NCBI GenBank assembly: GCA_036521915.1
Contig: DATDGU010000175.1
Coordinates: 1 to 63,532, forward strand
Direction: 5' to 3'
Length of the DNA: 63,532 bases
From: Acidimicrobiia bacterium
GTDB lineage: Bacteria > Actinomycetota > Acidimicrobiia > IMCC26256 > PALSA-555
Shown: positions 1 through 63,532 of the stretch, one piece after another
Layout of the letters: each line of letters starts with the position of its first letter
Position numbering within the stretch: the first letter of the stretch is position 1
The notes under the pieces: model-generated
Database searches by the model: none
What the model saw: only the letters and a program-made list of their open reading frames with translations
Told to the model about the DNA's origin: nothing
Position numbers and translations under genes: made by a program

Positions 1-302
1 CGCTTGTCGTAGCGGTGCACCGGCAGGCCGCGGATCAGCGTGACGCCCAGCCCGTCGATCAGGTTCCGCTGGATCCCGGTGAGCTCCGCGCCGAGCGTCG
101 GCAGCGGGAAGTCGTCGCGGGTGATGTCGAGCACGTCGTCACCACGCGCCTCGGCAAAGCGCAGGGCCGCGTCGAGCTCGTCGATCTGGGCGTCGGTCAG
201 CTCGTACACGTAGCGGTCGCCGAGGTCGTCGCGGTGCCAGACGCAGGCCGGCTCGAGCGGGACGAAGGACGTCGGGTCGATGGACGCGTCGGTGGCGGTC
301 AT
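1..302 (-). CDS. TauD/TfdA-family Fe(II)/2-oxoglutarate dioxygenase, N-terminal fragment (continues beyond left edge)
   Basis: Not in ORF track (no stop inside window). Minus-strand translation from ATG 302-300 gives MTATDASIDPTSFVPLEPACVWHRDDLGDRYVYELTDAQIDELDAALRFAEARGDDVLDITRDDFPLPTLGAELTGIQRNLIDGLGVTLIRGLPV. It has strong GC3 bias and an N-terminal pattern typical of TauD/TfdA proteins. ATGA overlap with the upstream stop at 299-302. Confidence 0.55.
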   Translation of the reverse strand, partial: MTATDASIDPTSFVPLEPACVWHRDDLGDRYVYELTDAQIDELDAALRFAEARGDDVLDITRDDFPLPTLGAELTGIQRNLIDGLGVTLIRGLPVHRYDK

Positions 303-2023
303 GCGGACACCTCCGTGGTCGGGGCAGGGCGTGCGCCGCGGACGAGTCGGCCCGGGAGCGCCCCGGTCGCCTCGCCGTGCGCGTACGTGACCTGGCCGCC
401 CGCGACGGTGGCGACGTAGCCCTCGGCGGGCTGCACGAACCGTCGCCCGCCGGCGGGGAGGTCGTGGCGCACCTCGGGCCGCCGGGCGGCGAGATGCTCC
501 CAGTCGATGACGTTGAGGTCGGCCCGGTAGCCGGGGGCGAGCACGCCGCGGTCGGCGAGGCCGACGGCGCGGGCCGTCGCCGCCGTCTGGCGGTGCACCA
601 GGAACGGCAGCGGCAGGCGGCCGTGAGTGCGGTCGCGCCCCCAGAGCGTGAGCAGCGTCGTCGGGAAGCTGGCGTCACAGATGGTCCCGACGTGGGCGCC
701 GCCGTCGCCGAGCCCGACGACGGTGTGGTCGTCCGCCAGCATCTCGCCGGCGGCGTCGAGGTTGCCGTCGGCGTAGTTGAGGATCGGCCGGTAGAGCATG
801 GCGCGGCCGCCGTCCGCGACGAGGAGGTCGTAGGCGAGGTCGAGCGGCTCGCGGCCCTCCCGCGCCGCGTGCGCCGCGACGCTGTCCGACGCCTGGGGCT
901 CGTAGTTTGGCGTGTCCGCGACCAGGAACATCTGGTCGAACTCCTGCAGGACCTGCCCGGCGCCGCGGCGCGGCGACCGCTGCGCCTCGAGCACCTTCGT
1001 CTTGAACGCCGGGTCGGTCATCACGGTGACGCGCTCGTCGAGCGGGCGGGCGGCGATCTCGCGGTACACGGGGTTGGTGAGCAGCGGCGACAGCGTGCAC
1101 TCGAGGCCCAGCAGCAGCCCGACGGCGCGCGGCGCGACCTGCGCCCGCATCGTGACACCCGCCGCGTTCGCCTCGGCGAGCAGCTCGAGCTGGCGGCGCC
1201 ACACCTCGCCCCGAACCTGGAGCAGCGTGAACGACAACGGGCGCCCCGACACCTCCGCCATCCGGCGGAACAGCGCGAACTCGGCGTCGACGTCGGCGAA
1301 GTCCGACACCCCCTGCAGCACGCCGAGACCGCTCTTGCCGATCGCCGCGGCGATGCCCACGAGCTCGTCGGCCTCGGCGGTGAGCGTCGGCGTGAACTCG
1401 CCCCGGCTGCTCCGGTGGTTCATCGTCCGCGACGTCGTGAACCCGAGCGCGCCGGCCTCGACGGCCTCGCGGGCCCGCCACGCCATCTCGGCGATGTCAT
1501 CCTCCGTCGCGGGCTCCCGTCGCGCGCCGCGCTCACCCATCACGTGGAGGCGCAGCGCGGCGTGCGGCACCTGGAGGGCGACGTCCACGTCGAACGGCCG
1601 CGGCGCCACCGAGTCCATGAACTGGGGGAACGACCGCCAGCCCCAGGAGAGCCCCTCGTGGAGCGCGGTCCCGGGGATGTCCTCCACGCCCTCCATGAGC
1701 TCGATGAGCCGTTCGTGGTCGGCGTCACGCACCGGCGCGAACCCGACGCCGCAGTTGCCGGCGACGACCGTCGTCACGCCGTGCCACGACGACGGCAGCA
1801 TCCGCTCGTCCCACGACGCCTGCCCGTCGTAGTGGGTGTGGATGTCGACGAACCCCGGGGTGACGAGCAGCCCGTCGGCGTCGATGGTGCGGCGCGCTGT
1901 GCCGTCGACGGTGCCGACCGCGGCGATCGTCGCCCCGGCGATCGCGACGTCGGCGCGCCGGGCGGGCGCGCCCGTCCCGTCGATGACGTCGCCGCCCCGG
2001 ACGACCAGGTCGAAGTCCGTCAT
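299..2023 (-). CDS. N-acyl-D-amino-acid deacylase (D-aminoacylase) family amidohydrolase
   Basis: ORF 299..2413(-). Realistic start is ATG at 2023 (MTDFDLVVRGGDVIDGTG). Metal-binding VTPGFVDIHTHYD motif. The upstream part of the ORF is Arg/Pro-rich read-through. Confidence 0.85.
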   Translation of the reverse strand: MTDFDLVVRGGDVIDGTGAPARRADVAIAGATIAAVGTVDGTARRTIDADGLLVTPGFVDIHTHYDGQASWDERMLPSSWHGVTTVVAGNCGVGFAPVRDADHERLIELMEGVEDIPGTALHEGLSWGWRSFPQFMDSVAPRPFDVDVALQVPHAALRLHVMGERGARREPATEDDIAEMAWRAREAVEAGALGFTTSRTMNHRSSRGEFTPTLTAEADELVGIAAAIGKSGLGVLQGVSDFADVDAEFALFRRMAEVSGRPLSFTLLQVRGEVWRRQLELLAEANAAGVTMRAQVAPRAVGLLLGLECTLSPLLTNPVYREIAARPLDERVTVMTDPAFKTKVLEAQRSPRRGAGQVLQEFDQMFLVADTPNYEPQASDSVAAHAAREGREPLDLAYDLLVADGGRAMLYRPILNYADGNLDAAGEMLADDHTVVGLGDGGAHVGTICDASFPTTLLTLWGRDRTHGRLPLPFLVHRQTAATARAVGLADRGVLAPGYRADLNVIDWEHLAARRPEVRHDLPAGGRRFVQPAEGYVATVAGGQVTYAHGEATGALPGRLVRGARPAPTTEVSA

Positions 2024-3042
2024 GGTGTCTCCTCCCGTAGCGCTGGCAGGAGCTCGGCGGTGAGCAGGCGCGCCGCGGCGTGGGCTTGGGTGGGGTCGGC
2101 GCGAAAGCCGGGTCCCGTGATGACGAAGCGGGTCACCCCGAGCGCGGCGAGCTCCCGGAACCGCTCGACGCAGGTCTCGGGCGGTCCGAGGATCGCGAAG
2201 CGGTCGACGAAGGCGTCGTCGAGCGCCTGGGTGTGCGCGGCGTCGTTGCTCAGGTGCTGGTTGCTGTCGTAGCGGCGGCCGACCTCGGCGACGACGGACC
2301 GGTCGTGCTCGTCGAGTCCCGCACCCGTCGAGCCGGGCATCGCCGAGAAGTGCGCGAACGCCGCGACCGCGCCACCGACGAGGGTGCGCGCGACGGCCGG
2401 ATCGGGGTGGCATCCGACGGTGACGTACGCCCCGAACGAGATGGTGCTCGGATCACGTCCGATGTCGGCGGCGGTCTTGCGGGCGTGCTCGAGCGCCCAC
2501 GCGACCCGGTCGGGGTCGGCGCCGACGGCGAGCGTGACCCGCTCCGCGACGCGCACACCCAGGTCGATCATCCGGGGCCCCGACACGGCGACGTCCAAAG
2601 GGACCTTGGCCTCGTGGCAGCGATCCAGGAACTGGAGCCGGCTCGGACGACCCTCGCAGTCGAGCGTCTCCCGGGCGAGGTAGCCCTGGAGCTGCTGGAC
2701 GAGCACCTCGAATCGCCCCACGGGCATGGGCGGCAGACCAAGGTGGAAGAGCGCCGTGTCGCCCCGGCCGATCCCGAGCACGAAGCGCCCACCCGACGTC
2801 TCCTGGACGGTCGCGGCCACGTTGGCGAGCGCGGCCGGATGACGGGTGTGCGCGTTCGTGACGCCCGTCGCGAACCGGAGCCGCGTCGTGGCCTCGGCGG
2901 CGAGCGCCGTGGCGACGAACGGGTCGCCGACGAGGTTCTGTGAGTCGACGAAGGTGATGCCGTCCCAGCCGTCGTCCTCGGCCCGCTGGGCCTGCACCAC
3001 GGCGGTCCCGATCTCGGGGATCCGCATCCCCCACAGCTCCAT
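2020..3042 (-). CDS. LLM-class (luciferase-like) F420-dependent oxidoreductase
   Basis: ORF 2020..3090(-). Probable start is MELWGM (3042) or MRIPE (3027). Luciferase-like pattern (GWDGITFVDSQN, FVLGIGRGD). Stop overlaps the next gene start (2020-2023). Confidence 0.8.
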   Translation of the reverse strand: MELWGMRIPEIGTAVVQAQRAEDDGWDGITFVDSQNLVGDPFVATALAAEATTRLRFATGVTNAHTRHPAALANVAATVQETSGGRFVLGIGRGDTALFHLGLPPMPVGRFEVLVQQLQGYLARETLDCEGRPSRLQFLDRCHEAKVPLDVAVSGPRMIDLGVRVAERVTLAVGADPDRVAWALEHARKTAADIGRDPSTISFGAYVTVGCHPDPAVARTLVGGAVAAFAHFSAMPGSTGAGLDEHDRSVVAEVGRRYDSNQHLSNDAAHTQALDDAFVDRFAILGPPETCVERFRELAALGVTRFVITGPGFRADPTQAHAAARLLTAELLPALREETP

Positions 3043-3123
3043 CAGCCCCAACCCTAGGTTGAGGACCGCCCGGCGAGCACCGGGGCCCACGACCCGGCCT
3101 CTGGGACGAACCGCAGCACGTCG

Positions 3124-4068
3124 TCAGGTCACCCCCAGCGCGCGTCCCAGGACGCCCATGAGTTCCCCATGGGCCCGGCGCGACACCCCGGCGGCGATCA
3201 TCGCACCCGACCCGTGAAAGGTGCCGGGGAACGTGTGGAGCTCGACGGGCACGCCCGCCTCCATCATGCGCAGCGCATAGATGATCCCCTCGTCGCGCAG
3301 CGGGTCGAACTCCATAGCGGTCACGTAGGCCGGCGGGAGTCTTCCCAGGTCCTCGGCGATCGCCGGCGAGGCGTACGGCGAGACCTCACCCGGATCGGGG
3401 CCGAGGTAGAAGCGCCAGCTCCGCTCGGCGTTCGGCCGGTTCCACATCGGTGTCTCGACGAACGTCCGCATGCTCGTCGTCTCGAGGCGATGGTCGAGCT
3501 CCGGGATGCCGAGGAACTGGAAGCACAGCGGCGGACCGCCCCGGTCGCGGGCCAGCAGCGCGACCGCGGCCGACAGCCCGCCGCCCGCGCTCTGGCCGCC
3601 GACGGCGATGCGGTCGGTGTCGATCCCCAGATTCGACGCCTCGTCGTGCAGCCAGCGGAGCGCCGCGTAGCAGTCCTCGACACCCGCGGGGAAGGCGTGC
3701 TCGGGCGCCAGGCGGTACTCGACCGCGGCCACGACCGCATCGAGCTCACGAGCGACCCGGGTGGCGATGGCGTGCTCCATGGTGATGTCACCCAGAACGA
3801 AGCCGCCGCCGTGGATGTCGAGCAGCGCCGGCCGGCCCTCGGCCGGGCCCGGCCCGTTGGCGCGGTAGACGCGCACGAGCACGGGCGGGGCACCGTCGTG
3901 ACCTGGGACGTGGTGGTCGACGATGGTGACCCCGTCGGTGTCGACGTCGGCGTTGAGCGGCTCCAGCATCGTGGCCAGCCCGGCGCGTGCCGTGGCCAGG
4001 TCGCTGATGTCGGTCTTCGGGATCAGCTCGACGAACGGGGCGAGGTCGCGATCGAACGCGTACGGCAT
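3124..4068 (-). CDS. alpha/beta hydrolase, HSL-type esterase/lipase
   Basis: ORF 3124..4152(-), start MPYAFDRD at 4068. HGGGF oxyanion motif and GGQSAGG nucleophile elbow. Confidence 0.85.
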   Translation of the reverse strand: MPYAFDRDLAPFVELIPKTDISDLATARAGLATMLEPLNADVDTDGVTIVDHHVPGHDGAPPVLVRVYRANGPGPAEGRPALLDIHGGGFVLGDITMEHAIATRVARELDAVVAAVEYRLAPEHAFPAGVEDCYAALRWLHDEASNLGIDTDRIAVGGQSAGGGLSAAVALLARDRGGPPLCFQFLGIPELDHRLETTSMRTFVETPMWNRPNAERSWRFYLGPDPGEVSPYASPAIAEDLGRLPPAYVTAMEFDPLRDEGIIYALRMMEAGVPVELHTFPGTFHGSGAMIAAGVSRRAHGELMGVLGRALGVT

Positions 4069-4794
4069 GGGCGCACTCCCTCTCGAGTTGCCGCACCGTA
4101 GCCAGGGATAGCCTGCCCGCTCGGTCACCGGGCTCTTCACCGGCTGACCCACTGCCCCGCGAGGCCGCGCCGGCGCGGGCTCAGTGCGTCGGACACGTCG
4201 TGGTGCGACCGGAATGCGCGGATCCTCGCGACCGCGGGCGTCCGGCGCGGACAGGTTGTCGCCACGTTGCGTTCAGGCGCTGGCGTCGTGCCCTTCACGT
4301 CCGCGAGACGGGCCCGCAATGCGACGGCGGTAATTCTTCCCTCATGATCAAAAGCATCCGTCGGTTCGGAGCCCGCCCGGTCGCATTGTGTGACCGGCCC
4401 GTCGATCAGGTTCGCCGAGCGGGCCGCGGTCCTCCGGCGAGGGCGAGGTGAAGGTCGCGCCGGAGCGGTCCGACGTCCTGGCCTTCCGGCGCGCACCCGC
4501 CGCGTAACCTTGGGCGTGCCGAGCGCCCAAGCCGCGCGCGAGCACAGGCCGGTCGGTCGCTCCGTGACCCGTCGGGAGCCTTCCTTCGGGCCCCCCGAGC
4601 CGAACACCGTCCCGAACCCCAAGCACCTGGTGTGTAGGAGCACGGGGTGCGTCACCGCCGTTCCTCACCCATGCGGCGCCGTGCGTCCGGCTGGCGACCC
4701 GGAGGGCAGGCGAACGGTCGACGCCATCGACCGCCGGGCAAGGGGCATCGGAAGCCGTCAGTAGGATCGGCGGCTCGCGCTCGGGGGAGGTTGC

Positions 4795-5826
4795 GTGAAA
4801 GCCGTGCGAGTCGTGCGCCACGGCGCACCGAGTGAGGCGCTCGAGATCGAGGACATCCCGGTGCCGGACGTCGGGCCGGGCGAAGTGCGCATCGCGGTGC
4901 GCGCCGCGTCGCTGAACTTCGGGGACATCGCACGGTGCCGAGGGACGGTCGCCAGCGTGATGGGCCAGGTGCCGTTCACTCTCGGCATGGACGTGTGCGG
5001 CGTCGTGGACGCGGCCGGCGAGGGGGCCGAGCAGTGGCTCGGTCGCCGCGTGGTGGCGATGACGAACCAGTCGTTCGGTGGCATCGCCGAGGCCGCCCTC
5101 TCCACGCTCACGAGCGTGTTCGACGCGCCGCCCGAGCTCGACGACGTCGAAGCCGCGGCGTTCACGCTGCCGTTCCACACGAGCTACCTCGCCCTCCATC
5201 GGCGTGCCCGGCTGGAGCGGGGCGAGACGCTCCTCGTGGTCGGCGGTGCCAGCGCCGTCGGCACGGCCATGATCCAGCTCGGCGTGGTCGCCGGCGCGGA
5301 CGTCATCGCCGTCGCCGGCGGCCCCGAGAAGGGCGCGCTCTGCGCGCGGCTCGGCGCAACGCCGCTCGACTACACGAGCGACGACGTCTTCGACCGGGTG
5401 ATGGAGCTCACCGATGGCCGAGGCGCCGACGTCGTCGTCGACCTCGTCGGCGGCGAGCGGACCGAGACGACGTGGACGTGCGTCCGGCGCGAGGGCCGCT
5501 ACGTGCCCGTCGGCTTCAACGACGACCCCGAATCCGGGCTCACCGGGCGGCCGCTCCGGAAGGTCGCGATGGGCAACTTCTCCGTCCTCGGTGTGATGCT
5601 CGGCTACACGGAGATGCCGCTCCCGCTCCGCAAGTTCGGCATCAACACCTTCGCACCCGAGGTCGGCCAGGAGGTCCACCAGGCGCTGCTCGCGCTCGTC
5701 GCGGCCGGCTCGATCCGGCCGGTCATCGGCCGGCGGATCTCGATGGCCGAGGTCGCCGGCGTCCTTACCGACCACGAGGAGCGCCGCACCTCCGGCCGCA
5801 CGGTCGTCGACGTGACCCGCGGCTGA
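4795..5826 (+). CDS. NADPH:quinone oxidoreductase / zinc-type MDR family oxidoreductase
   Basis: MKAVRVVRHGAPSEALEIEDIPVPDVGPGEVRIAV N-terminus (GroES-like fold) and a LVVGGASAVG Rossmann motif. GTG start. Confidence 0.85.
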   Translation: MKAVRVVRHGAPSEALEIEDIPVPDVGPGEVRIAVRAASLNFGDIARCRGTVASVMGQVPFTLGMDVCGVVDAAGEGAEQWLGRRVVAMTNQSFGGIAEAALSTLTSVFDAPPELDDVEAAAFTLPFHTSYLALHRRARLERGETLLVVGGASAVGTAMIQLGVVAGADVIAVAGGPEKGALCARLGATPLDYTSDDVFDRVMELTDGRGADVVVDLVGGERTETTWTCVRREGRYVPVGFNDDPESGLTGRPLRKVAMGNFSVLGVMLGYTEMPLPLRKFGINTFAPEVGQEVHQALLALVAAGSIRPVIGRRISMAEVAGVLTDHEERRTSGRTVVDVTRG

Positions 5827-5833
5827 GCTGCCC

Positions 5834-7006
5834 GTGCCCGACCTCGCGCCCGACGACCTCCTCGCCGAGGCGAGCGCCCAGACGGGCCTCGACGACTTCG
5901 GACCGCCGGAATTCCGGGAGGGGCTCGGCGTCCTGTGCGCGTCGATCGCCGACGAGGCCGAGCTGAGCGAGCTCGGCGTCGCGGCCGTGAGCGGGACGAT
6001 CGGGAGCAGCCTCGCCAACCGCCTGCGCGTCGTCGACTGGATCCGACAGCACTCCAGCGTCGGCGACGAGGCCGTCGACGCGCCGCTGGTCGTGATCGGC
6101 ATGTTCCGCGCCGGCACGACGTTCCTCAGCGAGCTGCTCGACCAGGACCCGCGCAATCGCGCGCTGCTGCGATGGGAGGCGAGTGACAGCGCGCCGCCGC
6201 CGGCACCCGAGACGTTCCGCGCCGGGCCGCGTGTCGAGGCCGCCCGGATGAGCGGCGAGCTGCTCGAGCAGATCAACCCGCGCATGGGCGCCATCCACCA
6301 CGAGGACGCCGCCGGACCGACCGAGTGCATCGCCGTCATGAGCCAGGACTTCAAGAGCCTCTCGTGGGAGGCGATCACCAACGTCCCGTCGTACAGCCGC
6401 TGGCTTCTCGACGTCGACCAGCGCTCGGCGTACGAGTACCACCGGTCCGTGCTGCAAGTGCTCCAGAGCGGCGGCGTCCGCGGCCGCTGGACCCTGAAGA
6501 GCCCGCACCACGCGATCGCGCTCGACGCCCTGACCCGGACATACCCCGACGCCCGGCTCGTGCTCCTCCACCGCGACCCCGTCGCGCTCTGCGCGTCCGT
6601 CTGCAGCCTGATCTCGACCCTGTCGGGCACCTTCACCGACGCTGACCACACGGCGTACATCGCCGAACACTGGCCGGCGATGCTCGAGGAGTCCGTCCGG
6701 CGCATCGACACGTTCCGCGCCCAACCGTCGGCGCCGCCCATCGTCGACGTCCAATACACCGAGCTGGTGCGCGACCCGGTGACGACCGTCGAGCGCCTCT
6801 ACGCCGCGGTCGGCGACACACTCGACGATCCGGCCCGCGCCGCCATCAGCCAGTACGCAGCTGCCCACCCGAAGGGCGTCCGAGGGACGCACGAGTACGA
6901 CCTGGCCGAGTTCGGGCTCCGAGCCGGCGAGCTGCGGGAGCGGTTCGCCGGCTACACCGAGCGCTACGGGGTCGCACCCGAGACGAGCGGGGTCACGACG
7001 CCGTAG
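5834..7006 (+). CDS. sulfotransferase family protein
   Basis: 390-aa ORF. PAPS 5-prime-phosphosulfate loop-like GMFRAGTTFLSELL. Overall resembles actinobacterial Stf-type sulfotransferases. Confidence 0.75.
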   Translation: MPDLAPDDLLAEASAQTGLDDFGPPEFREGLGVLCASIADEAELSELGVAAVSGTIGSSLANRLRVVDWIRQHSSVGDEAVDAPLVVIGMFRAGTTFLSELLDQDPRNRALLRWEASDSAPPPAPETFRAGPRVEAARMSGELLEQINPRMGAIHHEDAAGPTECIAVMSQDFKSLSWEAITNVPSYSRWLLDVDQRSAYEYHRSVLQVLQSGGVRGRWTLKSPHHAIALDALTRTYPDARLVLLHRDPVALCASVCSLISTLSGTFTDADHTAYIAEHWPAMLEESVRRIDTFRAQPSAPPIVDVQYTELVRDPVTTVERLYAAVGDTLDDPARAAISQYAAAHPKGVRGTHEYDLAEFGLRAGELRERFAGYTERYGVAPETSGVTTP

Positions 7007-7142
7007 CGCCTGACCGCGAGGTGGCGTCCCCGGTCGGCGACGCCGCGTAGGATTCCGGCTGGCGTGATGAACCCGCTATCGCCCGCCAGGGTCGTCGTCA
7101 TCGTCGACGCGCCCGCGGGCGACGACGAGAAGACCCTTCACG

Positions 7143-8207
7143 GTGTGGCGCGTGGCGATGACTCGCCTGTCGTGTGCGACCAGGACAGACTCGGGCGGCG
7201 TGGCACGACGAGTGGGAGCGCCGACGCTCCGGCGCCGGAAGGGTGGCTCCGTCGCGCTGCCGGGCATCTGGCTGGTTTGGCTGACCCTCGGCCTCCTGGT
7301 CGTCGTCTACGCCAGCCACGAGGCGTTCGGGTTCGCCCGCTCGGTCGACGACGAGTTCTTCCGGCAGGGTCTCAACGACGTCCTGCTCTGGTCCGCCGCC
7401 GCCGCGTGCTTCGCCGGCGCCCGGCGGTCGACGCGGAGCCGGACGGCGTGGCTGCTGGTGTCGGCCGGTCTCGCCAGCTGGGCGGTCGGCGACACGATCT
7501 GGAGCATCCGCTTCGGCGGTGCCGCACAAGGCCCACTCACGAGCGTGTCCGACGTGTTCTGGCTCGCCTGGTACCCGCTCATGCTCGCCGCGCTCGTGCT
7601 TCTCGTACGCGACCGCGTCCCGGCCTTCGAACTGCACCGATGGATCGACGGCGTCGTCGTCATGCTCGTCGTCGCGACGCCCTGGGTGGCGCTGTTTCTC
7701 GAGCCGGTCGCGGCGCACGCCGGCACCTCGGCGCTCGCGGACGCGGTGGATTTCGCCTACCCGCTGGGCGACGCGATCATCGTCGGTGCGACGCTCGGCG
7801 CGTTCGCCCTCATGGGATGGCGGCCCGGTCGCATGTGGTGCACCCTCGCCCTCGGACTCGTCGCGGTCGGGGTCGCCGACGCCGTCTACTCCGTCGAGGC
7901 CCTGCAGCACACCTACCGCGGCGGGCTCTTCGACGCGGCGTGGGCCGGCGGCGCGGTCCTGATCGCGTACGCCGCCTGGATGCCGCATCCGGGTCAGGTC
8001 CGGCTGGCGAAGGTCACCGGCTGGCCCGCAGTCGCGCTGCCGCTCTTGGCGCAGGCGTTCGCGATCGCGCTGCAGATCTACGGGATCTTCCACTCGATCC
8101 CGACGATCGAGCGCGCGCTGACGATCGTCGTGCTGCTCATCGCGATGTTGCAGATCGCGATCACCAGGCCGGCCGTCGAACCGGACGCAACGGCTCCGTC
8201 ACCGTGA
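7143..8207 (+). CDS. hypothetical polytopic integral membrane protein
   Basis: At least 8 hydrophobic segments (LVWLTLGLLVVVYA, LLWSAAAACFAG, WLLVSAGLASWAVG and others). No catalytic motif recognised. Start uncertain (first about 35 aa may be non-coding). Confidence 0.6.
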   Translation: MWRVAMTRLSCATRTDSGGVARRVGAPTLRRRKGGSVALPGIWLVWLTLGLLVVVYASHEAFGFARSVDDEFFRQGLNDVLLWSAAAACFAGARRSTRSRTAWLLVSAGLASWAVGDTIWSIRFGGAAQGPLTSVSDVFWLAWYPLMLAALVLLVRDRVPAFELHRWIDGVVVMLVVATPWVALFLEPVAAHAGTSALADAVDFAYPLGDAIIVGATLGAFALMGWRPGRMWCTLALGLVAVGVADAVYSVEALQHTYRGGLFDAAWAGGAVLIAYAAWMPHPGQVRLAKVTGWPAVALPLLAQAFAIALQIYGIFHSIPTIERALTIVVLLIAMLQIAITRPAVEPDATAPSP

Positions 8208-8261
8208 TCGGGACCGCCACGCTGAGGCTGACGAGCGCGCCGCGCCCGAGGCGTCGCCGGC

Positions 8262-9113
8262 CTACACGGGGACGCCCGCCCGGAGCACCGCGAACTGGCG
8301 AGCGGGATCGTCGCAGGCCGCGGAGCCCGCCGGCGGGTCGCCGTGCTGCCAGTCGCCCTCGAGGCGGCGGACCCCCACGGGCGCGTACTGGACGATGTAG
8401 GCCTTGCGCGCCGCGTCGGTGAGGTTGGGGCCGGTGAGGTGTGGCGTCAGGGATGAGAATACGACCGCGCCGCCCGCGGGGAGCTCCGTCGGCACGGCGC
8501 CGTCGGGTTCTTCGGCGAAGCACTCCCAGCCGATGGGGTCGACCCAATGGTGCAGCAGCGTGCCGGCGCGGTGGACGTGGGCCAGGACCCAGGGGCAGCC
8601 GTTCTCGAGCGTGGTGTCCGTGAGCGCGATCCAGCACGTCAGGTACTGCTGGGGCTCGACGAACACGTAGCCGTTGTCCTGGTGCCACGGGAAGCGTCGC
8701 GGCTTCTCGGGCTTCTTGTAGACCGCCTGGTCCCAGTACAGGTTCACGTCCGGCCCGACCAGGTCGTGACACAGGCCAACGAGCGCGGGATGGCTCGCGA
8801 GCTCGTGTGCCGCGGGCGAGCGCAGCACGGCGTGCACGGTGAACGTGATCGCGCCGGCCTCGGCGATGTAGATCCGCCCTTCGGACTGTGTCGCGAGGAG
8901 TTGATCCATCTCGGCCTCGAGCTCGTCGAGCTCGCCGACGAGCGTCGAGACGGTGGGCCGATCGAGGAGCGTCGGCAGCACGACGAACCCGTCGGTGTCG
9001 AACGCGGCCCGCTCGGCCGGGCTGAGGACGGTCGGCGCGACCGTCGGCAGCGCCCACTCGAACGCCCGGTTCCAGGGATGGCGGGTGGCCCCCGGCGGCA
9101 GCACCGTCGTCAC
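8262..9113 (-). CDS. phytanoyl-CoA dioxygenase (PhyH) family protein
   Basis: 283 aa. DGFVVLPTLL N-terminal motif and WHQDNGY iron-binding HxD region. GTG start. Confidence 0.8.
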   Translation of the reverse strand: MTTVLPPGATRHPWNRAFEWALPTVAPTVLSPAERAAFDTDGFVVLPTLLDRPTVSTLVGELDELEAEMDQLLATQSEGRIYIAEAGAITFTVHAVLRSPAAHELASHPALVGLCHDLVGPDVNLYWDQAVYKKPEKPRRFPWHQDNGYVFVEPQQYLTCWIALTDTTLENGCPWVLAHVHRAGTLLHHWVDPIGWECFAEEPDGAVPTELPAGGAVVFSSLTPHLTGPNLTDAARKAYIVQYAPVGVRRLEGDWQHGDPPAGSAACDDPARQFAVLRAGVPV

Positions 9114-9382
9114 CTCACGGACTCTAGGAGTCGGGATCGATCTGAGTAGGCGCTACTCATGGCGCCGGACCGGGGCCCACGCAGACTGGGCTCGTACGAC
9201 GGGCGAACGGAGCGGGCAGCCGTGGTGAAGTTCGGGAAGCGATCGACGCCCACGGGAGAGTGGACCGCGGTCCCCGCCGAGATCCGCGACGTCAAGTACG
9301 GGTTGGTGCACACCACCGACTCGGGCGTCGGCGGGATGTACGAGAGCCATTCGTCCACCAAGAAGCTGGGGCGCCAAACGAG

Positions 9383-10243
9383 TCAGGATGGTGGAGCGTG
9401 AATCTCGGACGGGTGAGCAGCGCGGCGCTGATGGCGTCGGGCCTGGCCGGTGTCTTCATGCCCGGCAGTGTGTCGGCCGCACTCGAGCTGCCTGCGCAGA
9501 CCGCTCGCGGCACGGCCGAGACGCGCGCGGGGCTGGGCGGCACCTACGCGGCGCTCGGTGGGTGGGCACTCGTGAGTCGGAATCCCACCGCGCGGGCCGC
9601 CGTGGGCGTCGTGTGGCTCGGTGCAGCCACCGCCCGGCTTGCGTCGCTGCGGCTCGACCACCCGAGGACCGACGCCGCGTTCTGGGCCTACCTGGCCGTG
9701 GAGGTCAGCCTCGGCGCAGCCGCCGTGCTCGGTGCCGGGACGCCCGCGCGGTAGAGAGGCACCGTTGGTGACTCGCGGTCTCACACACCGCGAGTCGCGC
9801 CACCCGATGTGGACCGACGAGCGCAACAGTCCATCCTCTCTTCCTTGACCCGCCACCGGGTCCCGCCTTTCCTCACGCCTGGGCCCTCGAGCCGGGGCGT
9901 GCCAGACGAACGGGGCGGCGAGGCACAGACCAATGAGGAGGAGAAGCCAGAGGAGGGGGCTCAAGGGGAAGACCGCAGGAGCTGCCACCAGCACGGCCGC
10001 TCCGGCAGCGATGAGCGCCGCACGTCTGGGGCGCCGCCGAATCTCGGACGCGACGGCCGCCCAGGTCCGGCGTCGTCGCCCTGGGCCAGTGCGGTCACCG
10101 TCGGTGGCCGGTCCGCCGCTGGTGGCGGCCAGGTGCGCCCAGAACGAGGGCTCGGAGACCACACCGGTGGACTTCGCTCGCCGCGGTCGGTGCCGCCACC
10201 CGAGCGCGGCGGCGACCACGAGGAGGGCTCCCGCTGCCAGCAC
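9383..10243 (-). CDS. hypothetical membrane protein (only N-terminal ~120 aa convincing)
   Basis: ORF 9383..10243(-) begins with three TM-like segments (MLAAGALLVVAAALGW, AALIAAGAAVLVAAPAVF, LLWLLLLIGLCLAAPFVW). It then runs without a stop through a repeat copy and antisense to the DUF4345 gene. The true 3-prime end is unresolved. Confidence 0.25.
   Translation of the reverse strand: MLAAGALLVVAAALGWRHRPRRAKSTGVVSEPSFWAHLAATSGGPATDGDRTGPGRRRRTWAAVASEIRRRPRRAALIAAGAAVLVAAPAVFPLSPLLWLLLLIGLCLAAPFVWHAPARGPRREERRDPVAGQGREDGLLRSSVHIGWRDSRCVRPRVTNGASLPRGRPGTEHGGCAEADLHGQVGPERGVGPRVVEPQRRKPGGGCTEPHDAHGGPRGGIPTHECPPTERRVGAAQPRARLGRAASGLRRQLECGRHTAGHEDTGQARRHQRRAAHPSEIHAPPS
9398..9754 (+). CDS. DUF4345-like small membrane protein
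   Basis: In-frame GTG at 9398 inside ORF 9260..9754. Gives a 118-aa, 4-TM protein (VNLGRVSSAALMASGLAGVFMPG...AETRAGLGGTYAALGGW...). Confidence 0.6.
   Translation: MNLGRVSSAALMASGLAGVFMPGSVSAALELPAQTARGTAETRAGLGGTYAALGGWALVSRNPTARAAVGVVWLGAATARLASLRLDHPRTDAAFWAYLAVEVSLGAAAVLGAGTPAR
9771..9797. repeat. hairpin repeat copy
   Basis: GACTCGCGGT-CTCACAC-ACCGCGAGTC. 10-bp stem, atypical loop. Just after the DUF4345 stop. Confidence 0.8.
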
Positions 10244-10342
10244 CAGATCTCGCTCCTGTTGCTGAGGTGCAACGGGGAGGCCGGCGTCGGATTGCGCTCG
10301 GAGCGGCCAGGCGGTCGGAGCCTGGGAGCGGCGGGGGTCGGG

Positions 10343-11362
10343 TTAGCCGCGGGGCAGCGTGAGCGCGACCGTGCCGGTCGCGTGGGCCCCGAGGTCGGTG
10401 ACGGCCCGCACCGCGAGCTCCCGGCGCTGGACGTCGCCGTCTGACCGGTCACCGGTGACCTCGCCGCTGAAGCGCAGCGGGTGGCCGGGCACGGACGGCG
10501 CCCCGAGCCGGACCGAGATGCGCTCCACCATCGCCTCGGGTCCGGTCCAGTCGGTGACGTAGCGCGACAAGTAGCCGTTGGTGGTGAGGATGTTCATGAA
10601 GAGGTCTGGCGCGCCTTGGGCTTGGGCATAGTCGCGGTCGTGGTGGGCCGGCATGAAGTCACGTGACGCGATTGCGCCCGCGACGATGACCGTCGCCGTG
10701 ACGTCGAGCGTCGACGGTGGGAGCTGCGTCGTCGGTTCCTGGGGATCGGGAGCCTCGGCAGGGGACCGGTGCTCGGCGCGCTCCCGCGACGTGCTGGCCG
10801 TGGTCGGGCTGCCAGGAGCGAACCGAAAGACCCGGAAGCGCTGCCGGCCGACGAGCTCGTCACCGTCGGTTCGGTAGTCGGTGACCCAGGTGACGAAGTA
10901 GCCGGTGCCGAGCGCGGTGGCCTTTCGGTCCGAGACCGACTCGAGGACAGCGGACGACGAGATCTGGTCGCCGACCCGGAGGTAGCGGAGGAACTCGAGC
11001 TCCGAGTTCGTCGCGAGGGTCGCGGTGTACCCGGCAGCGGCGAGCAGACCGAGCGGGCTCTCCGGCGAGACCTCCATGGCCGCGCCACCGCGTGCCGCGA
11101 TCCCTTCGATGCGTGGACGCGCCATCGTCCAGGTCTGCAGCATCGCCGGCGGCGCGACGATGCCGCCGAAGCGCGACTTCACGGCGATCTCGTCGTCGAG
11201 ATACACCGGGTTGCGGTCATCGAGCGCATCGACCCAATGCCGGATCATCGGCAGGTTCACCGGGTCGGGCGCGACTGCGGGACCGCCGGCGCCCAACGGC
11301 TGGCCCAGGCAGCGATCGAGACTTCGGCGCACGGCGTCCTCGGTCGCCGTCGTGTCACTCAT
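10343..11362 (-). CDS. fused double hot-dog (FAS1-like dehydratase N-domain + MaoC-like dehydratase) protein
   Basis: 339 aa. The N half has IRHWVDALDDRNPVYLD (MaoC N-terminal-like). The C half has SRDFMPAHHDRDYAQAQGAPDLFMN (MaoC hydratase motif). A Pro/Thr-rich linker lies between them. Confidence 0.8.
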   Translation of the reverse strand: MSDTTATEDAVRRSLDRCLGQPLGAGGPAVAPDPVNLPMIRHWVDALDDRNPVYLDDEIAVKSRFGGIVAPPAMLQTWTMARPRIEGIAARGGAAMEVSPESPLGLLAAAGYTATLATNSELEFLRYLRVGDQISSSAVLESVSDRKATALGTGYFVTWVTDYRTDGDELVGRQRFRVFRFAPGSPTTASTSRERAEHRSPAEAPDPQEPTTQLPPSTLDVTATVIVAGAIASRDFMPAHHDRDYAQAQGAPDLFMNILTTNGYLSRYVTDWTGPEAMVERISVRLGAPSVPGHPLRFSGEVTGDRSDGDVQRRELAVRAVTDLGAHATGTVALTLPRG

Positions 11363-11492
11363 CGTGACCGGAGGCTACCGATCAGCTGGCGACGGGTGCC
11401 GTGTGTTGTCGTGGTCGTCTCAAAGGATGAGGACGTGCGACGAGGCCTCCGCGGCGTGCATCCGCGGGGACTTCCCGAGTGCGCGGCGCACG

Positions 11493-12641
11493 TCAGCGCG
11501 CGTCGGGCGTCCCGTCCCCGGCGAAGCGACCGATCGAGAGCGGGGACACGTCCGGTGGCGCCTCGCCGTCCCGGATCCAGGCGGCGATGAGCGTCGCGGT
11601 GACGGCGGACATGAGGATGCCGGTGCGGTAGTGGCCCGACGTCAGCCAGGCGTTCTCGACATTTGGGATGCGGTCGAGCACCGGGCGCAGGTCGGGGTGC
11701 GCGGGGCGGAAGCAGCACCAGGCGTGCGTCACGCCGATGCCGGTGACCGCCGGGAGAAAGGCGGCCGCCCATTCTGGGAGCGAGGCGGCGAGCCCGATGT
11801 CGACGTCGGGAGAGTGGTCATCGACGTCGAGGGTCCCGCCCACCAGGAGCCGCCCATCCGCGAGCTGGGTTCCGATCGGCTCGACGGGACCGGGCAGGCG
11901 CACGGGTGCGGGCGCGGTCGCGACGATGTGTCCCTTCACACGGTGCGCGGGCAGCTCGAGTGGGAGACCGGGGAGCTGTGGCGGCCCGCCTGTCGCGAAC
12001 GCCACCACACCCGGGCTCAGCGGTCCTGCGGTCGTCGCCAGCTGGGTGACCCGGCCATCGCGCACGACGGCGTCGGTCACGCTCACGCGGGTGGCGACGC
12101 CCGGCAGACGCCCAGCCAGTCGGGCCAACGCCTGGAGCGGGTTGACCCGGGCCTGGCCCGGGACGCGCACCCCAGCGGTCGGGCGCGCGAGCCCGGGGAG
12201 CAGCTCGGCGATCTCCGACGGGCCGAGTGACTCCGCGCCGGGCGGCGGGCGGAAGGCGGGTGCGAGCGGCTCCAGACCGAGCCAGTCGACGTCGACGAGT
12301 CCGACGCCGCCTTCCCTCGCGTCGAGCTCGCGCCAGGCCTGCAGGCTTCGGGTGGCCAGACGAACGAACCAGTCTGGGTCGGTCCCGCTGTGCGCCGCCG
12401 GCGTGAGGAGGCCGAGCGCGCCGCCGCTGGCCTCCGCGCCCAGGCGGGTCCGCTCGAGGAGGACCACGTCGCCGAGGCCGGCACGCGTGCAGGCCTCGGC
12501 CGTCGCGACACCGAGGATCCCGCCGCCGACGACGGCGACGTCCGGTCGGCGGGCCAGCCCCTCGGGAACTCCAGGATCCAGGGCCGCGGCCTCGTCGGTG
12601 TCGAGCAGGTCGTGCCAGATGGCATGGAAGCGGGTCGTCAT
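11493..12641 (-). CDS. FAD-dependent oxidoreductase (DAO / glycine-D-amino-acid oxidase family)
   Basis: 382 aa. Dinucleotide-binding VAVVGGGILGVATAEACTRAG near the N-terminus. Confidence 0.8.
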   Translation of the reverse strand: MTTRFHAIWHDLLDTDEAAALDPGVPEGLARRPDVAVVGGGILGVATAEACTRAGLGDVVLLERTRLGAEASGGALGLLTPAAHSGTDPDWFVRLATRSLQAWRELDAREGGVGLVDVDWLGLEPLAPAFRPPPGAESLGPSEIAELLPGLARPTAGVRVPGQARVNPLQALARLAGRLPGVATRVSVTDAVVRDGRVTQLATTAGPLSPGVVAFATGGPPQLPGLPLELPAHRVKGHIVATAPAPVRLPGPVEPIGTQLADGRLLVGGTLDVDDHSPDVDIGLAASLPEWAAAFLPAVTGIGVTHAWCCFRPAHPDLRPVLDRIPNVENAWLTSGHYRTGILMSAVTATLIAAWIRDGEAPPDVSPLSIGRFAGDGTPDAR

Positions 12642-12754
12642 GCTGGCGTGGTCGCGATCACGCTCGACCCCCTACGGGGAGCGGACCTGGCTCGCCGGGA
12701 AGCGCGTCGGGTCCTCCCCACGCCACCAACCCGGCGCCGTCCCGATACGCGCGG

Positions 12755-13375
12755 TCACGTCGCCGCCGAGCTCGCGTCGATCCGGAAGGTCGCCTGGGTC
12801 GAGCTCCCCTGGTTACCGCTCGCGACCACCGTGTAGGTGCCGGCGACGTCGCTCGTGCCGGTCTGATACATCGTCGTCACCGATCCGTCCGGCCCCGCGG
12901 TGTGTGCCGGTCCGGTGAACTTCACGCCTGGCCCGTTGATCTGAAACGTGACGGTCTCGTTCGGCTTGGCGCCGGTCAAGGTCAGCATGAACGCCGTCCC
13001 GGCCGGACCGTCACCCGGGCTGATCGTGACCTGGACCGGCGGGCGCGGCGGGACCTCGAGCGTCTGGCCGACGGTCAGCGTGGCCACGTCCGACAGGTGG
13101 TTGACCGACGCCAGCGCGTCGACCGTGATTCCGAAGAAATGGGCCAGGTTCGTCAGCGAGTCCCCTTGCTTGACCTGGTAGGTGAAGAACGGGCGCGTCG
13201 TGGTTGTCGTGGACGAGGAGGCGACGGATCGATGCCGGGTTGGCTTGGTCGTCGACGGCTTCGATGACCCCGCACAGGCGGCGAGCATCAACGACACGGC
13301 TATCACCGCAATGCGCCGACGGGGCCGCTGGGTCCACGCGTACCCCGGCACCGTGGCTGTGCCAGGCCTGAACAC
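12755..13375 (-). CDS. LysM domain lipoprotein
   Basis: Signal peptide with lipobox (SLMLAAC), Ser/Thr-rich linker, LysM (YQVKQGDSLTNLAHFFGITVDALASVNHL...GQTLEVP), then an Ig-like beta-rich C-terminus. Confidence 0.8.
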   Translation of the reverse strand: MFRPGTATVPGYAWTQRPRRRIAVIAVSLMLAACAGSSKPSTTKPTRHRSVASSSTTTTTRPFFTYQVKQGDSLTNLAHFFGITVDALASVNHLSDVATLTVGQTLEVPPRPPVQVTISPGDGPAGTAFMLTLTGAKPNETVTFQINGPGVKFTGPAHTAGPDGSVTTMYQTGTSDVAGTYTVVASGNQGSSTQATFRIDASSAAT

Positions 13376-13518
13376 CTCTCACGCAGGGTCGCGCAGGTGA
13401 GCCCGAGCTTCAAGGACGCTACGGCGAGACCTCGGGTCACGTGCTCGCCGTAGGAGCGGACATCGCCGATGCGTGTGACAGCTCCGGAGTCGGGGTGCGC
13501 TCGGACCCATCCCCGCCG

Positions 13519-14160
13519 TCACGACTCGGACAGCACCTTCTTCTTCTGGGCCTCGAACTCCTCTTGGGTCAGCGCACCGCGGTCTCGGAGGTCGGCGAGC
13601 TTGGCGATCTCGTCCGCCGGATCGGGCCTCGCCACGGGAGGACCAAAGCGCGTCGGCCCGGTAATCCCGGCGGACGCCATCGCGTTGGCGCTCATCTGAT
13701 TGGCGCGCGCCGTCATCTCCTGACGGAATTCGGCGGGATGGTCGATGGCCTCCTTCATCATGTCGTGGGCCGATTCGCCACCGAGCTGTTCCATCGCCGC
13801 CTGCGTGCCGTCCGAGATGTGGGACAACACCTCGGTCGCCTGACCTTCCGAGCTGTGGTCGACCACGACCTTCGAATGATCATCCGGGTCGTACAGCACC
13901 CCGACGGTGTCGCCAACCGCGGGACGGCTGCCCAGCTCGGGATAGGGCTCCGTGACCTCCGCCGCGAACGACGCCTCGTTGTCCGGTGTCACCCGGAGCG
14001 TCAGCTTCCAGTTGACGTGGGCGCTCGCCACCTGCTGCGCCGCGTCATTCCCGGTCGAGATGGCGAACTTGCCCTTCTTCGCCGCGGTCACCTGAGCCGG
14101 AGCCGTCTTGCCTCCACCCTCCCGGAGCTTCTGCTCGAGTCGTTCGGCGCTCCCAAACAC
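13519..14160 (-). CDS. SHOCT domain protein
   Basis: C-terminal SHOCT motif IAKLADLRDRGALTQEEFEAQKKKVL. The N-terminal domain is paralogous to the protein at 51337..52077 (VGVLYDPDDHSKVVVD vs ADVLYDPDNHSNTILD). Confidence 0.75.
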   Translation of the reverse strand: MFGSAERLEQKLREGGGKTAPAQVTAAKKGKFAISTGNDAAQQVASAHVNWKLTLRVTPDNEASFAAEVTEPYPELGSRPAVGDTVGVLYDPDDHSKVVVDHSSEGQATEVLSHISDGTQAAMEQLGGESAHDMMKEAIDHPAEFRQEMTARANQMSANAMASAGITGPTRFGPPVARPDPADEIAKLADLRDRGALTQEEFEAQKKKVLSES

Positions 14161-14416
14161 GGCCCTTCCCTTTGTGTCGGTGTTCCGGCTGGCTCGGCGT
14201 CGTACCGCCGTGATCGGTGGTCTCGTGCCGTCACGGCCATCCTCCCAAGGTCGTCATGCCGCCGGCTTGAGTAACGCCTACTTATGCCGCTGCGCGTCGG
14301 GACATGCGACGGCCACGGCCGGTGGTCCCGGGTCCGAGGCCGGGTCGGGCCGACCTCTCTCCCGGAGGGTGTCGGACGGGCACCCCACCGAGGCCTGCGT
14401 CAGTACGGTGCAGCGC

Positions 14417-14856
14417 ATGACCGTCGTCCGTTCCGCGCGATCGAGCGACGCGGGTGCGATCGTCGCCTTGTGGCGCACCGTGGACGACGTGTTGCCGAGC
14501 GTCACCGACGACGAGCGTGCCGTCACCACACTGCTGACGCGCGATCCGACGTCGATGCTCGTGGCCGAGGAGGCAGGCCACCTCGGGGCAGGCCACCTCG
14601 TCGGTACCCTCATCGTCGGCTGGGACGGCTGGCGAGGCAATCTCTATCGGTTGGCCGTTGATCCCTCGGCCCGACGTCGAGGCGTCGCCCGCACGCTCGT
14701 CGAGCAGGCCGAGATCCAGCTTTGCGGCGCAAGGGTGCCGGCGAGTGTCAGCGATCGTGGCCGCGTCGGAACCGCCCGCCGTCGGTTTGGGGCGCGGCGG
14801 GCTACGGCCGTCAGGACGAGATGCACCGCTTCGTCAAGAACCTCGATGGTTCGTGA
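14417..14856 (+). pseudogene. GNAT N-acetyltransferase interrupted by two +1 frameshifts
   Basis: MTVVRSARSSDAGAIVALW...LYRLAVDPSARRRGVARTLVEQAEIQL in frame A. AAQGCRRVSAIVAASEPPAVG in frame B. WGAAGYGRQDEMHRFVKNLDGS* in frame C. Removing one T from the TTT runs at 14721-14723 and 14786-14788 restores a 145-aa GNAT. Confidence 0.7.
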
Positions 14857-15130
14857 CGACCCGCCGCGACCCTTGGATCGCGAGCGGCGGCTCGAGGCTG
14901 GCCGATGTGCGGCCCGTGACCGAGGCACGTCGAGCCCCTCGGAGGTCACTTTCTTCCCTATATATAGGCGCGCATCTACGTGGCGCAGCCGGCTCGCTGG
15001 GCAACCTGATCCATGAAGCCGCGGAACCCGCTCTCTTCCCAGGGAACGGGGAGCGGCGACCGATGATTTTGGCGTCTGGCGATCGTCGGACGCTGCACAG
15101 AGATCAAGCACCCCGGCGATCGGAGCGAAC

Positions 15131-15766
15131 GTGACGGGCGACGAGCATCTCCAACCCATGGTGGCCGCCGAGTATCTGGCCCTCGCAGACGTCCTGGCGT
15201 CGGCGAGCGACGCCGACTGGAGCACTCCCTCGCTGTGCGAGGGCTGGCGAGTGCGCGAGGTCATCGCACACCTGACCATGCCCGCTCGCTACGACGAGGA
15301 GGCGTTCCTTGCCGAACTGCGAGCTCGGAACTTCGACTTTCCTCGGCTGTCCAACGAGATCGCCGCACGTGACGCCCAGTTGCCAGCGGAGCAGCTTGTC
15401 GCCAACCTCCGCTCCAACACGTTGCACTCGTGGGCTCCACCCGGGGGCGGGTATCACGGTGCCCTGAACCACGTGGTGATCCATGGGCTCGACGTGACGG
15501 TGCCGTTGGGGCTGCAGCGCCTCCCGGCGGATGAGCCGATGCGAGTCGTGCTGGGCGATCTCACGAAGGGCGAGCTCCACAGCCAGTTCGGCACCTCCAT
15601 CGATGGGAGGACACTCGAAGCCACCGATCTCGACTGGTCGCACGGATCAGGCCCGCCGCTGCGTGCGTCGGCCGGCGACCTTGCCCTGCTGCTCTGCGGA
15701 CGCACGATCGGGCCCGGTCGATTCGAAGGCGAGCCGCTCGCCACACCGCTGTCCGAGGCAACCTGA
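15131..15766 (+). CDS. maleylpyruvate isomerase-family mycothiol-dependent (DinB-like) enzyme
   Basis: 211 aa. N-terminal pattern EYLALADVLASASDADWSTPSLCEGWRVREVIAHL, typical of the TIGR03083-like family. Confidence 0.8.
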   Translation: MTGDEHLQPMVAAEYLALADVLASASDADWSTPSLCEGWRVREVIAHLTMPARYDEEAFLAELRARNFDFPRLSNEIAARDAQLPAEQLVANLRSNTLHSWAPPGGGYHGALNHVVIHGLDVTVPLGLQRLPADEPMRVVLGDLTKGELHSQFGTSIDGRTLEATDLDWSHGSGPPLRASAGDLALLLCGRTIGPGRFEGEPLATPLSEAT

Positions 15767-16077
15767 GTCGGTCGACTTACCGTGCGTCCAACGGTGCGCT
15801 GGGGAACCCGCGTGGGGCACGATGTGACGTCGCGGTACAACAACGGCCGCGTCGCGGAAGCACCCACGCGCTCCGTGTCGGCCGGTGTGTGCTACGGTGT
15901 TCTCGTCCGGCCGGGTGCGAACCCTTCGTTCGTCCGCTGGACTCCCACTTGGTTGCCGGCTTGTCCGCGCGCTCCGGGTCCCTCAGGGTCCACGGTTCAG
16001 TGTCTCGGGTGCCTCCGCCTCGTGAACCTGACCGACCTCCACCGACGGTGGAGCCAAAAAACCGGAGTACTTCCACT

Positions 16078-17457
16078 GTGTCCCCCTCCTTCTCAGACCT
16101 TGGGGTTCCCGATCGCCTGGTCGCGACGCTCGCGGCCCGCGGCCTCGATACCCCCCTACCGATCCAGGCCCTGACCATCCCTGACGCCCGAGCCGGCCGC
16201 GACGTGTGCGGCCAAGCCCCCACCGGATCGGGCAAGACCATCGCCTTCGGCATCCCGCTCGTCGGGCGGGTCGGACGCGCCGAGGCGCGACGACCCCGAG
16301 CGCTCGTGCTGGTCCCCACCCGCGAGCTCGCGAACCAAGTTGCCGGCGAGCTCGAGTGGCTCGGCAGCGGCGACGGTGTACGCGTCGCCGCCTGCTACGG
16401 CGGCGTCGGCCTCGAGCGCCAACGTCGGGCGCTGCGACGCGGCGTCGACATCCTCGTCGCATGCCCCGGCCGCCTGAGCGACCTGATCGGGCGCGGCGAC
16501 GCTGACCTCGGTGCCGTCGAGATCGTCGTCGTCGACGAGGCCGACCGAATGGCCGACATGGGGTTCCTCCCTCAGGTGAGACGACTCCTCGACCAGACGT
16601 CATCGAAACGCCAGACGCTGCTCTTCTCGGCGACGCTCGACGAGACCGCCGAGTCGCTGGTTCGCCGGTACCAACGAAACCCCGTTGTGCACCGCCACGC
16701 GGCGGCGCCCGAGGAGCGCGGTCGCGTGACGCACCTCTTCTGGCAGGTTGACGATGGCGAGCGCGTCGAGACGTGCGCCGGCCTCATCCGCGATTCGGGA
16801 TCCACGATCGTGTTTTGCCGGACCCGACGCCGGGCCGATCGCGTCGCTCGGCAGCTGGCCAGCGCTGGGATCCGCTCGGATGCCATTCACGGATCGCGGT
16901 CGCAGCCGCAACGCGATCGGGCCCTTGCCGCCTTCGGCGATGGGGCGATCGACGCGCTGGTTGCGACGGATGTCGCCGCCCGCGGGATCCACGTCGACGA
17001 TGTTGGGTGCGTCGTCCACTATGACCCCGCGCCGAGCGTGACCGACTACACCCACCGAGCTGGTCGAACCGCTCGGGCCGGAGCATCCGGACTCGTGATC
17101 TCGTTGGTGCAACCGGACCAGGCGAAAGAGGCCAGGGACATCCAGCGGCACCTGAAGCTGCCACTCGGTCTCACCAGACCGCAGCGGAACGTCGCCGCTC
17201 CCCCGACCGTCCGGGAGCTCCCAGACGAGCCGGCCGCCGCCGTCGACGCGAGCGACACCACGGGCACCATCCGATGGTTCAACCCACGCAAGGGCTACGG
17301 CTTCATCACTCGCGACGGTGGCGACGACGTCTTCGTGCACGCGTCATCCATCGCCGGCGTACCTCTCCGCAACGTACGCAACGGGAGTCGTGTGGCATTC
17401 GAGATCAGACCCGGACGGAACGGCCAACAGGCCTGGAACGTCGCCTTGGTCGCCTGA
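16078..17457 (+). CDS. DEAD-box RNA helicase with C-terminal cold-shock domain
   Basis: Q-motif (FSDLGV...PLPIQ), Walker A AQAPTGSGKT, DEAD box VVDEAD, SAT, HRAGRTAR. The C-terminal 65 aa form a CspA-like domain (GTIRWFNPRKGYGFITRDGGDDVFVHASSI). Start GTG at 16078 inside ORF 15889..17457. Confidence 0.9.
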   Translation: MSPSFSDLGVPDRLVATLAARGLDTPLPIQALTIPDARAGRDVCGQAPTGSGKTIAFGIPLVGRVGRAEARRPRALVLVPTRELANQVAGELEWLGSGDGVRVAACYGGVGLERQRRALRRGVDILVACPGRLSDLIGRGDADLGAVEIVVVDEADRMADMGFLPQVRRLLDQTSSKRQTLLFSATLDETAESLVRRYQRNPVVHRHAAAPEERGRVTHLFWQVDDGERVETCAGLIRDSGSTIVFCRTRRRADRVARQLASAGIRSDAIHGSRSQPQRDRALAAFGDGAIDALVATDVAARGIHVDDVGCVVHYDPAPSVTDYTHRAGRTARAGASGLVISLVQPDQAKEARDIQRHLKLPLGLTRPQRNVAAPPTVRELPDEPAAAVDASDTTGTIRWFNPRKGYGFITRDGGDDVFVHASSIAGVPLRNVRNGSRVAFEIRPGRNGQQAWNVALVA

Positions 17458-17607
17458 CTCGAGGCCGTCGCTCAGGTGGCTTCGCGACGTGCGGTTCAGC
17501 GGGTGTCAGTCGGATTCACCGAACTGATCGGCGCATGAGTCCTCGCCGCCGATGATGTGACGTCCGTCATCTGCTGATCGTCGACGCCAAGGACCATGAT
17601 GTGACCA

Positions 17608-18303
17608 GTGCCTGGTCCCGCACGCTTCGAGGTCGACGCCAGAACGCCTCTGCGCGTTGCCACCCGATCTGGCTCGGTGAAGATCACCGGTGAAGACCGC
17701 CAGGACGTACTCGTCGAGTCAGGTGCCCACGAGGTGACCAGAGGAGATGAGGGCATCGAAGTCACGGGCCGGTCAGCCGCCCTGGTGATTCATTGTCCAC
17801 TCCACACCGATGCGTTCGTCGGCTGCGCGTCGGGCGTGGTCTCGCTCCATGGCCCGCTGGGCGCAGTCCGGGTGACGACGAGGAGCGGGCGCATCAGCAT
17901 CGAGCAGGCCTACCGCGTCGACGCCAGAACGGCATCAGGTGACATCACCGTCGAAAGCTGCGACGGGGAGTGCCGATGCCAGACGAAGAGTGGGCGGCTC
18001 CGAGTGGGCCGAGCCGGTTCCGGAGAGCTCGTGGCCGCGTCCGGCCGCGTTGACGTCTACGCGATCGGGGCGGTGCGGGTTCGGATGGGCAGCGGGAAGG
18101 TGACGATCGGCCTCACCGAGGCCGCACCGGTCGACGTCGAGACTCACTCGGGGTCCGTGATCCTGAACGTACCGACGGGCCTGCGTCCGGCGCTCGAGCT
18201 AGACACGGCAAGTGGTCGGGTGCGCTGCGACTGCGAGCCCGGCTCCGACGGTGTGATTCGCGTCAGGACGCGCAGCGGATCGATCTCGGTGATCGAGCGT
18301 TGA
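17608..18303 (+). CDS. DUF4097-family beta-strand repeat protein
   Basis: 231 aa of repeated SG-[xx]-[VI]-x-[VI] strands (TRSGSVKIT, TRSGRISIE, TASGDITVE, TKSGRLRVG, THSGSVILN, TRSGSISVI). Confidence 0.75.
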   Translation: MPGPARFEVDARTPLRVATRSGSVKITGEDRQDVLVESGAHEVTRGDEGIEVTGRSAALVIHCPLHTDAFVGCASGVVSLHGPLGAVRVTTRSGRISIEQAYRVDARTASGDITVESCDGECRCQTKSGRLRVGRAGSGELVAASGRVDVYAIGAVRVRMGSGKVTIGLTEAAPVDVETHSGSVILNVPTGLRPALELDTASGRVRCDCEPGSDGVIRVRTRSGSISVIER

Positions 18304-18833
18304 GGGCGCCGAGCGTCACGGAGCCTGGCGCGATCGTCTTCACCGACATTGTCGGCTTTACTGAGTTCACGGCGGTACAGGGCGACAGCGAGGCCATCGC
18401 GCTCCTCGATCGCCAAGAGCAGATGGTCCGTGCTGCCCTCCCGTCAGGCGCCCGGATCGTGAAGGAGCTGGGGGACGGTCTGCTGCTCTGGCTTCCCGAG
18501 GCATGCCCGGCACTCGTCGCAGGACTCGACTTGCTGGATCGATTCGGCGAGGCGGCGCAGCCTTCCGCGTTGTGGGTACGCATCGGCATGCACTGGGGCT
18601 GTCCGACGCCCCGGGGCGATGACCTCGTCGGCCACGACGTGAATCTCGCGGCGAGGATCGTCGACGTCGCCGGCCCTGGCGAACTCCTGCTGTCGGCCAA
18701 CGTGCGGACGGCCGTCGACGCCGCCGGGTCGGAAGGCTTCCGTTTCGACGAGCTCGGTCCGGTGGTCATGCGCGGCATTCCCGAGCCCGTGCGGCTGTAC
18801 CGCGCCTCCCGATCGCCGTCTGCCGCGGCGTGA
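18300..18833 (+). CDS. minimal class III adenylate/guanylate cyclase catalytic domain protein
   Basis: 177 aa. Metal Asp motifs FTDIVGFT and KELGDGLL. Transition-state motif GHDVNLAARIV is intact. TTG start overlaps the upstream stop (18300-18303). Confidence 0.85.
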   Translation: MRAPSVTEPGAIVFTDIVGFTEFTAVQGDSEAIALLDRQEQMVRAALPSGARIVKELGDGLLLWLPEACPALVAGLDLLDRFGEAAQPSALWVRIGMHWGCPTPRGDDLVGHDVNLAARIVDVAGPGELLLSANVRTAVDAAGSEGFRFDELGPVVMRGIPEPVRLYRASRSPSAAA

Positions 18834-18864
18834 GCACGTCGTGGCGAACGGCGCGGACGCTGCC

Positions 18865-18891
18865 GACTCGCGGTCTACGGAACCGCAAGTC
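18865..18891. repeat. hairpin repeat copy
   Basis: GACTCGCGGTC-TACGG-AACCGCAAGTC. 32 nt after the small cyclase stop. Confidence 0.8.
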
Positions 18892-19061
18892 AACAAGCCT
18901 TGTGCGAACAGGCGGAGTAAGAAAGGCTGGCGGTCTGGAGGGCGGTGCGTGGAGCAACGCGACCTCGGGCGAGCCCGAGGTCCAGGAAGCGTTCCCGCCA
19001 GTCGACTTCGCCAGGCCGATCCAGATCAAGACCCGATGTTCTGACGAGAAGAGGTTCCGCG

Positions 19062-19214
19062 ATGGCGGATTCGGACAACGTCCAAGCTGCGCTCCTCGAC
19101 AAGATCGAGCAGGCTCTCAGCAAGGCGCAGACACCGGCGGCGTTGCTGGCGCTCGCCGAGGCCTTCGCCTGGGTCGCGGCACCCGCGCAACCCCACGGTG
19201 GCGGCAAGAACTGA
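19062..19214 (+). CDS. small hypothetical protein (50 aa)
   Basis: ATG at 19062 preceded by GAGG. Sequence MADSDNVQAALLDKIEQALSKAQTPAALLALAEAFAWVAAPAQPHGGGKN. Helical and plausible but unsupported by any motif. Confidence 0.3.
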   Translation: MADSDNVQAALLDKIEQALSKAQTPAALLALAEAFAWVAAPAQPHGGGKN

Positions 19215-19312
19215 TCCAAGCGCCTGCGACGAACGTGCCGCTGCCCGCACGTGGTCGTCGGTGACCGTGACCCCCCCGTCGGGGCGCATCTAGGCTCACC
19301 ACTCTGCATGAC

Positions 19313-21247
19313 GTGAGAAATCCGCACGTCGGCGAACCCTTCACCGACGACGACGCCGCCCTCGCCGCCGCGCTCGAAGACGTGTCGGTGGCCGTGCTGC
19401 TCTGCTCGATGGTGCACATGACGGGCGATCCGTCATGGGTCCGAGAGCGGGCACTCCCGAGCATCCCCAACGCGGCCGACCTGCACGGCGGCCTCGACGA
19501 CGAGCAGGTTGCCGACATCCGGCGACGGGCGGTGCCGGCCATCGCCGCCTACCGGGATGGCGGATGCGTCCCGCACGAGCTGTCCCGAGACGTCCTCGTC
19601 GAGATGATGGCGTTCCTCGCCGGCAAGCCGCTCGAGGGCGTCATGGTCCCGATGTTCGTCGAGGACATGCAGTTCGACGGCGCGGACAGCGGCGCGATCT
19701 CCTGGGGGGACGAGGTGTCGGACGACACGAAGGCGGCGTCACCGGTCGTCGTGATCGGGTGTGGCCTGTCCGGCATCCTCGCCGGGATCCGCCTGGCGCA
19801 GGCGGGCCTTCCCTTCGTGATCGTCGAGAAGGACGACGGTCCGGGTGGGACCTGGTGGGAGAACCGCTACCCAGGGGCGCGGGTCGACGTCGGAAGTCAC
19901 CACTACTGCTATGCGTTCGAGCCCTCGCACCACTGGACCGAGTACTTCTGCCAGCAACCAGAGCTGCGCGACTACTTCGTCCGGGTGCTCGACAAGTACG
20001 CGCTCCGCTCGCACTGCCGGTTCAGCACCGAAGTGACGTCCCTCACATGGGACGAGCCGACGAGCTCCTGGCATGTCGGCATTCGGAGCCCGGACTCGAC
20101 CACCGAGGTCCTCGAGGCGCGTTTCGTCATCAGCGCCGTCGGCTCGCTGAACATCCCGAGGCTGCCCGACCTCCCCGACATGGACTCCTTCGCCGGGCCG
20201 TCGTTCCACTCGGCGCGTTGGCCGGACGGACTCGACCTCACGGGCAAGCGCTTCGCGCTCGTCGGCGCCGGCGCGTCCGGCTTCCAGATTGCGCCGACCA
20301 TCGCGGACCAGGTCGAGGAGCTCACGATCTTCCAACGGACGACCCAGTGGATGCTGCCGAACCCGCTGTACCACGCGGCAGTGCCGCCGGGCGACCGGTG
20401 GGCGATGCAGCACCTCCCCTTCTACGCCCGCTGGTTCAGGTTTCTCATGCTCTATCCCGGTATCGCGATGGGGACCGAGTCGTACCGCGTCGATCCGGCC
20501 TTCCGCGCGAGCGACGGCATCGCAATCAACGCGCAGAACGAGATGCGACGCCAGCAGCTAACGGCATGGATCACGATGCACCTCAAGGACCGCCCTGACC
20601 TCATTGAGAAGTCGATCCCCGAATATCCGGCGATGGGAAAGCGGATACTCCAGGACAACGGCTCCTGGCTACGAACCCTCAAGAAGCCGAACGTCCAGCT
20701 TGAGCACATGCCGATCGAGCGGATCGTCCCCGAGGGTGTGGTCACCGTCGACGGCGTGCGTCACGAAGCCGACGTGATCTGCTACGCGACCGGGTTCCAG
20801 CACAACGACTTCCTCGCCTCGATGGACGTGAAGGGGCGAAACAGCGTGTCTCTGCGCGAGCAGTGGGGCGACGAGCCGACGGCGTACTTAGGGATCGCGA
20901 TCCCGAACTTCCCGAACCTGTTCTGCATGTACGGACCCGGCACCAACCTTGCGCACGGGGCGAGCCTGTTCTTCCATTCCGAATGCCAGATCCACTACGC
21001 GATCGACTGCATCCACCGGGTCCTCGCGTCCGGTGCACGGACGATCGAGATGTCCAAGGACGGGCACGATGAGTACGTCGAGCGGTACCGCCGCGAGATC
21101 GATCAGCTCGTGTGGTCACACCCTTCGATCGAACACAGCCACTACAAGAACCCCCAGGGCAAGATCTACACGCTGTCGCCGTGGCGGCTGGAGCTCTACT
21201 GGGAATGGACGCGTTCAGCCGACCTGAACCAGTACATCGTCAGTTGA
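19313..21247 (+). CDS. Baeyer-Villiger / flavin-containing monooxygenase
   Basis: FAD site VVVIGCGLSGILAG...GGTWWENRYPG, BVMO fingerprint FAGPSFHSARW, NADP site ALVGAGASGFQ. About 140-aa N-terminal extension. Confidence 0.9.
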   Translation: MRNPHVGEPFTDDDAALAAALEDVSVAVLLCSMVHMTGDPSWVRERALPSIPNAADLHGGLDDEQVADIRRRAVPAIAAYRDGGCVPHELSRDVLVEMMAFLAGKPLEGVMVPMFVEDMQFDGADSGAISWGDEVSDDTKAASPVVVIGCGLSGILAGIRLAQAGLPFVIVEKDDGPGGTWWENRYPGARVDVGSHHYCYAFEPSHHWTEYFCQQPELRDYFVRVLDKYALRSHCRFSTEVTSLTWDEPTSSWHVGIRSPDSTTEVLEARFVISAVGSLNIPRLPDLPDMDSFAGPSFHSARWPDGLDLTGKRFALVGAGASGFQIAPTIADQVEELTIFQRTTQWMLPNPLYHAAVPPGDRWAMQHLPFYARWFRFLMLYPGIAMGTESYRVDPAFRASDGIAINAQNEMRRQQLTAWITMHLKDRPDLIEKSIPEYPAMGKRILQDNGSWLRTLKKPNVQLEHMPIERIVPEGVVTVDGVRHEADVICYATGFQHNDFLASMDVKGRNSVSLREQWGDEPTAYLGIAIPNFPNLFCMYGPGTNLAHGASLFFHSECQIHYAIDCIHRVLASGARTIEMSKDGHDEYVERYRREIDQLVWSHPSIEHSHYKNPQGKIYTLSPWRLELYWEWTRSADLNQYIVS

Positions 21248-21369
21248 ACCGCCCATCGGACGGTCCGGAGCGTGTTGACCCAACAACCAGACAGTCCAGC
21301 GGCCGTCGCCCGAGCATCAGCTGCGACGAGGAGCGACGACGGAGCGCCGCTCCGACGACGCCAGCGGTC

Positions 21370-21657
21370 TCAGCCCACGATCTCGCTGGTCTGCAACACC
21401 GGCGTGATCGACGTGTAGTTCGCGACGTCCGCCAGCACATCGCCCGTTCCCGGCGCACTCATGGCCGCGGCCAGCGCCTCAGGCGACTCGAACACGAAAT
21501 GGACTGCGGCCACGTAGGGGCCGTCGACACCCCTGTCGATCTCCGCGCCGTCCAAGCTCCACGTTTTCACGGCGAGCGGGACGTGCTTGTCCCGGTAGTA
21601 GTCGTGGTCGAACGAGGCTCCCTCGGTCGAGGGGTAGAAGACGCTGAAGCGGATCAT
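21370..21657 (-). CDS. EthD family reductase
   Basis: 95 aa. MIRFSVFYPSTEGASFDHDYYRDKHVPL is typical of the TIGR02118/EthD family. Confidence 0.8.
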   Translation of the reverse strand: MIRFSVFYPSTEGASFDHDYYRDKHVPLAVKTWSLDGAEIDRGVDGPYVAAVHFVFESPEALAAAMSAPGTGDVLADVANYTSITPVLQTSEIVG

Positions 21658-21733
21658 GGTTGGGTGGTCCTCTCATACCGTTGGCGAAGGCTCCAAGTAA
21701 TGCCTAGCGCATACGGACTGCTGAGCGCCCGCG

Positions 21734-22717
21734 ATGCCACAGGTTGACCTGGTACTCGAAGGGGGTGGTGTCAAGGGCCTCGGGTTGGTCGGCGCGATCG
21801 CGGTCCTCGAGGAGCACGGGTTCTCGTTCGCGCACGTGGCGGGAACCTCCGCGGGCGCGATCGTCGGCGCGCTCGTCGCCGCCGGCATCCGTGCGGACGC
21901 CTTGCGGGAGATGCTGCGGACCGTCGACTGGACACGGTTTCGTGACGGCGGCTGGCTGGATCACCTGGGTGTACCGGGCAAGACGATCTCCGCGCTCGCG
22001 TCCCAGGGGATCTACTCCGGCGAGTACCTCACCACCTGGCTCGGTGGGCTGCTCGCCGATCACGGCATCGTGCACTTCGCCGACCTCCGCACGAACGAGG
22101 CCGACAGCTCATTGCCACCACACCACTGGTACCGGTTGGTGGTGATGACCTCCGACGTCTCCCAGGGAGAGCTGCGTCGCCTGCCGTGGGACTACCCGCG
22201 CTACGGGCTCGAGCCCGACCAGGTGCGAGTCGTGGACGCCGTGCGGGCGAGCATGGCGATCCCGTTCTTCTATGCGCCGGTGAAGCTCGACGACAAGATC
22301 GCCGGAACCCAGTCGTGGCTCGTCGACGGTGGCCTGCTGTCGAACTTCCCCATCGACGTCTTCGATCGCTCGGACGGCCAGTCTCCCCGGTGGCCCACGG
22401 TCGGGATCAAGCTCTCAGCGCGACCGGGCTCTCTCCACGGTGTGCGAAACGAGGTCGCAGGGACGGCGAGCCTGACCCGAGCGATGCTCCTGACCATGAT
22501 GGGTTCGCACGACCAGCTCGTGCTCGATGATCCCGCGGTCCTGGCCCGAACCATCTCGGTCGACACGATGAAGGTCCGCGCGACCGACTTCGACATCGAC
22601 AGCGCCACCCAGGAACAGCTCTACGAGAACGGTCGGAAGGCAGCGACCGAGTTCCTCGCCACCGCCGCCGCCCCAGTCGGTTCGGGCGACGGACCGGAGG
22701 CCCCGCCCCGGGCGTGA
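21734..22717 (+). CDS. patatin-like phospholipase
   Basis: Oxyanion GGGVKG, nucleophile elbow GTSAG and catalytic DGG (LVDGGLLSNFP). Confidence 0.9.
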   Translation: MPQVDLVLEGGGVKGLGLVGAIAVLEEHGFSFAHVAGTSAGAIVGALVAAGIRADALREMLRTVDWTRFRDGGWLDHLGVPGKTISALASQGIYSGEYLTTWLGGLLADHGIVHFADLRTNEADSSLPPHHWYRLVVMTSDVSQGELRRLPWDYPRYGLEPDQVRVVDAVRASMAIPFFYAPVKLDDKIAGTQSWLVDGGLLSNFPIDVFDRSDGQSPRWPTVGIKLSARPGSLHGVRNEVAGTASLTRAMLLTMMGSHDQLVLDDPAVLARTISVDTMKVRATDFDIDSATQEQLYENGRKAATEFLATAAAPVGSGDGPEAPPRA

Positions 22718-22789
22718 CCCGGATACAACGAGCGGACCCTGCTCGGACCGGCTCGCTCGACGCCTCCGATCGACGACGCCCGCCTGGCC

Positions 22790-23818
22790 TCACCGACCAA
22801 GGTCGGTGATGACGGCGCGTCCCGGGTACGTGCCCGACTGCAACTCCGCGAAGATGTCGTCGAGGTCGGAGAGTGAACCGGTGCGCGACACATGGCTCTT
22901 CACCTTGCCCGCAGCCGCGAGATCAACCAGCTCTCGCATGTCCTGCACCGTGCCCACCGCCGAGTAGATGATCGTCGCGTCGCGAACGAACAGCTCAAAC
23001 GGGTTGAACTGCAGGTTGCCCTCGCTCGTCGCGGGGAGGCCGACCGCGACGAAGAGGCCTCGCTTGCGCAGCAGCTTGAAGCCAAGATCGAAGCCAGCCA
23101 TCTTGGAGGCGAACACGAGACTGGCGGCCGCGCCACCAAGCTGGCGTGTGACCACGTCGCGCGCCTCGTCCGCGCCCACCGCCATCTCTGCGCCGAGCGA
23201 CCGCACAAACTCGAGACGCTCCTCGCCGACATCGACGCCCACGACGCGGTACCCGAACGCCTGCGCGAGCTGCACGGCGTAGTGCCCGAGGCCACCGGCG
23301 GCGCCGATGACGGCCACCCACTGGCCGGGGCGCACCCGGTAGTCCATCAGCTTCTTCACCGCCCCGTACGCGGTGAGCCCGCCGCACGCCAGCGGCGCCT
23401 CCTCATCGGAGATGCTGTCGGGGATCGTCACCAGCCCCGGCGCGTAGGCCGCGAACATCTCGGCAAAGAGGCCCGTCACTCCTTTGGACTGGGCGCAGTG
23501 CCGCGGGTGGCCCGAGAGGCAGTACTCGCAGGCTCCGCACCAGTAGCCGCCGCCGGTGCCGCCGAGCCCGAGGATGACGCGATCGCCCACACTGACGAAG
23601 CGGTCGGCGCCGGGACCGAGCGCCTCGACGACGCCGATCCCCTCGTGGCCGAGCTGGATCGTTCGACCCACGCCGGCCCAGTCGCCCATGCGCATGTGGA
23701 GGTCGGAATGGCACACGCCCGCCGCCGAGATCCGCACGAGTGCGTGATCCACCTCCGGCTCCGGTATCGGTTCGTCGCGGATGCGGAGGTCGCCCTCCAC
23801 GAGTCGTGCTGCCCTCAT
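22790..23818 (-). CDS. zinc-dependent alcohol dehydrogenase
   Basis: Start MRAARLVEG at 23818 inside ORF 22790..23929. Zn ligands GVCHSDLH and GHEGIGVV, structural Zn CGACEYCLSGHPRHC, Rossmann VIGAAGGLG. Confidence 0.9.
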   Translation of the reverse strand: MRAARLVEGDLRIRDEPIPEPEVDHALVRISAAGVCHSDLHMRMGDWAGVGRTIQLGHEGIGVVEALGPGADRFVSVGDRVILGLGGTGGGYWCGACEYCLSGHPRHCAQSKGVTGLFAEMFAAYAPGLVTIPDSISDEEAPLACGGLTAYGAVKKLMDYRVRPGQWVAVIGAAGGLGHYAVQLAQAFGYRVVGVDVGEERLEFVRSLGAEMAVGADEARDVVTRQLGGAAASLVFASKMAGFDLGFKLLRKRGLFVAVGLPATSEGNLQFNPFELFVRDATIIYSAVGTVQDMRELVDLAAAGKVKSHVSRTGSLSDLDDIFAELQSGTYPGRAVITDLGR

Positions 23819-23991
23819 CCGTGGCTCCTCGCGTCGTGTGCTCGGTCGACGACGGATGGTGCCACAGGTCGTTCGTTGACCTCCGCGACGAGCCAGCGCT
23901 CGCTTGTCCCGGAGCCGTAGGGGCCCCACCCAGTCCGACTTCCACTGCTTCGGCCTCGGCCTGCGGTGTGACCGGATGGACCCGATCGCGT

Positions 23992-24018
23992 GACTCGCGG
24001 TCTGCGGGATCGCGAGTC
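23992..24018. repeat. hairpin repeat copy
   Basis: GACTCGCGGTC-TGCGG-GATCGCGAGTC (stem extends to GTGACTC...GAGTCAC). In the divergent ADH/gntK region. Confidence 0.9.
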
Positions 24019-24099
24019 ACCGACGCAATCGATGCTCACGGCCGATACGCTCCGTGCCCGTCCGAAGTCTTCTGCGAGGGACCACCGCGAGGTAGGTCA

Positions 24100-24588
24100 T
24101 TGCAAGGACCAATCGTCGTCGTCATGGGTGTGGCCGGCGCTGGCAAGTCGACGATTGGCCGCCGGCTCGCGTCGGTCCTCGCGGTGCCCTTCGTCGAGGG
24201 CGACGAACTCCACGATGCCTCGGCGGTGAGACGGATGGCCGCCGGCCAGCCGCTCAACGACGACGACCGACGTCCGTGGCTGCACCGGCTCAACGAAGCG
24301 CTGCGCGCCGACGCTGGGACGGGATGCGTGCTCGCGTGCTCTGCCCTGCGGAGGTCGTATCGGGAGCAGCTGTCGGAGGGCTTGGATTCGGTCGTCTTCC
24401 TCGCCCTCGTCGCCCCGCCGGGCGTGCTCGAGTCGCGACTGACGAAGCGGCGAGGGCACTTCGCAGAGCCGCAGCTGCTTCCCTCACAGCTCGCAACCTT
24501 GGAGCTCGGCGATGACGTGCTCTCGATTGACGCGAACCGACCCATCGATGACGTCGTCGAGGATGCTGCACGAGGGCTGGCGCACTAG
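24100..24588 (+). CDS. gntK: gluconokinase
   Basis: VVVMGVAGAGKSTIGRRLA...FVEGDELHDASAVRRMAAGQPLNDDDRRPWL matches the GntK pattern. TTG at 24100 preceded by GAGGTAGG (alternative ATG at 24124). Confidence 0.85.
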   Translation: MQGPIVVVMGVAGAGKSTIGRRLASVLAVPFVEGDELHDASAVRRMAAGQPLNDDDRRPWLHRLNEALRADAGTGCVLACSALRRSYREQLSEGLDSVVFLALVAPPGVLESRLTKRRGHFAEPQLLPSQLATLELGDDVLSIDANRPIDDVVEDAARGLAH

Positions 24589-24752
24589 GCGGACGGCCGT
24601 GCTCTCGGATGCGGATCCTCTCGCTCGCCCGTGACCCCGGCACTACGCTCGGACCCGGTCCGCGTCTTTGGAGGCTGTCCGACGACCATCGCACCGACCA
24701 CGAACCCGCTGGTGGGGACGGTCCGCCCGGCGGCGATCGAATCGACGCGGCC

Positions 24753-26243
24753 ATGACGTGGGGCACGGCGCGGGGATACCGAGCCGCGATCCGCCACCGG
24801 TTGCGGCGAGGCCGAGGTCCCGCCGATGAGGCACCACATCGGGTGGTGGTTGTCGGTGGCGGATTTGGGGGTCTCCCCGCCTGCCGTTTCCTCTCGCGAC
24901 TGCCCGTAGACGTCACACTGCTCGACCGGCGCACGCACCACCTCTTCCAACCGCTGCTCTACCAGGTCGCCACCGGCATCCTCTCGACCGGCCAGGTCGC
25001 TCCCCAGCTCCGCCATGTGCTGCGTGGCCACGACAACGTCCGCGTCGAGCTCGCCGAGGTGACGGGTTTCGACCTCGCCGCGCACCGGGTGCAGATCCAG
25101 CGAGGTCCCTTCGGCGCGGCGGACGTGCCATACGACAGTCTGATCGTGGCCGCGGGCGTCTCGCAGTCCTACTTCGGTCATGACGAGCTCGCCCTCTTCG
25201 CCCCCGGCATGAAGACGATCGATGACGCGCTGGAGCTGCGGCGGAGGATCTTCGGGGCCTTCGAGATGGCCGAAACGGCTGCCGACCCGGTCGAACAGCA
25301 GCAGTGGTTAACCGTCGTCGTCGTCGGCGCTGGTCCCACCGGGGTCGAGCTCGCCGGCCAGATCAGAGAGCTGGCGACCCGGAGCCTGCGTCGCGAGTTT
25401 CGGACCTTTGACCCAGCGTCGGTGCGAGTGCTCCTGATGGACGGTGGCGACGAGCCGCTCGCGACCTTCGGTGACGACCTATCCGGGAAGGCGGCGCGCC
25501 AACTCGAAGCCCTCGACGTGGAGCTGAGGATGGGCGCCCGGGTGACCGACATCGACAGCTTCGGTGTCGAGGTCAAGACCCAGACTGGCACCGAGCGGAT
25601 CGCCGCCCGCACCGTGGTGTGGGCGGCGGGCGTGCAAGCGTCCCCGCTGGCGGCGCAGCTCGCCGAGGCGGCAGGCGCGGACGTCGATCGAGCCGGTCGC
25701 CTCGAAGTTCTCCCCGACTTGACGCTGCCCGGGCACCCCGAGGTCTTCGCCGTGGGCGACATGGTCACGCTGAACCACCTGCCGGGCGTCGCCGAGGTGG
25801 CGATGCAGGGCAGCCTCCACGCCGCGAACACGATCGCTCGCCGGCTGCGCGGTGACGCCGAGGCGAAGCCCTTCAAGTACCGCGACCTCGGGAGTGTGGC
25901 CACGATCGGCCGATTCCGAGCGATCGTCAGCTTTCGTCGCGTTCGTCTCAGTGGGTTCCCCGCCTGGGTCGTCTGGCTGTTCGTGCACATCGCGTTCCTC
26001 AACGGATTCGCCAACCGGTTCTCCACGCTATGGACGTGGTTCCGATCCATGATCGGGCGATCCCGTCCCGAACGGGCCTTCAGCGTCGCCCACACCGGTG
26101 GTGATCTGAGTTCTCCAGAGGCAGTCCGCTCCTCGGTCGCGACGCGGTTCCCCGCGTTGGAGCACGCACGACAAGCGGCTGACGCTTCCAAGACGACAGG
26201 CAACCCGGCCCACGAATCGGCGGCGGCAGCCGACGAGTCCTGA
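24753..26243 (+). CDS. ndh: type II NADH dehydrogenase (NDH-2)
   Basis: HRVVVVGGGFGGL...LLDRRTHHLFQPLLYQVATG, second Rossmann VVVGAGPTGVELAG. Start uncertain (ATG 24753 or GTG 24843). Confidence 0.85.
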   Translation: MTWGTARGYRAAIRHRLRRGRGPADEAPHRVVVVGGGFGGLPACRFLSRLPVDVTLLDRRTHHLFQPLLYQVATGILSTGQVAPQLRHVLRGHDNVRVELAEVTGFDLAAHRVQIQRGPFGAADVPYDSLIVAAGVSQSYFGHDELALFAPGMKTIDDALELRRRIFGAFEMAETAADPVEQQQWLTVVVVGAGPTGVELAGQIRELATRSLRREFRTFDPASVRVLLMDGGDEPLATFGDDLSGKAARQLEALDVELRMGARVTDIDSFGVEVKTQTGTERIAARTVVWAAGVQASPLAAQLAEAAGADVDRAGRLEVLPDLTLPGHPEVFAVGDMVTLNHLPGVAEVAMQGSLHAANTIARRLRGDAEAKPFKYRDLGSVATIGRFRAIVSFRRVRLSGFPAWVVWLFVHIAFLNGFANRFSTLWTWFRSMIGRSRPERAFSVAHTGGDLSSPEAVRSSVATRFPALEHARQAADASKTTGNPAHESAAAADES

Positions 26244-26348
26244 TCCCGAGCGCATGACCGCCAAGGGACAGGAGCGCACACAGCCCGTCGGGCGCGCACG
26301 CCGTCGCCGCTCGAGGGCATCCCGAGGCCGCTGAGTACGCTCGCCACG

Positions 26349-27272
26349 ATGTCTGCGACGGTCGCCGAAGGCCGCTTTCGCGGCGAGGCCGCGATCACGC
26401 TAACCGCTGGACATCTCGTGGCGACGTTCCTGCCGGAGCTCGGGATGACCGGCGTGTCACTGCGCTACCGCAACCAAGAGCATCTCGCGCTGCCGGGTGG
26501 GCTCGCGGCGCTACGGGGCGGCGCGACGCTGGGTTTGCCGCTCCTCGCGCCGTGGGCGAACCGGCTCGCCCGCCGCCGCTACCGGGCCGCGGGCGTCGCG
26601 GTCAGCCTGACGGGGCTCCGGCTGAACACCGACGAGCACGGCTTGCCCATCCATGGCCTGCTGGTCGGCCAGCCGGGCTGGCGGCTCACCCGCACCGAGG
26701 TGCGCGGCGACGCCGCGCACCTCGGTGCCTCGATCGACGTGGACTCGCCCGCCTTCCCGTTCCCGCACCGCATCGAGCTGGCGATCCGCGCGCGTGACGG
26801 GCAGCTCCGGGTTGACACGACCGTGGTGCCGACGGGTCGTCGGCGCGTCCCGGTGGCGTTCGGCTGGCACCCTTACCTCCAGCTGCCGTCCACCCCGCGG
26901 GGCCGGTGGAGGCTCCATCTGCCGACGCGCCAGCACCTCGAGCTGGACACGCTCGGGATCCCGACGGGCGCGTCGTCCCCCGAGCCGGCGGAGGCAGGGG
27001 CGGTCGGCCGGCGGACCCTCGACGACCTCTACGCCCTCGGACGGAATCGACGCCTCTCCCTGCGGGCGGATGACGGCGCCGCGATCGAGCTGTGGTGCGC
27101 CACGAACTACCCGTACGCCCAGGTGTGGGTGCCTCCCGGTCGCACCTTCGCTGCGTTGGAGCCGATGACCGCACCCACCAACGCGCTCGAGGTCGGCACG
27201 ACCCCGCTCGTCCCGCGTGGCGGGGCATACACGACCCGGTTCGCGCTCACCGTCTCGGCGGCCGGTTCCTGA
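26349..27272 (+). CDS. aldose 1-epimerase family protein
   Basis: 307 aa. LLAPWANRL...DEHGLPIHGLL...FGWHPYLQLP motifs of the mutarotase family. Confidence 0.8.
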   Translation: MSATVAEGRFRGEAAITLTAGHLVATFLPELGMTGVSLRYRNQEHLALPGGLAALRGGATLGLPLLAPWANRLARRRYRAAGVAVSLTGLRLNTDEHGLPIHGLLVGQPGWRLTRTEVRGDAAHLGASIDVDSPAFPFPHRIELAIRARDGQLRVDTTVVPTGRRRVPVAFGWHPYLQLPSTPRGRWRLHLPTRQHLELDTLGIPTGASSPEPAEAGAVGRRTLDDLYALGRNRRLSLRADDGAAIELWCATNYPYAQVWVPPGRTFAALEPMTAPTNALEVGTTPLVPRGGAYTTRFALTVSAAGS

Positions 27273-27324
27273 GGCGCGGCCCGGCCGGGTGGCGGGCCTC
27301 GGCGATGCGTGAGGCGCGGGTCGG

Positions 27325-28092
27325 CTACAGGCCGGGGCTCGTGTGCATGAGGCCACCGTCGACGAAGATCGTCGCCCCCGTGAGGTAGCTGGCGCCACTG
27401 CCCGCGAGGAACGCGACGACGTCCGCGATCTCGTCGGGTCTGGCCATCCGCCCGAGCGGGATCGCGTGGTCGAGGACTTCGAGCTTGCCCGGGTCTTGCA
27501 TCGTCGAGACGTTGATGGGCGTCTCCACCGCGCCCGGCCCCACACCGATGACCTGGACGCCCTGCGGGCCGAGCTCGACTCCGGCGGTCCGCGTCAGCAT
27601 GCGCATCCCGCCCTTGGACAGGCAGTACGGAGCGTTGCCCGGCATCGGCCAGTCCTCGTGCACCGAGCTGAGGTTGATGACTCGGCCGCCATCGCCCTGG
27701 GCGATCATCTGCTTCGCGGCCAGCTGGGTGCCGAAGAAGGCGCTCTTCAAGTTGATGTCCATGACCTTGTCGTACTGCGCCTCGGTCGTGTCGAGGGTCG
27801 AGGTGCGGGTCTCAACGCCGGCGTTGTTGACCATGACGTCCAAGCGTCCGAACTTCTCGACGGCGGTGTCGATCAGTCGCTGTAGGTCGGCCACCTTGCT
27901 CACATCAGCCTTCACACCGATCGCCTGCTCACCGAGCGCCGCGAGCTTGGCCTCGAGCTCCGCGGTGGCGTCGGGCTGGGCCACATAGTCGATGACCACG
28001 TTGGCACCCTGGTGCGCGAGCGCGATGACGATGGACTTGCCGATACCCGTGTTGCCGCCGGTGACGATGGCGACCTTGTCCTTGAGGCTCAT
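27325..28092 (-). CDS. SDR-family glucose 1-dehydrogenase
   Basis: KVAIVTGGNTGIGKS cofactor motif, NNAG, and catalytic Y..K (PYCLSKGG). Overall resembles glucose 1-dehydrogenase. Confidence 0.9.
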   Translation of the reverse strand: MSLKDKVAIVTGGNTGIGKSIVIALAHQGANVVIDYVAQPDATAELEAKLAALGEQAIGVKADVSKVADLQRLIDTAVEKFGRLDVMVNNAGVETRTSTLDTTEAQYDKVMDINLKSAFFGTQLAAKQMIAQGDGGRVINLSSVHEDWPMPGNAPYCLSKGGMRMLTRTAGVELGPQGVQVIGVGPGAVETPINVSTMQDPGKLEVLDHAIPLGRMARPDEIADVVAFLAGSGASYLTGATIFVDGGLMHTSPGL

Positions 28093-28128
28093 GAACGACT
28101 CCTTGTCGGCGGGCGCGCTTCGGACACG

Positions 28129-29334
28129 TTACGTCGGACGTGGGTGGAGGGTCGCAGGCTCAGCTCGGTGGTGGGTGACCGCGTAGGACAGCGCTCCCAT
28201 CGCCACCGCCACGAGCGCGGTCAGGCCGTACAGGGTGGGCAGGCTGACGCCGGCACTCTGCAGGGGACCCGCGCCGAACGCGGCGATTCCGTATCCGACC
28301 TGGTAGAACGCGATGACGCCGCCCGCGACCGCCGCCGAGATCGCTGTCAGGTTCTCTTGACCGAAGCTGATGGTGAGCGGCAGCAGCGCGGAGCAGCCCA
28401 GGCCGGCCAACGCGAAGGCGACGATGCCCAGCACGGGCTCATCGGTGGGCAGCACCGCGATCGCGACGAAGGCGGCGGCGAGCACGAACGGCAGGAGGTG
28501 ATAGATGCGCCGGGCCGAGAAGCGTGCCCGCACCGCCGCGAAGAGCAGCCGGCCGAGCGTCACGCTCGCCCAGAACGCCGTCAACGCGATCGAGGCCTCG
28601 GTCGTCGACGACCCGAGGTGCTTCGTCATGTCGATGGATGCCCAGTTGCCGTTCATGGTCTCGCAGATCCCGTACAGGACGGCGAAGCCGGCGAAGACCC
28701 AGAACAACCTCGGGATCCCGCCCTCTCTGGTGCTGCCGTCCGTCGCGGGGAGGTCCGTGGTGCGAAGCGGGAGGCGCACGCTCATCGTGGTGAGGACGGC
28801 CAGGAGAATCGCTGACATGAGCGGCAGCCCCCACCAGAAGCCGAGGCCGACGAACGCCGCGACGAACACCGGCGCCAGCGCCGTCCCGACCCCGAGGAGC
28901 GCGTTGAGCACCAAGATGGCCCGGTCGATCCCGTCGGGGTAGAACTCGGCGGTGAAGGTGTTGAGGGCCGGCACCGTGAGACCGAAGCCGATGCCCAAAC
29001 TCGCGGTCGCGACCAGCAGGATCGCGTAGGCGACCGACTGGTCGTGCTCGACGACGGCGCTCACCAGGAGCAGCAGCATCGACACGAAGTTGGCCGCGAG
29101 ACCGACCAGGTAGAGCCGGCGCGTCCCCACCCGGCGGGAGAGGCTGGCACCGAGGAGCGCAGACGTGATCGCCGTGAGCGCCTGCGGGAGGAACAGCCCT
29201 CCGTACTGGCTGGTCGACAGCCCGTATCGCTGCGGGTCTGTGAAGATCGTGCTCGCCGCCGGGAAGGTCACGAGCACGATGCCTTGCACCGCGGCGGCGA
29301 CCTTGATGACCCGCCGTTCGGCGCTGGATGCCAT
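28129..29334 (-). CDS. MFS transporter
   Basis: 401 aa, about 12 TM segments, with MFS loop motif (LSRRVGTRRLY). Confidence 0.85.
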   Translation of the reverse strand: MASSAERRVIKVAAAVQGIVLVTFPAASTIFTDPQRYGLSTSQYGGLFLPQALTAITSALLGASLSRRVGTRRLYLVGLAANFVSMLLLLVSAVVEHDQSVAYAILLVATASLGIGFGLTVPALNTFTAEFYPDGIDRAILVLNALLGVGTALAPVFVAAFVGLGFWWGLPLMSAILLAVLTTMSVRLPLRTTDLPATDGSTREGGIPRLFWVFAGFAVLYGICETMNGNWASIDMTKHLGSSTTEASIALTAFWASVTLGRLLFAAVRARFSARRIYHLLPFVLAAAFVAIAVLPTDEPVLGIVAFALAGLGCSALLPLTISFGQENLTAISAAVAGGVIAFYQVGYGIAAFGAGPLQSAGVSLPTLYGLTALVAVAMGALSYAVTHHRAEPATLHPRPT

Positions 29335-29366
29335 CGACCGATCCCCGGGCGTTCGTCGCCCTGCGG

Positions 29367-30920
29367 CTACTTGGTTCGCTCGAGGACGTGCTCTCCGACC
29401 CGGATGCCGTTCGCCATCGCGGTGAGGCCCGGGTTCACCGCTCCGATACTCGGGAAGAAGCTGGTGTCGACGACGTAGAGGTTGTCGAGCTCGTGGGCCT
29501 TGCAGTTCTCGTCAAGCACCGACGTCGTCGGGTCAGCCCCGAAGCGGCACGTGCCCGCCTGATGCGCGCACCCCGCGACCGGGATGCTCATGTCCATGTA
29601 GAAGTTCTTGTCGAGGACATGGTGGTCGGCCATCCCGACGTGATTGAGGATCTTCTTCAGCTCGTGGTAGAGGCGACCGGCCTCCTCGTTGTTGGTCGCC
29701 TCGTACGCCAGATGCACGTTGCCGTCGTCGCCGACGGTCACTCGGTTGTCCGGCATCGGGAGATCCTCGGTGGTCAGCCAGAAGTCGACGGCGTGCTCGG
29801 CCACGTCGTCGAGCGACCAGTGCGGTGCCAGCTTGGTGAGCTTCGGCTCCTCGCCCTTCATCGCGGCGGCGTTCGACTTGCCCACCATCTGGATGTTGCC
29901 GACCGGGAACTCGTAGTCCTCGGCGCCGAAGTAGAAGTCATTCAGGCCGAGCGTCTTCTGATACCGGGTGTCGTTTTGCTCCTTCGACAGCGCGACGACG
30001 GCCTTGCAGTTGTGGAACATGTAGTTGCGCCCGACCTGGTCGGAGCCGTTCGCCAGACCCTTCGGATGTGCGTCGTTTGCGGAACTCAGCAGGAGCTTCG
30101 CGCTGTTGGCCGCGCCGGCTGCGACGATGACGATGTCGGCCTCGTAGACCTCGCGGTTGCCATCACGCGAGACGACGACCCCGGTCACGACACGCCCCGC
30201 GTCGTCGGTCTCGAGCTTGGTGACCTCGGCGTTGACGAGCAACGTGACGTTCGGCCGATCGAGGACGGGACGAACCGCGAGGTCCTCCGCGTCGGACTTC
30301 GCGTGCACGAGGCACGGATAGCCGTCACACCACGCGCACCGGATGCACATGCTCTTGGGCCGGTCGGCTTCGTCGAGCTGGATCCCACACGGTGCGTGAA
30401 ACGGGTGATAGCCGCTCGCCGCGAGGTCGTCGTGCAGCTGCTGCAGACGCGGCTCGTGAGACACGGCCGGCCAGGGGTACTCGCTGCTCCAATGCCCCTC
30501 GGTGGGGTCCTCGCCCCGGTTCCCGTGCACCTCGTACAGCCACTCGGCCTTCGAGTACCACGGCTCGAAGTCGTCGTAGCCCAGCGGCCAGGCGGGTGAC
30601 ACGCCGTCGACGTGGCGGAGCTCGCCGAAGTCTTGGGGTCGCAGGCGGTACAGCGCGGCGCCGTACAGCTTCGTCGCTCCACCCACGTAGTAGTGGACCT
30701 GGGGCTGGAAGGGATGGCCGTCCCCGTCGTACCACGTGTCGGGCGAGATGTAGCGCCCGTCGACGAAGACCGACTGGGGGTCCCAGTTCTGCATCTCGCG
30801 GGGGAGGAAGTCGCCGCGTTCCAGCAGCAGGATCCGCTGGTCCGACGCGGCGAGCGTGTGCACGAGCGTGCCCCCACCCGCCCCGCTCCCGATGACGATC
30901 ACGTCGTAGTGCTCAGGCAT
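29367..30920 (-). CDS. GMC family oxidoreductase
   Basis: YDVIVIGSGAGGGTLVHTLA FAD motif and a C-terminal GMC signature region (HQAGTCRFG). Confidence 0.9.
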   Translation of the reverse strand: MPEHYDVIVIGSGAGGGTLVHTLAASDQRILLLERGDFLPREMQNWDPQSVFVDGRYISPDTWYDGDGHPFQPQVHYYVGGATKLYGAALYRLRPQDFGELRHVDGVSPAWPLGYDDFEPWYSKAEWLYEVHGNRGEDPTEGHWSSEYPWPAVSHEPRLQQLHDDLAASGYHPFHAPCGIQLDEADRPKSMCIRCAWCDGYPCLVHAKSDAEDLAVRPVLDRPNVTLLVNAEVTKLETDDAGRVVTGVVVSRDGNREVYEADIVIVAAGAANSAKLLLSSANDAHPKGLANGSDQVGRNYMFHNCKAVVALSKEQNDTRYQKTLGLNDFYFGAEDYEFPVGNIQMVGKSNAAAMKGEEPKLTKLAPHWSLDDVAEHAVDFWLTTEDLPMPDNRVTVGDDGNVHLAYEATNNEEAGRLYHELKKILNHVGMADHHVLDKNFYMDMSIPVAGCAHQAGTCRFGADPTTSVLDENCKAHELDNLYVVDTSFFPSIGAVNPGLTAMANGIRVGEHVLERTK

Positions 30921-31176
30921 GGCCCACTTCCTCCGACTGCTTCATCGTCTCGAGGACGATGCGGACGTTGCGGACGCCAGTCTCGGCGGCTCCGCCGAGC
31001 CTTGCGTCATTCGAATCGAAGCCAACCCGCATGGTGGAGGGATGGCCGACTCACTAGACCACCTCGGGGGCACGCTAGTACCGTGCCCGCGCGGACGGTG
31101 CCGACCCCGGTGCGTTCCTCGACTCACCGGGTCCACCATCCACTGGGTCATCGACGGCCAACCGAGGAGTCGTGTC

Positions 31177-33003
31177 ATGGCGAGTCGGATCGAGGACTAC
31201 GCCATCATCGGCGACACGCACACCGCGGCACTGGTGGGCAAGGACGGGTCGATCGACTGGCTGTGCGCCCCCCGCTTCGATTCGGGTGCCATGTTCGCCG
31301 CCCTCTTGGGCTCGCCGGACAACGGGCGGTGGCTGGTCGCGCCCGCCGGTGGCGTGCGGCGAGTGGAGCGGCGCTACCGGGGCGACACGCTCGTGCTCGA
31401 GACCACGTTCCACACCGACGACGGCGTCGTGCGGATCGTCGATTGCATGCCGATCCGGGGGACGAGCGTCGACATGGTGCGGATCGTCGAAGGGGTCTCC
31501 GGCCGGGTCCCGATCCACATGGACCTGCGGGTCCGCTTCGACTACGGGTCGATCCGGCCGTGGGTCGTCGAGGCGGACGGGCTCACGCACGCCACCGCGG
31601 GTCCCGACGCGATGGTGCTGACCACACCAGTTCACACCGAAGGAGCCGGCGCCGCCACGGTGGCCGACTTCGTCATCACCGAGGGTGAGAAGGTGCCGTT
31701 CGTCCTGGCGTGGTACCCGTCACACGAGCAGCCCCCCCGGTGCGGCGACCCCGAGCGCCTGGTCCGTGAGACCACCTCCTGGTGGGAGCGGTGGTCGAAG
31801 CGGAGCGCCTTCACCGGTGAGGCCCGGGACCTCACCATGCGTTCCCTGATCACGCTCAAAGCCCTCACCTACGCACCGACGGGCGGCATCGTCGCTGCGG
31901 CGACCACCGCGCTCCCCGAGTGGATCGGCAGTGTCCGCAACTGGGACTACCGCTACTGCTGGCTGCGCGACTCGGTGCTCACGCTGCTGGCGCTCATGGC
32001 GGGCGGCTACCACGAAGAAGCCATGGCTTGGCGGAACTGGCTCTTGCGAGCGGCGGCCGGGGAGCCCTCCGACCTCCAGATCATGTACGGGCTGCACGGC
32101 GAGCGACGCCTCACCGAGTACGACCTCGGCTGGCTCCCGGGATACGAAGGATCGACTCCGGTCCACGTGGGCAACGCGGCCAGCGGCCAGTTCCAGCTCG
32201 ACGTGTACGGCGAGACGCTCGCCTCGCTGTACCTCATGCGGGTCGCCGCGCCGGCGACTGACCCCTCCCACGATTCCTGGCCGATGGAGACGGCGCTGCT
32301 CGAGTTCCTGGAAGGGGCATGGCAGCATCCCGACGACGGGCTTTGGGAGATGCGAGGCGAGCGCCAACACTTCACGCATTCGAAAGTCATGGCGTGGCTC
32401 GCCTTCGACACGGCGATCCGCTCGGTCGAGCAGTTCAAGCTGCCCGGGCCGGTCGACCGTTGGCGGGCGCGGCGCGACGAGATCAAGACGCTCGTGTGCA
32501 CGGAAGGGTTCGACCCCGAGCTTGGCTCGTTCACCCAGACGTTCGGTTCGAAGCAACTCGACGGTTCGCTGCTCCAGATCCCGCTGACCGGCTTCCTTCC
32601 GCCCGACGACGAGCGAGTGCTGGGGACCGTCGCCGCCATCGAGCGCGACCTGATCCACGATGGCTTCGTCCTCCGGTACCGAACCGATTTGGCCGACGAT
32701 GGACTCCCACCCGGAGAGGGTGCGTTCCTGCCGTGCTCGTTCTGGCTCGTCGACAACTACGTCCTGCAGGGACGCGCGCACGAGGCGCGCGCCCTCTACG
32801 ACCGTCTCGCCAGCATGGCCAACGATGTCGGCCTGTACTCCGAGGAGTACGACCCGACCGGCAAGCGCCAGCTGGGGAACACCCCCCAGGCGTTCACGCA
32901 CCTCGCACAGGTGCAAGCCGCCCGGCTGGTCACGGGCGCCCAGGGTGTCGCACACATCGGCGACGAGCGGCTGCCCACCGGCATCCTCGGCCACGAGGCA
33001 TGA
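31177..33003 (+). CDS. glycoside hydrolase family 15 protein (glucoamylase/trehalase-like)
   Basis: ATG 31177 after GAGGAG. MASRIEDYAIIGDTHTAALVGKDGSIDWLCAPRFDSGAMFAALLG is the canonical GH15 N-terminus. RNWDYRYCWLRD catalytic region. Confidence 0.9.
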   Translation: MASRIEDYAIIGDTHTAALVGKDGSIDWLCAPRFDSGAMFAALLGSPDNGRWLVAPAGGVRRVERRYRGDTLVLETTFHTDDGVVRIVDCMPIRGTSVDMVRIVEGVSGRVPIHMDLRVRFDYGSIRPWVVEADGLTHATAGPDAMVLTTPVHTEGAGAATVADFVITEGEKVPFVLAWYPSHEQPPRCGDPERLVRETTSWWERWSKRSAFTGEARDLTMRSLITLKALTYAPTGGIVAAATTALPEWIGSVRNWDYRYCWLRDSVLTLLALMAGGYHEEAMAWRNWLLRAAAGEPSDLQIMYGLHGERRLTEYDLGWLPGYEGSTPVHVGNAASGQFQLDVYGETLASLYLMRVAAPATDPSHDSWPMETALLEFLEGAWQHPDDGLWEMRGERQHFTHSKVMAWLAFDTAIRSVEQFKLPGPVDRWRARRDEIKTLVCTEGFDPELGSFTQTFGSKQLDGSLLQIPLTGFLPPDDERVLGTVAAIERDLIHDGFVLRYRTDLADDGLPPGEGAFLPCSFWLVDNYVLQGRAHEARALYDRLASMANDVGLYSEEYDPTGKRQLGNTPQAFTHLAQVQAARLVTGAQGVAHIGDERLPTGILGHEA

Positions 33004-33085
33004 GCCAGGTTCCACTCCCGGGTCATCCCACGGCGCCCGCCGCTCGCCGATCGAGGGGCGCGGGCCCGGCGCCGAGGACGGCGGG

Positions 33086-34498
33086 GTGAGCTCGATCCTG
33101 CTGGCCGTCAATCCCGTGCCGTGGGCTCGGGCGCAGATGGCCTTCACGCTCGCCTTCCACATCATCCTGGTTCCGCTCGGCGTCGCGTGGGCCTTCATGG
33201 CGCTCGTCGCCAACTATCGGGCCGTCAAGCGAGGCGACGAGGACGCGCTGCTGCTCGCGCAACGATGGTCGAAGTACATGGCTGTCACCTTCGCCGTGGG
33301 TGCCGTGACCGGCACCGTCCTCACCTTCGAGTTCGGGCTGCTCTGGCCGACGTTCATGGGTCGGTTCGGCGCCGCGTTCGGGATCCCGTTCGCCGTCGAA
33401 GGCCTGTTCTTCTTCCTCGAGGCGATCTTCATCGCGATCTACATCTACGGATGGAAACGGCTGAAGCCGTGGCCACACTTCTGGACCGGCGTGCCGATCG
33501 TGATCGCCGGCATCGGGGGCGTGGCCTCGGTCGTCGCCGCGAACGCGTGGATGAACGAACCGGCCGGTTTCACCCTGAACTCGGCCGGCAAGGTGACGAG
33601 CGTCGACCCCATCGGTGTGATCTTCAACTCGGCGATGCCCTACGAGACGGCGCACATGCTCGTGGCGGCCTATCTCGTCGGTGGGTTCCTGATCGCGTCG
33701 GTGTACGCCGCGGGGATGCTCCGGGGCCGCCGTGACCGCTATCACCGGCTGGGGTTCATCATCCCGTTCACCGTCGCCGCCATCGCGGCGCCCGTCCAGA
33801 TGCTGGTCGGCGACACCTTGGCCCGGTACGTCTTCAACAACGAACCGACCAAGTTCGCGGCGATCGAGCTCGTCCCGAAGACCAAGAGCGACGTCCCGGA
33901 GACGCTGTTCGGGCACCTGAACTCGAACGGCTCGGTCACGGGGGGCCTCGCGATTCCGGGCCTCGCCTCGATCCTCTCGGACCCCTCGACGCGGACGAGC
34001 ACCGTCGTGCAGGGCCTCAACGCGGTTGCCAAGCAGGACGAGCCGACGGTCGCCGAGGTCAACATCGTGCACCTGGCGTGGGACGTGATGGTCGGGCTCG
34101 CCACCCTGCTGTTCCTGCTCTCGGTCTGGTACGCGCTCGGCTGGTTCCGACGGCGAGACCTCCCGAAGAGTCGCTGGTTCCTCCGGGTCGCCGCGGGAGC
34201 CGGGGTCCTATCCATCGTGGCCCTCGAGGCCGGTTGGGTCGTCACCGAGGTCGGCCGTCAGCCCTGGATCGTGCACAACTACCTCACGGTCCAACAGGGC
34301 GCCACCACGAACCACGGGGTATGGGCCACCTTCCTCGTGGTCCTCGTCGTGTACCTCGCGGTCGGCGTCACATTGATCCAGATCCTGCGGTCGATGAGCC
34401 GCCGTTGGCGGGCCGGCCAGGAGCTCGACGACGCCGAAGCGCCCTACGGTCCCCGCGAGCCGATCCCACCCCCAGCTGAGAACGTCCCGGTCGGATGA
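33086..34498 (+). CDS. cydA: cytochrome bd ubiquinol oxidase subunit I
   Basis: GTG 33086. WARAQMAFTLAFHIILVPLG, GAVTGTVLTFEFGLLWP, and a Q-loop followed by WVVTEVGRQPW. Confidence 0.9.
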   Translation: MSSILLAVNPVPWARAQMAFTLAFHIILVPLGVAWAFMALVANYRAVKRGDEDALLLAQRWSKYMAVTFAVGAVTGTVLTFEFGLLWPTFMGRFGAAFGIPFAVEGLFFFLEAIFIAIYIYGWKRLKPWPHFWTGVPIVIAGIGGVASVVAANAWMNEPAGFTLNSAGKVTSVDPIGVIFNSAMPYETAHMLVAAYLVGGFLIASVYAAGMLRGRRDRYHRLGFIIPFTVAAIAAPVQMLVGDTLARYVFNNEPTKFAAIELVPKTKSDVPETLFGHLNSNGSVTGGLAIPGLASILSDPSTRTSTVVQGLNAVAKQDEPTVAEVNIVHLAWDVMVGLATLLFLLSVWYALGWFRRRDLPKSRWFLRVAAGAGVLSIVALEAGWVVTEVGRQPWIVHNYLTVQQGATTNHGVWATFLVVLVVYLAVGVTLIQILRSMSRRWRAGQELDDAEAPYGPREPIPPPAENVPVG

Positions 34499-35511
34499 GC
34501 ACCGCGGTCGCCGTCGTCTTGTTCGTCGGCGTCACCGCCTACGCCGTCTTCGGCGGGGCGGACTTTGGTGCCGGATTCTGGGACCTCACCGCCGGTGGTG
34601 CGGCTCGCGGCGCGCGGCCGCGGGCCGTGGCCGCGCACTCCATCGGCCCTGTCTGGGAGGCCGACCACGTCTGGCTCATCTTCTGCCTCGTGGTGCTGTG
34701 GACCGCCTTCTCGCAAGCCTTCGCCTCCATCATGCTGACCCTGTTCGTCCCGCTCACCCTCGCCGCGCTTGGGATCGTGCTGCGAGGTTCGAGCTTCGCG
34801 TTCCGCAAAGAGGTGTTCCGCACCGCCCAGCAGCGCACCTTCGGCGCCGCGTTCGCGGTGTCGTCGGTGCTGGTCCCGTTCTGCTTGGGTGCCGTCGCCG
34901 GGGCGATCGCCTCGGGGCGAGTGCCCGCGGGGGGCAAGGCGGGCGACCCCTGGTCGAGCTGGCTCAATCCCACCTCGATCCTCGGAGGCGTCCTCGCCGT
35001 CTGTGTTTGCGCCTACCTCGCGGCCACGTTCTTGGTGTGGGACGCCCGCCGCCTCGACGAGACGGACATGGTCGAGTACTTCCGCCGCCGGGCCATCGCC
35101 ACGGCGGTCGTCACCGGCGTCGTCGCGTTCGCCGGCATCTTCGTGCTCCGCAGTGACGCTCGGTACGTCTTTGACGGCCTGACCGCGCGGGCGCTGCCGG
35201 TGGTCCTGGTCTCGGCCGTGTGCGGCACCGCATCCCTCATCTTGATGATTCGTGGCGCCCACCGGTGGGCGAGGGTGCTCGCCGTCGGCGCCGTCGCGGC
35301 CGTTGTTGTGGCGTGGGGGGTCGCCCAGTGGCCGTATCTCCTCCCCACGACGCTCAAGGTGTCGCAAGCGGCGGCGCCCTCCGCGACGCTCGGTGCCGTG
35401 CTGGTCGTGTTCGGGGTCGCCGTGGTCGTCATCTTGCCGTCGCTGGCGCTGCTCTACGTGCTGGACCAGCGCAGCCTTCTCGAGGCCGAGGGGCCTCACC
35501 CCGCCCGCTGA
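34495..35511 (+). CDS. cydB: cytochrome bd ubiquinol oxidase subunit II
   Basis: ATGA overlap with cydA. YAVFGGADFGAGFWDL N-terminal CydB motif. Polytopic. Confidence 0.9.
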   Translation: MSTAVAVVLFVGVTAYAVFGGADFGAGFWDLTAGGAARGARPRAVAAHSIGPVWEADHVWLIFCLVVLWTAFSQAFASIMLTLFVPLTLAALGIVLRGSSFAFRKEVFRTAQQRTFGAAFAVSSVLVPFCLGAVAGAIASGRVPAGGKAGDPWSSWLNPTSILGGVLAVCVCAYLAATFLVWDARRLDETDMVEYFRRRAIATAVVTGVVAFAGIFVLRSDARYVFDGLTARALPVVLVSAVCGTASLILMIRGAHRWARVLAVGAVAAVVVAWGVAQWPYLLPTTLKVSQAAAPSATLGAVLVVFGVAVVVILPSLALLYVLDQRSLLEAEGPHPAR

Positions 35512-35586
35512 ACGGCGCGCCGCGACCATGGGATTTGGGGCCCTCCGCACGTTGATGTCCCGCGCTGAGTACTTCGGGAGGGGTTC

Positions 35587-36933
35587 GTGACGAACGCTGC
35601 TTCACCGGAGGAAGCGCCGCGTCCCCCCGACCCGACCGAGATCCTGAAGTCTCGCCGGTACCTGGCGCTCCTGGTGCTCGGCGCCGTCATCGGCGTCCCG
35701 GTGGCGACCGTGGCCTACTTCTTCTTGGAAGGGGTCTCCAGAGTCCAGACGGAGATCTTCAGCGATCTTCCCCGCCAGCTCGGATACCACGCAGAACCTC
35801 TGTGGTGGCCGCTGCCCTGGCTGGTGCTCAGCGGCGTGCTGGTCGCTCTGGCCATCCGATACCTGCCTGGGACCGGCGGCCATGAACCGTCAGAGGGCTT
35901 CAAGTCAGGCGCACCGGTCGAGCCGATCGAGCTGTTCGGGATCGTCGCGGCCGCCTTTGCCACGCTGAGTCTCGGGGTGGTGCTCGGCCCCGAGGCACCC
36001 CTGATCGCGATCGGCAGCGGCCTGGGTGTACTGGCCGTGCACCTGGTCAAGCGGGACGCGCCCTCCCAGGCCACCGTCGTCATCGGCGCTGCGGGGAGTT
36101 TCGCTGCCATCGCCACCCTGCTGGGCTCGCCGGTGACCGGTGCCTTTCTGCTCATGGAGATCGCCGGGCTGGGAGGCCCGATGATGGAGGTCCTGCTCAT
36201 CCCGGGTCTCCTCGCGGCAGGCGTCGGTTCACTGATCTTCGTGGGCCTAGACAACCTGACCGGATACGGGACGTTCTCGCTGACCGTCGCCAACATCCCC
36301 CACGTCGGGTCGCCGACCGGGGCCGAGTTCCTCTGGGCCGTCGCCATCGGTCTCATCGCCGCCGTCCTCGCAACCGGCATCTTCCGCATCGCCCAGATGC
36401 TCCGGCCCCTCGTCGAGCGGCACAGATTGTTGTTGACGCCAGTTGTGGGTCTGACCGTCGGGGGACTGGCCATCGCATTCGCAGCCGGAACCAGTCACGG
36501 CTCCTCCGAAGTGCTCTTCTCCGGGCAGTCCGCGCTCCCGACGCTCGTGCAGCAAGCCGGCAGCTGGACGGTGGGCGCATTGCTCTTACTGCTGGCCTGT
36601 AAGGGTCTGGCCTACGCGATCTCGTTGAGTAGCTTCCGCGGTGGACCCATCTTCCCCAGCATGTTCATCGGTGCGGCCGGCGGGATCGCCCTCTCCCACT
36701 TCTCGAGCCTGCCCTTGATCGCGGGTGTGGCCATGGGCGTCGGGGCCATGACAGCAGGAGCGCTGAAATTGCCGATGACGGCCGTGCTGCTCCCGAGCCT
36801 CCTCTTCATCTCCGACGCAATCGTGTTGATGCCAGTCGTGATCGTGGCCGTCGTCGTCTCGTACATCGTGGCCGTTCGGATCAACCCGACCCCACCGGAC
36901 GCGCCGACGCCTGCTGCGCCGGGCCATCGTTGA
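35587..36933 (+). CDS. ClC-family voltage-gated chloride channel / H+-Cl- antiporter
   Basis: 448 aa. Selectivity motifs GTGGHEPSEG..., GPEAPLIAIG and GGPIFPSMFIG. Confidence 0.9.
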   Translation: MTNAASPEEAPRPPDPTEILKSRRYLALLVLGAVIGVPVATVAYFFLEGVSRVQTEIFSDLPRQLGYHAEPLWWPLPWLVLSGVLVALAIRYLPGTGGHEPSEGFKSGAPVEPIELFGIVAAAFATLSLGVVLGPEAPLIAIGSGLGVLAVHLVKRDAPSQATVVIGAAGSFAAIATLLGSPVTGAFLLMEIAGLGGPMMEVLLIPGLLAAGVGSLIFVGLDNLTGYGTFSLTVANIPHVGSPTGAEFLWAVAIGLIAAVLATGIFRIAQMLRPLVERHRLLLTPVVGLTVGGLAIAFAAGTSHGSSEVLFSGQSALPTLVQQAGSWTVGALLLLLACKGLAYAISLSSFRGGPIFPSMFIGAAGGIALSHFSSLPLIAGVAMGVGAMTAGALKLPMTAVLLPSLLFISDAIVLMPVVIVAVVVSYIVAVRINPTPPDAPTPAAPGHR

Positions 36934-36999
36934 ACACTCGGGAGGATGCGCACTCCGCACCGCGTGCTTGGCGGCACAGTGCCGGAGTTCCGATGCCGA

Positions 37000-38391
37000 T
37001 CACGGCGCGGCGTAGGTCCAGTCGGGCTGCTTCCGGTCCTGCCGCGGGTCGTAGGTGGCCACGCCGTCGCGCACGTCGACGATCTTCGGGGTGGGCAGCG
37101 GCTCGACGAGCGCATCCGTCTCGAGCTCCGAGACGAAGTCCTCGGGGAACGTGCGCAGCAGGCTGCCGATCATCCGCTGCTCCTCCTCGCCGAGATAGCA
37201 GCGATTCTGATCGGTGATGCCCTGGAGTCGCTCGCCGATGATCCGGACGTCGAGGAGCTCGCCGCGTCCTTCGGCGAGGCGGTCGAGTCGCCGCGTGATC
37301 TCGCCGCACCCGTACTTGCAGGCCCGGCACTGGCCGCACGACTCGACGTACAGGAACCGTGACACCATGCGAGCGACGGCGAGCATGCTGCGGGTGTCGT
37401 CGTAGACGATGAAGCCGCACGAGCCCAGTCCGCTGCCCGCCGCCGCCATCCCTTCGTAGCTGAGCGGCGCGTCGAGGTCCGCCGCGGCGAGCACGGGGTT
37501 CGCGACGCCCGAGAGCACGGCCTTGACGCTGCGACCCTCACGCACCGGACCGCCGATCTCCTCCAGGACGTCGCGCAGCCGGGTGCCCGGCTCGATCTCC
37601 CCGTACCCGCAGCGTGTGACGTCACCCACGACGGAGCACAGGAGTGGGCCCGGCGTCTGCTCCGTCCCGATGCTGCGGTACCAGTCGGCTCCCCGCGTCA
37701 GGATGAGCGGGACGTTGGCCAGCGTCTCGACGTTCGACACCAGCGTGGGGTTCGACCCCTCGACCGCGCCCGTGTCGGCGGGCGGCCCGGTGACCGCCGA
37801 CCAGCCTTCCTGGGGTGTCGTGGCGAACAGCCCGTGCTGATACGGCGCCAGCCAACGGGGCATCGGGTCGTTGCCCTCGATCACCTCGAGCAGGGCCTTC
37901 TCCTCGCCGAAGAGGTACTCCTCGGGCCCCGTGACGAGGGTGACCGGCACATCGCCGAAGTACCCGCCGGCGGACACCTCCTCCATCGCGTGTCGCAGCG
38001 CCTCAATCTCGGGCTCGAAGGACGCCTTCACGGCGACGAACGCCGCCCGCGCGTCGACGACGAGCGCGGCGATGGCGAGGCCCTCCAGCACCTGGAACGG
38101 GTTCGTGCGAAGCAGTGGCCGGTCCTTGAAGGTCCCGGGCTCGCCCTCGGCACCGTTGGCGACCACATACCGGTCACCGAACGCCGGGCCGCCCCCGAGC
38201 ACCGAACGCCACTTGCGCGCCGCTGGGAACCCGGCGCCGCCACGGCCTCGAAGGCCGGCTCGGTCCAGCTCGTCGAGGACACCGTCAGCGCCCCGCGCCC
38301 TCGCGGCGTCGATGGCCTGGCCGCCGCCCGCCGCGGCGTACGTCGCGAGCCCGTCATAGGGGACCCGCGGGAGCAGAAGGTGTGGCTCCAC
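37000..38391 (-). CDS. NuoF-like NADH-binding FMN/4Fe-4S flavoprotein (orphan)
   Basis: GLRGRGGAGFPAARKW (FMN/NADH site), NGAEGEPGTFKDR, ESCGQCRACKYG (N3 cluster). Start probably GTG 38391 (VEPHLLLP). The rest of ORF 37000..38940 is read-through. Confidence 0.8.
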   Translation of the reverse strand: MEPHLLLPRVPYDGLATYAAAGGGQAIDAARARGADGVLDELDRAGLRGRGGAGFPAARKWRSVLGGGPAFGDRYVVANGAEGEPGTFKDRPLLRTNPFQVLEGLAIAALVVDARAAFVAVKASFEPEIEALRHAMEEVSAGGYFGDVPVTLVTGPEEYLFGEEKALLEVIEGNDPMPRWLAPYQHGLFATTPQEGWSAVTGPPADTGAVEGSNPTLVSNVETLANVPLILTRGADWYRSIGTEQTPGPLLCSVVGDVTRCGYGEIEPGTRLRDVLEEIGGPVREGRSVKAVLSGVANPVLAAADLDAPLSYEGMAAAGSGLGSCGFIVYDDTRSMLAVARMVSRFLYVESCGQCRACKYGCGEITRRLDRLAEGRGELLDVRIIGERLQGITDQNRCYLGEEEQRMIGSLLRTFPEDFVSELETDALVEPLPTPKIVDVRDGVATYDPRQDRKQPDWTYAAP

Positions 38392-38469
38392 GGCATCGAT
38401 TATGGATCCATGGTCCCCGTCCCGTCGGACCACGCGAACGCGGGCCGGAGCCCAGGGCGCGCCGCTCAC

Positions 38470-38496
38470 GACTCGCGAGCTGGCGGCTCGCGAGAC
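38470..38496. repeat. hairpin repeat, variant copy
   Basis: GACTCGCGAGC-TGGCG-GCTCGCGAGAC. Inner stem changed on both arms. Between the membrane protein gene and the NuoF-like gene. Confidence 0.6.
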
Positions 38497-38570
38497 CGGC
38501 GCGCGCCGTTGACGCGACGGGACGCCAGGTCGGCCACGTCCGCGACCGCCCTGGCGTCCCTGCGAGGGCC

Positions 38571-38966
38571 TTAGGCGGTGGCGACGCCTGGGGCGACCTG
38601 GCGCTTCGGGCTGTACTGGTAGTTCGTGACGAGGCTCACGGCGAGGACAGCCGCTCCAGCCGCCACGTAGAACGCGCTGATCCCGCCTTCGGCGCTGGCG
38701 AAGTTCAGTGCGAACGGCGCGACGATCAGCAGTAGTGCTGCCAGATAGTCGCCCGCTGAATGGATGGTGAACGGAAGCACCTTGACGACACCGAGGGGAT
38801 ACTTGGTGAGAGCACTCACGAGCAGCACCACGGCGCCGACGACGATGCCGGTACCCACCGCACCTGCCGATCCATTGACAGCCAGGGCGACGATGATGAG
38901 AAGGCCACCGACGGCATAGTCCGCGATGGCGTGGAACCACGCAGGCAGAAACTTGATCAAAGACAC
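38571..38966 (-). CDS. small 4-TM membrane protein with internal duplication
   Basis: 131 aa. Two homologous halves (FHAIADYAVGGLLIIVALAV / IHSAGDYLAALLLIVAPFAL). Confidence 0.65.
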   Translation of the reverse strand: MSLIKFLPAWFHAIADYAVGGLLIIVALAVNGSAGAVGTGIVVGAVVLLVSALTKYPLGVVKVLPFTIHSAGDYLAALLLIVAPFALNFASAEGGISAFYVAAGAAVLAVSLVTNYQYSPKRQVAPGVATA

Positions 38967-39123
38967 TGGGATCTCCTCCTCAGCATGACGTTCGTTGTCA
39001 GCTAGTTGGAGTTCGCCCGAACCCGGCTGGCGGATCAGTTGGTCGTGTCAAGGTTCCGTGCAGGTCATCCGCGTGCGACCGACTGGAGCGATCGCATCGA
39101 ACGTCGACTTCGAGCAGCCCTCC

Positions 39124-39151
39124 AAGCGCGGCGGGTTCGAAACCGCGAGTC
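39124..39151. repeat. hairpin repeat, decayed copy
   Basis: Right arm AACCGCGAGTC intact (39141-39151), left arm degenerate (AAGCGCGG). Immediately downstream of the stop at 39158. Confidence 0.45.
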
Positions 39152-39157
39152 CGTGCC

Positions 39158-39658
39158 TTACAGGCTTCCGCCGGCGAGGACCTTGTCGACGGCGTTCTGC
39201 TGCAGCGCCGCGTGACCGAGGCGGGTTGCGACGTAGCCCGCATTGAAGACCTGCCCGTCGTAGTTCGTCTTCAACCGGATGAGCGATGCGTGCTCCAGGA
39301 TCTGGACACCCTCGGCGACGAGGTCGGCCAGGACGAGGAGCTGGTGCTCGGGTGTGCCCGGCTGAGCCTGCGCCTGTGCCTTGTGCACCTGCGCCTTGAC
39401 GGTCGAGTCCCGCAGTGTGAAGTCCGGTCGGGGAAAGAAGTCGTCGGCGATTCCCGGCACATCGCTGCCGTCGGCCGTCGGGTCGTAGTCAGCCGAGAAC
39501 CCCTTCGCCATCACCTCCGACGCCAGCTGGACGAGCGTCAGCCCCTGGAGCCGGGCCACCTCTGCGTCAAGCTGCGGATTCGAGTCACCCGGCGCTGACT
39601 GCTGGTCGGACTGCTGGTCCTGGTCGTCCTCGACCTTGTTCCTGCCAAACGGCGACAT
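39158..39658 (-). CDS. hypothetical protein
   Basis: 166 aa. Acidic/Gln-rich N-terminus, good GC3 bias, no recognised motif. Confidence 0.6.
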   Translation of the reverse strand: MSPFGRNKVEDDQDQQSDQQSAPGDSNPQLDAEVARLQGLTLVQLASEVMAKGFSADYDPTADGSDVPGIADDFFPRPDFTLRDSTVKAQVHKAQAQAQPGTPEHQLLVLADLVAEGVQILEHASLIRLKTNYDGQVFNAGYVATRLGHAALQQNAVDKVLAGGSL

Positions 39659-39714
39659 GGCTGTCCCTCCGCCATCTCGGCGAGCCCACAGGGTGTTCTT
39701 GGCTCGGCAGCGTG

Positions 39715-40791
39715 CTAGCTCTGCGCGACGAGGACGCTCGACCTCGACCGTGCGGATCGGACCTCACCCCAGGTGACGAGGCGTCCGGCATCCTCATCCC
39801 AGACCTTCAGACGCACCGTCTTCAGGCCGGTCCAGAGCGAGACCTTGGGCACGGTCTCGAAGATCGGTGCTTGATCGTTGGCGCGTTGGAGGTTGTAGTT
39901 CGGAACCTTCGGGTTGAGGTGGTGAACGTGGTGCAGCCCGATGTTGCCGGTGAAGAACTGCAGGACTCGCGGGAGCTTCAGGTACGAGCTCCCGCGGAGT
40001 GCCGCGTCGACGTAGTTCCAGTCAGGCGTGCGCTGCCACCACGTGTCGTCAAACTGGTGCTGAACGAAGAAGAGCCAGAGCCCGGCGCCGCCGGCGAGTG
40101 GAATCAGGGGCGCTTCGACGAGCAGAAACGCCTGCCATCCGATCAGCCAGCAGAGCCCGCCGACCAGCAACACGAGCATGAGGTCCGTTCCGTACACACT
40201 GCGCTTGATCCGTGAGGCGGCGGAACGGCTCGTCCAGCGCGGCTCGATCAGCATCGCCCAGATGGGGCCGACGCCGAACATCACGAGCGGGTTCCGGAAC
40301 AGCCGGTATCCCAGCCGTCCCCTCCACGACTTGGCGTTGTACTCGGCCATCGTGAGGGTTGGCACGTCCCCGATGCCACGCCGGTCCAGGTCGCTACCGG
40401 TCGCGTGGTGCCCGACGTGCTGGCGCCGCCACTCGGCGAACGGTGTGAACACGATGAGGGCGAGCCCGACACCGACCCACCCGTTGGCCCGTCGCCCCGG
40501 CAGGAGTGAGCCGTGCGCGCAGTCGTGAAAGAGGATGTAGGTACGAAGCAAGAAGCCGGCGGTCGGCACGGCCAGGGCGAGGACGAGCAGGTAAGAGACA
40601 CCGAGGGAGAGGTACATCAGCGTCCACAAAGCAACGAACGGGACGACCGAGGTGGCGAGTGCGAACACGCTGCGCTTGAGATCGGGGTGAGCCCAACGAT
40701 CGACGCTGTGCCTTGATGCCTGCTCCGAGGGTGCCCCTTCGGATCCGGGCGGGGCGTCGAGACTGGTCTCGCGCTCGTCGAGCAACTGCAT
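39715..40791 (-). CDS. membrane fatty acid desaturase
   Basis: Three His boxes HDCAHGS, HVGHHATG and HHVHHL. Start MQLLDE at 40791. Confidence 0.85.
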   Translation of the reverse strand: MQLLDERETSLDAPPGSEGAPSEQASRHSVDRWAHPDLKRSVFALATSVVPFVALWTLMYLSLGVSYLLVLALAVPTAGFLLRTYILFHDCAHGSLLPGRRANGWVGVGLALIVFTPFAEWRRQHVGHHATGSDLDRRGIGDVPTLTMAEYNAKSWRGRLGYRLFRNPLVMFGVGPIWAMLIEPRWTSRSAASRIKRSVYGTDLMLVLLVGGLCWLIGWQAFLLVEAPLIPLAGGAGLWLFFVQHQFDDTWWQRTPDWNYVDAALRGSSYLKLPRVLQFFTGNIGLHHVHHLNPKVPNYNLQRANDQAPIFETVPKVSLWTGLKTVRLKVWDEDAGRLVTWGEVRSARSRSSVLVAQS

Positions 40792-41130
40792 GCAAACCTC
40801 GGGCGTGTCTCGATGCACTACCGGTCTGGAGCAGCGCAGTCTGGGTGCCTCAGATCCGAGGCCACCCACACCCTAGCGGTCAGGGACGACCGCTGATAGC
40901 CAGGGACGTTGTGCTCATTGGGTATCCCGTCGCGACGGCCGGTCCAGGTCACTCGACGTCCGGTGGTACGCGATGGCGGCGCTGGCCGGCCGCGGGACGC
41001 GGAACCCGACAGACAGTTGAACGTTTGGCGAAGGGACCTCGGGTTGTGGGCCGGGGGAGTCGGATTGCGTGAGGCCTGCCGCTCGTCGTCATTCGCGACC
41101 CCATCGAGCCGCGTTGGGCTCGGACCGTCG

Positions 41131-41706
41131 TCAGGCTGACACGCGCTGCGTGGTCTCCGGCCACGGCCAATGTGCCGGGCGCTGCGGGGTCGGGACACGG
41201 CGACCACGCGCGGCGCTCCGCACCACGAAGGTGCCGGCGAGAAAGTCACCGCAGCGCCGATGCCCTGGTGTGAGGATCGCCAACCAGAGCGCGACCGGCA
41301 CGAGGAGCGCGATCCCGTCGACGACCCACGCGATCGAGCGGACGATCGACCGGGTGAGGCCTGGCGCCTGACCGTCGCGGCGCACGACACGGATCCGCAT
41401 CAGCAGCTTGCCGGGTGACGCCCCGGCCACGGCCTGCGGCAGGATGAACAGGACGACGACCAGGAGGACCGCGGTGCCGACGAACTCGTAGATGGCGCGA
41501 TCGGCCACCAGGTACCCCGTTGTTTTGAACTGGAAGCAGGTGTGACCGCCGGGCACGGGTTGAGGGCAACCTGCGGTGGTCTTCCGAACGTCGCCCGGGA
41601 TGACGAACAGGGCGAGAAGGATCAGGGTGATGAGGAGGAGATCGACGACGTAGGCCACGCAGCGGCGACCCACGACGCGTGTCGGATCGCCGCCGGGCGC
41701 GGTCAT
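41131..41706 (-). CDS. RDD family membrane protein
   Basis: Start MTAPGGD at 41706. RRCVAYVVDLLL and ASPGKLLMRIRVVRRDG are RDD hallmarks. Confidence 0.8.
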   Translation of the reverse strand: MTAPGGDPTRVVGRRCVAYVVDLLLITLILLALFVIPGDVRKTTAGCPQPVPGGHTCFQFKTTGYLVADRAIYEFVGTAVLLVVVLFILPQAVAGASPGKLLMRIRVVRRDGQAPGLTRSIVRSIAWVVDGIALLVPVALWLAILTPGHRRCGDFLAGTFVVRSAARGRRVPTPQRPAHWPWPETTQRVSA

Positions 41707-41707
41707 C

Positions 41708-42160
41708 TCAAGCCCCGAAGTCCATGTGCATCCGCCGTGCCGGCCCAAATCGCGTGGTCGCCACACCGTCATCCAGGAATCCGACCCGCAAGTAGAAGTC
41801 GAGCGCATGGGGGTTGGCGGTGACCACGAGACGCCGAGCTCCGTGGGCGCGGGCGATGAGCACCGCGTCGCTGATCAGCGCCGACGCGACGCCCTGTCGC
41901 ATCGAGCTCGGGTCCACGAAGAGGTGCTCGAGCTCCGCGACGGTGTCGGTGCTCTCGAGCGTGGCGAACCCGACGATCTGGGGGCCTCGCGTGGCGACAC
42001 GAGTTCGTGCCTGCACGCCCTCGCTCCACGGGAACGCGAGGGCGTCAGGGTGCTCCAGCAGATGGGGCTGATCGCCGACGTTGGACAGGGACGAGCGGCG
42101 ATAGAGGTCGGCGAGCGCTGCACCATCCGGAGCTTGCGCAGGGCGAACGTCGCAGGGCAC
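41708..42160 (-). CDS. GNAT family N-acetyltransferase
   Basis: 150 aa. Acetyl-CoA motif LFVDPSSMRQGVASALISDAV...FYLRVGF. Confidence 0.85.
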   Translation of the reverse strand: MPCDVRPAQAPDGAALADLYRRSSLSNVGDQPHLLEHPDALAFPWSEGVQARTRVATRGPQIVGFATLESTDTVAELEHLFVDPSSMRQGVASALISDAVLIARAHGARRLVVTANPHALDFYLRVGFLDDGVATTRFGPARRMHMDFGA

Positions 42161-42273
42161 GCCGTGAGTATGTCGGCCTTGCCCAGCAGTGGCGTGCGAA
42201 TGCGTCCCGGTGGCGGCCGCGGGCGCGACGCCCCGCCCTCTCGGGTCGGGCGGAGAGGTTTGTCCGACGGGGT

Positions 42274-42300
42274 GACTCGCGATCTGGGAGACCGCGAGTC
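42274..42300. repeat. hairpin repeat copy
   Basis: GACTCGCGATC-TGGGA-GACCGCGAGTC. Confidence 0.9.
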
Positions 42301-42349
42301 GGCGTCGCGGACCCGAACGCGCGTAGGCGTCAGCCGCGTCCGGATCTGA

Positions 42350-42529
42350 TCAGGTGGCCTCGACCTCTTCGATCGGCCAGGCCGCCGGAACCCGGAGGGT
42401 CGCGACGCCGTCCGGCGTTGTCGCGCCGACCAGGACCCGCATATCGCCGTCATTCTCGATCCTCTCGGCGTCGAACACGATCGGTGTCGAGCTCTCGCCT
42501 GAGCCGGGCAGCACGCGGTAGGTGGGCAT
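42350..42529 (-). CDS. small hypothetical protein (59 aa, below ORF-track cutoff)
   Basis: My own translation: MPTYRVLPGSGESSTPIVFDAERIENDGDMRVLVGATTPDGVATLRVPAAWPIEEVEAT*. High GC3, weak SD, bracketed by repeat copies at 42274 and 42667. Confidence 0.3.
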   Translation of the reverse strand: MPTYRVLPGSGESSTPIVFDAERIENDGDMRVLVGATTPDGVATLRVPAAWPIEEVEAT

Positions 42530-42666
42530 GGTCGTGAGCCTAGAAGGGGAATCGCTCTGCGGATCGGGCGGGGCGGTCAGACGGGCTCGAACTCGTCCAT
42601 GTGCTGGCGGGTACCGCTCATCAGCTGGGTGCGGACCTCGTGTGACCCGAGGGGGTTCCGCGGTTT

Positions 42667-42692
42667 ATCTCGCGGTCTATGGATCGCGAGTC
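42667..42692. repeat. hairpin repeat copy
   Basis: ATCTCGCGGTC-TATG-GATCGCGAGTC (outer two bases of the left arm differ). Confidence 0.8.
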
Positions 42693-42788
42693 AGCAACGC
42701 CCTGTCCGCGGGATGCCGCGAGTACCAGTGCAGTAGCGTCCGAACCCCAGTTCGGCGAGAGAACGAGCCAGCAGGTCGAGGAGGCACG

Positions 42789-43085
42789 ATGATCGGTGTC
42801 AACGTCATTTTTGACTACGACGGCGATTTTGATCGCTCGCGCGTCGTCGAAGTGGCCGAGAACGCCCGAGGGATGTTCGACGGCATGCCAGATCTGCGTT
42901 TCAAGTTCTTCACGTTCGACGAGAAAGAGCAGCGGGCAACGAATTTCTACGTCTGGGAATCGAAGGACGCAGCCGAGGCCTTCTTCTCGGAGGAGCTACG
43001 ACAGCGGGTAACCGGCCTTTACGGAGTCGGACCGAACATCGAGTTCGTGGAGATAGCCCAGATCGTCGACAACTCGGGTTCGTAG
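42789..43085 (+). CDS. YdhR-like putative monooxygenase (Dabb/ABM fold)
   Basis: ATG 42789 after GAGGAGG. 98 aa with the pattern ...GMPDLRFKFFTFDEKEQRATNFYVWESKDAAEAFF..., reminiscent of E. coli YdhR. Visibly lower GC3. Confidence 0.6.
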   Translation: MIGVNVIFDYDGDFDRSRVVEVAENARGMFDGMPDLRFKFFTFDEKEQRATNFYVWESKDAAEAFFSEELRQRVTGLYGVGPNIEFVEIAQIVDNSGS

Positions 43086-43250
43086 TTGCGCTGCCGTAGC
43101 AATTGCCATTAGTTGGATGACTGCACGGCATCAGCACAGCGAGCTGCCGCCAGCGCTACTTGCGTTGGTCGGGGCCTTGCTGGGTCACGACACCGGCGGG
43201 CTCACATCTGTTGGCTTCAGAAGTTCTGTCCAGCTCAACTGGCGTGGGGT

Positions 43251-43277
43251 GACTCGCGATCTGGTAGACCGCGTCCA
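43251..43277. repeat. hairpin repeat, right arm decayed
   Basis: GACTCGCGATC-TGGTA-GACCGCGTCCA. Confidence 0.6.
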
Positions 43278-43324
43278 GGTTCGGCCTCTGATGGCTGTGC
43301 CAACGCTTGGCGTGGGGGTGGTTC

Positions 43325-46300
43325 GTGACTGACACGCAGACGGCGACGGTCCTGTTCACGGACATGGTGGGTTCGACGGAACTGGCATCGCGTTTGGAAC
43401 CCGCGACCGGCGACCGGGTCCGGCAGACGCACTTCGGGGTTCTGCGCCGGGCGTTAGCGGCCACTGGGGGCTCGGAGGTCAAGGGAACGGGCGATGGAGT
43501 GATGGCCGTGTTTTCCTCGATGGCGTCAGCGTTGACATGCGCCGTTGCGATGCAGCAAGGCGTGGACGAAGAGAACCGTCGTTCCGGGGTTCCGGTGGGG
43601 TTGCGCGTCGGCATGAGTGTCGGGGAGGTCACCCCCGAAGACGCGGATTTCTACGGAGACCCGGTCATTGAGGCGGCCCGACTCTGCGCGCTCGCAGAAG
43701 GTGGGCAAATCCTCGTGACGGAGGCGGTGCGGGTCGTCGCTGGTCGCCGCGCCGCGCACCTCTTTATTGACTTGGGCGAGCGCGAGCTAAAGGGACTGCC
43801 GACACCGATCCCGGTCCTTGAGCTGGGTTGGGAGCCCCTCGCCGTGGAAGCAACGGTTCCGGGGGTCGTCCCCTTACCGGCTCGGCTGGCCCATCGACCA
43901 GCGGTAGGGGTGATTGGACGCGACCAGCAGCTCGGCTTGCTCGCGGACGCCGCGAAGCGGGTGGCGGCGGGGACCGGTCGTGAAGTGGTTCTCATTGGTG
44001 GTGAGCCGGGCGAGGGCAAGACAACTCTGGTAGCCGAGGCGGCCCGCACCATGCGAACCAACGGGATGACAGTGCTGCTAGGTCGCAGCGACGAGGACCT
44101 GGGCTCCCCGTACAAGCCCTTCGCAGAAGCGCTTCGCCATTACGTCGTTCATGCCGACGAGGATGTGCTCGCTTCCCATGTACGCGCACATGGCGGTGAA
44201 CTCGCCCTCCTCGTGCCCGCGCTGCGAGAGCGTGTCAGTGAGCTCCCAATGACGGTGAGCAGTGATGCCGAGACCGAGCGCTACCTGCTCTATAGCGCGG
44301 TTGCCGGGCTGCTGGACGGAGCGAGCGTTGACTCACCGATCGTTCTGGTGCTCGATGACCTGCATTGGGCAGACAAGCCCAGCCTGCAGCTGCTCCGATA
44401 CCTCGTTGCCCATGTCGCATCCAAGCGCCTGCTGATCTTGGGCACCTACCGCGACGCCGAACTCTCCACCTCGCATCCCCTGACGGAGACGCTCGCCGCA
44501 TTGCGCCGCGAGCCCGCCGTGACGCGGATCGACCTGAGGGGTTTGGACGACAACGGTGTCGTCCTCTTCATGGAGTCCGCGGCCGGACACGAGCTGGACG
44601 ACGACGCCCTGAAGCTTGCTCATGCGTTGTATCGGGAGACAGACGGCAACCCGTTCTTCGTAGCCGAAGTGCTGCGTCACCTGTCCGAGACGGGCGCCAT
44701 CGTGCGGGACGGCAGCGGACGCTGGGTCAACACCCGAGGGGATGAGGCGCCCGCGCTTCCCGAGAGCGTGCGCGAGGTGATCGGCGCGAGGGTGTCTCGG
44801 ATCGGCGGCGCCGCGACTGAGGTGCTATCGACTGCGAGCGTCATTGGACGGGACTTCGAGCTGGACCTGCTCGCCGAAGCGAGCGGACAGGACGAGGACC
44901 CTCTGCTCGACCTGCTCGACCAAGCCAAGGGCGCCGCGCTCGTCCGGGAACTCCCCGGCGGTCCTGGCCGCTACACCTTCGCTCACGCCCTCATCCAGCA
45001 CACGCTCTACGAGGATTTGGGAATCACTCGCCGCGCCCGCGCCCACCTCCAAGTCGGCGAAGCCTTGGAGCGGCTCCACGGCGACCAGCCGGCACGAATC
45101 AGCGAGCTCGCTCGACACTTCCTTCTTGCCAGCCGTCCGAGCGAGACCGAGAAGGCCAGCGTCTATGCCCGCCGAGCCGGCGACGCCGCGCTGGCGGCGC
45201 TCGCCCCCGACGACGCCCTCCACTACTACACCCAGGCCCTCGACCTCCTCGCCCAATGGACGACCGCCGATCCGGCCACGGTCATCGATCTGCAGATCGG
45301 ACTTGGCACGGCCCAGCGGCAAGCGGGCAAACCCGAGTTCCGAGCCACGCTCCTCGACGCGGCTCGCAACGCACGGCAGCACCACAAGACCGAGCGCCTG
45401 GTGGCTGCAGCGCTTGCCAACCACCGAGGATTCGTCGCCGCGCTCGGCGCCATCGATACCGAACGTGTCGAGATCCTCGAGGCCGCCCTCGAGGCTCTCG
45501 CAACCGCCGATAGCCCGCAGCGCGCCCGTGTCCTCTCAACGCTGTGTTCCGAACTCACCTTTGGCCCACTAGAGCGACGCCGTGCCCTGGCAACCGAGGC
45601 GAAGGCCATGGCTCGGCGTCTCGGCGACCCGGCGACGCTCGTCGCGGTCACCGACGACTGCGCGGTTGCCCTACGAATCCCCGCGCTTCTTGCCGAGTCG
45701 CTCGCCGATGAGAAGGACGCACTCGCACTGACCGAGCTGTTGGGGGATCCCGTCAGTCGGCTCTGGTGTGCGAGCAATCTCAAGATCGAAGCGGCGCGAG
45801 CCGGTGCCTTCGAGCTGTCCGACCAGAGCCTCGCCACCGTGACAGCAATCAGCGAAGAGCTCCAACAACCGCTCCTGCTCTGGATCGCGAGCTTCAACCA
45901 GGCATCCCAGGCGCTCCGACACGGCGACACGAGCCGAGCAGAAGAGCTCGCCACAAGAGCGCTCGAGGTCGCTGCCGACAGCGGCCAACCCGACGCTCTT
46001 GAGTTCTACGGCGTCCAACTCATGGAGATCCGATACCAGCAAGGCAGGATGGGAGAACTCGCATCGCCGGTCGCCGAAGTCGCCGAACAGAACCCCGGAT
46101 TGCCTGTCTATCGGTCGGTCCTGTGTTTGGCGGAGCTCGAGGCGGGCCACACGAATCGCGCCAGCAAGTTACTTGAGCAAGCAGCGAACGACCAGTACCC
46201 GCTCCCGATGGACACGTCGTGGCTTGCCGGCATGATCTGCTGGGCGCGCGTCGCCATTGAACTCGGTGCACCGGGACCGTCCGCGCAGTTGCTCGAGTTG

Positions 46301-46630
46301 CTCGTGCCGTACCACGGTCAGCTACAGGAGAGCGGTGCTGTTGTTCATGAGCCGGTTGCCGCGATTGTCGCCGGACTTGCTGGCGTCGTCGGTGACGTGT
46401 CGACAGCCGAAGGGTTCTTCCACGAGGCGAACGAGCTCAACGAGAAAGGAGCGATGAACCACGCCGACGCCCAAACCAAACTGTGGTGGGGGCGCACGCT
46501 TCTCGCGCGATCGGGGCCGGGGGATCGCGAGCAGGCCCGAAGCCTGCTGGAGCGCGCTCGGCGGACTGCGAAGGACCGCGGCTACACGGCAATCGAACGG
46601 AGGGCCGTCGCTGCGCTCGAGAACTGCTAG
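43325..46630 (+). CDS. class III cyclase domain - AAA/STAND NTPase - TPR-like repeat protein
   Basis: N-terminal cyclase (VLFTDMVGST, VKGTGDGVMAVF, YGDPVIEAARL), Walker A GGEPGEGKTTLV, Walker B IVLVLDDLHWAD, then about 600 aa of helical/TPR-like repeats. No C-terminal LuxR HTH. Start GTG 43325 (or 43307). Confidence 0.9.
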   Translation: MTDTQTATVLFTDMVGSTELASRLEPATGDRVRQTHFGVLRRALAATGGSEVKGTGDGVMAVFSSMASALTCAVAMQQGVDEENRRSGVPVGLRVGMSVGEVTPEDADFYGDPVIEAARLCALAEGGQILVTEAVRVVAGRRAAHLFIDLGERELKGLPTPIPVLELGWEPLAVEATVPGVVPLPARLAHRPAVGVIGRDQQLGLLADAAKRVAAGTGREVVLIGGEPGEGKTTLVAEAARTMRTNGMTVLLGRSDEDLGSPYKPFAEALRHYVVHADEDVLASHVRAHGGELALLVPALRERVSELPMTVSSDAETERYLLYSAVAGLLDGASVDSPIVLVLDDLHWADKPSLQLLRYLVAHVASKRLLILGTYRDAELSTSHPLTETLAALRREPAVTRIDLRGLDDNGVVLFMESAAGHELDDDALKLAHALYRETDGNPFFVAEVLRHLSETGAIVRDGSGRWVNTRGDEAPALPESVREVIGARVSRIGGAATEVLSTASVIGRDFELDLLAEASGQDEDPLLDLLDQAKGAALVRELPGGPGRYTFAHALIQHTLYEDLGITRRARAHLQVGEALERLHGDQPARISELARHFLLASRPSETEKASVYARRAGDAALAALAPDDALHYYTQALDLLAQWTTADPATVIDLQIGLGTAQRQAGKPEFRATLLDAARNARQHHKTERLVAAALANHRGFVAALGAIDTERVEILEAALEALATADSPQRARVLSTLCSELTFGPLERRRALATEAKAMARRLGDPATLVAVTDDCAVALRIPALLAESLADEKDALALTELLGDPVSRLWCASNLKIEAARAGAFELSDQSLATVTAISEELQQPLLLWIASFNQASQALRHGDTSRAEELATRALEVAADSGQPDALEFYGVQLMEIRYQQGRMGELASPVAEVAEQNPGLPVYRSVLCLAELEAGHTNRASKLLEQAANDQYPLPMDTSWLAGMICWARVAIELGAPGPSAQLLELLVPYHGQLQESGAVVHEPVAAIVAGLAGVVGDVSTAEGFFHEANELNEKGAMNHADAQTKLWWGRTLLARSGPGDREQARSLLERARRTAKDRGYTAIERRAVAALENC

Positions 46631-46704
46631 CTGCGCCTTGAATGTCAACCCGTCTAGCGATGCCGGGCTCCACGAGGAAGCCATTCGATGCCGACCGGGC
46701 GGGT

Positions 46705-46730
46705 GACTCGCGGTCTGGGGACGGCGCGTC
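46705..46730. repeat. hairpin repeat, right arm decayed
   Basis: GACTCGCGGTC-TGGGG-ACGGCGCGTC. In the convergent junction between the cyclase-STAND and RDD genes. Confidence 0.6.
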
Positions 46731-46827
46731 GGATCGGCCGCGGCAGCGAGCGCTCAGATCGGACGTGACGGCAGCAGCAGCGTCGACTCCATCGGGTCGA
46801 TGATTGCCCCAGATGAGGCCAGGACGA

Positions 46828-47289
46828 TCAGTCGTACACCACGGCCGTGTTCGCCGCGACGTCGTGCAAGGCGCGGTGCTCTCGTCCGATGACGATCCCG
46901 ACGAGCCCGAGACCGAGGATGAACGAGAAGGGGAACACCAGCGTCCGCACGGCGGCCTTCCCTGCATGGAGCCTCGAGCCGTCGCGACGGACGACCTTGA
47001 CACCGAGCAGTCGCATGCCGGGCGTCTGGCCGACGGATGCCCAGCAGACGAAGTAGTAGAGGAAGAGCCACACGACCTCTGCTGGCACTGCGATGGCCGT
47101 CGACACCTGGATGTGCAGGGCCTTGCCGGTGACGAAATCCACGATGGCGATAACGGTCACGGTGATGACGGCGAGCAGGAGGTGCGAGACAAAGAGGTCA
47201 ACGATCCATGCCACGAGCCGGCTCAGCGGGCCGGCGTAGCACCCGCGCCGCGCCGTTACGGGGTCGTCAGGCTGTTTGACTTGCGTCAT
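46828..47289 (-). CDS. RDD family membrane protein
   Basis: Start MTQVKQPDD at 47289. LSRLVAWIVDLFV and GQTPGMRLLGVKVVRRDG are RDD hallmarks. Confidence 0.85.
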   Translation of the reverse strand: MTQVKQPDDPVTARRGCYAGPLSRLVAWIVDLFVSHLLLAVITVTVIAIVDFVTGKALHIQVSTAIAVPAEVVWLFLYYFVCWASVGQTPGMRLLGVKVVRRDGSRLHAGKAAVRTLVFPFSFILGLGLVGIVIGREHRALHDVAANTAVVYD

Positions 47290-47599
47290 CGATCTTGGGT
47301 CCTGGAGACGGACGCAGTGGCCGCCAATCGGGCGCGCGCCGCAGCACCCGGTCCACGATCCCGGTCGTCCAACCATCCAGGCGGGCGGCCTCATCTTGGG
47401 CGGCGTCAAGGGTGCGCCTCGATACTCGGCGGACCGATCGCTCGACCACGGCCTCGAGGTCGATGCGCTCGAGGATCGCGTTCATGTCGATCTGTTCGAG
47501 AACAGCGTTCAGATCGATGTGGCTGATCACCTGCTGGACGACCACGTCGACGGGCATCAGGAGCCTGTCGAGGGGCTTTGGATGTTGATCGTTTGCCAT
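47267..47599 (-). CDS. hypothetical protein with 3 x 9-aa tandem repeat
   Basis: Start MANDQHPKP at 47599. IDLNAVLEQ-IDMNAILER-IDLEAVVER is encoded by 3 x 27 nt at 47438-47518. 23-nt overlap with the RDD gene start. Confidence 0.55.
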   Translation of the reverse strand: MANDQHPKPLDRLLMPVDVVVQQVISHIDLNAVLEQIDMNAILERIDLEAVVERSVRRVSRRTLDAAQDEAARLDGWTTGIVDRVLRRAPDWRPLRPSPGPKIDDASQTA

Positions 47600-47727
47600 G
47601 ACCTGACTGTGTCGCACACGGGGCGCGCTGACGTCCAATCCGTTTGGACCTGGAGCGCTCTTGGGGTCCGGGAGCCAGAGGTCCCAACCTCTAGCTGCGA
47701 GCGCCAGGCGGCGCTCTGAGTGCCCTC

Positions 47728-47754
47728 GACTCGCGATCTCGGAGATCGCGAGTC
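47728..47754. repeat. hairpin repeat copy
   Basis: GACTCGCGATC-TCGGA-GATCGCGAGTC, effectively a 13+13 perfect palindrome around one G. Confidence 0.9.
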
Positions 47755-48051
47755 AGGGAGCGGGCGCCTTCCGAACTGAGTCGGCAAAGTCGCGGGTTGT
47801 CCGGCAAAGCCTGGACGAGCTATTCGGGAAGGCGATCACCCGGGAAGGACCGGACGGGATGGATCTCGTAGTCGAACAGGCCCGCCCGAACCCGACGTCA
47901 GCCGCTCGCGCTGCCCGTGCCCGCCGGCGCGGACGTGGCGTGGCACGGCTGGCCGTGACACACGTCGACGACGCGACCGTGGGCTTCGATGTAGCCCTCG
48001 AGCAGCGCCAGGCGTTGGCCCGCCGCTCGACTTGAGTCGATACTTGTCACC

Positions 48052-50730
48052 GTGTCAGCGACGTTGGCACCGAAGCACCGGATTCTGACGTTGGGGGCTC
48101 TCACCACGGCGCTCGCCCTCGTGGTCGCATGCTGCGGGTCAAACGCACAGGCATCGGACGCTCCAGCGCCGCTCTCGACAGCTCCCGCCTCCCAGAACAT
48201 CACATCGACCTACGGCAGCGGCATCTTCGGCAACTGGCAAGTTGATCGCTTCGGCCTCCCGATCTATCGCTACACCATCGACGAAGAGACCGACCCCCGA
48301 GCTCGCCAGACCGAGTTGGCTGGGAGCACCGACGCCTGGTCCCAGGTCGGAAACGACCGTCTCGTTGCCAACGCCTACAACCACGGCTATGTGCAGCTCT
48401 GGAGCCAAGACCGCACCGCCCAGTGGATGAACCGCTACGACGCGGCGCAAGGCCACTACGCCGGCGGGTATGGCTACCTGAACGTGAACGGCAGAGCCAT
48501 CAGCACGCTCTACGACGACCGACCGGCTGGAGCAGCGACGACCCGACAATTCGGTGTCGGCTACTACGGCCGCGACATGCAGACGTCAGGGACGGACGTC
48601 AACGACGTCGTCTACGCGCCGTTCGGCAACGATCCCGTCCTCGTCCACGACGTCACCATCGTCAATACGACGAAGCACACCGAGCACGTCTCGTGGTTCG
48701 AGTACTGGGACGTGAACCCCTACCTGCAGGCGAGTGGGCAGTACCGGGGGCTGGCCGCGCCGACCTGGAACGCCTCGACGCACACGCTCTCCGTCGCCCA
48801 GCTCCCGGACGTTGGCGACACCGATCCGCTGACCATCTTCGCCGCTCAAGTGAAGGGGCCGACGAGCTCCTACGACACGACCCAGCGCGCGTTCTTCGGA
48901 TCAGGGACGCGGGCCCGCCCCCAGGCGGTCGCCGCGGGCCACCTGCACGACAGCCGGGCTGACGGCGTCCCGAACGGCACCGAGGGGACCACCCTGTTCG
49001 CCCTCGAGACGGGCGCGGTGCTCGCGCCCGGCCATTCGACGACGCTCCGATACCTGTATGGCTACGGCCATCCCGGCCACATCCCCGCGCTGGTGGCGAA
49101 GTACCGACACGCGGACGGCCCGTTCGGCACCAGCGAGCGCGCGTGGTACGCAGCGCTGCCGAAGGCCTCGCTGGGCCATCAGCCATGGCTCGGTCGCGAG
49201 CTCATGTGGGACGCCTACCTCCTGCGTTCAGCCTCGGTCTACGACGAGACCTGCGGAGAGCACACGATCACGCAGGGCGGTTACTACCAGTACGACCTCG
49301 GCCTGAACCTCGGAACGCGCAGCTGGCTGCACTATCTGCTCCCAACGACCTACCTCGATCCGGAGCTCGCCCGCGAGATCCTCACGTACTCGGCGCAGTT
49401 CCAACCCGCGGTGAACAACCAGCTTCCCTACGGGTCGACCGGCCTCTGCACCCAGTTCAACCTGGGAACCTCGGACGACCTGGACTTCTGGCTGCTCCTC
49501 GCCTCGAGCGAGTACGGATTGGGTACACGTGACATGAGCTTCTTCGATCGGAAGGTGCGCTTCTACGGGTCACAGCAGGTCACGACGCTCTGGCAGCACC
49601 TCAAGCTGGCGTTCGCTCACCAACAGTCTCTCCTCGGCCCACATGACGAGTACCTCGCGCTCTCCACCGGCGACTGGTCGGACTTCTCTCCGATGTACAT
49701 GGGGATGACCGAATCGACACTCGTCGTCGCCCAGTGCGCGTACATGTACCCGCAACTCGCGCAGCTCGCCGACCTGCGGGGTGACCACACGTTCGCAGCG
49801 CAACTGCGGACGGCGGCGGCGAACCTCCTCACGACCCTGCGAGGCCAGTGGACGGGCGCGGGGTGGTATTCGAGAGGCTACGCAGGGACGAACCAGCTCG
49901 GTCCCGGCGCGATCTGGCTGGAACCTCAACCGTGGGCAATCCTGGCCGGCGCGCCGAGTGCCAGCCAGACGGCCACGCTCATCGCGAACATCCGCCGGTT
50001 CCTCGACGGGGTCGGAGCTCCGACGGTCATCAAGGGTCCCGACCGCATCGGGACATCGCTCAGTCCCGCCCGAGACGACCCGGCCGTCACCGAGGTCACC
50101 ACACCCGACATCGGCGGCAACAACGCCGTCTGGCCGGGGGGAACCTGGTTCGATCCCGACGGCTGGCTGACGTGGGCGTACGCCAGCCTCGGCGACTCGA
50201 TGCCCCAAGCGCGTCAACTCGCCTTCGACGAGTACGAGCGCACGACACTGGCAAAGCACGCGGCGGTCTTCCCCGATCACTGGGACGGGATCACCTCGGT
50301 CGACGACACCTGCTCCTCCTTCTATTCCAGTGATCCATCGCAGTGCGGCGGGGCACTCGGGATCACGACGTACGAGGGACAGAACACCGAGCAGCCGACC
50401 TGGATGGTGATGGGCGCGATCAACCTGGCTGGGATTACACCCACCGGCACGGGTTACCGCGTCGATCCACAGTTCCCGTTCGCGGACTTCTCGCTGCGTT
50501 TCCCAGACGTCGGGCTGGCCAGGCAGTCCGGGCTGATCCGGGGCTACCTCCGCCCCGTCGGGGGTGGCACGCTCCGTATGCAGGTCGCGATCCCTCCCCA
50601 CGCTCGGCACCCCATCGCGTGGGTTGGCGGGTCGCAGACGCGCATCACGATTGGTGGAGGGCTTGCGAGCTTCAACCTGCCGACCGAGGCCGGACATGTC
50701 GCCGACTGGGCCATCAGTTGGCAGACCTGA
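48052..50730 (+). CDS. secreted lipoprotein, (alpha/alpha)6-barrel glycoside hydrolase/phosphorylase-like (GH94-like)
   Basis: Signal peptide plus lipobox (LALVVAC). The C-terminal half carries GH94/GH15-clan-like motifs (STGDWSDF, WLEPQPWAILAG). Family assignment is tentative. Confidence 0.7.
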   Translation: MSATLAPKHRILTLGALTTALALVVACCGSNAQASDAPAPLSTAPASQNITSTYGSGIFGNWQVDRFGLPIYRYTIDEETDPRARQTELAGSTDAWSQVGNDRLVANAYNHGYVQLWSQDRTAQWMNRYDAAQGHYAGGYGYLNVNGRAISTLYDDRPAGAATTRQFGVGYYGRDMQTSGTDVNDVVYAPFGNDPVLVHDVTIVNTTKHTEHVSWFEYWDVNPYLQASGQYRGLAAPTWNASTHTLSVAQLPDVGDTDPLTIFAAQVKGPTSSYDTTQRAFFGSGTRARPQAVAAGHLHDSRADGVPNGTEGTTLFALETGAVLAPGHSTTLRYLYGYGHPGHIPALVAKYRHADGPFGTSERAWYAALPKASLGHQPWLGRELMWDAYLLRSASVYDETCGEHTITQGGYYQYDLGLNLGTRSWLHYLLPTTYLDPELAREILTYSAQFQPAVNNQLPYGSTGLCTQFNLGTSDDLDFWLLLASSEYGLGTRDMSFFDRKVRFYGSQQVTTLWQHLKLAFAHQQSLLGPHDEYLALSTGDWSDFSPMYMGMTESTLVVAQCAYMYPQLAQLADLRGDHTFAAQLRTAAANLLTTLRGQWTGAGWYSRGYAGTNQLGPGAIWLEPQPWAILAGAPSASQTATLIANIRRFLDGVGAPTVIKGPDRIGTSLSPARDDPAVTEVTTPDIGGNNAVWPGGTWFDPDGWLTWAYASLGDSMPQARQLAFDEYERTTLAKHAAVFPDHWDGITSVDDTCSSFYSSDPSQCGGALGITTYEGQNTEQPTWMVMGAINLAGITPTGTGYRVDPQFPFADFSLRFPDVGLARQSGLIRGYLRPVGGGTLRMQVAIPPHARHPIAWVGGSQTRITIGGGLASFNLPTEAGHVADWAISWQT

Positions 50731-50734
50731 CCCC

Positions 50735-50761
50735 GATTCGTGGTCTGGGAGATCGCCCGTC
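50735..50761. repeat. hairpin repeat, decayed copy
   Basis: GATTCGTGGTC-TGGGA-GATCGCCCGTC. 5 nt after the GH-like lipoprotein stop. Confidence 0.5.
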
Positions 50762-51008
50762 CGCAGTCGCTCCCGTGTTCGCCACCGGTGGCGGTTGGCG
50801 CGTGTCCGTTCGTGGAACCCTTCATCCCACAAGCGGCCGCCTGTCCGTCGCGCGTGGCTCAGGGCCACGCCTCGCCAGCCGCCCCGCGGCCGATTGAGTA
50901 GGTCCTACTCAGGCAACGCGACGCGGCCGAGGCTGATCCTTGAAGGGCCGGAGCCGTCCTCGGGGGCAGGGGTCGTCCTTCGGGACCAACACATAGGAGG
51001 ACACGGCG

Positions 51009-51281
51009 ATGGGCTGGTTACTCAAGAAGGTGTCCAACCGAATGGAAGAGAAGCTGCCCGGCTCCGCGGACGCCATCGAGCAGATGAAGTCAGATGCGAC
51101 CACCGGTGAATCCCACGCGTTCGTGGTGTCAGCAGATGGCCACCTCACCCAGGTCGAGTCGCAGCAGGCCGTGCAGGATGATCTGGCCGACCAGCTCTCG
51201 AGGCTCGGAGAGCTGCACGACCGTGGTGCGCTCACCGACGCCGAGTACGAGGCGCAGAAGCGCCAGATCAGCGGCGCTTGA
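51009..51281 (+). CDS. small SHOCT domain protein
   Basis: 90 aa. C-terminal LSRLGELHDRGALTDAEYEAQKRQI SHOCT motif. Confidence 0.7.
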   Translation: MGWLLKKVSNRMEEKLPGSADAIEQMKSDATTGESHAFVVSADGHLTQVESQQAVQDDLADQLSRLGELHDRGALTDAEYEAQKRQISGA

Positions 51282-51336
51282 CGCCACCGTGACCCGGGCG
51301 TCCATCCTCTATATGTAGGTTGCGGAGCGGCTCGCG

Positions 51337-52077
51337 ATGGCCTTGTTCCAATCAGTCGAAGAGAAGCTCTTGGCCAACGGCCGCCAGGCGCAGGCCGACA
51401 TCCTGGCGTCGGAGCCCACCCACCATGTGGTCGAGCGGGGTGCGATCGAGCAGCTCATAAAGCGTCGTTGGCAGCTCTCGCTGCGGGTGCACCCCGCCGG
51501 GGCCGATGACTTCGAGGTCGAGTTCAAACAGGATCTCGGCAGCTGGCGGATGCCGTGGCGCGGCGAGACCGCTGACGTGCTTTACGACCCCGACAACCAC
51601 TCGAACACGATCCTTGACCCCCGGGTGGAGGGCCCAGTTCCCCGGCCGGAGTGGGACTGGAATCCATCAACGGGCACTTCTCCCCCGAAGGCTCGACGCG
51701 CGGTCCAGGAGGCACAAAGCGCGCCGTCGGAGCATCGAGCCGATATGCAGCTGCTGGCCGGCTACTACCAAGACGGTGCGCTCTACGACTTCGAGTACCA
51801 AGAGCTCAGGCGACGGATCCTCGGTCTGCCGCTGGTCGATCCCCGACCGGCGATTGCCCAAGCGTTGGGTGTCGAGGGCGAGCAGGCGTACGTTCGCTCA
51901 ACGGCAGACGGACATGAAGTGCCGCTCACGAGCTCGGAGCCGACGCCTAGCCGACCCGATCTGAGCGGCCGCATCACCCAGCTCGAAGACTTGGCCAATC
52001 GCCACGACCAGGGCGAACTCACCGACGCCGAGTTCGCTGCCGCCAAGGACAAGCTGCTGAGCGGCAACGCCACCTGA
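51337..52077 (+). CDS. SHOCT domain protein (paralogue of 13519..14160)
   Basis: 246 aa. C-terminal ITQLEDLANRHDQGELTDAEFAAAKDKLL. N-domain similar to the protein at 13519..14160. Confidence 0.75.
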   Translation: MALFQSVEEKLLANGRQAQADILASEPTHHVVERGAIEQLIKRRWQLSLRVHPAGADDFEVEFKQDLGSWRMPWRGETADVLYDPDNHSNTILDPRVEGPVPRPEWDWNPSTGTSPPKARRAVQEAQSAPSEHRADMQLLAGYYQDGALYDFEYQELRRRILGLPLVDPRPAIAQALGVEGEQAYVRSTADGHEVPLTSSEPTPSRPDLSGRITQLEDLANRHDQGELTDAEFAAAKDKLLSGNAT

Positions 52078-52085
52078 TCGTGGCT

Positions 52086-52112
52086 GACTCGCGGTCTGGA
52101 GAACCGCGAGTC
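52086..52112. repeat. hairpin repeat copy
   Basis: GACTCGCGGTC-TGGAG-AACCGCGAGTC. 9 nt after the SHOCT gene stop. Confidence 0.9.
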
Positions 52113-52396
52113 ATGGACGACCGTGTTCGGCGCGAGTTGGTCGTCGATGCGTCATCCGCCGGCCTATGCCGGACATGACGGGTCCACCTGCCGCGGCCGA
52201 CTACTACTGACTGGGGTCGGTCTCAGAACAACTTGAACCGCCCGGGGTTCCGGGATCGCGGGTCGACCGCCGGCTGGCCCGGTGAGCGATGTCGGCCTGC
52301 TGGGAAAAGAGCAGGAACACGCCTGCCGGCGCTGCCTGTGACTAGGGTGTCGGCGTTCCTTCACCCAGGGCGGGTGTGGCAGAGGCGGAGGACCTG

Positions 52397-52576
52397 ATGC
52401 GACGAGCACCGCTGGTCGTGCTTGCGGCGATCGGGTTGGTCTTCGCGGCGAACGCGGGGGCGCCGGCCAGTGAGGGCAAGCAGGTGCACGCGACGGGTTC
52501 GCAGCAGTTCGCGACTCCCGGGACGTTCCCGTTCACCGTCCCCGCCAACGTTACGTCGATCACGGTCGGAGAGTCG
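52397..52576 (+). pseudogene. 5-prime fragment of a secreted protein gene
   Basis: GGAGGA then ATG 52397. MRRAPLVVLAAIGLVFAANAGAPASEGKQVHATGSQQFATPGTFPFTVPANVTSITV is a signal peptide plus the start of a mature domain. After about 60 aa the frame turns Arg/Pro-rich and collides with the next CDS in another frame. Confidence 0.35.
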
Positions 52577-52680
52577 GTGTGGAGGCTCCGCCACGGACGA
52601 CCACCACTTGCGCCTGGGCGGCGGCCGCAACCACGATCCGGGCTATGCGATGGAATGATCTCGAACTGGATGGGAGAGAC

Positions 52681-53115
52681 ATGCCTCTACACGAACGTTC
52701 GCTCTACGTCACGTACACGACGTATCTGGAGCAAATACCGATGTTTCGCTCCTGCTCAGAGACCGAGCTCGATCACATTGCCGACCTCGCCTCCGCGACG
52801 ACAGTTGCTGAGGATCAGACGATCATCCAACAGGGCGATCTCGCTGATGAGTTCTTCGTGATTGTCAGCGGCTCAGCACACGTGATTCGCGACGGCAAGC
52901 CCATTGCCTCACTGGGACCCGGCGACTATTTCGGCGAGTTGGCCTTGTTCGACCGCGCGCTCCGGAACGCAACCGTGACGGCGACTTCACCAGTTGAGCT
53001 TGTGTCTTTCTCGCGTGGCGCGTTCGATGAACTTCTAAACGAGGTGGGTTCCCTGCGCAGCGCGCTGCTCACGGGAATGGCGAAGCGCCTTCATGAGCTC
53101 GAAGGTCGAGCCTGA
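52681..53115 (+). CDS. stand-alone cyclic nucleotide-binding domain protein
   Basis: ATG 52681 after GGGAGAG. 144 aa consisting only of a cNMP-binding beta-barrel with phosphate-binding cassette GDYFGELALFDRALRNATVTA. Lower GC3. Confidence 0.8.
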   Translation: MPLHERSLYVTYTTYLEQIPMFRSCSETELDHIADLASATTVAEDQTIIQQGDLADEFFVIVSGSAHVIRDGKPIASLGPGDYFGELALFDRALRNATVTATSPVELVSFSRGAFDELLNEVGSLRSALLTGMAKRLHELEGRA

Positions 53116-53393
53116 CCGCCGACAAGGGCAAGGCCCATTCTTCGGACAAGCCGCTGCTCTGCCGGCCGTGGTCCATGCTTGTCGATGGACGCTGATCGCT
53201 GAATAGCGCTACCGACGGTGTCTTCAGAGTCGCGAGCCGTCGGGTCCTGCGGAGAGGAACTGTGGGTGTAGGGGCGTGGGCATGGTTCGTCGGCGGCGCT
53301 GCGAAACTCTTTGGGCCGACCGGCCAACTCAGTCAGCCCGACGCCGCGCACTGGCCACTGGATTGGTGGATCTTGGCCGGTCCGCCGTACCGC

Positions 53394-53420
53394 GACTCGC
53401 GATCTCGAGGATCGCGAGTC
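53394..53420. repeat. hairpin repeat copy
   Basis: GACTCGCGATC-TCGAG-GATCGCGAGTC (perfect, extends to GCGACTC...GAGTCGC). Confidence 0.9.
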
Positions 53421-53723
53421 GCACGCCACGCGGCTTGAGCCAACCGCTGATGGCGGCAGGCCCTCTTCCGAGAGGCCCCGGGCGAGGATTTCGAGACCCC
53501 GAGCGCGCCCGGGGTACCCCATGATCGCCGCGCCGGCCCGTTGCCCAGACTGGGTGCGCACCCAGTCCTCCCCATTACGGGCTGGCCGGCGAAAGTTGAC
53601 CGGCGCTAATGCCGATCAACAACCTGAACTTAAGCACGGAGAACCCTGGCGTGTCTGTAGCGGCAGACACAGTTCCAGCGTGCTCGTCCATACACACCGG
53701 TGGGGGGCGCCGAAAGCGAGTCG

Positions 53724-54377
53724 CTATCGGGCGAGCGCGCGGAGCCGGTCGAGGTCGATGATGTCGATGTGCCCGCGGCCAAGTGCGATGGCACCCTGCT
53801 GGGCGCTCCGCTGAAGTACACGATTGACGGTTGGCCGTGTCGTGCCCGCCATGAGGGCTAGGTCCTCTTGCGTGAGATCGAGCCGCCCATTCTCATCCTG
53901 CCAACCCCACTCCTCTGCAATCTCGATCAACCTGCGGAGTAGCCGTGTCTCGACAGGGAAGTACAGCGCTTCCACGAGGACATCCGTCAATCGGCGGAGC
54001 CGGGCCGCGAGCGCCTCGACCAGGACGCTATTCACCGACGGGTAGGCCTGACGTAGTTCGTTGAACCGTTCACCAGTCAGGACGAGCGTCTCGGCTGGTT
54101 CGAGACAGACGACGGTCGCATTTCGTCGTGCCCCCGGCTCCAGCAGCGCCAGCTCCCCGAAGAAGTCGCCCGGGCCGACCACCATCAAGGTGACGATGTC
54201 TCCGCCTGACGTCGAGGACTGCACCGCCAGACGACCTCGTGCCACGAGATGGAACTCGTCGCCGGCGTCTTGCTGGTGAAACACGACCTCGCGGCGCTGG
54301 AACCGGCGCGTCCGCGTAGACGCGAGCAATTGCTCGCGGTCCCCTTCGCTCAAGCCCTCGAGCAGTGCCCACGTCAT
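53724..54377 (-). CDS. Crp/Fnr family transcriptional regulator
   Basis: Start MTWALLEGL at 54377. cNMP cassette GDFFGELALLEPGARRNATVV plus C-terminal HTH LTQEDLALMAGTTRPTVNRVLQ. Confidence 0.9.
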   Translation of the reverse strand: MTWALLEGLSEGDREQLLASTRTRRFQRREVVFHQQDAGDEFHLVARGRLAVQSSTSGGDIVTLMVVGPGDFFGELALLEPGARRNATVVCLEPAETLVLTGERFNELRQAYPSVNSVLVEALAARLRRLTDVLVEALYFPVETRLLRRLIEIAEEWGWQDENGRLDLTQEDLALMAGTTRPTVNRVLQRSAQQGAIALGRGHIDIIDLDRLRALAR

Positions 54378-54651
54378 CTGTTCAGCTCGACGCCTTTCTC
54401 TGCCGGCGCAGCAAGCCACTTCATTGGCACGCTACCCGACGACGTCCGGATCGAGTCCACGCATCGGTCGAAGCTCGAAGGACTACCGCTGCTTGGGGGT
54501 GGGTTGGCCGGCGCGTGGTGGCGATGCGGGTGCGAGATACCCAACCAAGATGACGGTCTCGCTGGGGCGATTGAGTCGCGTCGCCCTGTCGCGTGCAGCC
54601 TGAGCCGGATCACACCATCAAAGAGTCGCACCACTCCTTTAGGGTCGATCT

Positions 54652-55104
54652 GTGCCACCGCCAGCGGAGATCGCCTATAGAGAGGCAGTTCGTTCCCTCG
54701 AGGGGCAAGCTCGAGACCTCGAGAACATTCGCTCCCACGTGAGCATCACCCTCTCGGCTGGGGGTATCGCAGCCGCCTTCCTCGGGGCACTCACGAAGGC
54801 TCACGGACCAGCCTTCTGGGTGGCGGTCGCAGCGTTTGGTTTGGCGGCGGTCGCGACGATCATCGCGTACTGGCCCGTAACGTTTGCGTGGGACTTCGAC
54901 GGCTATGAGCTCGTCAGCAACTACGTCGATCGAAAGCCTCCTGCGACGGAAGACTTCGTCATGCGGGAGCTCGCGGTTCATGCAGCTGACGATTATGGCG
55001 AGAACCGCCAGCGACTCAACCGGCTCTTCACCCTCCAGTCCTTCGCCCTCCTCGCCTTCGGTGTAGAGGTCGGGGCTCTACTCATCAACCTCGCGGTAAG
55101 GTGA
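54652..55104 (+). CDS. hypothetical 3-TM protein (N-terminal helix, TM hairpin, soluble insert, C-terminal TM)
   Basis: 150 aa. The segment ...ARDLENIRSHVSITLSAGGIAAAFLGAL-TKAHGPA-FWVAVAAFGLAAVATIIAYW... ends with a C-terminal TM LFTLQSFALLAFGVEVGALLINL. GTG start, weak SD, lower GC3. Confidence 0.6.
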   Translation: MPPPAEIAYREAVRSLEGQARDLENIRSHVSITLSAGGIAAAFLGALTKAHGPAFWVAVAAFGLAAVATIIAYWPVTFAWDFDGYELVSNYVDRKPPATEDFVMRELAVHAADDYGENRQRLNRLFTLQSFALLAFGVEVGALLINLAVR

Positions 55105-55349
55105 TCGTCGTGGCGAACCGCCCGAAGATCGAAAAGAAGCCGGTCCCGAGCCGCCCGCCCACGAGCACGCCGAATCCCTCGCACTTCGAGAAGCGCGGTG
55201 GCAGGCCGTGGGGCGGCGGTCAGGAACCACGCCCGCGCCCCGGCAGGTAGCCCACACCGAGTCCGCTGCAGAGCGGCTCCCTTTGCCGAGCGGGGGCGTG
55301 CATCACCCATGACTGGTGCACGTCTCGACAGTTTGCGGCTGCAACGACC

Positions 55350-55376
55350 GACTCGCGATCTGGGAAACCGCGAGTC
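55350..55376. repeat. hairpin repeat copy
   Basis: GACTCGCGATC-TGGGA-AACCGCGAGTC. Confidence 0.9.
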
Positions 55377-55541
55377 GTCATCGGACGATCCAGGGGTTGG
55401 GCGTCTTGGCGGTGAGCGCTCTTCCTCATGCCCGGTCCTCCCGTTGCGCGTCTCGGGTCCTGTGGCGAACATGGGTGCGGAGCTGAGGAGTGCCCAGCCC
55501 ACGCTCGTGGGCAGACGCCCGAGACCCCCGGGGAGAGGTGC

Positions 55542-56423
55542 ATGGCAGCGGCGCAGGAGTCGATTGCGGTGCTGGGAATCGGCGCTATGGGCCATGGCTT
55601 GGCCAGCAGCGCCTTGCGCGCCGGCCTCCCTACGGTCGTCTGGAACCGCCGACCGGACGCGACTCGAGACCTCGCGGCGCGCGGTGCGGTCGTCGCTGAC
55701 AGCGCCGCCGACGCGGCACGGCGGGCCGGAATCGTCGTGACGATGGTGACCGACGCGGCCGCGGTCGCCTCGATCGCTCACGACCAAGGGATGCTCGCCG
55801 CGCTCGCACCGGGGGCGATCTGGGCGCAGATGAGCACGATCGGCGTGGCCGGCATCGAGCGGGTTGCGGCGATGGTCGAAGCCGAACGCCATGACGTCAT
55901 GCTCGTTGACGCGCCGGTGTCGGGAAGCAAGGACCCCGCCGAGCAAGGTGCGCTGACGATCTTTGCCTCGGGGCCGGACGACGCCCGCCCCCGCCTTCGT
56001 CCTCTCTTCGACGCGCTCGGGCAGCGCACGATCTGGGTCGGAGCGGTCGGGGCGGGGACCCGGCTCAAGCTCGTGAACAACACGTGGCTAGCGTTCGGCA
56101 ACGAGGCGATTGCCGCGTCAGTGGCGCTTGCTCATCGGCTTGGACTGACCACTGAAACCGTGGCCGAGGCGATCGCGGAGGGGCCGCTGATCTCGCCGTG
56201 GCAGGCGAGCAAGCTGCAACGGATCGCCAAGAACGACTTCTCGCCGCAGTTCGCGCTATCGCTCGCCCTGAAGGACATCCGACTCGCGCGTGAAGCGGCT
56301 GCCGAGCTGGCCGCCCTCGGCTGCCTGGCCGATGAATGGCAAGGGGCAGTCGATCAAGGACTTGGCGACTTGGACCTGACCGCCGTCACGCGCGCGTTGG
56401 AGGAGCAGAGAGGAACGTCATGA
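55542..56423 (+). CDS. NAD(P)-dependent oxidoreductase, 3-hydroxyisobutyrate/6-phosphogluconate dehydrogenase-like
   Basis: ATG 55542 after GGGAGAGG. IAVLGIGAMGHGLASSALRAG Rossmann fold and a DAPVSGS motif. Confidence 0.85.
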   Translation: MAAAQESIAVLGIGAMGHGLASSALRAGLPTVVWNRRPDATRDLAARGAVVADSAADAARRAGIVVTMVTDAAAVASIAHDQGMLAALAPGAIWAQMSTIGVAGIERVAAMVEAERHDVMLVDAPVSGSKDPAEQGALTIFASGPDDARPRLRPLFDALGQRTIWVGAVGAGTRLKLVNNTWLAFGNEAIAASVALAHRLGLTTETVAEAIAEGPLISPWQASKLQRIAKNDFSPQFALSLALKDIRLAREAAAELAALGCLADEWQGAVDQGLGDLDLTAVTRALEEQRGTS

Positions 56424-57385
56424 CGCTGATCGGCTACACGATGATGTGTGAGCAAGCGGGCCCGAAGCAGCTCGTGCGAGATGTCGCCCTCGCCGAGGAA
56501 GCCGGGTTCGATTTCGCGGTGATCAGCGACCACTATTTCCCGTGGCTGAGTGCCCAAGGGCATTCCCCGTACGCCTGGAGTGTGCTGGGCGCAGCGGCTC
56601 AGGCGACTGACCACATTCCATTGATGACCTACGTCACCTGCCCCATCCGGCGATATCACCCAGCCGTCGTCGCGCAGAAGGCAGCCACCATGCAGCTCTT
56701 GAGCGACGGACGGTTCACGCTCGGGCTCGGTGCGGGCGAGAACCTGAACGAGCACATCGTCGGCGGCAGCTGGCCCATTGCCGGCGTGCGGCACGAGATG
56801 CTCGCCGAAGCCGTGGAGATCATCCGGGCACTCTGGGGTGGAGAGACGGTGACGTACCGGGGCGAGCACTTCGAAGTTGAGTCCGCCAAGATCTGGGATC
56901 TTCCCGACACCGCGCCCCAGATCGGCATTGCAGTGTCGGGAGCCGCGAGCTGTCGCCTCGCGGGGCGTCTGGCTGACCTCATGATCGCCGTGCAGCCGAA
57001 GGCCGAGCTGGGCGAGATGTTCGATAGCGCGGGGGGCTCCGGCAAGCCGAGGATCAGGCAGATCGCGCTCTCGTACGATCCCGATCCGCAGATCGCGGTG
57101 AAGCGGGCGATGGACCAGTTCCGTTGGTTCACTGCCGGGTGGCGGGTCAATGCCGAGCTTCCCCTCCCGGCGTCGTTCGATGAGGCGTCACACCCGGTGC
57201 GCGAGGACGACGTGTCGGCCCAGATGCCCTGCGGTCCCGATGTCGCGCGGCACGTGGCCGGCGTTCGCGAATTCCAGAGCGCCGGGTTCACCCACATCGC
57301 GTTGGTTCAAGTGGGCGCCGAGACCCAGGAGCAGTTCATCGCCTGGGCCGCAGGCGAGCTCCTCCCCGCCCTTCGGGTCTCGTGA
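56420..57385 (+). CDS. LLM-class F420-dependent oxidoreductase (G6PD-related TIGR03557-like)
   Basis: ATGA overlap with the upstream stop. MTLIGYTMMCEQAGPKQLVRDVALAEEAGFDFAVISDHYFPW is typical of this family. Confidence 0.9.
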   Translation: MTLIGYTMMCEQAGPKQLVRDVALAEEAGFDFAVISDHYFPWLSAQGHSPYAWSVLGAAAQATDHIPLMTYVTCPIRRYHPAVVAQKAATMQLLSDGRFTLGLGAGENLNEHIVGGSWPIAGVRHEMLAEAVEIIRALWGGETVTYRGEHFEVESAKIWDLPDTAPQIGIAVSGAASCRLAGRLADLMIAVQPKAELGEMFDSAGGSGKPRIRQIALSYDPDPQIAVKRAMDQFRWFTAGWRVNAELPLPASFDEASHPVREDDVSAQMPCGPDVARHVAGVREFQSAGFTHIALVQVGAETQEQFIAWAAGELLPALRVS

Positions 57386-57475
57386 ACATCTGAAGGTGAC
57401 AGCGCGCTGCGGTACGCCGAGCCCTCGGACCGGATGGCGTAGCCCGGGTCGCGACGTCGACCGAGAGTGGTATGC

Positions 57476-57502
57476 GACTCGCGGTCTGGGACACCGCGAG
57501 CC
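57476..57502. repeat. hairpin repeat copy
   Basis: GACTCGCGGTC-TGGGA-CACCGCGAGCC. In the convergent LLM/P450 junction. Confidence 0.85.
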
Positions 57503-57543
57503 ACTACCCCGCGTAAGAAGGCCGGTATCTCGTCTCGCGCGTT

Positions 57544-58779
57544 CTAGATGCGCCCTAATCCTGCTGTGGCAGCGGTCAGCTTGACCGGTAGTTGGCGGGG
57601 TCCGTTGGCCCAAAACACCGGGACGGGTTCGCGTCGGTAGGGCTCGTCGACCCTTGCTCGAGAGACGCGATCCAGGAAGACCTCCAGTGCGATTCGGCCT
57701 TCGAGTCTCGCGAGGGAAGCGCCGGGACAGACATGGGGTCCTCCGCCGAAGGCGAGATGATCCTTGGGGTTCGGGCGGTCCAGCCGGAAGTCGTCCGGAT
57801 CGATGTAGTTGCTCGCGTCACGATTTGCCGACGCGATGCCGAACCCGACCTTGACGCCCGCGGGGATCCTGACGTCGTCGATCGTGGCTTCCACCAGGCA
57901 ATCGCGCAACAGCACGTGGATCGGCGAGTCGTGGCGGAGCGACTCCTCGACCACGGTCGGGACCAGTCCCGGATCCATCCGCAAGCGCCCGAGGAGGGCG
58001 GCGTCACTGCACACCGTCTCGAGCATGTTGGCGATCAAGTGGCGCGTTGTCTCGTTCCCAGACATCAGCAAGAAGGCGAGCTGCGTGCGCATTTCAAGGT
58101 CAGTAAGAGACTCCCCATCAACACTCGTATTGATGAGCCGCGTCACGAAGTCGTCCGGTGGGTCAGACGAAGCCTTGCGTTCGGCAATCATCGCATCGAG
58201 GTAGGCCGCGAAATCGGGTGCCACCCCAGCCAAACCCTCGCCCTCGACTCCGTCCTCTCTACGATTCTTCGTCGCGTACGCGGACTGCACCACAAGATCG
58301 GACCATTCAGCGAAGCGGGCATGATCAGCCGGATCGACGCCGAGGAGATGTGCGATGACGGTCGCGGGAATTGGTGTCACGTAATCAGCCACCAAATCGC
58401 CACAGCCGTGCGCGATGAGCGGGTCGAGCAACTCGTTACAAAGGCGCCGGGCGAACGGCTCAACGCGGCCGATCCGATGCTGCGCCACCGCGGAGTTGAT
58501 GATTCGGCGGATCTTGCCGTGGCGCGGTTCAGAGATCTCGCTGATGAGTTGCTCCTCGGACGGCACCGTGACTCCCGCCGCGCGGAAGCTCGCCTGGAAC
58601 ACTCCGATCTCTTTGGTTGCCGCCAGCACGTCATCGTGACGAGCGAGAAAGTAGGCACCCGACTCAGTTCGCGAAACCGGGCATTTGGCGCGCAGTTGGG
58701 CCAGAAGCTGATATGGCACGCCCGCTGAGGCATCGAATGGGTCAGTGACCACCGCCGGAGATCCTCCCACCACCGGCAC
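57544..58779 (-). CDS. cytochrome P450
   Basis: I-helix LLMSGNETT, EESLR (ExxR) and heme loop FGGGPHVCPGASLAR. Confidence 0.95.
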   Translation of the reverse strand: MPVVGGSPAVVTDPFDASAGVPYQLLAQLRAKCPVSRTESGAYFLARHDDVLAATKEIGVFQASFRAAGVTVPSEEQLISEISEPRHGKIRRIINSAVAQHRIGRVEPFARRLCNELLDPLIAHGCGDLVADYVTPIPATVIAHLLGVDPADHARFAEWSDLVVQSAYATKNRREDGVEGEGLAGVAPDFAAYLDAMIAERKASSDPPDDFVTRLINTSVDGESLTDLEMRTQLAFLLMSGNETTRHLIANMLETVCSDAALLGRLRMDPGLVPTVVEESLRHDSPIHVLLRDCLVEATIDDVRIPAGVKVGFGIASANRDASNYIDPDDFRLDRPNPKDHLAFGGGPHVCPGASLARLEGRIALEVFLDRVSRARVDEPYRREPVPVFWANGPRQLPVKLTAATAGLGRI

Positions 58780-58855
58780 GATGGAGCCAGACCCCGCTCA
58801 GCCCGCGGGTCGGCTGGCTATTCGGTGAGATGCGGCGATCGGACATCGCGGTCGT

Positions 58856-58883
58856 GACTCGCGATCTGGGGGACACCCGCGGA
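58856..58883. repeat. hairpin repeat, right arm decayed
   Basis: GACTCGCGATC-TGGGG-GACACCCGCGGA. Confidence 0.55.
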
Positions 58884-58956
58884 TGGAGCGTGCTCCGCGA
58901 GTCGCCGACGCCTTGAGATCTTGCCGGATGTGTCGAGAGGGCGGCGATCGCCGTGC

Positions 58957-59268
58957 TTATCGGCGCTTCGCCTTTCCACGAGCCACTGTGTCTTTGAAGG
59001 ACTTCAGTGCTGTAATGCGAACACCCTTCGAGGCTGGACGGGCCTCAAACCACTGCTCCACACCTGTGAACGGATTCCTGCCCTTTCGCCGCGGCCTAGC
59101 AGCGATGTCCTTGCGCGCGAACTTGCAGAAGCCCGTGAGGGTTATGGTCTCACCCGTCTGAACGGTCGACACCACGACACGTTCAAACGCCTCAACGAGT
59201 CTCTTCGCCTCCGACTTGGAGACGTCAAGTTCTTCGGAGACGGCCTGGACAAATTGCGACTTGTTCAT
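58957..59268 (-). CDS. HU/IHF-family DNA-binding protein
   Basis: Start MNKSQFV at 59268 after GAGAGG. MNKSQFVQAVSEELDVSKSEAKRLVEAFERVV...ARPRRKGRNPFTG. TAA stop and visibly A/T-richer third positions. Confidence 0.85.
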   Translation of the reverse strand: MNKSQFVQAVSEELDVSKSEAKRLVEAFERVVVSTVQTGETITLTGFCKFARKDIAARPRRKGRNPFTGVEQWFEARPASKGVRITALKSFKDTVARGKAKRR

Positions 59269-59419
59269 GGTGTTCCTCTCTGGCGGTCGTCCCCATTGTC
59301 TAACGCTGTCGTAGGGCGAGAGTTGGGATATCGGCAGTCGCATACCCATCACCAGGACGCCACAGAACAATCCTGCCCCCGCTCCGTCCTGACCTCAGCC
59401 CACGCTGATGAGCCCTTGC

Positions 59420-59446
59420 GACTCGCGGCTAGTCAGATCGCGAGTC
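59420..59446. repeat. hairpin repeat copy (first of tandem pair)
   Basis: GACTCGCGGCT-AGTCA-GATCGCGAGTC. Confidence 0.8.
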
Positions 59447-59452
59447 GGTGGT

Positions 59453-59479
59453 GACTCGCGGTTTGGGTGACCGCGAGTC
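59453..59479. repeat. hairpin repeat copy (second of tandem pair)
   Basis: GACTCGCGGTT-TGGGT-GACCGCGAGTC, 6 nt after the previous copy. Confidence 0.9.
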
Positions 59480-59736
59480 GGCGATCGCGCTCGGCAAACG
59501 ACATCCCTTGTGTCCCCGGCAGCCGGTCTGTTGTATCGCATGCGCTCTGGCGATGCCTCACGAGCCTGACCCCACGTTTGATATGACTGCCAGTGTTGGT
59601 ACAGGCTGGCGGTGGCTCGACCCAAGAGGCTCCGTCTGTGTTCGTGATGGTCGAGTCGTGCTGTCCAACGCAAAGGCGACGTGATTGCCGAGGCGCCCGT
59701 CGTCCAGATCGTGCTCACCGAAGGCCTGCTCAAGGA

Positions 59737-60384
59737 ATGACCCCGACCAAAACTCCCGTCGCCGGCCGAAAGGCGCGGGCTTTTCTGCACAAGGCCGACC
59801 CGGTGCTCGGTCGGATCATCGATGCGCGCCCGGACTTCCGCCCGCGCGCCTGGCTCGACGAGCTGCCTCCGCTCGACGCCTTCGGAACGCTGATCTTCCA
59901 GGTCGTTGGCCAGCAGCTTTCGGTTCGTGCGACGCGGACGATCGTGTCCCGCATTGAGGAGCACTTCGGAGGACGGTTGCCGTCACCGGCCGAGCTGCTC
60001 GCTGCGGATCCCCACGTGCTGCGCGCCAGCGGGCTCTCCGCCCGCAAGGGCGAGACCCTGCGGGTGCTGGCGGAACGATTTGTCGATGGTCGTCTCAGCG
60101 ATGAGGTCTTGTCGCAGATGACCGACGACGAGGTCGAGGCAGCCCTGACCGAGGTTCCGGGCGTCGGGCCGTGGACGGCGCACGGCTTCTTGCTCGTGGC
60201 CCTCGACCGGCCCGACGTGTTCCTGTCCGGCGACGTTGCCCTCCGACGTGCCATCCAACGCGCCTACGGACTCGACCACCCTCCCACCGAAGACGAGATG
60301 CTCGAGCTGGCGGAGCGCTGGCGTCCGTACCGAAGCCTTGCCGTGAGCTACCTGTTCGCATCCGAATACGACGGAGGGACCTGA
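59737..60384 (+). CDS. DNA-3-methyladenine glycosylase II (AlkA-like, HhH-GPD)
   Basis: HhH motif LTEVPGVGPWTAHGFLL and catalytic Asp region FLSGDVALRRA. Start ATG 59737 inside ORF 59593..60384. Confidence 0.85.
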   Translation: MTPTKTPVAGRKARAFLHKADPVLGRIIDARPDFRPRAWLDELPPLDAFGTLIFQVVGQQLSVRATRTIVSRIEEHFGGRLPSPAELLAADPHVLRASGLSARKGETLRVLAERFVDGRLSDEVLSQMTDDEVEAALTEVPGVGPWTAHGFLLVALDRPDVFLSGDVALRRAIQRAYGLDHPPTEDEMLELAERWRPYRSLAVSYLFASEYDGGT

Positions 60385-60986
60385 TGAAACGAGCAGACCA
60401 CCGTGTCGGAATCATCGGCGCCGGCCGGCTCGGCCAGGCGATGGCACGCACGGCGCTACGCGCCGGCCGCGCCGTCGTCATCGCCAACAGCCGCGGCCCC
60501 GAATCGCTGGCGTCGGTAGTCTCGGCGCTGGGCGACGGAGCGTCGGCGGGGACCGTGGCCGACGCCGCAGCATCCGGAATCGTCGTCATTGCCGTGCCCT
60601 GGGACAGGGTCCCGAAGGCCCTCGAGGCAGTCCGATGGAACGGTCAGATCGTCATCGACGCCACGAACGACTTCGACCCCCGGGACCTCCATGGAAGGAC
60701 ATCGAGCGAGGTCGTCACCGACCTTGTCGGCGATGCGGCCGTGGTGAAGGCGGCGAACACGTTGGTCGCTGCGCTGCTCGGTACCGATCCGCGCGAGGCG
60801 GGAGGCCAGCGTGTGCTCTTTCTCTCAGGCGACGACCTCGATGCGAAGACCGAGGTCAGCGCACTCTTCCAGGACGCAGGCTTCTTCACCATCGACCTCG
60901 GCGATCTGATCACCGGCGGCCAGATGCAACAGGTCGGCGCTCCGTTAGCCGGCGCCAACCTCATTCGCCTTCCCGACCCCAACTAG
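60384..60986 (+). CDS. NADPH-dependent F420 reductase (NpdG-like)
   Basis: ATG 60384 overlaps the upstream TGA. RVGIIGAGRLGQAMARTALRAG Rossmann fold. IAVPWD, VIDATN and VVKAANT family pattern. Confidence 0.85.
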   Translation: MKRADHRVGIIGAGRLGQAMARTALRAGRAVVIANSRGPESLASVVSALGDGASAGTVADAAASGIVVIAVPWDRVPKALEAVRWNGQIVIDATNDFDPRDLHGRTSSEVVTDLVGDAAVVKAANTLVAALLGTDPREAGGQRVLFLSGDDLDAKTEVSALFQDAGFFTIDLGDLITGGQMQQVGAPLAGANLIRLPDPN

Positions 60987-61034
60987 GCCACGGCCGTCCA
61001 TCCTGAGCTGGACTGATGCCGTATGCCGGCCCGC

Positions 61035-61061
61035 GACTCGCGGTCTGGGGGACCGCGAGTC
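61035..61061. repeat. hairpin repeat copy (perfect)
   Basis: GACTCGCGGTC-TGGGG-GACCGCGAGTC. 11-bp perfect stem. In the convergent NpdG/hydrolase junction. Confidence 0.95.
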
Positions 61062-61072
61062 ACACAGATGCG

Positions 61073-61840
61073 TCAGGCGTCGTCCTCAACCATGGTGAGG
61101 AGGGCGGCGGTCACCTCGTCGGGACGGGTGATCATGCAGTCGTGCCCGCCGGGGACCCGTGCTTGCTTGCAGCGAGGCAACCGGCTGGCGAAGCGGGCGG
61201 ACACCGGTCCCTCAATGGTTCGGTCGTCGGTCGCAGTGATGTAGGCGGTCGGGAGCCCGAGGGCGAGGAACTCGTGCAGGCGGCCAGGCTCGATCAGCGC
61301 AGCGGGCGGGTAGGGCAGGTATCGGTCCCGCACGAAGGCCCGATCCTCGACCGTGCCATCTTGGAGGGTGGCGTCCAGGATCAGGTCGGGATCGGTCAGT
61401 GCCCGGCCATCGGGTTCGAGGCTCACCGCTCGGGCGATCCAACGGCTCTGGGGCACTGCGTCGATCAGCGTCTCGCCATCGTCGGTCACAACGGCTGCCA
61501 GCCACACCACTCGACGCATCCGCTCCGGGAGCACCTCGGCGACTCGGGGGACAACGACGCCTCCCATCGAGTGGCCGACGAGCACGACATCGCCCAGCCC
61601 CTCAAAGGTGATGACCTGCACGACGTCCGTCACGAACGTCTCGAACCCCACCACCGCATCGCCGAGGTGACTGCGCTCCCCGAACCCAGTCAGCGTGGGG
61701 GTATAGACCGCGTAGCCGGCGGCTTGCAGCCGGCGGGCCACCCGCACCCAGCACCAGCCGCCGTGACCTCCTCCATGGACAAGCACGAAGGCCGGCTTGG
61801 CCGGCCCGTCGTCGTTAAGAGTCGGTCGGACGGGCAGCAA
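61073..61840 (-). CDS. alpha/beta hydrolase
   Basis: 255 aa. FVLVHGGGHGGWCW and nucleophile elbow VLVGHSMGG. Confidence 0.85.
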   Translation of the reverse strand: MLPVRPTLNDDGPAKPAFVLVHGGGHGGWCWVRVARRLQAAGYAVYTPTLTGFGERSHLGDAVVGFETFVTDVVQVITFEGLGDVVLVGHSMGGVVVPRVAEVLPERMRRVVWLAAVVTDDGETLIDAVPQSRWIARAVSLEPDGRALTDPDLILDATLQDGTVEDRAFVRDRYLPYPPAALIEPGRLHEFLALGLPTAYITATDDRTIEGPVSARFASRLPRCKQARVPGGHDCMITRPDEVTAALLTMVEDDA

Positions 61841-61926
61841 CGACGCAACACCTCTTCGACTCGGCTCGAAAGCACCCCTCGTAGAGTACGGCCACCGTGC
61901 TCAGCGCGCCGACGTCGGCTGACCGA

Positions 61927-62123
61927 TCAGTCGTATACGACCGTCGTGTCCGCTGCGACGTCGTGCAAGGCGCGGTGCTCGCGCCCGCTGCCCCCCCGTG
62001 TCTTGGTTTTTGGCGCGTTCCGCGCTTCCGGTGCCGCTTCGGCCCTTCCGTGCTCCCTGGTGTCACCACAACATCGCACACGAGCCATTTGACGCGCTGG
62101 TTGGCGACCCAGAAGCCGATCAA
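61927..62123 (-). pseudogene. decayed RDD-family gene remnant
   Basis: The last 20 codons (GREHRALHDVAADTTVVYD*) match the C-terminus of the RDD gene at 46828 (GREHRALHDVAANTAVVYD*), with a 26-nt identical core. Upstream, another frame reads GFWVANQRVKWLVCDVVVTPGS (compare WASVGQTPGMRLLGVKVVRRDGS). The TM region is missing. Confidence 0.45.
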
Positions 62124-62286
62124 TCCTCAGGCGCCACCTTGAGGAACGACCTGTCCGTCTGCCCCTCGACGTCTGAGGCCCCTTCGGTGGTGATCAAGCG
62201 GCGCGGCGCGTCGTCCCGAACCGGTCGCGAGGAGGTGGCGTAACGGACCTCTGCTTGAGCCACGGCTGGCAAAATTTCTGGCTGGG

Positions 62287-62314
62287 TGTCACATTCGAAT
62301 GGGTGACCGGTGTC
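62287..62314 (+). promoter_or_regulatory. candidate ECF41-dependent promoter upstream of the CMD gene
   Basis: TGTCACA (62287-62293), 17-nt spacer, TGTC (62311-62314), 34 nt before the ATG. The reported ECF41 consensus, recalled from memory, is TGTCACA-N16-CGTC. Confidence 0.45.
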
Positions 62315-62348
62315 TTGATGCCGAGAGCACGTAACCGGAGGAGGAATC

Positions 62349-62921
62349 ATGGCCAGCAGGGTCCCGAAGGCAGAGCTGACCGGCATCTATGGCGCGATGG
62401 TCAAGCGGATGTCCCGCAAGATGTTCGGCGACGTGCCCGAGCCGATCGGGGTGGCGTGGCACAACCGGAACGTGCTCAATTTCAGCTTCAGCCTCGGTCG
62501 TAAGGCACAGAAGTGGGATCAGTGTGACACGGGCCTGAAGTCGTTTGCCCACATGGCGGTTGCCAGCCTTGTCGGGTGCAGCTTTTGCCTGGACCTCGGC
62601 TACTTCCAGGCGCACAACGAGGGACTCGACTTGACCAAAGCGCGTGAGGTACCCCGGTGGCACGAATCGGATGTCTTCACACCGTTGGAGCGGGACGTCA
62701 TGGAGTACGCCGAGGCGATGACACTGACCCCGCCGACGGTGACCGACGAACTCTCGGCCACGCTGCTCGATCAGCTCGGTCCGGCCGCGCTGGTGGAGCT
62801 CACCGCGTCCATCGCGCTGGCGAACATGTACACCCGAACCAACACCGCGTTCGGTATCGAGTCCCAGGAGTTCGCGACGGCGTGTGACCTGAAGCCGCTC
62901 GCCGTCGCCTCGACGGCATGA
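62349..62921 (+). CDS. carboxymuconolactone decarboxylase (AhpD-like) family protein
   Basis: 190 aa, RBS GGAGGAGG. Family CxxC-type motif VGCSFCLDLG. Confidence 0.85.
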   Translation: MASRVPKAELTGIYGAMVKRMSRKMFGDVPEPIGVAWHNRNVLNFSFSLGRKAQKWDQCDTGLKSFAHMAVASLVGCSFCLDLGYFQAHNEGLDLTKAREVPRWHESDVFTPLERDVMEYAEAMTLTPPTVTDELSATLLDQLGPAALVELTASIALANMYTRTNTAFGIESQEFATACDLKPLAVASTA

Positions 62922-63532
62922 CCGACGACCCCTTCGTCACCCATCGCAGCCTGCTCTTCACCGTCGCCTACGAGATGCTCGGCTCTGCGGCCGATGCCGA
63001 GGACGTCGTCCAGGAGACCTGGCTGCGGTGGGCCGACGTGGACCAGGCAGAGGTGCGTGACCCACGGGCCTATCTGGTCCGGATCGTCACCCGGCAGGCG
63101 CTGAACCGGCTCCGATCGGTGTCCCGCCGCCGGGAGGACTACATCGGGGAATGGCTGCCCGACCCGCTGCTCACCAGTCCCGATGTGGCCGAGGACGCCG
63201 AGCTGGCCGTGAACGTCTCGATCGCGATGCTCACGGTGCTGGAGACGCTGGGCCCGGCCGAGCGGGCAGTGTTCGTGCTGCGCGAGGTGTTCGAGATGCC
63301 CTACGACGAGATCGCCGACGCGGTGGGCAAGACCCCGGCCGCGGTCCGGCAGATCGCGCACCGTGCCCGCGAGCACGTCGCGGCGCGCCGACCGCGAATG
63401 CAGGTGGATCGGGCCCAGCAGGAGGCGACCCTTGAGAAGTTCATGGCCGCAATCGCCACTGGCGACCTGCAGGGACTACTAGCCGTCCTCGCCCCGGACG
63501 TGGTATTGATCGCCGACGGCGGCGGCCGGGTG
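62918..63532 (+). CDS. ECF41-type (SigJ-like) RNA polymerase sigma factor, 3-prime truncated by window edge
   Basis: Not in ORF track (runs off the edge). ATGA overlap with the CMD stop. MTDDPFVTHRSLLFTVAYEMLGSAADAEDVVQETWLRW (region 2), ERAVFVLREVFEMPYDEIADAVGKTPAAVRQIAHRAR (region 4), then the start of an NTF2/SnoaL-like extension. Confidence 0.85.
   Translation, partial: MTDDPFVTHRSLLFTVAYEMLGSAADAEDVVQETWLRWADVDQAEVRDPRAYLVRIVTRQALNRLRSVSRRREDYIGEWLPDPLLTSPDVAEDAELAVNVSIAMLTVLETLGPAERAVFVLREVFEMPYDEIADAVGKTPAAVRQIAHRAREHVAARRPRMQVDRAQQEATLEKFMAAIATGDLQGLLAVLAPDVVLIADGGGRV

Follow-up and report, generated by a model that had tools for sequence, protein, structure and literature searches.

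A 29-bp palindromic site recurs between small gene units along the window (the whole 63,532-nucleotide stretch of DNA analysed). In a variable stretch of chromosome it separates nearly all units of one or two genes, whose order and content change from one related genome to another, a picture that resembles an integron-like cassette array using a different kind of site. We give a probability of roughly 45% to the reading that they serve such an array as recombination sites, acting as duplex DNA, or as module boundaries. The palindromes would be where small mobile gene modules ("cassettes") meet in a chromosomal array, large and hypervariable, that uncultured Acidimicrobiia of one soil and peat lineage have in common. 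A dimeric sequence-specific protein would recognise the site as duplex DNA, reading two identical 12-bp half-sites, with the 5-bp asymmetric centre setting site direction. Recombination at the sites would excise, insert, replace and reorder the intervening units of one or two genes, in a working mode much like that of integrons or Xer-dependent dif modules. Recombinase action on the sites, the duplex substrate and the identity of the protein are three things that we infer.

The pattern GACTCGCGRTC-N5-GAYCGCGAGTC with ≤3 mismatches was used to search the window. The 13 matches, compared with 0.01 expected (mean of dinucleotide shuffles), bear out the original prediction of a single repeat family beyond chance. 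A PWM built from 174 copies gave 15 matches at a cut-off of ≥12 bits and 0-1 in Markov-shuffled windows. All 15 matches are intergenic, as predicted, in a window that is 84% coding by GC3-based gene calls. A wider set drawn from 11 Acidimicrobiia/Actinomycetota MAG species and soil or peat metagenomes contains 479 copies in 0.98 Mb, about one per kb, and 41 of the 479 fall inside rough gene calls (77% coding). The site family is conserved across the lineage: arm positions are 96-99% invariant in the 11 MAG species, whose shared genes there are 72-93% identical. Rfam holds no family matching the 29-nt site and a literature search found no published description matching it; the consensus had earlier gone unrecognised as a named repeat family.

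The site has the form Y-GACTCGCG-R-TC / T-s-s-s-G / GA-Y-CGCGAGTC-R, two identical 12-bp half-sites (Y-GACTCGCG-R-TC) around the asymmetric centre. The element had been described as 27 nt long; a preceding Y and a following R extend it to 29 nt. The flanks of aligned copies are not conserved outside these 29 nt, so there is no element body and the label "MITE-like" fails. The centre, said to be usually TGGGR, has exactly that sequence in about 8 of 18 window copies, and its first-position T is nearly constant. The copies in the window are as follows.

9769..9797, no strand assigned: full site, 1 mismatch, 38.7 bits; centre TCACA, polarity ambiguous; in the GC-rich left part, 15 nt past the stop of gene 9398-9754(+)
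18864..18892, + strand: full site, 37.8 bits; 31 nt past the stop of 18300-18833(+), an adenylate-cyclase-domain gene
23991..24019, + strand: full site, 43.8 bits; divergent junction of ADH 22790-23800(-) and kinase 24100-24588(+)
38469..61062, + strand: cassette-like array, 16 sites or remnants between 1-3-gene units of unrelated accessory functions
38469..38497, + strand: the array's first site, degenerate (T10G with A18C), 20.2 bits; 36 nt from the start of NuoF-like gene 37000-38433(-)
39124..39151, no strand assigned: remnant, right arm (CGCGAGTC) only
42273..42301, + strand: full site, 43.0 bits
42667..42693, + strand: variant site, 4-nt centre, two left-end mismatches; divergent junction; read directly
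43250..43278, + strand: degenerate site, right arm decayed, 19.2 bits; 29 nt ahead of cyclase-STAND gene 43307-46630(+)
46705..46731, + strand: remnant, left arm and centre intact, right arm decayed; convergent junction
47727..47755, + strand: full site, 42.2 bits; divergent junction; left boundary of the GH94 unit
50734..50762, + strand: degenerate site, 16.0 bits; 4 nt past the GH94 stop; right boundary of the GH94 unit
52085..52113, + strand: full site, 44.5 bits; end of the two-gene SHOCT unit (about 50884-52113)
53393..53421, + strand: full site, 41.6 bits; convergent junction of a cNMP-binding gene and a Crp-like gene
55349..55377, + strand: full site, 41.9 bits; tandem junction
57475..57503, + strand: full site, rare C17 variant, 32.7 bits; adjoins the P450 unit
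58856..58904, + strand: site interrupted by 20 nt inserted between positions 19 and 20; marks where the P450 and HU units meet
59419..59480, no strand assigned: tandem doublet, two full sites 6 nt apart, 32.9 and 40.2 bits; divergent junction
61034..61062, + strand: full site, 43.6 bits; convergent junction; last site seen in the window

Every copy originally called clean was confirmed, with the corrections that the first starts at 9770 rather than 9771 and that 42667 has a 4-nt centre. Among those called decayed, 38470, 43251 and 50735 can still be recognised as full sites (16-20 bits); only the right arm is left at 39124 and only the left arm plus centre at 46705, and 58856 is split by its 20-nt insertion. 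The supposed relic at 3091-3119 scores below threshold and is not counted. Fourteen of the listed copies do lie within 42.3-61.1 kb. The array part of the window has a GC content of 0.63-0.68 compared with 0.71-0.75 in the left part, and its genes have miscellaneous accessory functions. The median inter-site interval is 948 bp, and single-gene intervals (151) and two-gene intervals (63) predominate. In the single complete chromosome (3.55 Mb, n = 1) all 12 blocks with exact sites lie at 1.76-2.04 Mb, so that the copies found span 0.28 of 3.55 Mb. Doublets and triplets of sites occur in tandem; the doublets, which carry no cargo, make up 73 of 362 inter-site intervals (~20%). They are not what a simple excision/integration model would predict, and they count against the recombination reading.

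The two arms vary independently. Stem pairs 9/19 and 0/28 are variable and unlinked (GC 69, GT 41, AC 41, AT 21; chi-square p = 0.78 and 0.74), and AC equals GT; the variable stem positions show neither covariation nor wobble asymmetry. Stem deviations often affect one side only, and compensatory double changes occur at about chance expectation. Conservation therefore acts on sequence rather than base pairing, and there is no pairing constraint on the 29-nt site. Of the two options first proposed, a REP/MITE-like hairpin family or a shared protein-binding site, the second fits better because the arms vary independently without compensatory covariation. Two compensatory doubles are present, G6C + C22G (MFD05705) and T10G + A18C (window 38470), and count against the recombination-site reading.

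These doubles would sit well with REP-like selfish hairpins that fold in single-stranded DNA and are copied or maintained in trans by an HUH/Y1 (RAYT-like) enzyme, or one like it, from a single gene elsewhere in the genome, with shuffling as a by-product of identical repeats or hairpin-directed insertion. We consider this doubtful. The 12-bp stem and 5-nt loop fit REPs and IS200/IS605 end hairpins, which have comparable size and shape; the high copy number and intergenic location also agree, and the tandem doublets and triplets recall BIME clusters. Against it stand the missing covariation and wobble asymmetry, and the 29-nt site lacks a GTAG-type REP head. No Y1 transposase was found in the Pfam-annotated loci, the window or a crude motif search of ~1 Mb. 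The description as a dispersed REP was half right: the copies cluster in one region, an accessory array of lower GC, instead of being dispersed over the genome, and neither the GTAG head nor a RAYT was seen.

The asymmetric centre gives each site a polarity, and this polarity is locally uniform. Adjacent confident sites have the same polarity in 100 cases and different polarity in 28 (p = 1e-10), with agreement of 19/20 in MFD05705 contig 15 and 11-13/13 in the window; REPs in BIMEs typically alternate. Site polarity is not associated with the strand of flanking genes, and is a property of the array, not of genes. All three junction types are used, as had been claimed: the 356 classified junctions comprise 102 convergent, 174 tandem and 80 divergent (22%). 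Occurrence at all three indicates that the sites are not a set of independently evolved terminators, a point on which the original prediction holds.

A bidirectional transcript-end hairpin, acting in RNA as a factor-independent terminator, insulator or 3'-end stabiliser whose own copy arrives with each acquired gene, is quite improbable. The predicted hairpin is strong (-17 to -24 kcal/mol), the median distance from a site is 78 nt to stop codons and 158 nt to start codons, the 102 convergent junctions suit such a role, and terminators without U-tracts have been reported in high-GC actinobacteria. The 22% of sites between divergent genes have nothing to terminate, however (23992, 42667, 47728 and 59420/59453 in the window), and no T-tract follows the sites, T being 16% of the following 10 nt, which equals background. 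A stem function would also permit compensatory drift, whereas the sequence is fixed across species and its variable positions ignore pairing, and polarity is independent of transcription direction. Under the recombination-site reading, a transcribed site folding into a strong hairpin could still, incidentally, stabilise or terminate transcripts.

Sites coincide with synteny breakpoints. The window and MFD05705 contig 15 share ~90% identical, site-bounded blocks in different order. Homology with MFD05705 over window 39715-42304 stops at the site 42273..42301, the SHOCT unit there directly follows the NuoF-like gene, and the P450 and HU units are non-adjacent there. The rare C17 variant and the centre of site 57475..57503 also occur in the MFD05705 copy of the P450 unit, and the GH94 unit is common to the window, MFD05705 and MFD02248. 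The NuoF-like gene/site boundary is found in two other genomes. The position of site 23991..24019 is conserved in PLJD01000070 and L157, where the intergenic DNA is unalignable and the right-hand neighbour is different. Two MAGs share an 895-bp unit at 96.5% identity; the similarity reaches no further than the site on either side, and this unit and its neighbour stand in opposite order in the two MAGs. Gene adjacency is conserved in 5/117 cases across a site and 25/111 without one (p = 5e-5). Even without a site, adjacency is poorly conserved (about 22%), which counts against the recombination-site reading. At 20 one-side-homologous junctions, agreement at variable site positions falls from 88% in the proximal arm to 77% in the centre and 65% in the distal arm (baseline ~52%), which places breakpoints inside the site. 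BLAST alignments tend to extend into the conserved site, which in part predetermines that blocks end at sites; the tests of adjacency and of arm co-inheritance escape this bias and are based on 20-230 observations and rough gene calls. Recombination was not seen directly: no strain-level presence/absence pair and no circular junction was found.

At the best-resolved junction the upstream site is wholly different and identity begins just after position 28, which suggests cleavage at the foot of a REP-like hairpin. Some junctions suggest a crossover in the centre and others one at the outer edge of the site, and the latter position would favour a single-strand hairpin mechanism. Partner sites carry different centres; a classical tyrosine recombinase requires matching ones.

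The breakpoints also bear on the reading that the array serves a DNA-binding protein with a nucleoid-associated, insulating or silencing role. This lineage-specific dimer would coat or mark the accessory region at each intergenic site, for instance to organise, silence or insulate acquired genes or to structure one chromosomal domain like matS/MatP, and the sites would travel with modules without being recombination substrates. The half-sites behave like independent duplex recognition elements, the sites occupy a single chromosomal region of the complete genome, they are kept at orthologous positions despite diverged intergenic surroundings, and every junction type is occupied. This account is nevertheless unlikely: it leaves the breakpoints inside sites, the lower conservation of gene adjacency across sites and the conserved, locally uniform centre polarity unexplained. 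Half-sites of 12 bp with 10 near-invariant positions would be long for a helix-turn-helix operator, and no protein emerged as a candidate.

Pfam scans of nearly all gene calls found no RAYT or transposase in the window, as originally stated. The window also has no recombinase, so the enzyme of the recombination-site reading must act in trans. In L114 and L171 a tyrosine integrase makes up one of the units bounded by sites, and homologues down to 62% identity at five further loci are all among sites. Because L176 and L177 are near-identical, these five loci represent four distinct contexts, in three of which a site lies 0-66 nt past the homologue's stop codon. For two homologues of 56-57% identity, 17-21 kb of sequence contained no site. 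The integrase scores 39.7 with the integron-integrase model (cut-off 265 bits). This clade of ordinary tyrosine integrases, neither IntI nor XerC/D, is the one candidate enzyme that was found, and a candidate only; its link to the sites may reflect a common host lineage. There are no extra conserved arm sequences at the integrase-adjacent site, and a motif search of ~0.45 Mb of genome-derived array sequence found no recombinase. Overall the original interpretation is partly supported; it missed the locally uniform polarity, the lineage-wide site and the coincidence with breakpoints of module shuffling.

Sedentary chromosomal integrons such as the Vibrio superintegron share with this array the long series of mostly single-gene accessory units, one lineage-specific palindromic repeat in one orientation and one chromosomal region, and units reshuffled and replaced between related genomes. 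Integron attC sites are 55-140 bp, imperfect and structure-conserved, with R''/L''/L'/R' boxes, extrahelical bases and GTTRRRY, whereas the sites here are 29-bp, near-perfect, sequence-conserved palindromes in which GTTRRRY is absent. No IntI was found, genes occur in either orientation relative to the sites, and the conserved array boundary is a NuoF-like gene without integrase, attI or Pc. The pdif/dif modules of Acinetobacter plasmids (XerC/XerD), dif, loxP and FRT have in common with these sites two 11-12-bp arms around a short asymmetric centre and duplex-type behaviour with arms varying independently, and pdif modules are likewise small site-bounded gene modules in varying contexts. The sampled loci contain no ATAA-N6-TTAT site, and the palindrome does not resemble dif in sequence. 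The identical arms of the 29-bp site imply a single protein species, not a XerC/XerD pair; the centre measures 5 nt and the site as a whole is of odd length. Sites flanking pdif modules are oppositely oriented, whereas those here are mostly direct and run through hundreds of kb of a chromosomal array. REP/BIME elements with RAYT are also short, GC-rich extragenic palindromes with many copies, some tandem clusters and stable transcript hairpins; they differ in their GTAG head, RAYT and pairing covariation, and in being genome-wide and alternating, whereas the sites here are regional, mostly uniform in orientation and tightly coupled to gene-module boundaries. Terminator-like hairpin families such as the mycobacterial TRIT motif, reportedly described with the RNIE terminator predictor, likewise consist of one conserved hairpin, without a canonical U-tract, that follows many genes of a high-GC actinobacterium. 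Going by the description of that type, the sites here are set apart by their additional presence in divergent junctions, their array-level polarity and their position at synteny breakpoints.

The pattern GACTCGCGRTC-N5-GAYCGCGAGTC gave 13 matches with up to 3 mismatches in the 63.5-kb window, whereas dinucleotide shuffles predict 0.01. With a position weight matrix derived from 174 copies, 15 window sites scored 12 bits or more, compared with 0 to 1 in shuffled windows. The G+C content of the window is 65–75%. Genes were called by third-position GC and then annotated with Pfam, and all window sites are intergenic by these calls though 84% of the window is coding. Reading the window at each copy confirmed the coordinates of the original prediction apart from small corrections: the first copy is present but starts at 9770 rather than 9771, and the supposed relic at 3091 was unsupported on inspection. 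The copy at 42667 has a centre of 4 nt, and those at 39124 and 46705 are half-sites. Fourteen copies are located in 42.3–61.1 kb, as had been claimed, and when gene calls and copies in this stretch are read together, a copy is found in 14 of the 17 intergenic gaps that exceed 50 nt. The Rfam comparison proposed by the original prediction detected no family in the window at gathering thresholds. The 8-mers GACTCGCG and CGCGAGTC occur outside sites 4 times in the whole window compared with about 14.7 expected from first-order Markov shuffles, a scarcity that may reflect half-site avoidance in coding DNA. An uptake-sequence-like single motif was ruled out because orphan half-sites are unenriched, depleted if anything. 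CRISPR was ruled out by the irregular, kilobase-scale spacing and by doublet spacers of 6–20 nt, and a phage origin was discarded after megablast of window 40–63.5 kb against a phage collection returned no match.

The 174 aligned copies, from the window and related loci, form one family with the consensus Y-GACTCGCG-R-T-C / T-s-s-s-G / G-A-Y-CGCGAGTC-R over exactly 29 nt (positions 0–28), and the flanks on either side have background composition. MITEs have a body of about 50–500 bp with terminal inverted repeats and target-site duplications. Because conservation is confined to 29 nt, the site is neither a MITE nor any longer element, and its original description as MITE-like does not hold. 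Ten positions per arm are invariant at 96–99%; the others vary by transition polymorphisms, at positions 0, 9 and 11 and at the mirror positions 28, 19 and 17. Positions 9 and 19 vary independently (GC 69, GT 41, AC 41, AT 21; chi-square p = 0.78), as do positions 0 and 28 (p = 0.74). In a set of 204 copies (up to 5 mismatches), stem deviations on one side only are frequent (5–15 per position), and compensatory doubles are about as numerous as chance would give. When copies are oriented by their centre, G-T is not tolerated over A-C in a strand-specific way. Two compensatory doubles are present, at window 38470 and at position 2503 of the related MAG MFD05705, so the case against a pairing constraint is statistical, not absolute. 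By these counts, the sequence of each half-site is under constraint, whereas no constraint on pairing of the two halves can be detected. Such a pattern is expected where a symmetric protein dimer recognises duplex DNA, and is unlike that of a structure-selected RNA or single-strand DNA hairpin; it points to recognition of the site as duplex. At window 58856–58904, a 20-nt insertion splits the site between positions 19 and 20. The right arm of this site aligns with its counterpart in the MFD05705 site in front of the HU unit; the alignment suggests that this joint is imprecise. In one sub-family of sites the centre reads TTGCTCAT (reverse complement ATGAGCAA), and almost every one of these sites forms part of a tandem doublet or triplet. 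A small gene (M-S-N-R-E-S) could begin with ATGAGCAACCGCGAGTC.

Sites with a TTGCTCAT centre
L016:6900-6926, in MFD05705 contig 15 (342900)
L004:1222-1248
L004:2070-2096
L046:5089-5115
L012:6289-6315
L174:1345-1371

In a collection with one genome per species (185,579 species), 48 blocks of 8 kb contained an exact match to the pattern; 44 of them belong to 11 Actinomycetota/Acidimicrobiia MAGs of peat and soil origin. The remaining 4 blocks are single matches in Nocardia (two), Microbacterium and a Polyangiaceae MAG. These look like chance matches or ordinary hairpins rather than part of the array family. The pair from Nocardia are orthologous and make up a longer perfect palindrome.

Isolated exact matches
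L009:4023-4049, Nocardia
L018:2808-2834, Nocardia
L038:2698-2724, Microbacterium radiodurans
L005:5123-5149, Polyangiaceae

The window is absent from this collection, and its closest relative there is MFD05705 with about 88–93% identity in shared blocks. A metagenome scan recovered at least 120 stretches with the pattern, and a viral scan (IMG/VR) gave one match, inside coding sequence, that looks like chance. Altogether, 142 contigs totalling 0.98 Mb yielded 479 sites when up to 3 mismatches were allowed. In OY970233.1 (3.55 Mb), the sole complete chromosome in this set, 12 of 12 exact-site blocks fall at 1.76–2.04 Mb, within 0.28 Mb of sequence close to the midpoint of the record (loci L004, L028, L046, L010, L041, L043, L019, L048 and L021), with at least 57 copies in the 72 kb sampled. 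Each draft MAG has its sites in one or two contig regions. Sites are thus concentrated by region, and the distribution on the complete chromosome does not bear out their original description as dispersed. No dif-like motif that would mark 1.76–2.04 Mb of OY970233.1 as the terminus was found in the sampled loci, and GC skew and strand bias of the sampled blocks were uninformative.

The G+C content is 0.68–0.75 in window 1–37000 and steps down to 0.63–0.68 in the array (38000–63532). The left part has metabolic and respiratory genes (cytochrome bd, GH15, MFS and a DEAD-box helicase with a cold-shock domain). Pfam annotation shows the right part to be an assortment of unrelated genes: fatty-acid desaturase, RDD proteins, GNAT, a cyclase-STAND regulator, a GH94 enzyme, SHOCT, cNMP-binding, Crp-like, luciferase-like, P450, HU and HhH-GPD proteins, an F420 oxidoreductase, a hydrolase, a CMD protein and an ECF sigma factor. 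Both inside and outside the array there are genes paired by paralogy or by a shared domain.

Paralogous or domain-sharing gene pairs in the window
13519-14160(-) and 51337-52077(+), SHOCT proteins
41131-41706(-) and 46828-47409(-), RDD proteins
18300-18833(+) and 43307-46630(+), adenylate-cyclase domains
52645-53115(+) and 53724-54377(-), cNMP-binding/Crp-like proteins

The units of related arrays carry many anti-phage defence-type genes, from the families DruA, GmrSD, Eco57I/N6_Mtase, SLATT_4, PycTM, deaminases, Nuc_deoxyrib_tr and NACHT/AAA_16 STAND.

Defence-type genes in related arrays
L174:3684-11424
L175:1-9016
L175:11911-16190
L171:14326-16708
L170:19019-19630

Consecutive sites are separated by a median of 948 bp, a spacing on the scale of a gene cassette. 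One gene is present in 151 intervals, two in 63, more in 44 and none in 104, and 73 of the 104 without a gene belong to tandem doublets or triplets whose sites are at most 100 bp apart. Each site has a direction, given by its asymmetric centre. Adjacent confidently oriented sites have the same polarity in 100 cases versus 28 opposite (78%, p = 1e-10), with agreement of 19/20 in MFD05705 contig 15 and 11–13/13 in the window. Site polarity has no relation to the strand of the flanking genes. Polarity is thus a local property that belongs to the array and not to transcription units, which argues against terminator or operator as the primary function. An inversion involving the GH94 gene was dropped as an example of polarity tied to cassette orientation, the site centre being almost symmetric. 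Intrinsic (Rho-independent) terminators combine a GC-rich hairpin with a U-tract at the 3′ ends of transcription units. The hairpin is present here, with a predicted −17 to −24 kcal/mol in RNA, and sites lie a median of 78 nt from a stop codon and 158 nt from a start codon. However, T makes up 16% of the 10 nt 3′ of the site, no T-tract follows it, and 80 of 356 sites lie in divergent junctions. The junction types (102 convergent, 174 tandem and 80 divergent) are near random expectation. Bidirectional RNA terminator or stabiliser hairpins are a very unlikely explanation of the family, while an RNA hairpin role at least as a side effect is likely given the predicted folding energy. A binding array for a nucleoid or insulator protein is also quite unlikely as the explanation.

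Comparison of the window with MFD05705 showed that blocks of about 90% identity end at sites and that their order differs. The SHOCT pair (window 50884–52113) directly follows the NuoF-like gene, the conserved left boundary of the array, in MFD05705, and two other units occupy that place in the window. The P450 and HU units are neighbours in the window and lie about 1.7 kb apart in reversed order in MFD05705. An 895-bp unit of two other MAGs is 96.5% identical from site to site with unrelated outer flanks, and its order with the neighbouring unit is swapped between the two. BLAST extends into any conserved site, so two tests independent of alignment ends were used. Among genes that had a homologue at 70% identity or more in another genome, the neighbour across a site was kept in 5 of 117 cases versus 25 of 111 without a site between (Fisher p = 5e-5). 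Arm co-inheritance was measured at 20 junctions with homology on one side of the site only, 9 of them with confident polarity. Agreement at variable positions fell from 88% in the arm beside the shared block through 77% in the centre to 65% in the far arm, over a baseline of about 52%, a gradient that places the breakpoints within the 29 bp or at its far edge. Several pairs of 98–99% identity switch between the far arm and the centre and the best-resolved pair switches exactly at the outer edge of the site; 20 junctions are too few to choose between a crossover at the centre and one at the outer edge. The site at 23992, upstream of an ADH gene, is kept in PLJD01000070 and in locus L157, where the surrounding spacer no longer aligns and the far neighbour differs. 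None of the sampled loci form near-identical pairs suited to show strain-level cassette gain or loss. Synteny breaks are enriched inside sites, and are inferred to come from enzymatic site-specific recombination rather than from sporadic homologous or illegitimate exchange between the 29-bp repeats.

Pfam scans of the window gene calls detected no recombinase, transposase or RAYT, in agreement with the original prediction that RAYT and transposase genes are missing from the window. Motif searches found no recombinase in 0.45 Mb of genome-derived array sequence and one tyrosine integrase (Phage_int_SAM_3 + Phage_integrase) in about 0.5 Mb of metagenome loci, where it forms a unit between two sites of an array (L114, L171-173). 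Homologues were fetched by protein similarity alone, and those of 62–74% identity, at five loci, all lie among sites. Loci L176 and L177 are 99.7% identical, so the five represent four distinct contexts, three of which have a site 0–66 nt 3′ of the stop codon. No sites were found in 17–21 kb around two homologues of 56–57% identity. The array integrase scores 39.7 bits against TIGR02249 (integron integrase; cut-off 265) and falls far below the XerC/XerD NCBIfam cut-offs, and its closest solved relatives are generic phage/ICE-type integrases and XerA. Integrase-proximal sites carry no attP-like or other extra conserved sequence beyond the 29 nt. Other cassette genes likewise remain within arrays across genomes, so a shared host lineage could explain the association of the integrase with the sites, and this protein is only a candidate for the enzyme that acts on them. 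IS110 transposases occur near arrays, and L176 and L177 differ by a 1.44-kb IS110-family insertion (L176:606-2044 versus L177:602); IS110 was rejected as the agent because the insertion point is not in a palindromic site. RAYT/HUH genes were absent from the Pfam-annotated loci L170-L177 and from about 1 Mb scanned with a crude HUH motif. A family of REP-like hairpins, acted on by an HUH enzyme that escaped detection, is an unlikely explanation of the palindromes.

The palindromes are best interpreted, with a probability of about 0.45, as protein-recognised duplex sites where small gene modules are joined and exchanged. In function they would amount to a cassette array resembling an integron or dif modules, but with another kind of site and, should the candidate prove correct, another recombinase as well. 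Two features are problems for this cassette interpretation. Classical tyrosine recombination requires identical centres in partner sites and, contrary to this, the site centres are not identical; and empty tandem doublets are common. It is a tentative and rather doubtful proposal that the arrays constitute an undescribed non-integron gene-cassette platform in Actinomycetota (Acidimicrobiia), with at least 100 one-gene modules over 100–300 kb of chromosome bounded by a 29-bp duplex palindromic site and exchanged by a recombinase other than IntI, which might be the tyrosine integrase clade carried in cassettes (L114, L170-L177). Such a platform would be mechanistically independent of attC hairpin recombination. 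If the sites are recombination substrates, integron-like collecting and reshuffling of single genes would proceed through another site and another enzyme in a lineage that is abundant yet uncultured in soil and peat. This would broaden the known routes to accessory gene pools, here defence genes, regulators and oxidoreductases, and would provide a compact pair of 29-bp site and recombinase as a possible tool for high-GC hosts. Even under ordinary readings, the motif is a lineage marker that delimits an accessory region and explains MAG breaks or mis-assembly there.

Searches of the literature (the motif; integrons or REPs in Acidimicrobiia/Actinobacteria; hypervariable regions) and of Rfam found no description of the site, and it lacks defining features of attC/IntI, REP/RAYT and pdif/Xer elements, of intrinsic terminators and of MITEs. 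REPs are extragenic imperfect palindromes of 20–40 nt with tens to hundreds of copies per genome, and the 29-nt intergenic site resembles them in its numbers on one chromosome (at least 57 in 72 kb). REP palindromes have a conserved GT(A/G)G-type head at the 5′ end, whereas the site begins with Y-GACT and has no such head. The RAYT is an IS200/IS605-like Y1 transposase whose gene is flanked by REPs of the same genome, and the stem of a single-strand hairpin substrate is expected to be kept by compensatory changes; the site differs in its independent stem positions, chance-level compensatory doubles and regional distribution. The geometry fits a loxP/FRT/dif-like core, which has 10–13-bp inverted arms and a 6–8-bp asymmetric overlap identical in partner sites, as 12-5-12 or as 10-7-10 with the inner TC/GA counted in the centre, but the centres here differ between sites. 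A dif-like site is 28 bp with distinct XerC and XerD arms, and pdif modules are flanked by oppositely oriented sites. Here both arms are identical and unrelated to dif, and 78% of adjacent confident sites share polarity. No ATAA-N6-TTAT motif was found in 0.45 Mb, and dif/Xer was ruled out by the missing dif-like motif together with the low XerC/XerD scores of the integrase. The integron attC is an imperfect palindrome of about 55–140 bp with R″ (RYYYAAC)/L″...L′/R′ (GTTRRRY) boxes and extrahelical bases; the site is instead a near-perfect 29-nt palindrome without GTT(RRRY) or conserved flanks. An IntI-type integrase with the IntI-specific insertion adjoins attI at one end of an integron, whereas the window has no recombinase and its array is bounded on the left by the NuoF-like gene. 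Classical integrons are not known to occur in Actinomycetota. Integron arrays have co-oriented repeats and mostly single-gene, promoterless cassettes co-oriented with them. The repeats here are co-oriented (100 versus 28) and most units hold one gene, but the genes lie on either strand, unrelated to site polarity. In its working, the system appears most like an integron array or dif modules.

Follow-up and report, generated by a model that had tools for sequence, protein, structure and literature searches.

A repeat-bounded, strain-variable island of a soil actinobacterium in which cyclic-nucleotide receptors and a membrane-protein cassette are probably neighbours by accident

In cyclic-nucleotide immunity of the Pycsar type, the cyclase and its effector are encoded by genomic neighbours, and the receptor is a single polypeptide in which a cyclic-nucleotide-binding (CNB) domain is fused to transmembrane (TM) helices or to a TIR domain (PMC11224242). 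SLATT proteins, in turn, are predicted to serve nucleotide-linked defence systems as membrane effectors (bioRxiv 10.64898/2026.04.29.721553). The original prediction for the locus described here was that a stand-alone cyclic-nucleotide (cNMP) receptor, a Crp/Fnr regulator, or both control a separate protein with three TM segments (3-TM). Such a split of receptor and effector would have meant a new architecture for cyclic-nucleotide immunity, for which the comparative evidence provides no support. We conclude that segment 52107–55401 is a strain-variable island in a soil actinobacterium, probably one of the Acidimicrobiia, that its genes have three separate histories, and that their three-way adjacency is probably accidental.

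The three predicted reading frames are all present in the list of open reading frames (ORFs) of the window (the whole 63,532-nucleotide stretch of DNA that was analysed), but the repeats that were thought to enclose three intact genes enclose four, the overlooked one being a 49-aa ORF. The features discussed below are:

43307–46630, + strand: class III cyclase fused to a STAND/AAA_16 ATPase, 1107 aa (Pfam Guanylate_cyc and AAA_16; context only)
52086–52112, no strand: palindromic hairpin repeat GACTCGCG-N11-CGCGAGTC, left island edge, 9 nt after the stop codon of the SHOCT gene
52113–52680, + strand: non-coding debris including a putative 5′ remnant of a secreted-protein gene (ORF list and sequence)
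52681–53115, + strand: stand-alone cNMP-binding protein (CNB), 144 aa (PF00027; beta-barrel plus C-terminal helix, no output domain)
53394–53420, no strand: internal hairpin copy, in the 608 nt that separate the convergent genes for CNB and Crp
53724–54377, − strand: Crp/Fnr regulator, 217 aa (cNMP_binding and HTH_Crp_2), resident gene of the site
54378–54651, no strand: divergent spacer between the Crp and 3-TM genes, with no convincing operator
54652–55104, + strand: 3-TM membrane protein of an uncharacterised family, 150 aa (hydropathy, AF2 model, relatives)
55101–55250, + strand: 49-aa basic Pro/Gly-rich ORF, conserved partner of the 3-TM gene, present in nine locus types
55350–55376, no strand: hairpin copy, right island edge; near-identity to the sister strain L024 (98.2%) resumes at 55402

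The likeness to Pycsar, which protects against phage and signals through cCMP or cUMP, lies in the presence of a class III-type cyclase and of CNB-domain receptors. The cyclase–STAND protein expected upstream is indeed encoded there, and the CNB domains match PycTIR in PADLOC (E = 1e-16 and 9e-14), although these matches cover model positions ~31–140, i.e. the CNB part only. The differences are more numerous. Unlike a Pycsar receptor, the CNB protein lacks an effector domain; the 3-TM protein, for its part, contains no CNB domain and gives no PADLOC match to PycTM, so that no fused effector is found. Nor does a PycC-type cyclase stand next to an effector: the nearest cyclase is 6 kb from the island, with three genes and several hairpin copies in between, its PADLOC matches to PycC are weak and partial (best E = 3e-8), and nothing found here links it to the island. 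HMM searches (Pfam, PADLOC), which had been proposed as a check, recovered the CNB and Crp domains but returned no specific match to a Pycsar effector.

Homologues of the 3-TM protein occur at eight independent loci, at 53–84% identity; adjacent CNB, Crp and cyclase genes were not found at any of the eight, and within 10 kb neither Crp nor a stand-alone CNB gene is present. The combination of CNB, Crp and 3-TM genes was found only in near-identical copies (loci L005–L007), a comparison that draws on few independent contexts (eight for the 3-TM gene, three for CNB and two to three for Crp). By the co-location test that the original prediction had itself proposed, control of the 3-TM protein by the soluble receptor or Crp is largely refuted, since the triad is not co-located in other genomes. 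With it falls the Pycsar-like interpretation of a receptor controlling a membrane effector, while the repeat-flanked, acquired island stands and the belonging together of the two receptors is weakly favoured. Because the three genes have separate histories, their proximity would be an accident of island assembly and not a cNMP-to-membrane effector system.

The sister strain L024 gives the clearest view of the island. Its DNA is 96.6–98.2% identical to the flanks of the window, up to 52106 and again from 55402, and the content between these points differs. The flanking proteins are 97.6–98.4% identical; Crp, which in L024 occupies the same place beside the SHOCT gene, is 89% identical and CNB 87%, the two being in a different order. 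In the L024 island, the gene just upstream of Crp encodes an FHA-domain class III adenylate cyclase; the island further carries a Ser/Thr kinase, a stand-alone receptor and two membrane ORFs, and has no 3-TM gene or cassette. Both CNB and Crp are thus present in both variants, and the cyclase–Crp–kinase set is present in only one of them. A further natural variant is represented by a contig of the soil metagenome X3, which joins 52094 to 53403 (i.e. the hairpin at 52086 to that at 53394) and skips the receptor segment. In run X3, contig depth is also zero over 54680–55599 despite the presence of Crp, CNB and the flanks, zero depth being no proof of absence. Together, the sister strain and the soil contig bear out the prediction of an acquired module with flanking debris, in the form of a repeat-bounded variable segment.

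Repeat copies do lie at 52086 and 55350, as predicted; a third, at 53394 within the supposed module, had been missed. The window contains 13 copies of the hairpin against 0.46 expected, and copies are found in related genomes as well (four in L001, seven in L017, one in L018 and two in L024). The edges of the island lie at hairpin copies or no more than 26 nt from them. We regard the hairpin as a lineage-wide, genome-wide, REP-like repeat: it shares with REP-type repeats a short, GC-rich palindrome, many intergenic copies, often just past stop codons, and an occurrence common to related genomes, and it differs from them in that its copies coincide with breakpoints of the island polymorphism. 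An Rfam scan over the entire window returned no family that reached its gathering score. The X3 contig skips a 1308-nt segment that takes in the debris at 52113–52680, and neither L024 nor L017 contains anything corresponding to this debris. The ORF starting at 52376 encodes a signal peptide followed by ...TPGTFPFTVPANVTSITV, after which the frame is lost; it may be the remnant of a gene for a secreted protein. Lower GC3 within the island was likewise correctly predicted, albeit modest in extent (CNB 0.68, 3-TM 0.72 and Crp 0.77 versus 0.79–0.85 in flanking genes). The locus remains of interest as a case of natural swapping of hairpin-repeat-bounded gene segments at one site among closely related soil strains.

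The 3-TM protein has, as predicted, three hydrophobic segments by hydropathy, the first of them marginal, and is laid out as an N-terminal helix, TM1, TM2, an acidic helical region and TM3. Its AF2 model is all-helical (mean pLDDT 85.7). No match was obtained in Pfam, NCBIfam or PADLOC; nevertheless, the protein has 39 close relatives and belongs to a family of 1163 representative clusters at E ≤ 1e-3, ten distant members of which, retrieved by cluster look-up, are all metagenomic ‘hypothetical protein’ entries. In the sequence GTGA, the GTG start of the 49-aa ORF and the TGA at which the 3-TM gene ends overlap. A small ORF occupies the same position in nine of nine locus types, with the 3-TM stop and small-ORF start overlapping or separated by a few nucleotides; no other partner of the 3-TM gene is conserved. 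Its core, RP(S/P)T(S/T)TPNPS(N/H)(F/L)x(K/R)xG(G/A)xP, is nearly invariant, its differences by codon position (0.40/0.31/0.53) follow a coding-like substitution pattern, and its GC3 is 0.88. Homology to the DNA of L001 runs exactly over 54639–55253 and covers both ORFs, and one relative (P0034) is a frameshift fusion of the two. A search of the small peptide and its neighbours with PADLOC gave nothing specific.

These observations suggest that the 3-TM gene and the translationally coupled 49-aa basic peptide form a self-contained two-gene cassette. The cassette is found at unrelated sites, and at four of the five loci with pre-called genes it lies ~2–10 kb from integrase, resolvase, excisionase-like or PIN genes. 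Our best guess, drawn from the overlapping genes and the SLATT resemblance, a faint one, described below, is that the 3-TM product may be a membrane-acting protein that is held or tuned by its small partner. The significance of the pair of 3-TM protein and peptide lies in the micro-gene, hitherto unannotated, being the true partner of a widespread, uncharacterised family of membrane proteins; routine gene callers and domain libraries miss the pair.

With SLATT-domain effectors (SMODS/SLOG-associated 2TM), the 3-TM protein shares small size and an N-terminal helix followed by a TM hairpin, and SLATT_3, DUF4231 and SLATT_1 recur as weak Pfam matches of its family. The protein itself reaches 12.5 bits on SLATT_3 (E = 0.18), below the cut-off of 26.3. 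Among its relatives, SLATT_3 is matched by 6 of 26 close and 7 of 125 distant ones (best E = 8e-4), DUF4231 by four and SLATT_1 by one, all below the Pfam cut-offs. Unlike SLATT effectors, the family has no member that reaches such a cut-off, and its third TM helix is extra. The partners differ too: the SLATT protein of DRT10/UG17 pairs with a reverse transcriptase, and SLATT partners elsewhere are reverse transcriptase, SMODS, SLOG or TIR enzymes, whereas the partner of the 3-TM protein is a disordered peptide of 43–53 aa. No SMODS, SLOG, TIR or reverse-transcriptase gene stands beside the 3-TM gene in any of the eight loci, although one TIR_2 gene lies ~6.5 kb away in L008.

Among the alternative explanations, the one that fares best, and which is compatible with the accidental adjacency favoured here, is that the 3-TM gene and its partner constitute a toxin–antitoxin-like or abortive-infection cassette; we consider this improbable, at about one chance in a few. 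It would account for two short genes whose stop and start codons overlap and that always move together, a feature they share with type II-like toxin–antitoxin pairs, whose small overlapping genes are inherited together. The variable positions of the cassette, at several loci ~2–10 kb from integrase, resolvase, HTH_17 or PIN genes or a tRNA, fit this explanation, as do the sub-threshold SLATT-like matches. So do the opposite charges of the products: residues 75–124 of the 3-TM protein, predicted to be cytoplasmic, are acidic (net −4), and the peptide is basic (net +8 here; pI 8.3–11.9 across loci). A distant member of the 3-TM family is likewise followed by a basic Pro/Gly-rich ORF. Against it, neither PADLOC nor a PHROGs scan of 26 close relatives (nothing below E = 0.05) returned a match, and SMODS, SLOG or reverse-transcriptase partners are lacking. 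Phage, plasmid and viral-contig collections held no relatives, as judged by tblastn with the 3-TM protein and two distant relatives and by a viral-contig scan. Structural searches gave nothing either: Foldseek, run with the AF2 model on PDB and BFVD, matched nothing with E < 0.1, its top viral candidate being a siphovirus protein of 1071 aa, itself uncharacterised (E = 0.15, TM 0.61), and the family profile found nothing below E = 0.3 among PDB sequences. Many of the neighbouring genes, moreover, are plain metabolic ones. A bolder proposal, which we hold to be somewhat less probable still, is that the 3-TM protein and its 43–53-aa peptide are an undescribed, self-contained membrane module that relocates between soil Acidimicrobiia/Actinomycetota, perhaps a SLATT-like effector checked by a micro-protein and hence a new type of toxin–antitoxin or defence system. 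In this proposal the module would be the most strongly conserved branch of a family with >1000 sequence clusters for which Pfam has no model.

Actinobacteria have a large cAMP-signalling repertoire, of which both cNMP receptors are ordinary members. The 144-aa protein consists, as predicted, of a cNMP-binding domain alone, PF00027 cNMP_binding being its sole Pfam domain (E = 3e-21). It belongs to a family of stand-alone CNB proteins of ~140–150 aa that is large in Actinomycetota metagenomes: >338 homologues were found, nearly all of 140–144 aa. A solved example of this kind is PDB 2pqq (149 aa; E = 6e-13), deposited as a ‘putative transcriptional regulator’, which is also a single CNB domain with no output domain. 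What sets the window's gene apart from this family is its setting in a 1.3-kb segment between two hairpin copies; some natural variants carry this segment and others lack it. The homologue lengths, together with a metatranscriptome contig that starts at 52656, identify ATG 52681 as the real start; the contig is 100% identical to the window and spans 52656–52867. A longer version starting at GTG 52579 is ruled out by the same homologue lengths and by the end of the RNA contig. Orthologues at 85, 65 and 54% identity each lie in an unrelated genomic context, and DNA homology of the region to L017 and L024 is limited to 52672–53121. Most likely the protein is a soluble binder of cAMP, serving as either a buffer or an adaptor.

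The prediction of a Crp/Fnr regulator holds, with PF00027 (E = 1e-20) and PF13545 HTH_Crp_2 (E = 3e-16) both above their cut-offs. Regulators of the Crp/Fnr family are dimers that bind cAMP through a Gly-Glu...Arg cassette and then DNA, and the resident gene of this site would be expected to act in the same way. The reading frame extends over 53724–54419 (− strand); because nearly all orthologues have 217 aa, ATG 54377 is the likely start, and the same lengths rule out a 231-aa product. Among solved structures, the closest full-length matches of the regulator (E = 2e-26 to 6e-23) are the CRP-family entries 4cyd/3r6s and 3h3u/3i54, which we take to be Corynebacterium GlxR and the M. tuberculosis CRP Rv3676. 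With such actinobacterial regulators it shares architecture (CNB and HTH_Crp_2), length and the conserved phosphate-binding cassette. It differs in being a distant paralogue, not the housekeeping orthologue, and in lying in a strain-variable island; the cyclase partner seen in the sister strain is absent here. Since that FHA-domain class III cyclase is missing, the signal for Crp would have to come from other cyclases, of which the window alone has two. A metagenome scan with Crp yielded three loci, one of them useful, and an RNA contig from a ~96% identical relative spans 53986–54169 of the gene.

The cassettes of the two receptors, GDYFGELALFDRALRNATV and GDFFGELALLEPGARRNATV, are alike, as predicted, yet the domains are 38% identical overall, which rules them out as recent duplicates. 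In both, the pattern FGELAL...RNATV, with Gly-Glu and Arg conserved, aligns with the PKG/PKA cassettes. A functional tie among the cNMP genes is possible, given that the receptors co-occur in both island variants and that a further cNMP-binding gene lies near a CNB homologue, at a distance of 2 kb in L018; the two may belong to one local cAMP locus. This leads to the second alternative, that CNB and Crp are a functional pair to which the 3-TM cassette is irrelevant, the HTH-less CNB buffering local cAMP or entering into mixed dimers with Crp by way of the C-terminal helix common to both, and so tuning the output of a local cyclase–Crp circuit. Both genes are kept in two differently arranged variants at one site while the other cargo differs, which argues for such a pair, although co-occurrence in two variants of one species may reflect shared ancestry. 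The alignment of the proteins runs beyond the barrel through the helix that follows it, the FHA-cyclase lies directly upstream of Crp in the sister variant, and transcript fragments match CNB exactly and a ~96% relative of Crp. On the other hand, no Crp gene lies within 10 kb of the CNB orthologues at 85 and 54% identity, the relative of Crp in L027 has no adjacent stand-alone CNB gene, the X3 variant lacks the CNB segment beside Crp, and at 38% identity the domains are not recent duplicates. We deem a functional pair unlikely, and hold to the accidental three-way adjacency set out above.

One TGTGA-N6-TCACA match with two mismatches lies in the spacer between the Crp and 3-TM genes, at 54599–54614, though the operator of a paralogue may differ from this consensus; across the whole window, Crp-box-like sites are at chance level (16 versus 15.1 expected). 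An inverted-repeat search of 54378–54651 found weak pairs only, and a promoter and terminator consensus scan of 52000–55500 gave nothing useful, with no promoter-like site in the spacer. Homology to L024 and L020 ends at 54421. A lineage-specific regulatory link from Crp to the 3-TM gene, divergent and 274 nt apart, is conceivable from the gene arrangement.

The last alternative, in which the cyclase makes a cNMP that the stand-alone receptor, Crp or both sense and the 3-TM protein is the membrane effector, can point to the Gly-Glu...Arg cassette retained in both CNB domains, to the divergent 3-TM and Crp genes, to the faint SLATT-like signal and to the variability of the island, as is common at defence loci, but we judge it very improbable in view of a triad confined to near-identical copies, a 3-TM gene that is never beside CNB, Crp or cyclase genes in eight other loci, a sister island with receptors and no 3-TM gene, PADLOC matches limited to the CNB part of PycTIR and absent for PycTM, a cyclase 6 kb away behind three unrelated genes with weak, partial PycC matches, no operator signal above chance, and the pairing, in known Pycsar, of the cyclase with a neighbouring fused CNB-effector (PMC11224242). 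The second cyclase homologue of the window lies at 18150–18800.

The 150-aa protein with three predicted transmembrane segments (3-TM), which the original prediction grouped with a stand-alone cNMP-binding (CNB) receptor and a Crp/Fnr regulator in a split Pycsar-like module, is encoded by an independent two-gene cassette that is uncharacterised and of modest interest. The genes at the locus are as follows:

43307-46630, upstream of the island: cyclase-STAND protein (Guanylate_cyc + AAA_16)
52376-52650, + strand: putative secreted-protein gene remnant (signal peptide, then ...QQFATPGTFPFTVPANVTSITV, after which the frame is lost)
52681-53115, + strand: stand-alone receptor, 144 aa (single cNMP_binding domain, PF00027, E 3e-21)
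53724-54419, - strand: Crp/Fnr regulator (PF00027 + HTH_Crp_2)
54652-55104, + strand: 3-TM protein, 150 aa (hydropathy; AlphaFold2 model)
55101-55250, + strand: small ORF, 49 codons, unannotated and overlooked in the original prediction, basic and Pro/Gly-rich, with a GTG start overlapping the TGA stop of the 3-TM gene (GTGA)

The three genes of the proposed module are thus present, as judged by ORFs and Pfam domains, and so is the cyclase-STAND protein upstream; the receptor and Crp have the similar phosphate-binding cassettes that had been quoted, and their CNB domains as a whole are only 38% identical. The Crp start is more likely ATG 54377 (217 aa), because nearly all orthologues have 217 aa, and the receptor start at 52681 is supported by homologues of 140-144 aa and by a metatranscriptome contig beginning at 52656. 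Whole-window GC is 68%, and the sources of relatives of the window genes are soil metagenomes and MAGs that bear the label Actinomycetes or Acidimicrobiia.

A word-index search found 39 proteins of the 3-TM family among 5.8 billion, and we compared homologue loci at 84% (L001), 70% (L008), 61% (P0022 contig) and 53-60% identity (L003/L014, L004/L015, L011, L012, L013, L016). In none of those available as DNA did phmmer of all ORFs detect a Crp or stand-alone CNB gene, and neither is listed in the gene table of the P0022 contig, the sole source there. The only cNMP-binding gene across the loci is in L001, at a distance of 6-8 kb, and encodes a patatin fusion; the Crp/3-TM arrangement is kept only in 96-99% identical copies of the window (L005-L007). 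Lack of co-location, the observation that the original prediction itself had named as counting against it, is therefore what was found, and the grouping of the 3-TM gene with the receptor and Crp is not supported; on present evidence, the gene lies outside any cyclase-Crp-receptor circuit.

What does accompany the 3-TM gene is the small ORF (43-53 aa), directly 3' of it in every homologue locus examined. Its core is nearly invariant (RP(S/P)T(S/T)TPNPS(N/H)(F/L)x(K/R)xG(G/A)xP), its GC3 is 0.88, and differences fall mostly on third codon positions (0.40/0.31/0.53). At the DNA level, the window and L001 match only over 54639-55253, a block that begins 13 nt ahead of the 3-TM start and ends 3 nt past the peptide stop, and in one database entry, P0034, a frameshift fuses both ORFs into a single protein. 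The constant presence of the small ORF, the limits of the L001 block and the P0034 fusion together define the conserved unit as the pair of 3-TM gene and peptide gene. At some loci, genes of the integrase, resolvase, HTH_17, transposase and PIN kinds lie within about 2-10 kb; other loci have plain metabolic genes as neighbours.

Hydropathy gives three hydrophobic segments in the 3-TM protein, the first marginal, and the AlphaFold2 model built with 26 relatives (mean pLDDT 85.7) has helices at 4-47, 53-73, 84-92 and 100-149. The protein has no match in Pfam, NCBIfam or PADLOC, none in PDB or BFVD by structure or sequence at E<0.1, and searches of phage, plasmid and viral-contig collections turned up no relatives. 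When 1.84 billion representatives were searched with a profile, 1163 clusters matched at E<=1e-3, 365 of them at 1e-10; almost all have about 150-170 aa and align end to end. Of ten members looked up, each is either a metagenomic ‘hypothetical protein’ or unnamed. SLATT_3 is the sole recurrent Pfam signal, in 6 of 26 close and 7 of 125 distant members (best E 8e-4, sub-cut-off; 12.5 bits vs a cut-off of 26.3 for the window protein), and DUF4231 and SLATT_1 are also matched in the family below curated cut-offs. The TM2-TM3 region is acidic (net -4) and the peptide basic (net +8 in the window; pI 8.3-11.9 across loci), with 43-61% Pro/Gly/Ser/Thr. Our best guess is that the 3-TM protein may be a membrane protein of SLATT-like type, with a micro-protein partner that holds it. 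Downstream of a distant member (L023 700-1047) come a 52-aa ORF, very basic and rich in Pro/Lys/Gly, and then a tRNA-like gene, judged from translation, which if a tRNA would be a typical integration site. The sole fusion seen in the wider family, P0187 (480 aa, metagenomic), has a 300-aa N-terminal region without Pfam match ahead of the 3-TM module.

Pycsar systems pair a cyclase with a genomically linked receptor whose CNB domain is fused to TM segments or TIR (PMC11224242), and the window locus has neither feature. PADLOC matched the receptor and Crp only to the CNB portion of the PycTIR and PycC models; the match of cyclase-STAND to PycC is weak and partial (best E 3e-8), of the same order as that of an FHA-cyclase from a sister strain (L024). 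Sites resembling TGTGA-N6-TCACA occur at chance frequency, one of them, with two mismatches, in the Crp/3-TM divergent spacer; neither a promoter-like site nor a convincing operator was found there.

The Crp and CNB proteins are further members of kinds already known. The solved structures closest to Crp (E 2e-26) are regulators of the GlxR / M. tuberculosis CRP type, and the closest stand-alone CNB structure to the receptor is 2pqq. The receptor family is large (>338 matches at E<1e-10, almost every one of 140-144 aa). Orthologues in L017 (85% identity), L018 (65%) and L019 (54%) have unrelated neighbourhoods, with no Crp or 3-TM gene nearby; window homology to L017 is limited to the receptor gene (52672-53115), and in L018 another cNMP-binding protein, of 331 aa and distinct from the receptor, is encoded 2 kb from the orthologue. 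Soil metatranscriptome contigs contain a receptor-gene fragment at 100% identity and a fragment of a Crp relative at ~96%; the 3-TM gene was not found in any indexed RNA run.

The window genome is dense in cNMP signalling genes, with a second class III cyclase homologue at 18150-18800 (+) (tblastn with the L024 FHA-cyclase, E 8e-13). Another cNMP-rich neighbourhood, partially syntenic with the window, is L027, on the same 367-kb contig as L001 and about 100 kb from its 3-TM gene; here the gene for a 340-aa protein resembling Crp (CNB domain only; 75% identity across 65% of the query) has nearby a SHOCT gene, a luciferase-like fragment and two fusions, abhydrolase-cyclase and PPDK_N-CNB.

Most informative is the sister-strain contig L024 (10.4 kb), which carries the Crp orthologue nearest to the window gene (P0307, 88-89% protein identity); its 1-3127 corresponds to window 58527-55402 at 98.2% and its 9600-10419 to window 52106-51288 at 96.6%. 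The SHOCT and NAD_binding_2 genes are shared, but the island that they enclose in L024 (3128-9599) is a different one, from which the 3-TM gene is absent; in window orientation, its genes are:

Crp, - strand, first in order
FHA-Guanylate_cyc gene (class III cyclase), same strand as Crp and just upstream of it
membrane Ser/Thr kinase, 641 aa
two membrane ORFs, 49 aa and 279 aa
144-aa receptor, 87% protein identity to the window receptor

Flank proteins are 97.6-98.4% identical, whereas Crp and receptor are 87-89% identical; the island has therefore been exchanged and not just shuffled. The L024 island looks like a fuller cAMP/phospho-signalling locus, and the two window receptors may be a remnant or variant form of a local cAMP locus made up of cyclase, Crp and receptor, a link that is modestly supported within this species, not beyond. 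L024 9480-9600, the place corresponding to the window's secreted-protein remnant, holds a glycine-rich coding remnant. Window 38122-38256 (135 nt) is 80% identical to L024 3263-3396, just downstream of the L024 CNB gene, and may be another dispersed repeat or a rearrangement trace; a distant paralogue (28% identity) of the island-flanking SHOCT-domain protein is encoded at 13528-14163 (-).

The copies of the hairpin GACTCGCG-N11-CGCGAGTC at 52086 and 55350 are real, but do not form a mere flanking pair: the window has 13 copies vs 0.46 expected (9770, 18865, 23992, 38470, 42274, 47728, 52086, 53394, 55350, 57476, 59420, 59453 and 61035), one of them, at 53394, inside the supposed module. Denser at 42-61 kb, often shortly past stop codons, and found also in related genomes (L001, L017, L018, L024), the element behaves like a REP-type intergenic hairpin. 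L024 homology stops at 52106, inside the hairpin at 52086-52112, and restarts at 55402, 26 nt past that at 55350-55376; the L024 breakpoint upstream of Crp has a hairpin at a distance of 45 nt. Soil metagenome runs X1 and X2 have the window-type island; a contig of run X3 passes directly from 52094 to 53403, from one hairpin into the other, skipping 1308 nt (debris and the receptor gene). X3 contig depth is zero over 54680-55599 (3-TM and peptide), with Crp, receptor and flanks present, which is only suggestive, as judged on contigs, of absence of the cassette. GC3 is somewhat lower in the island genes (0.68 for the receptor, 0.77 for Crp and 0.72 for 3-TM, vs 0.79-0.85 in flanking genes). The L024 exchange and the X3 joint bear out an acquired or variable island; it is real, variable and hairpin-bounded, and that part of the original reasoning therefore stands. 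A 67-nt direct repeat (46825-46891 and 61924-61990, 87% identical) is common to two ORFs without Pfam match, 46804-47526 and 61016-62092, possibly paralogues.
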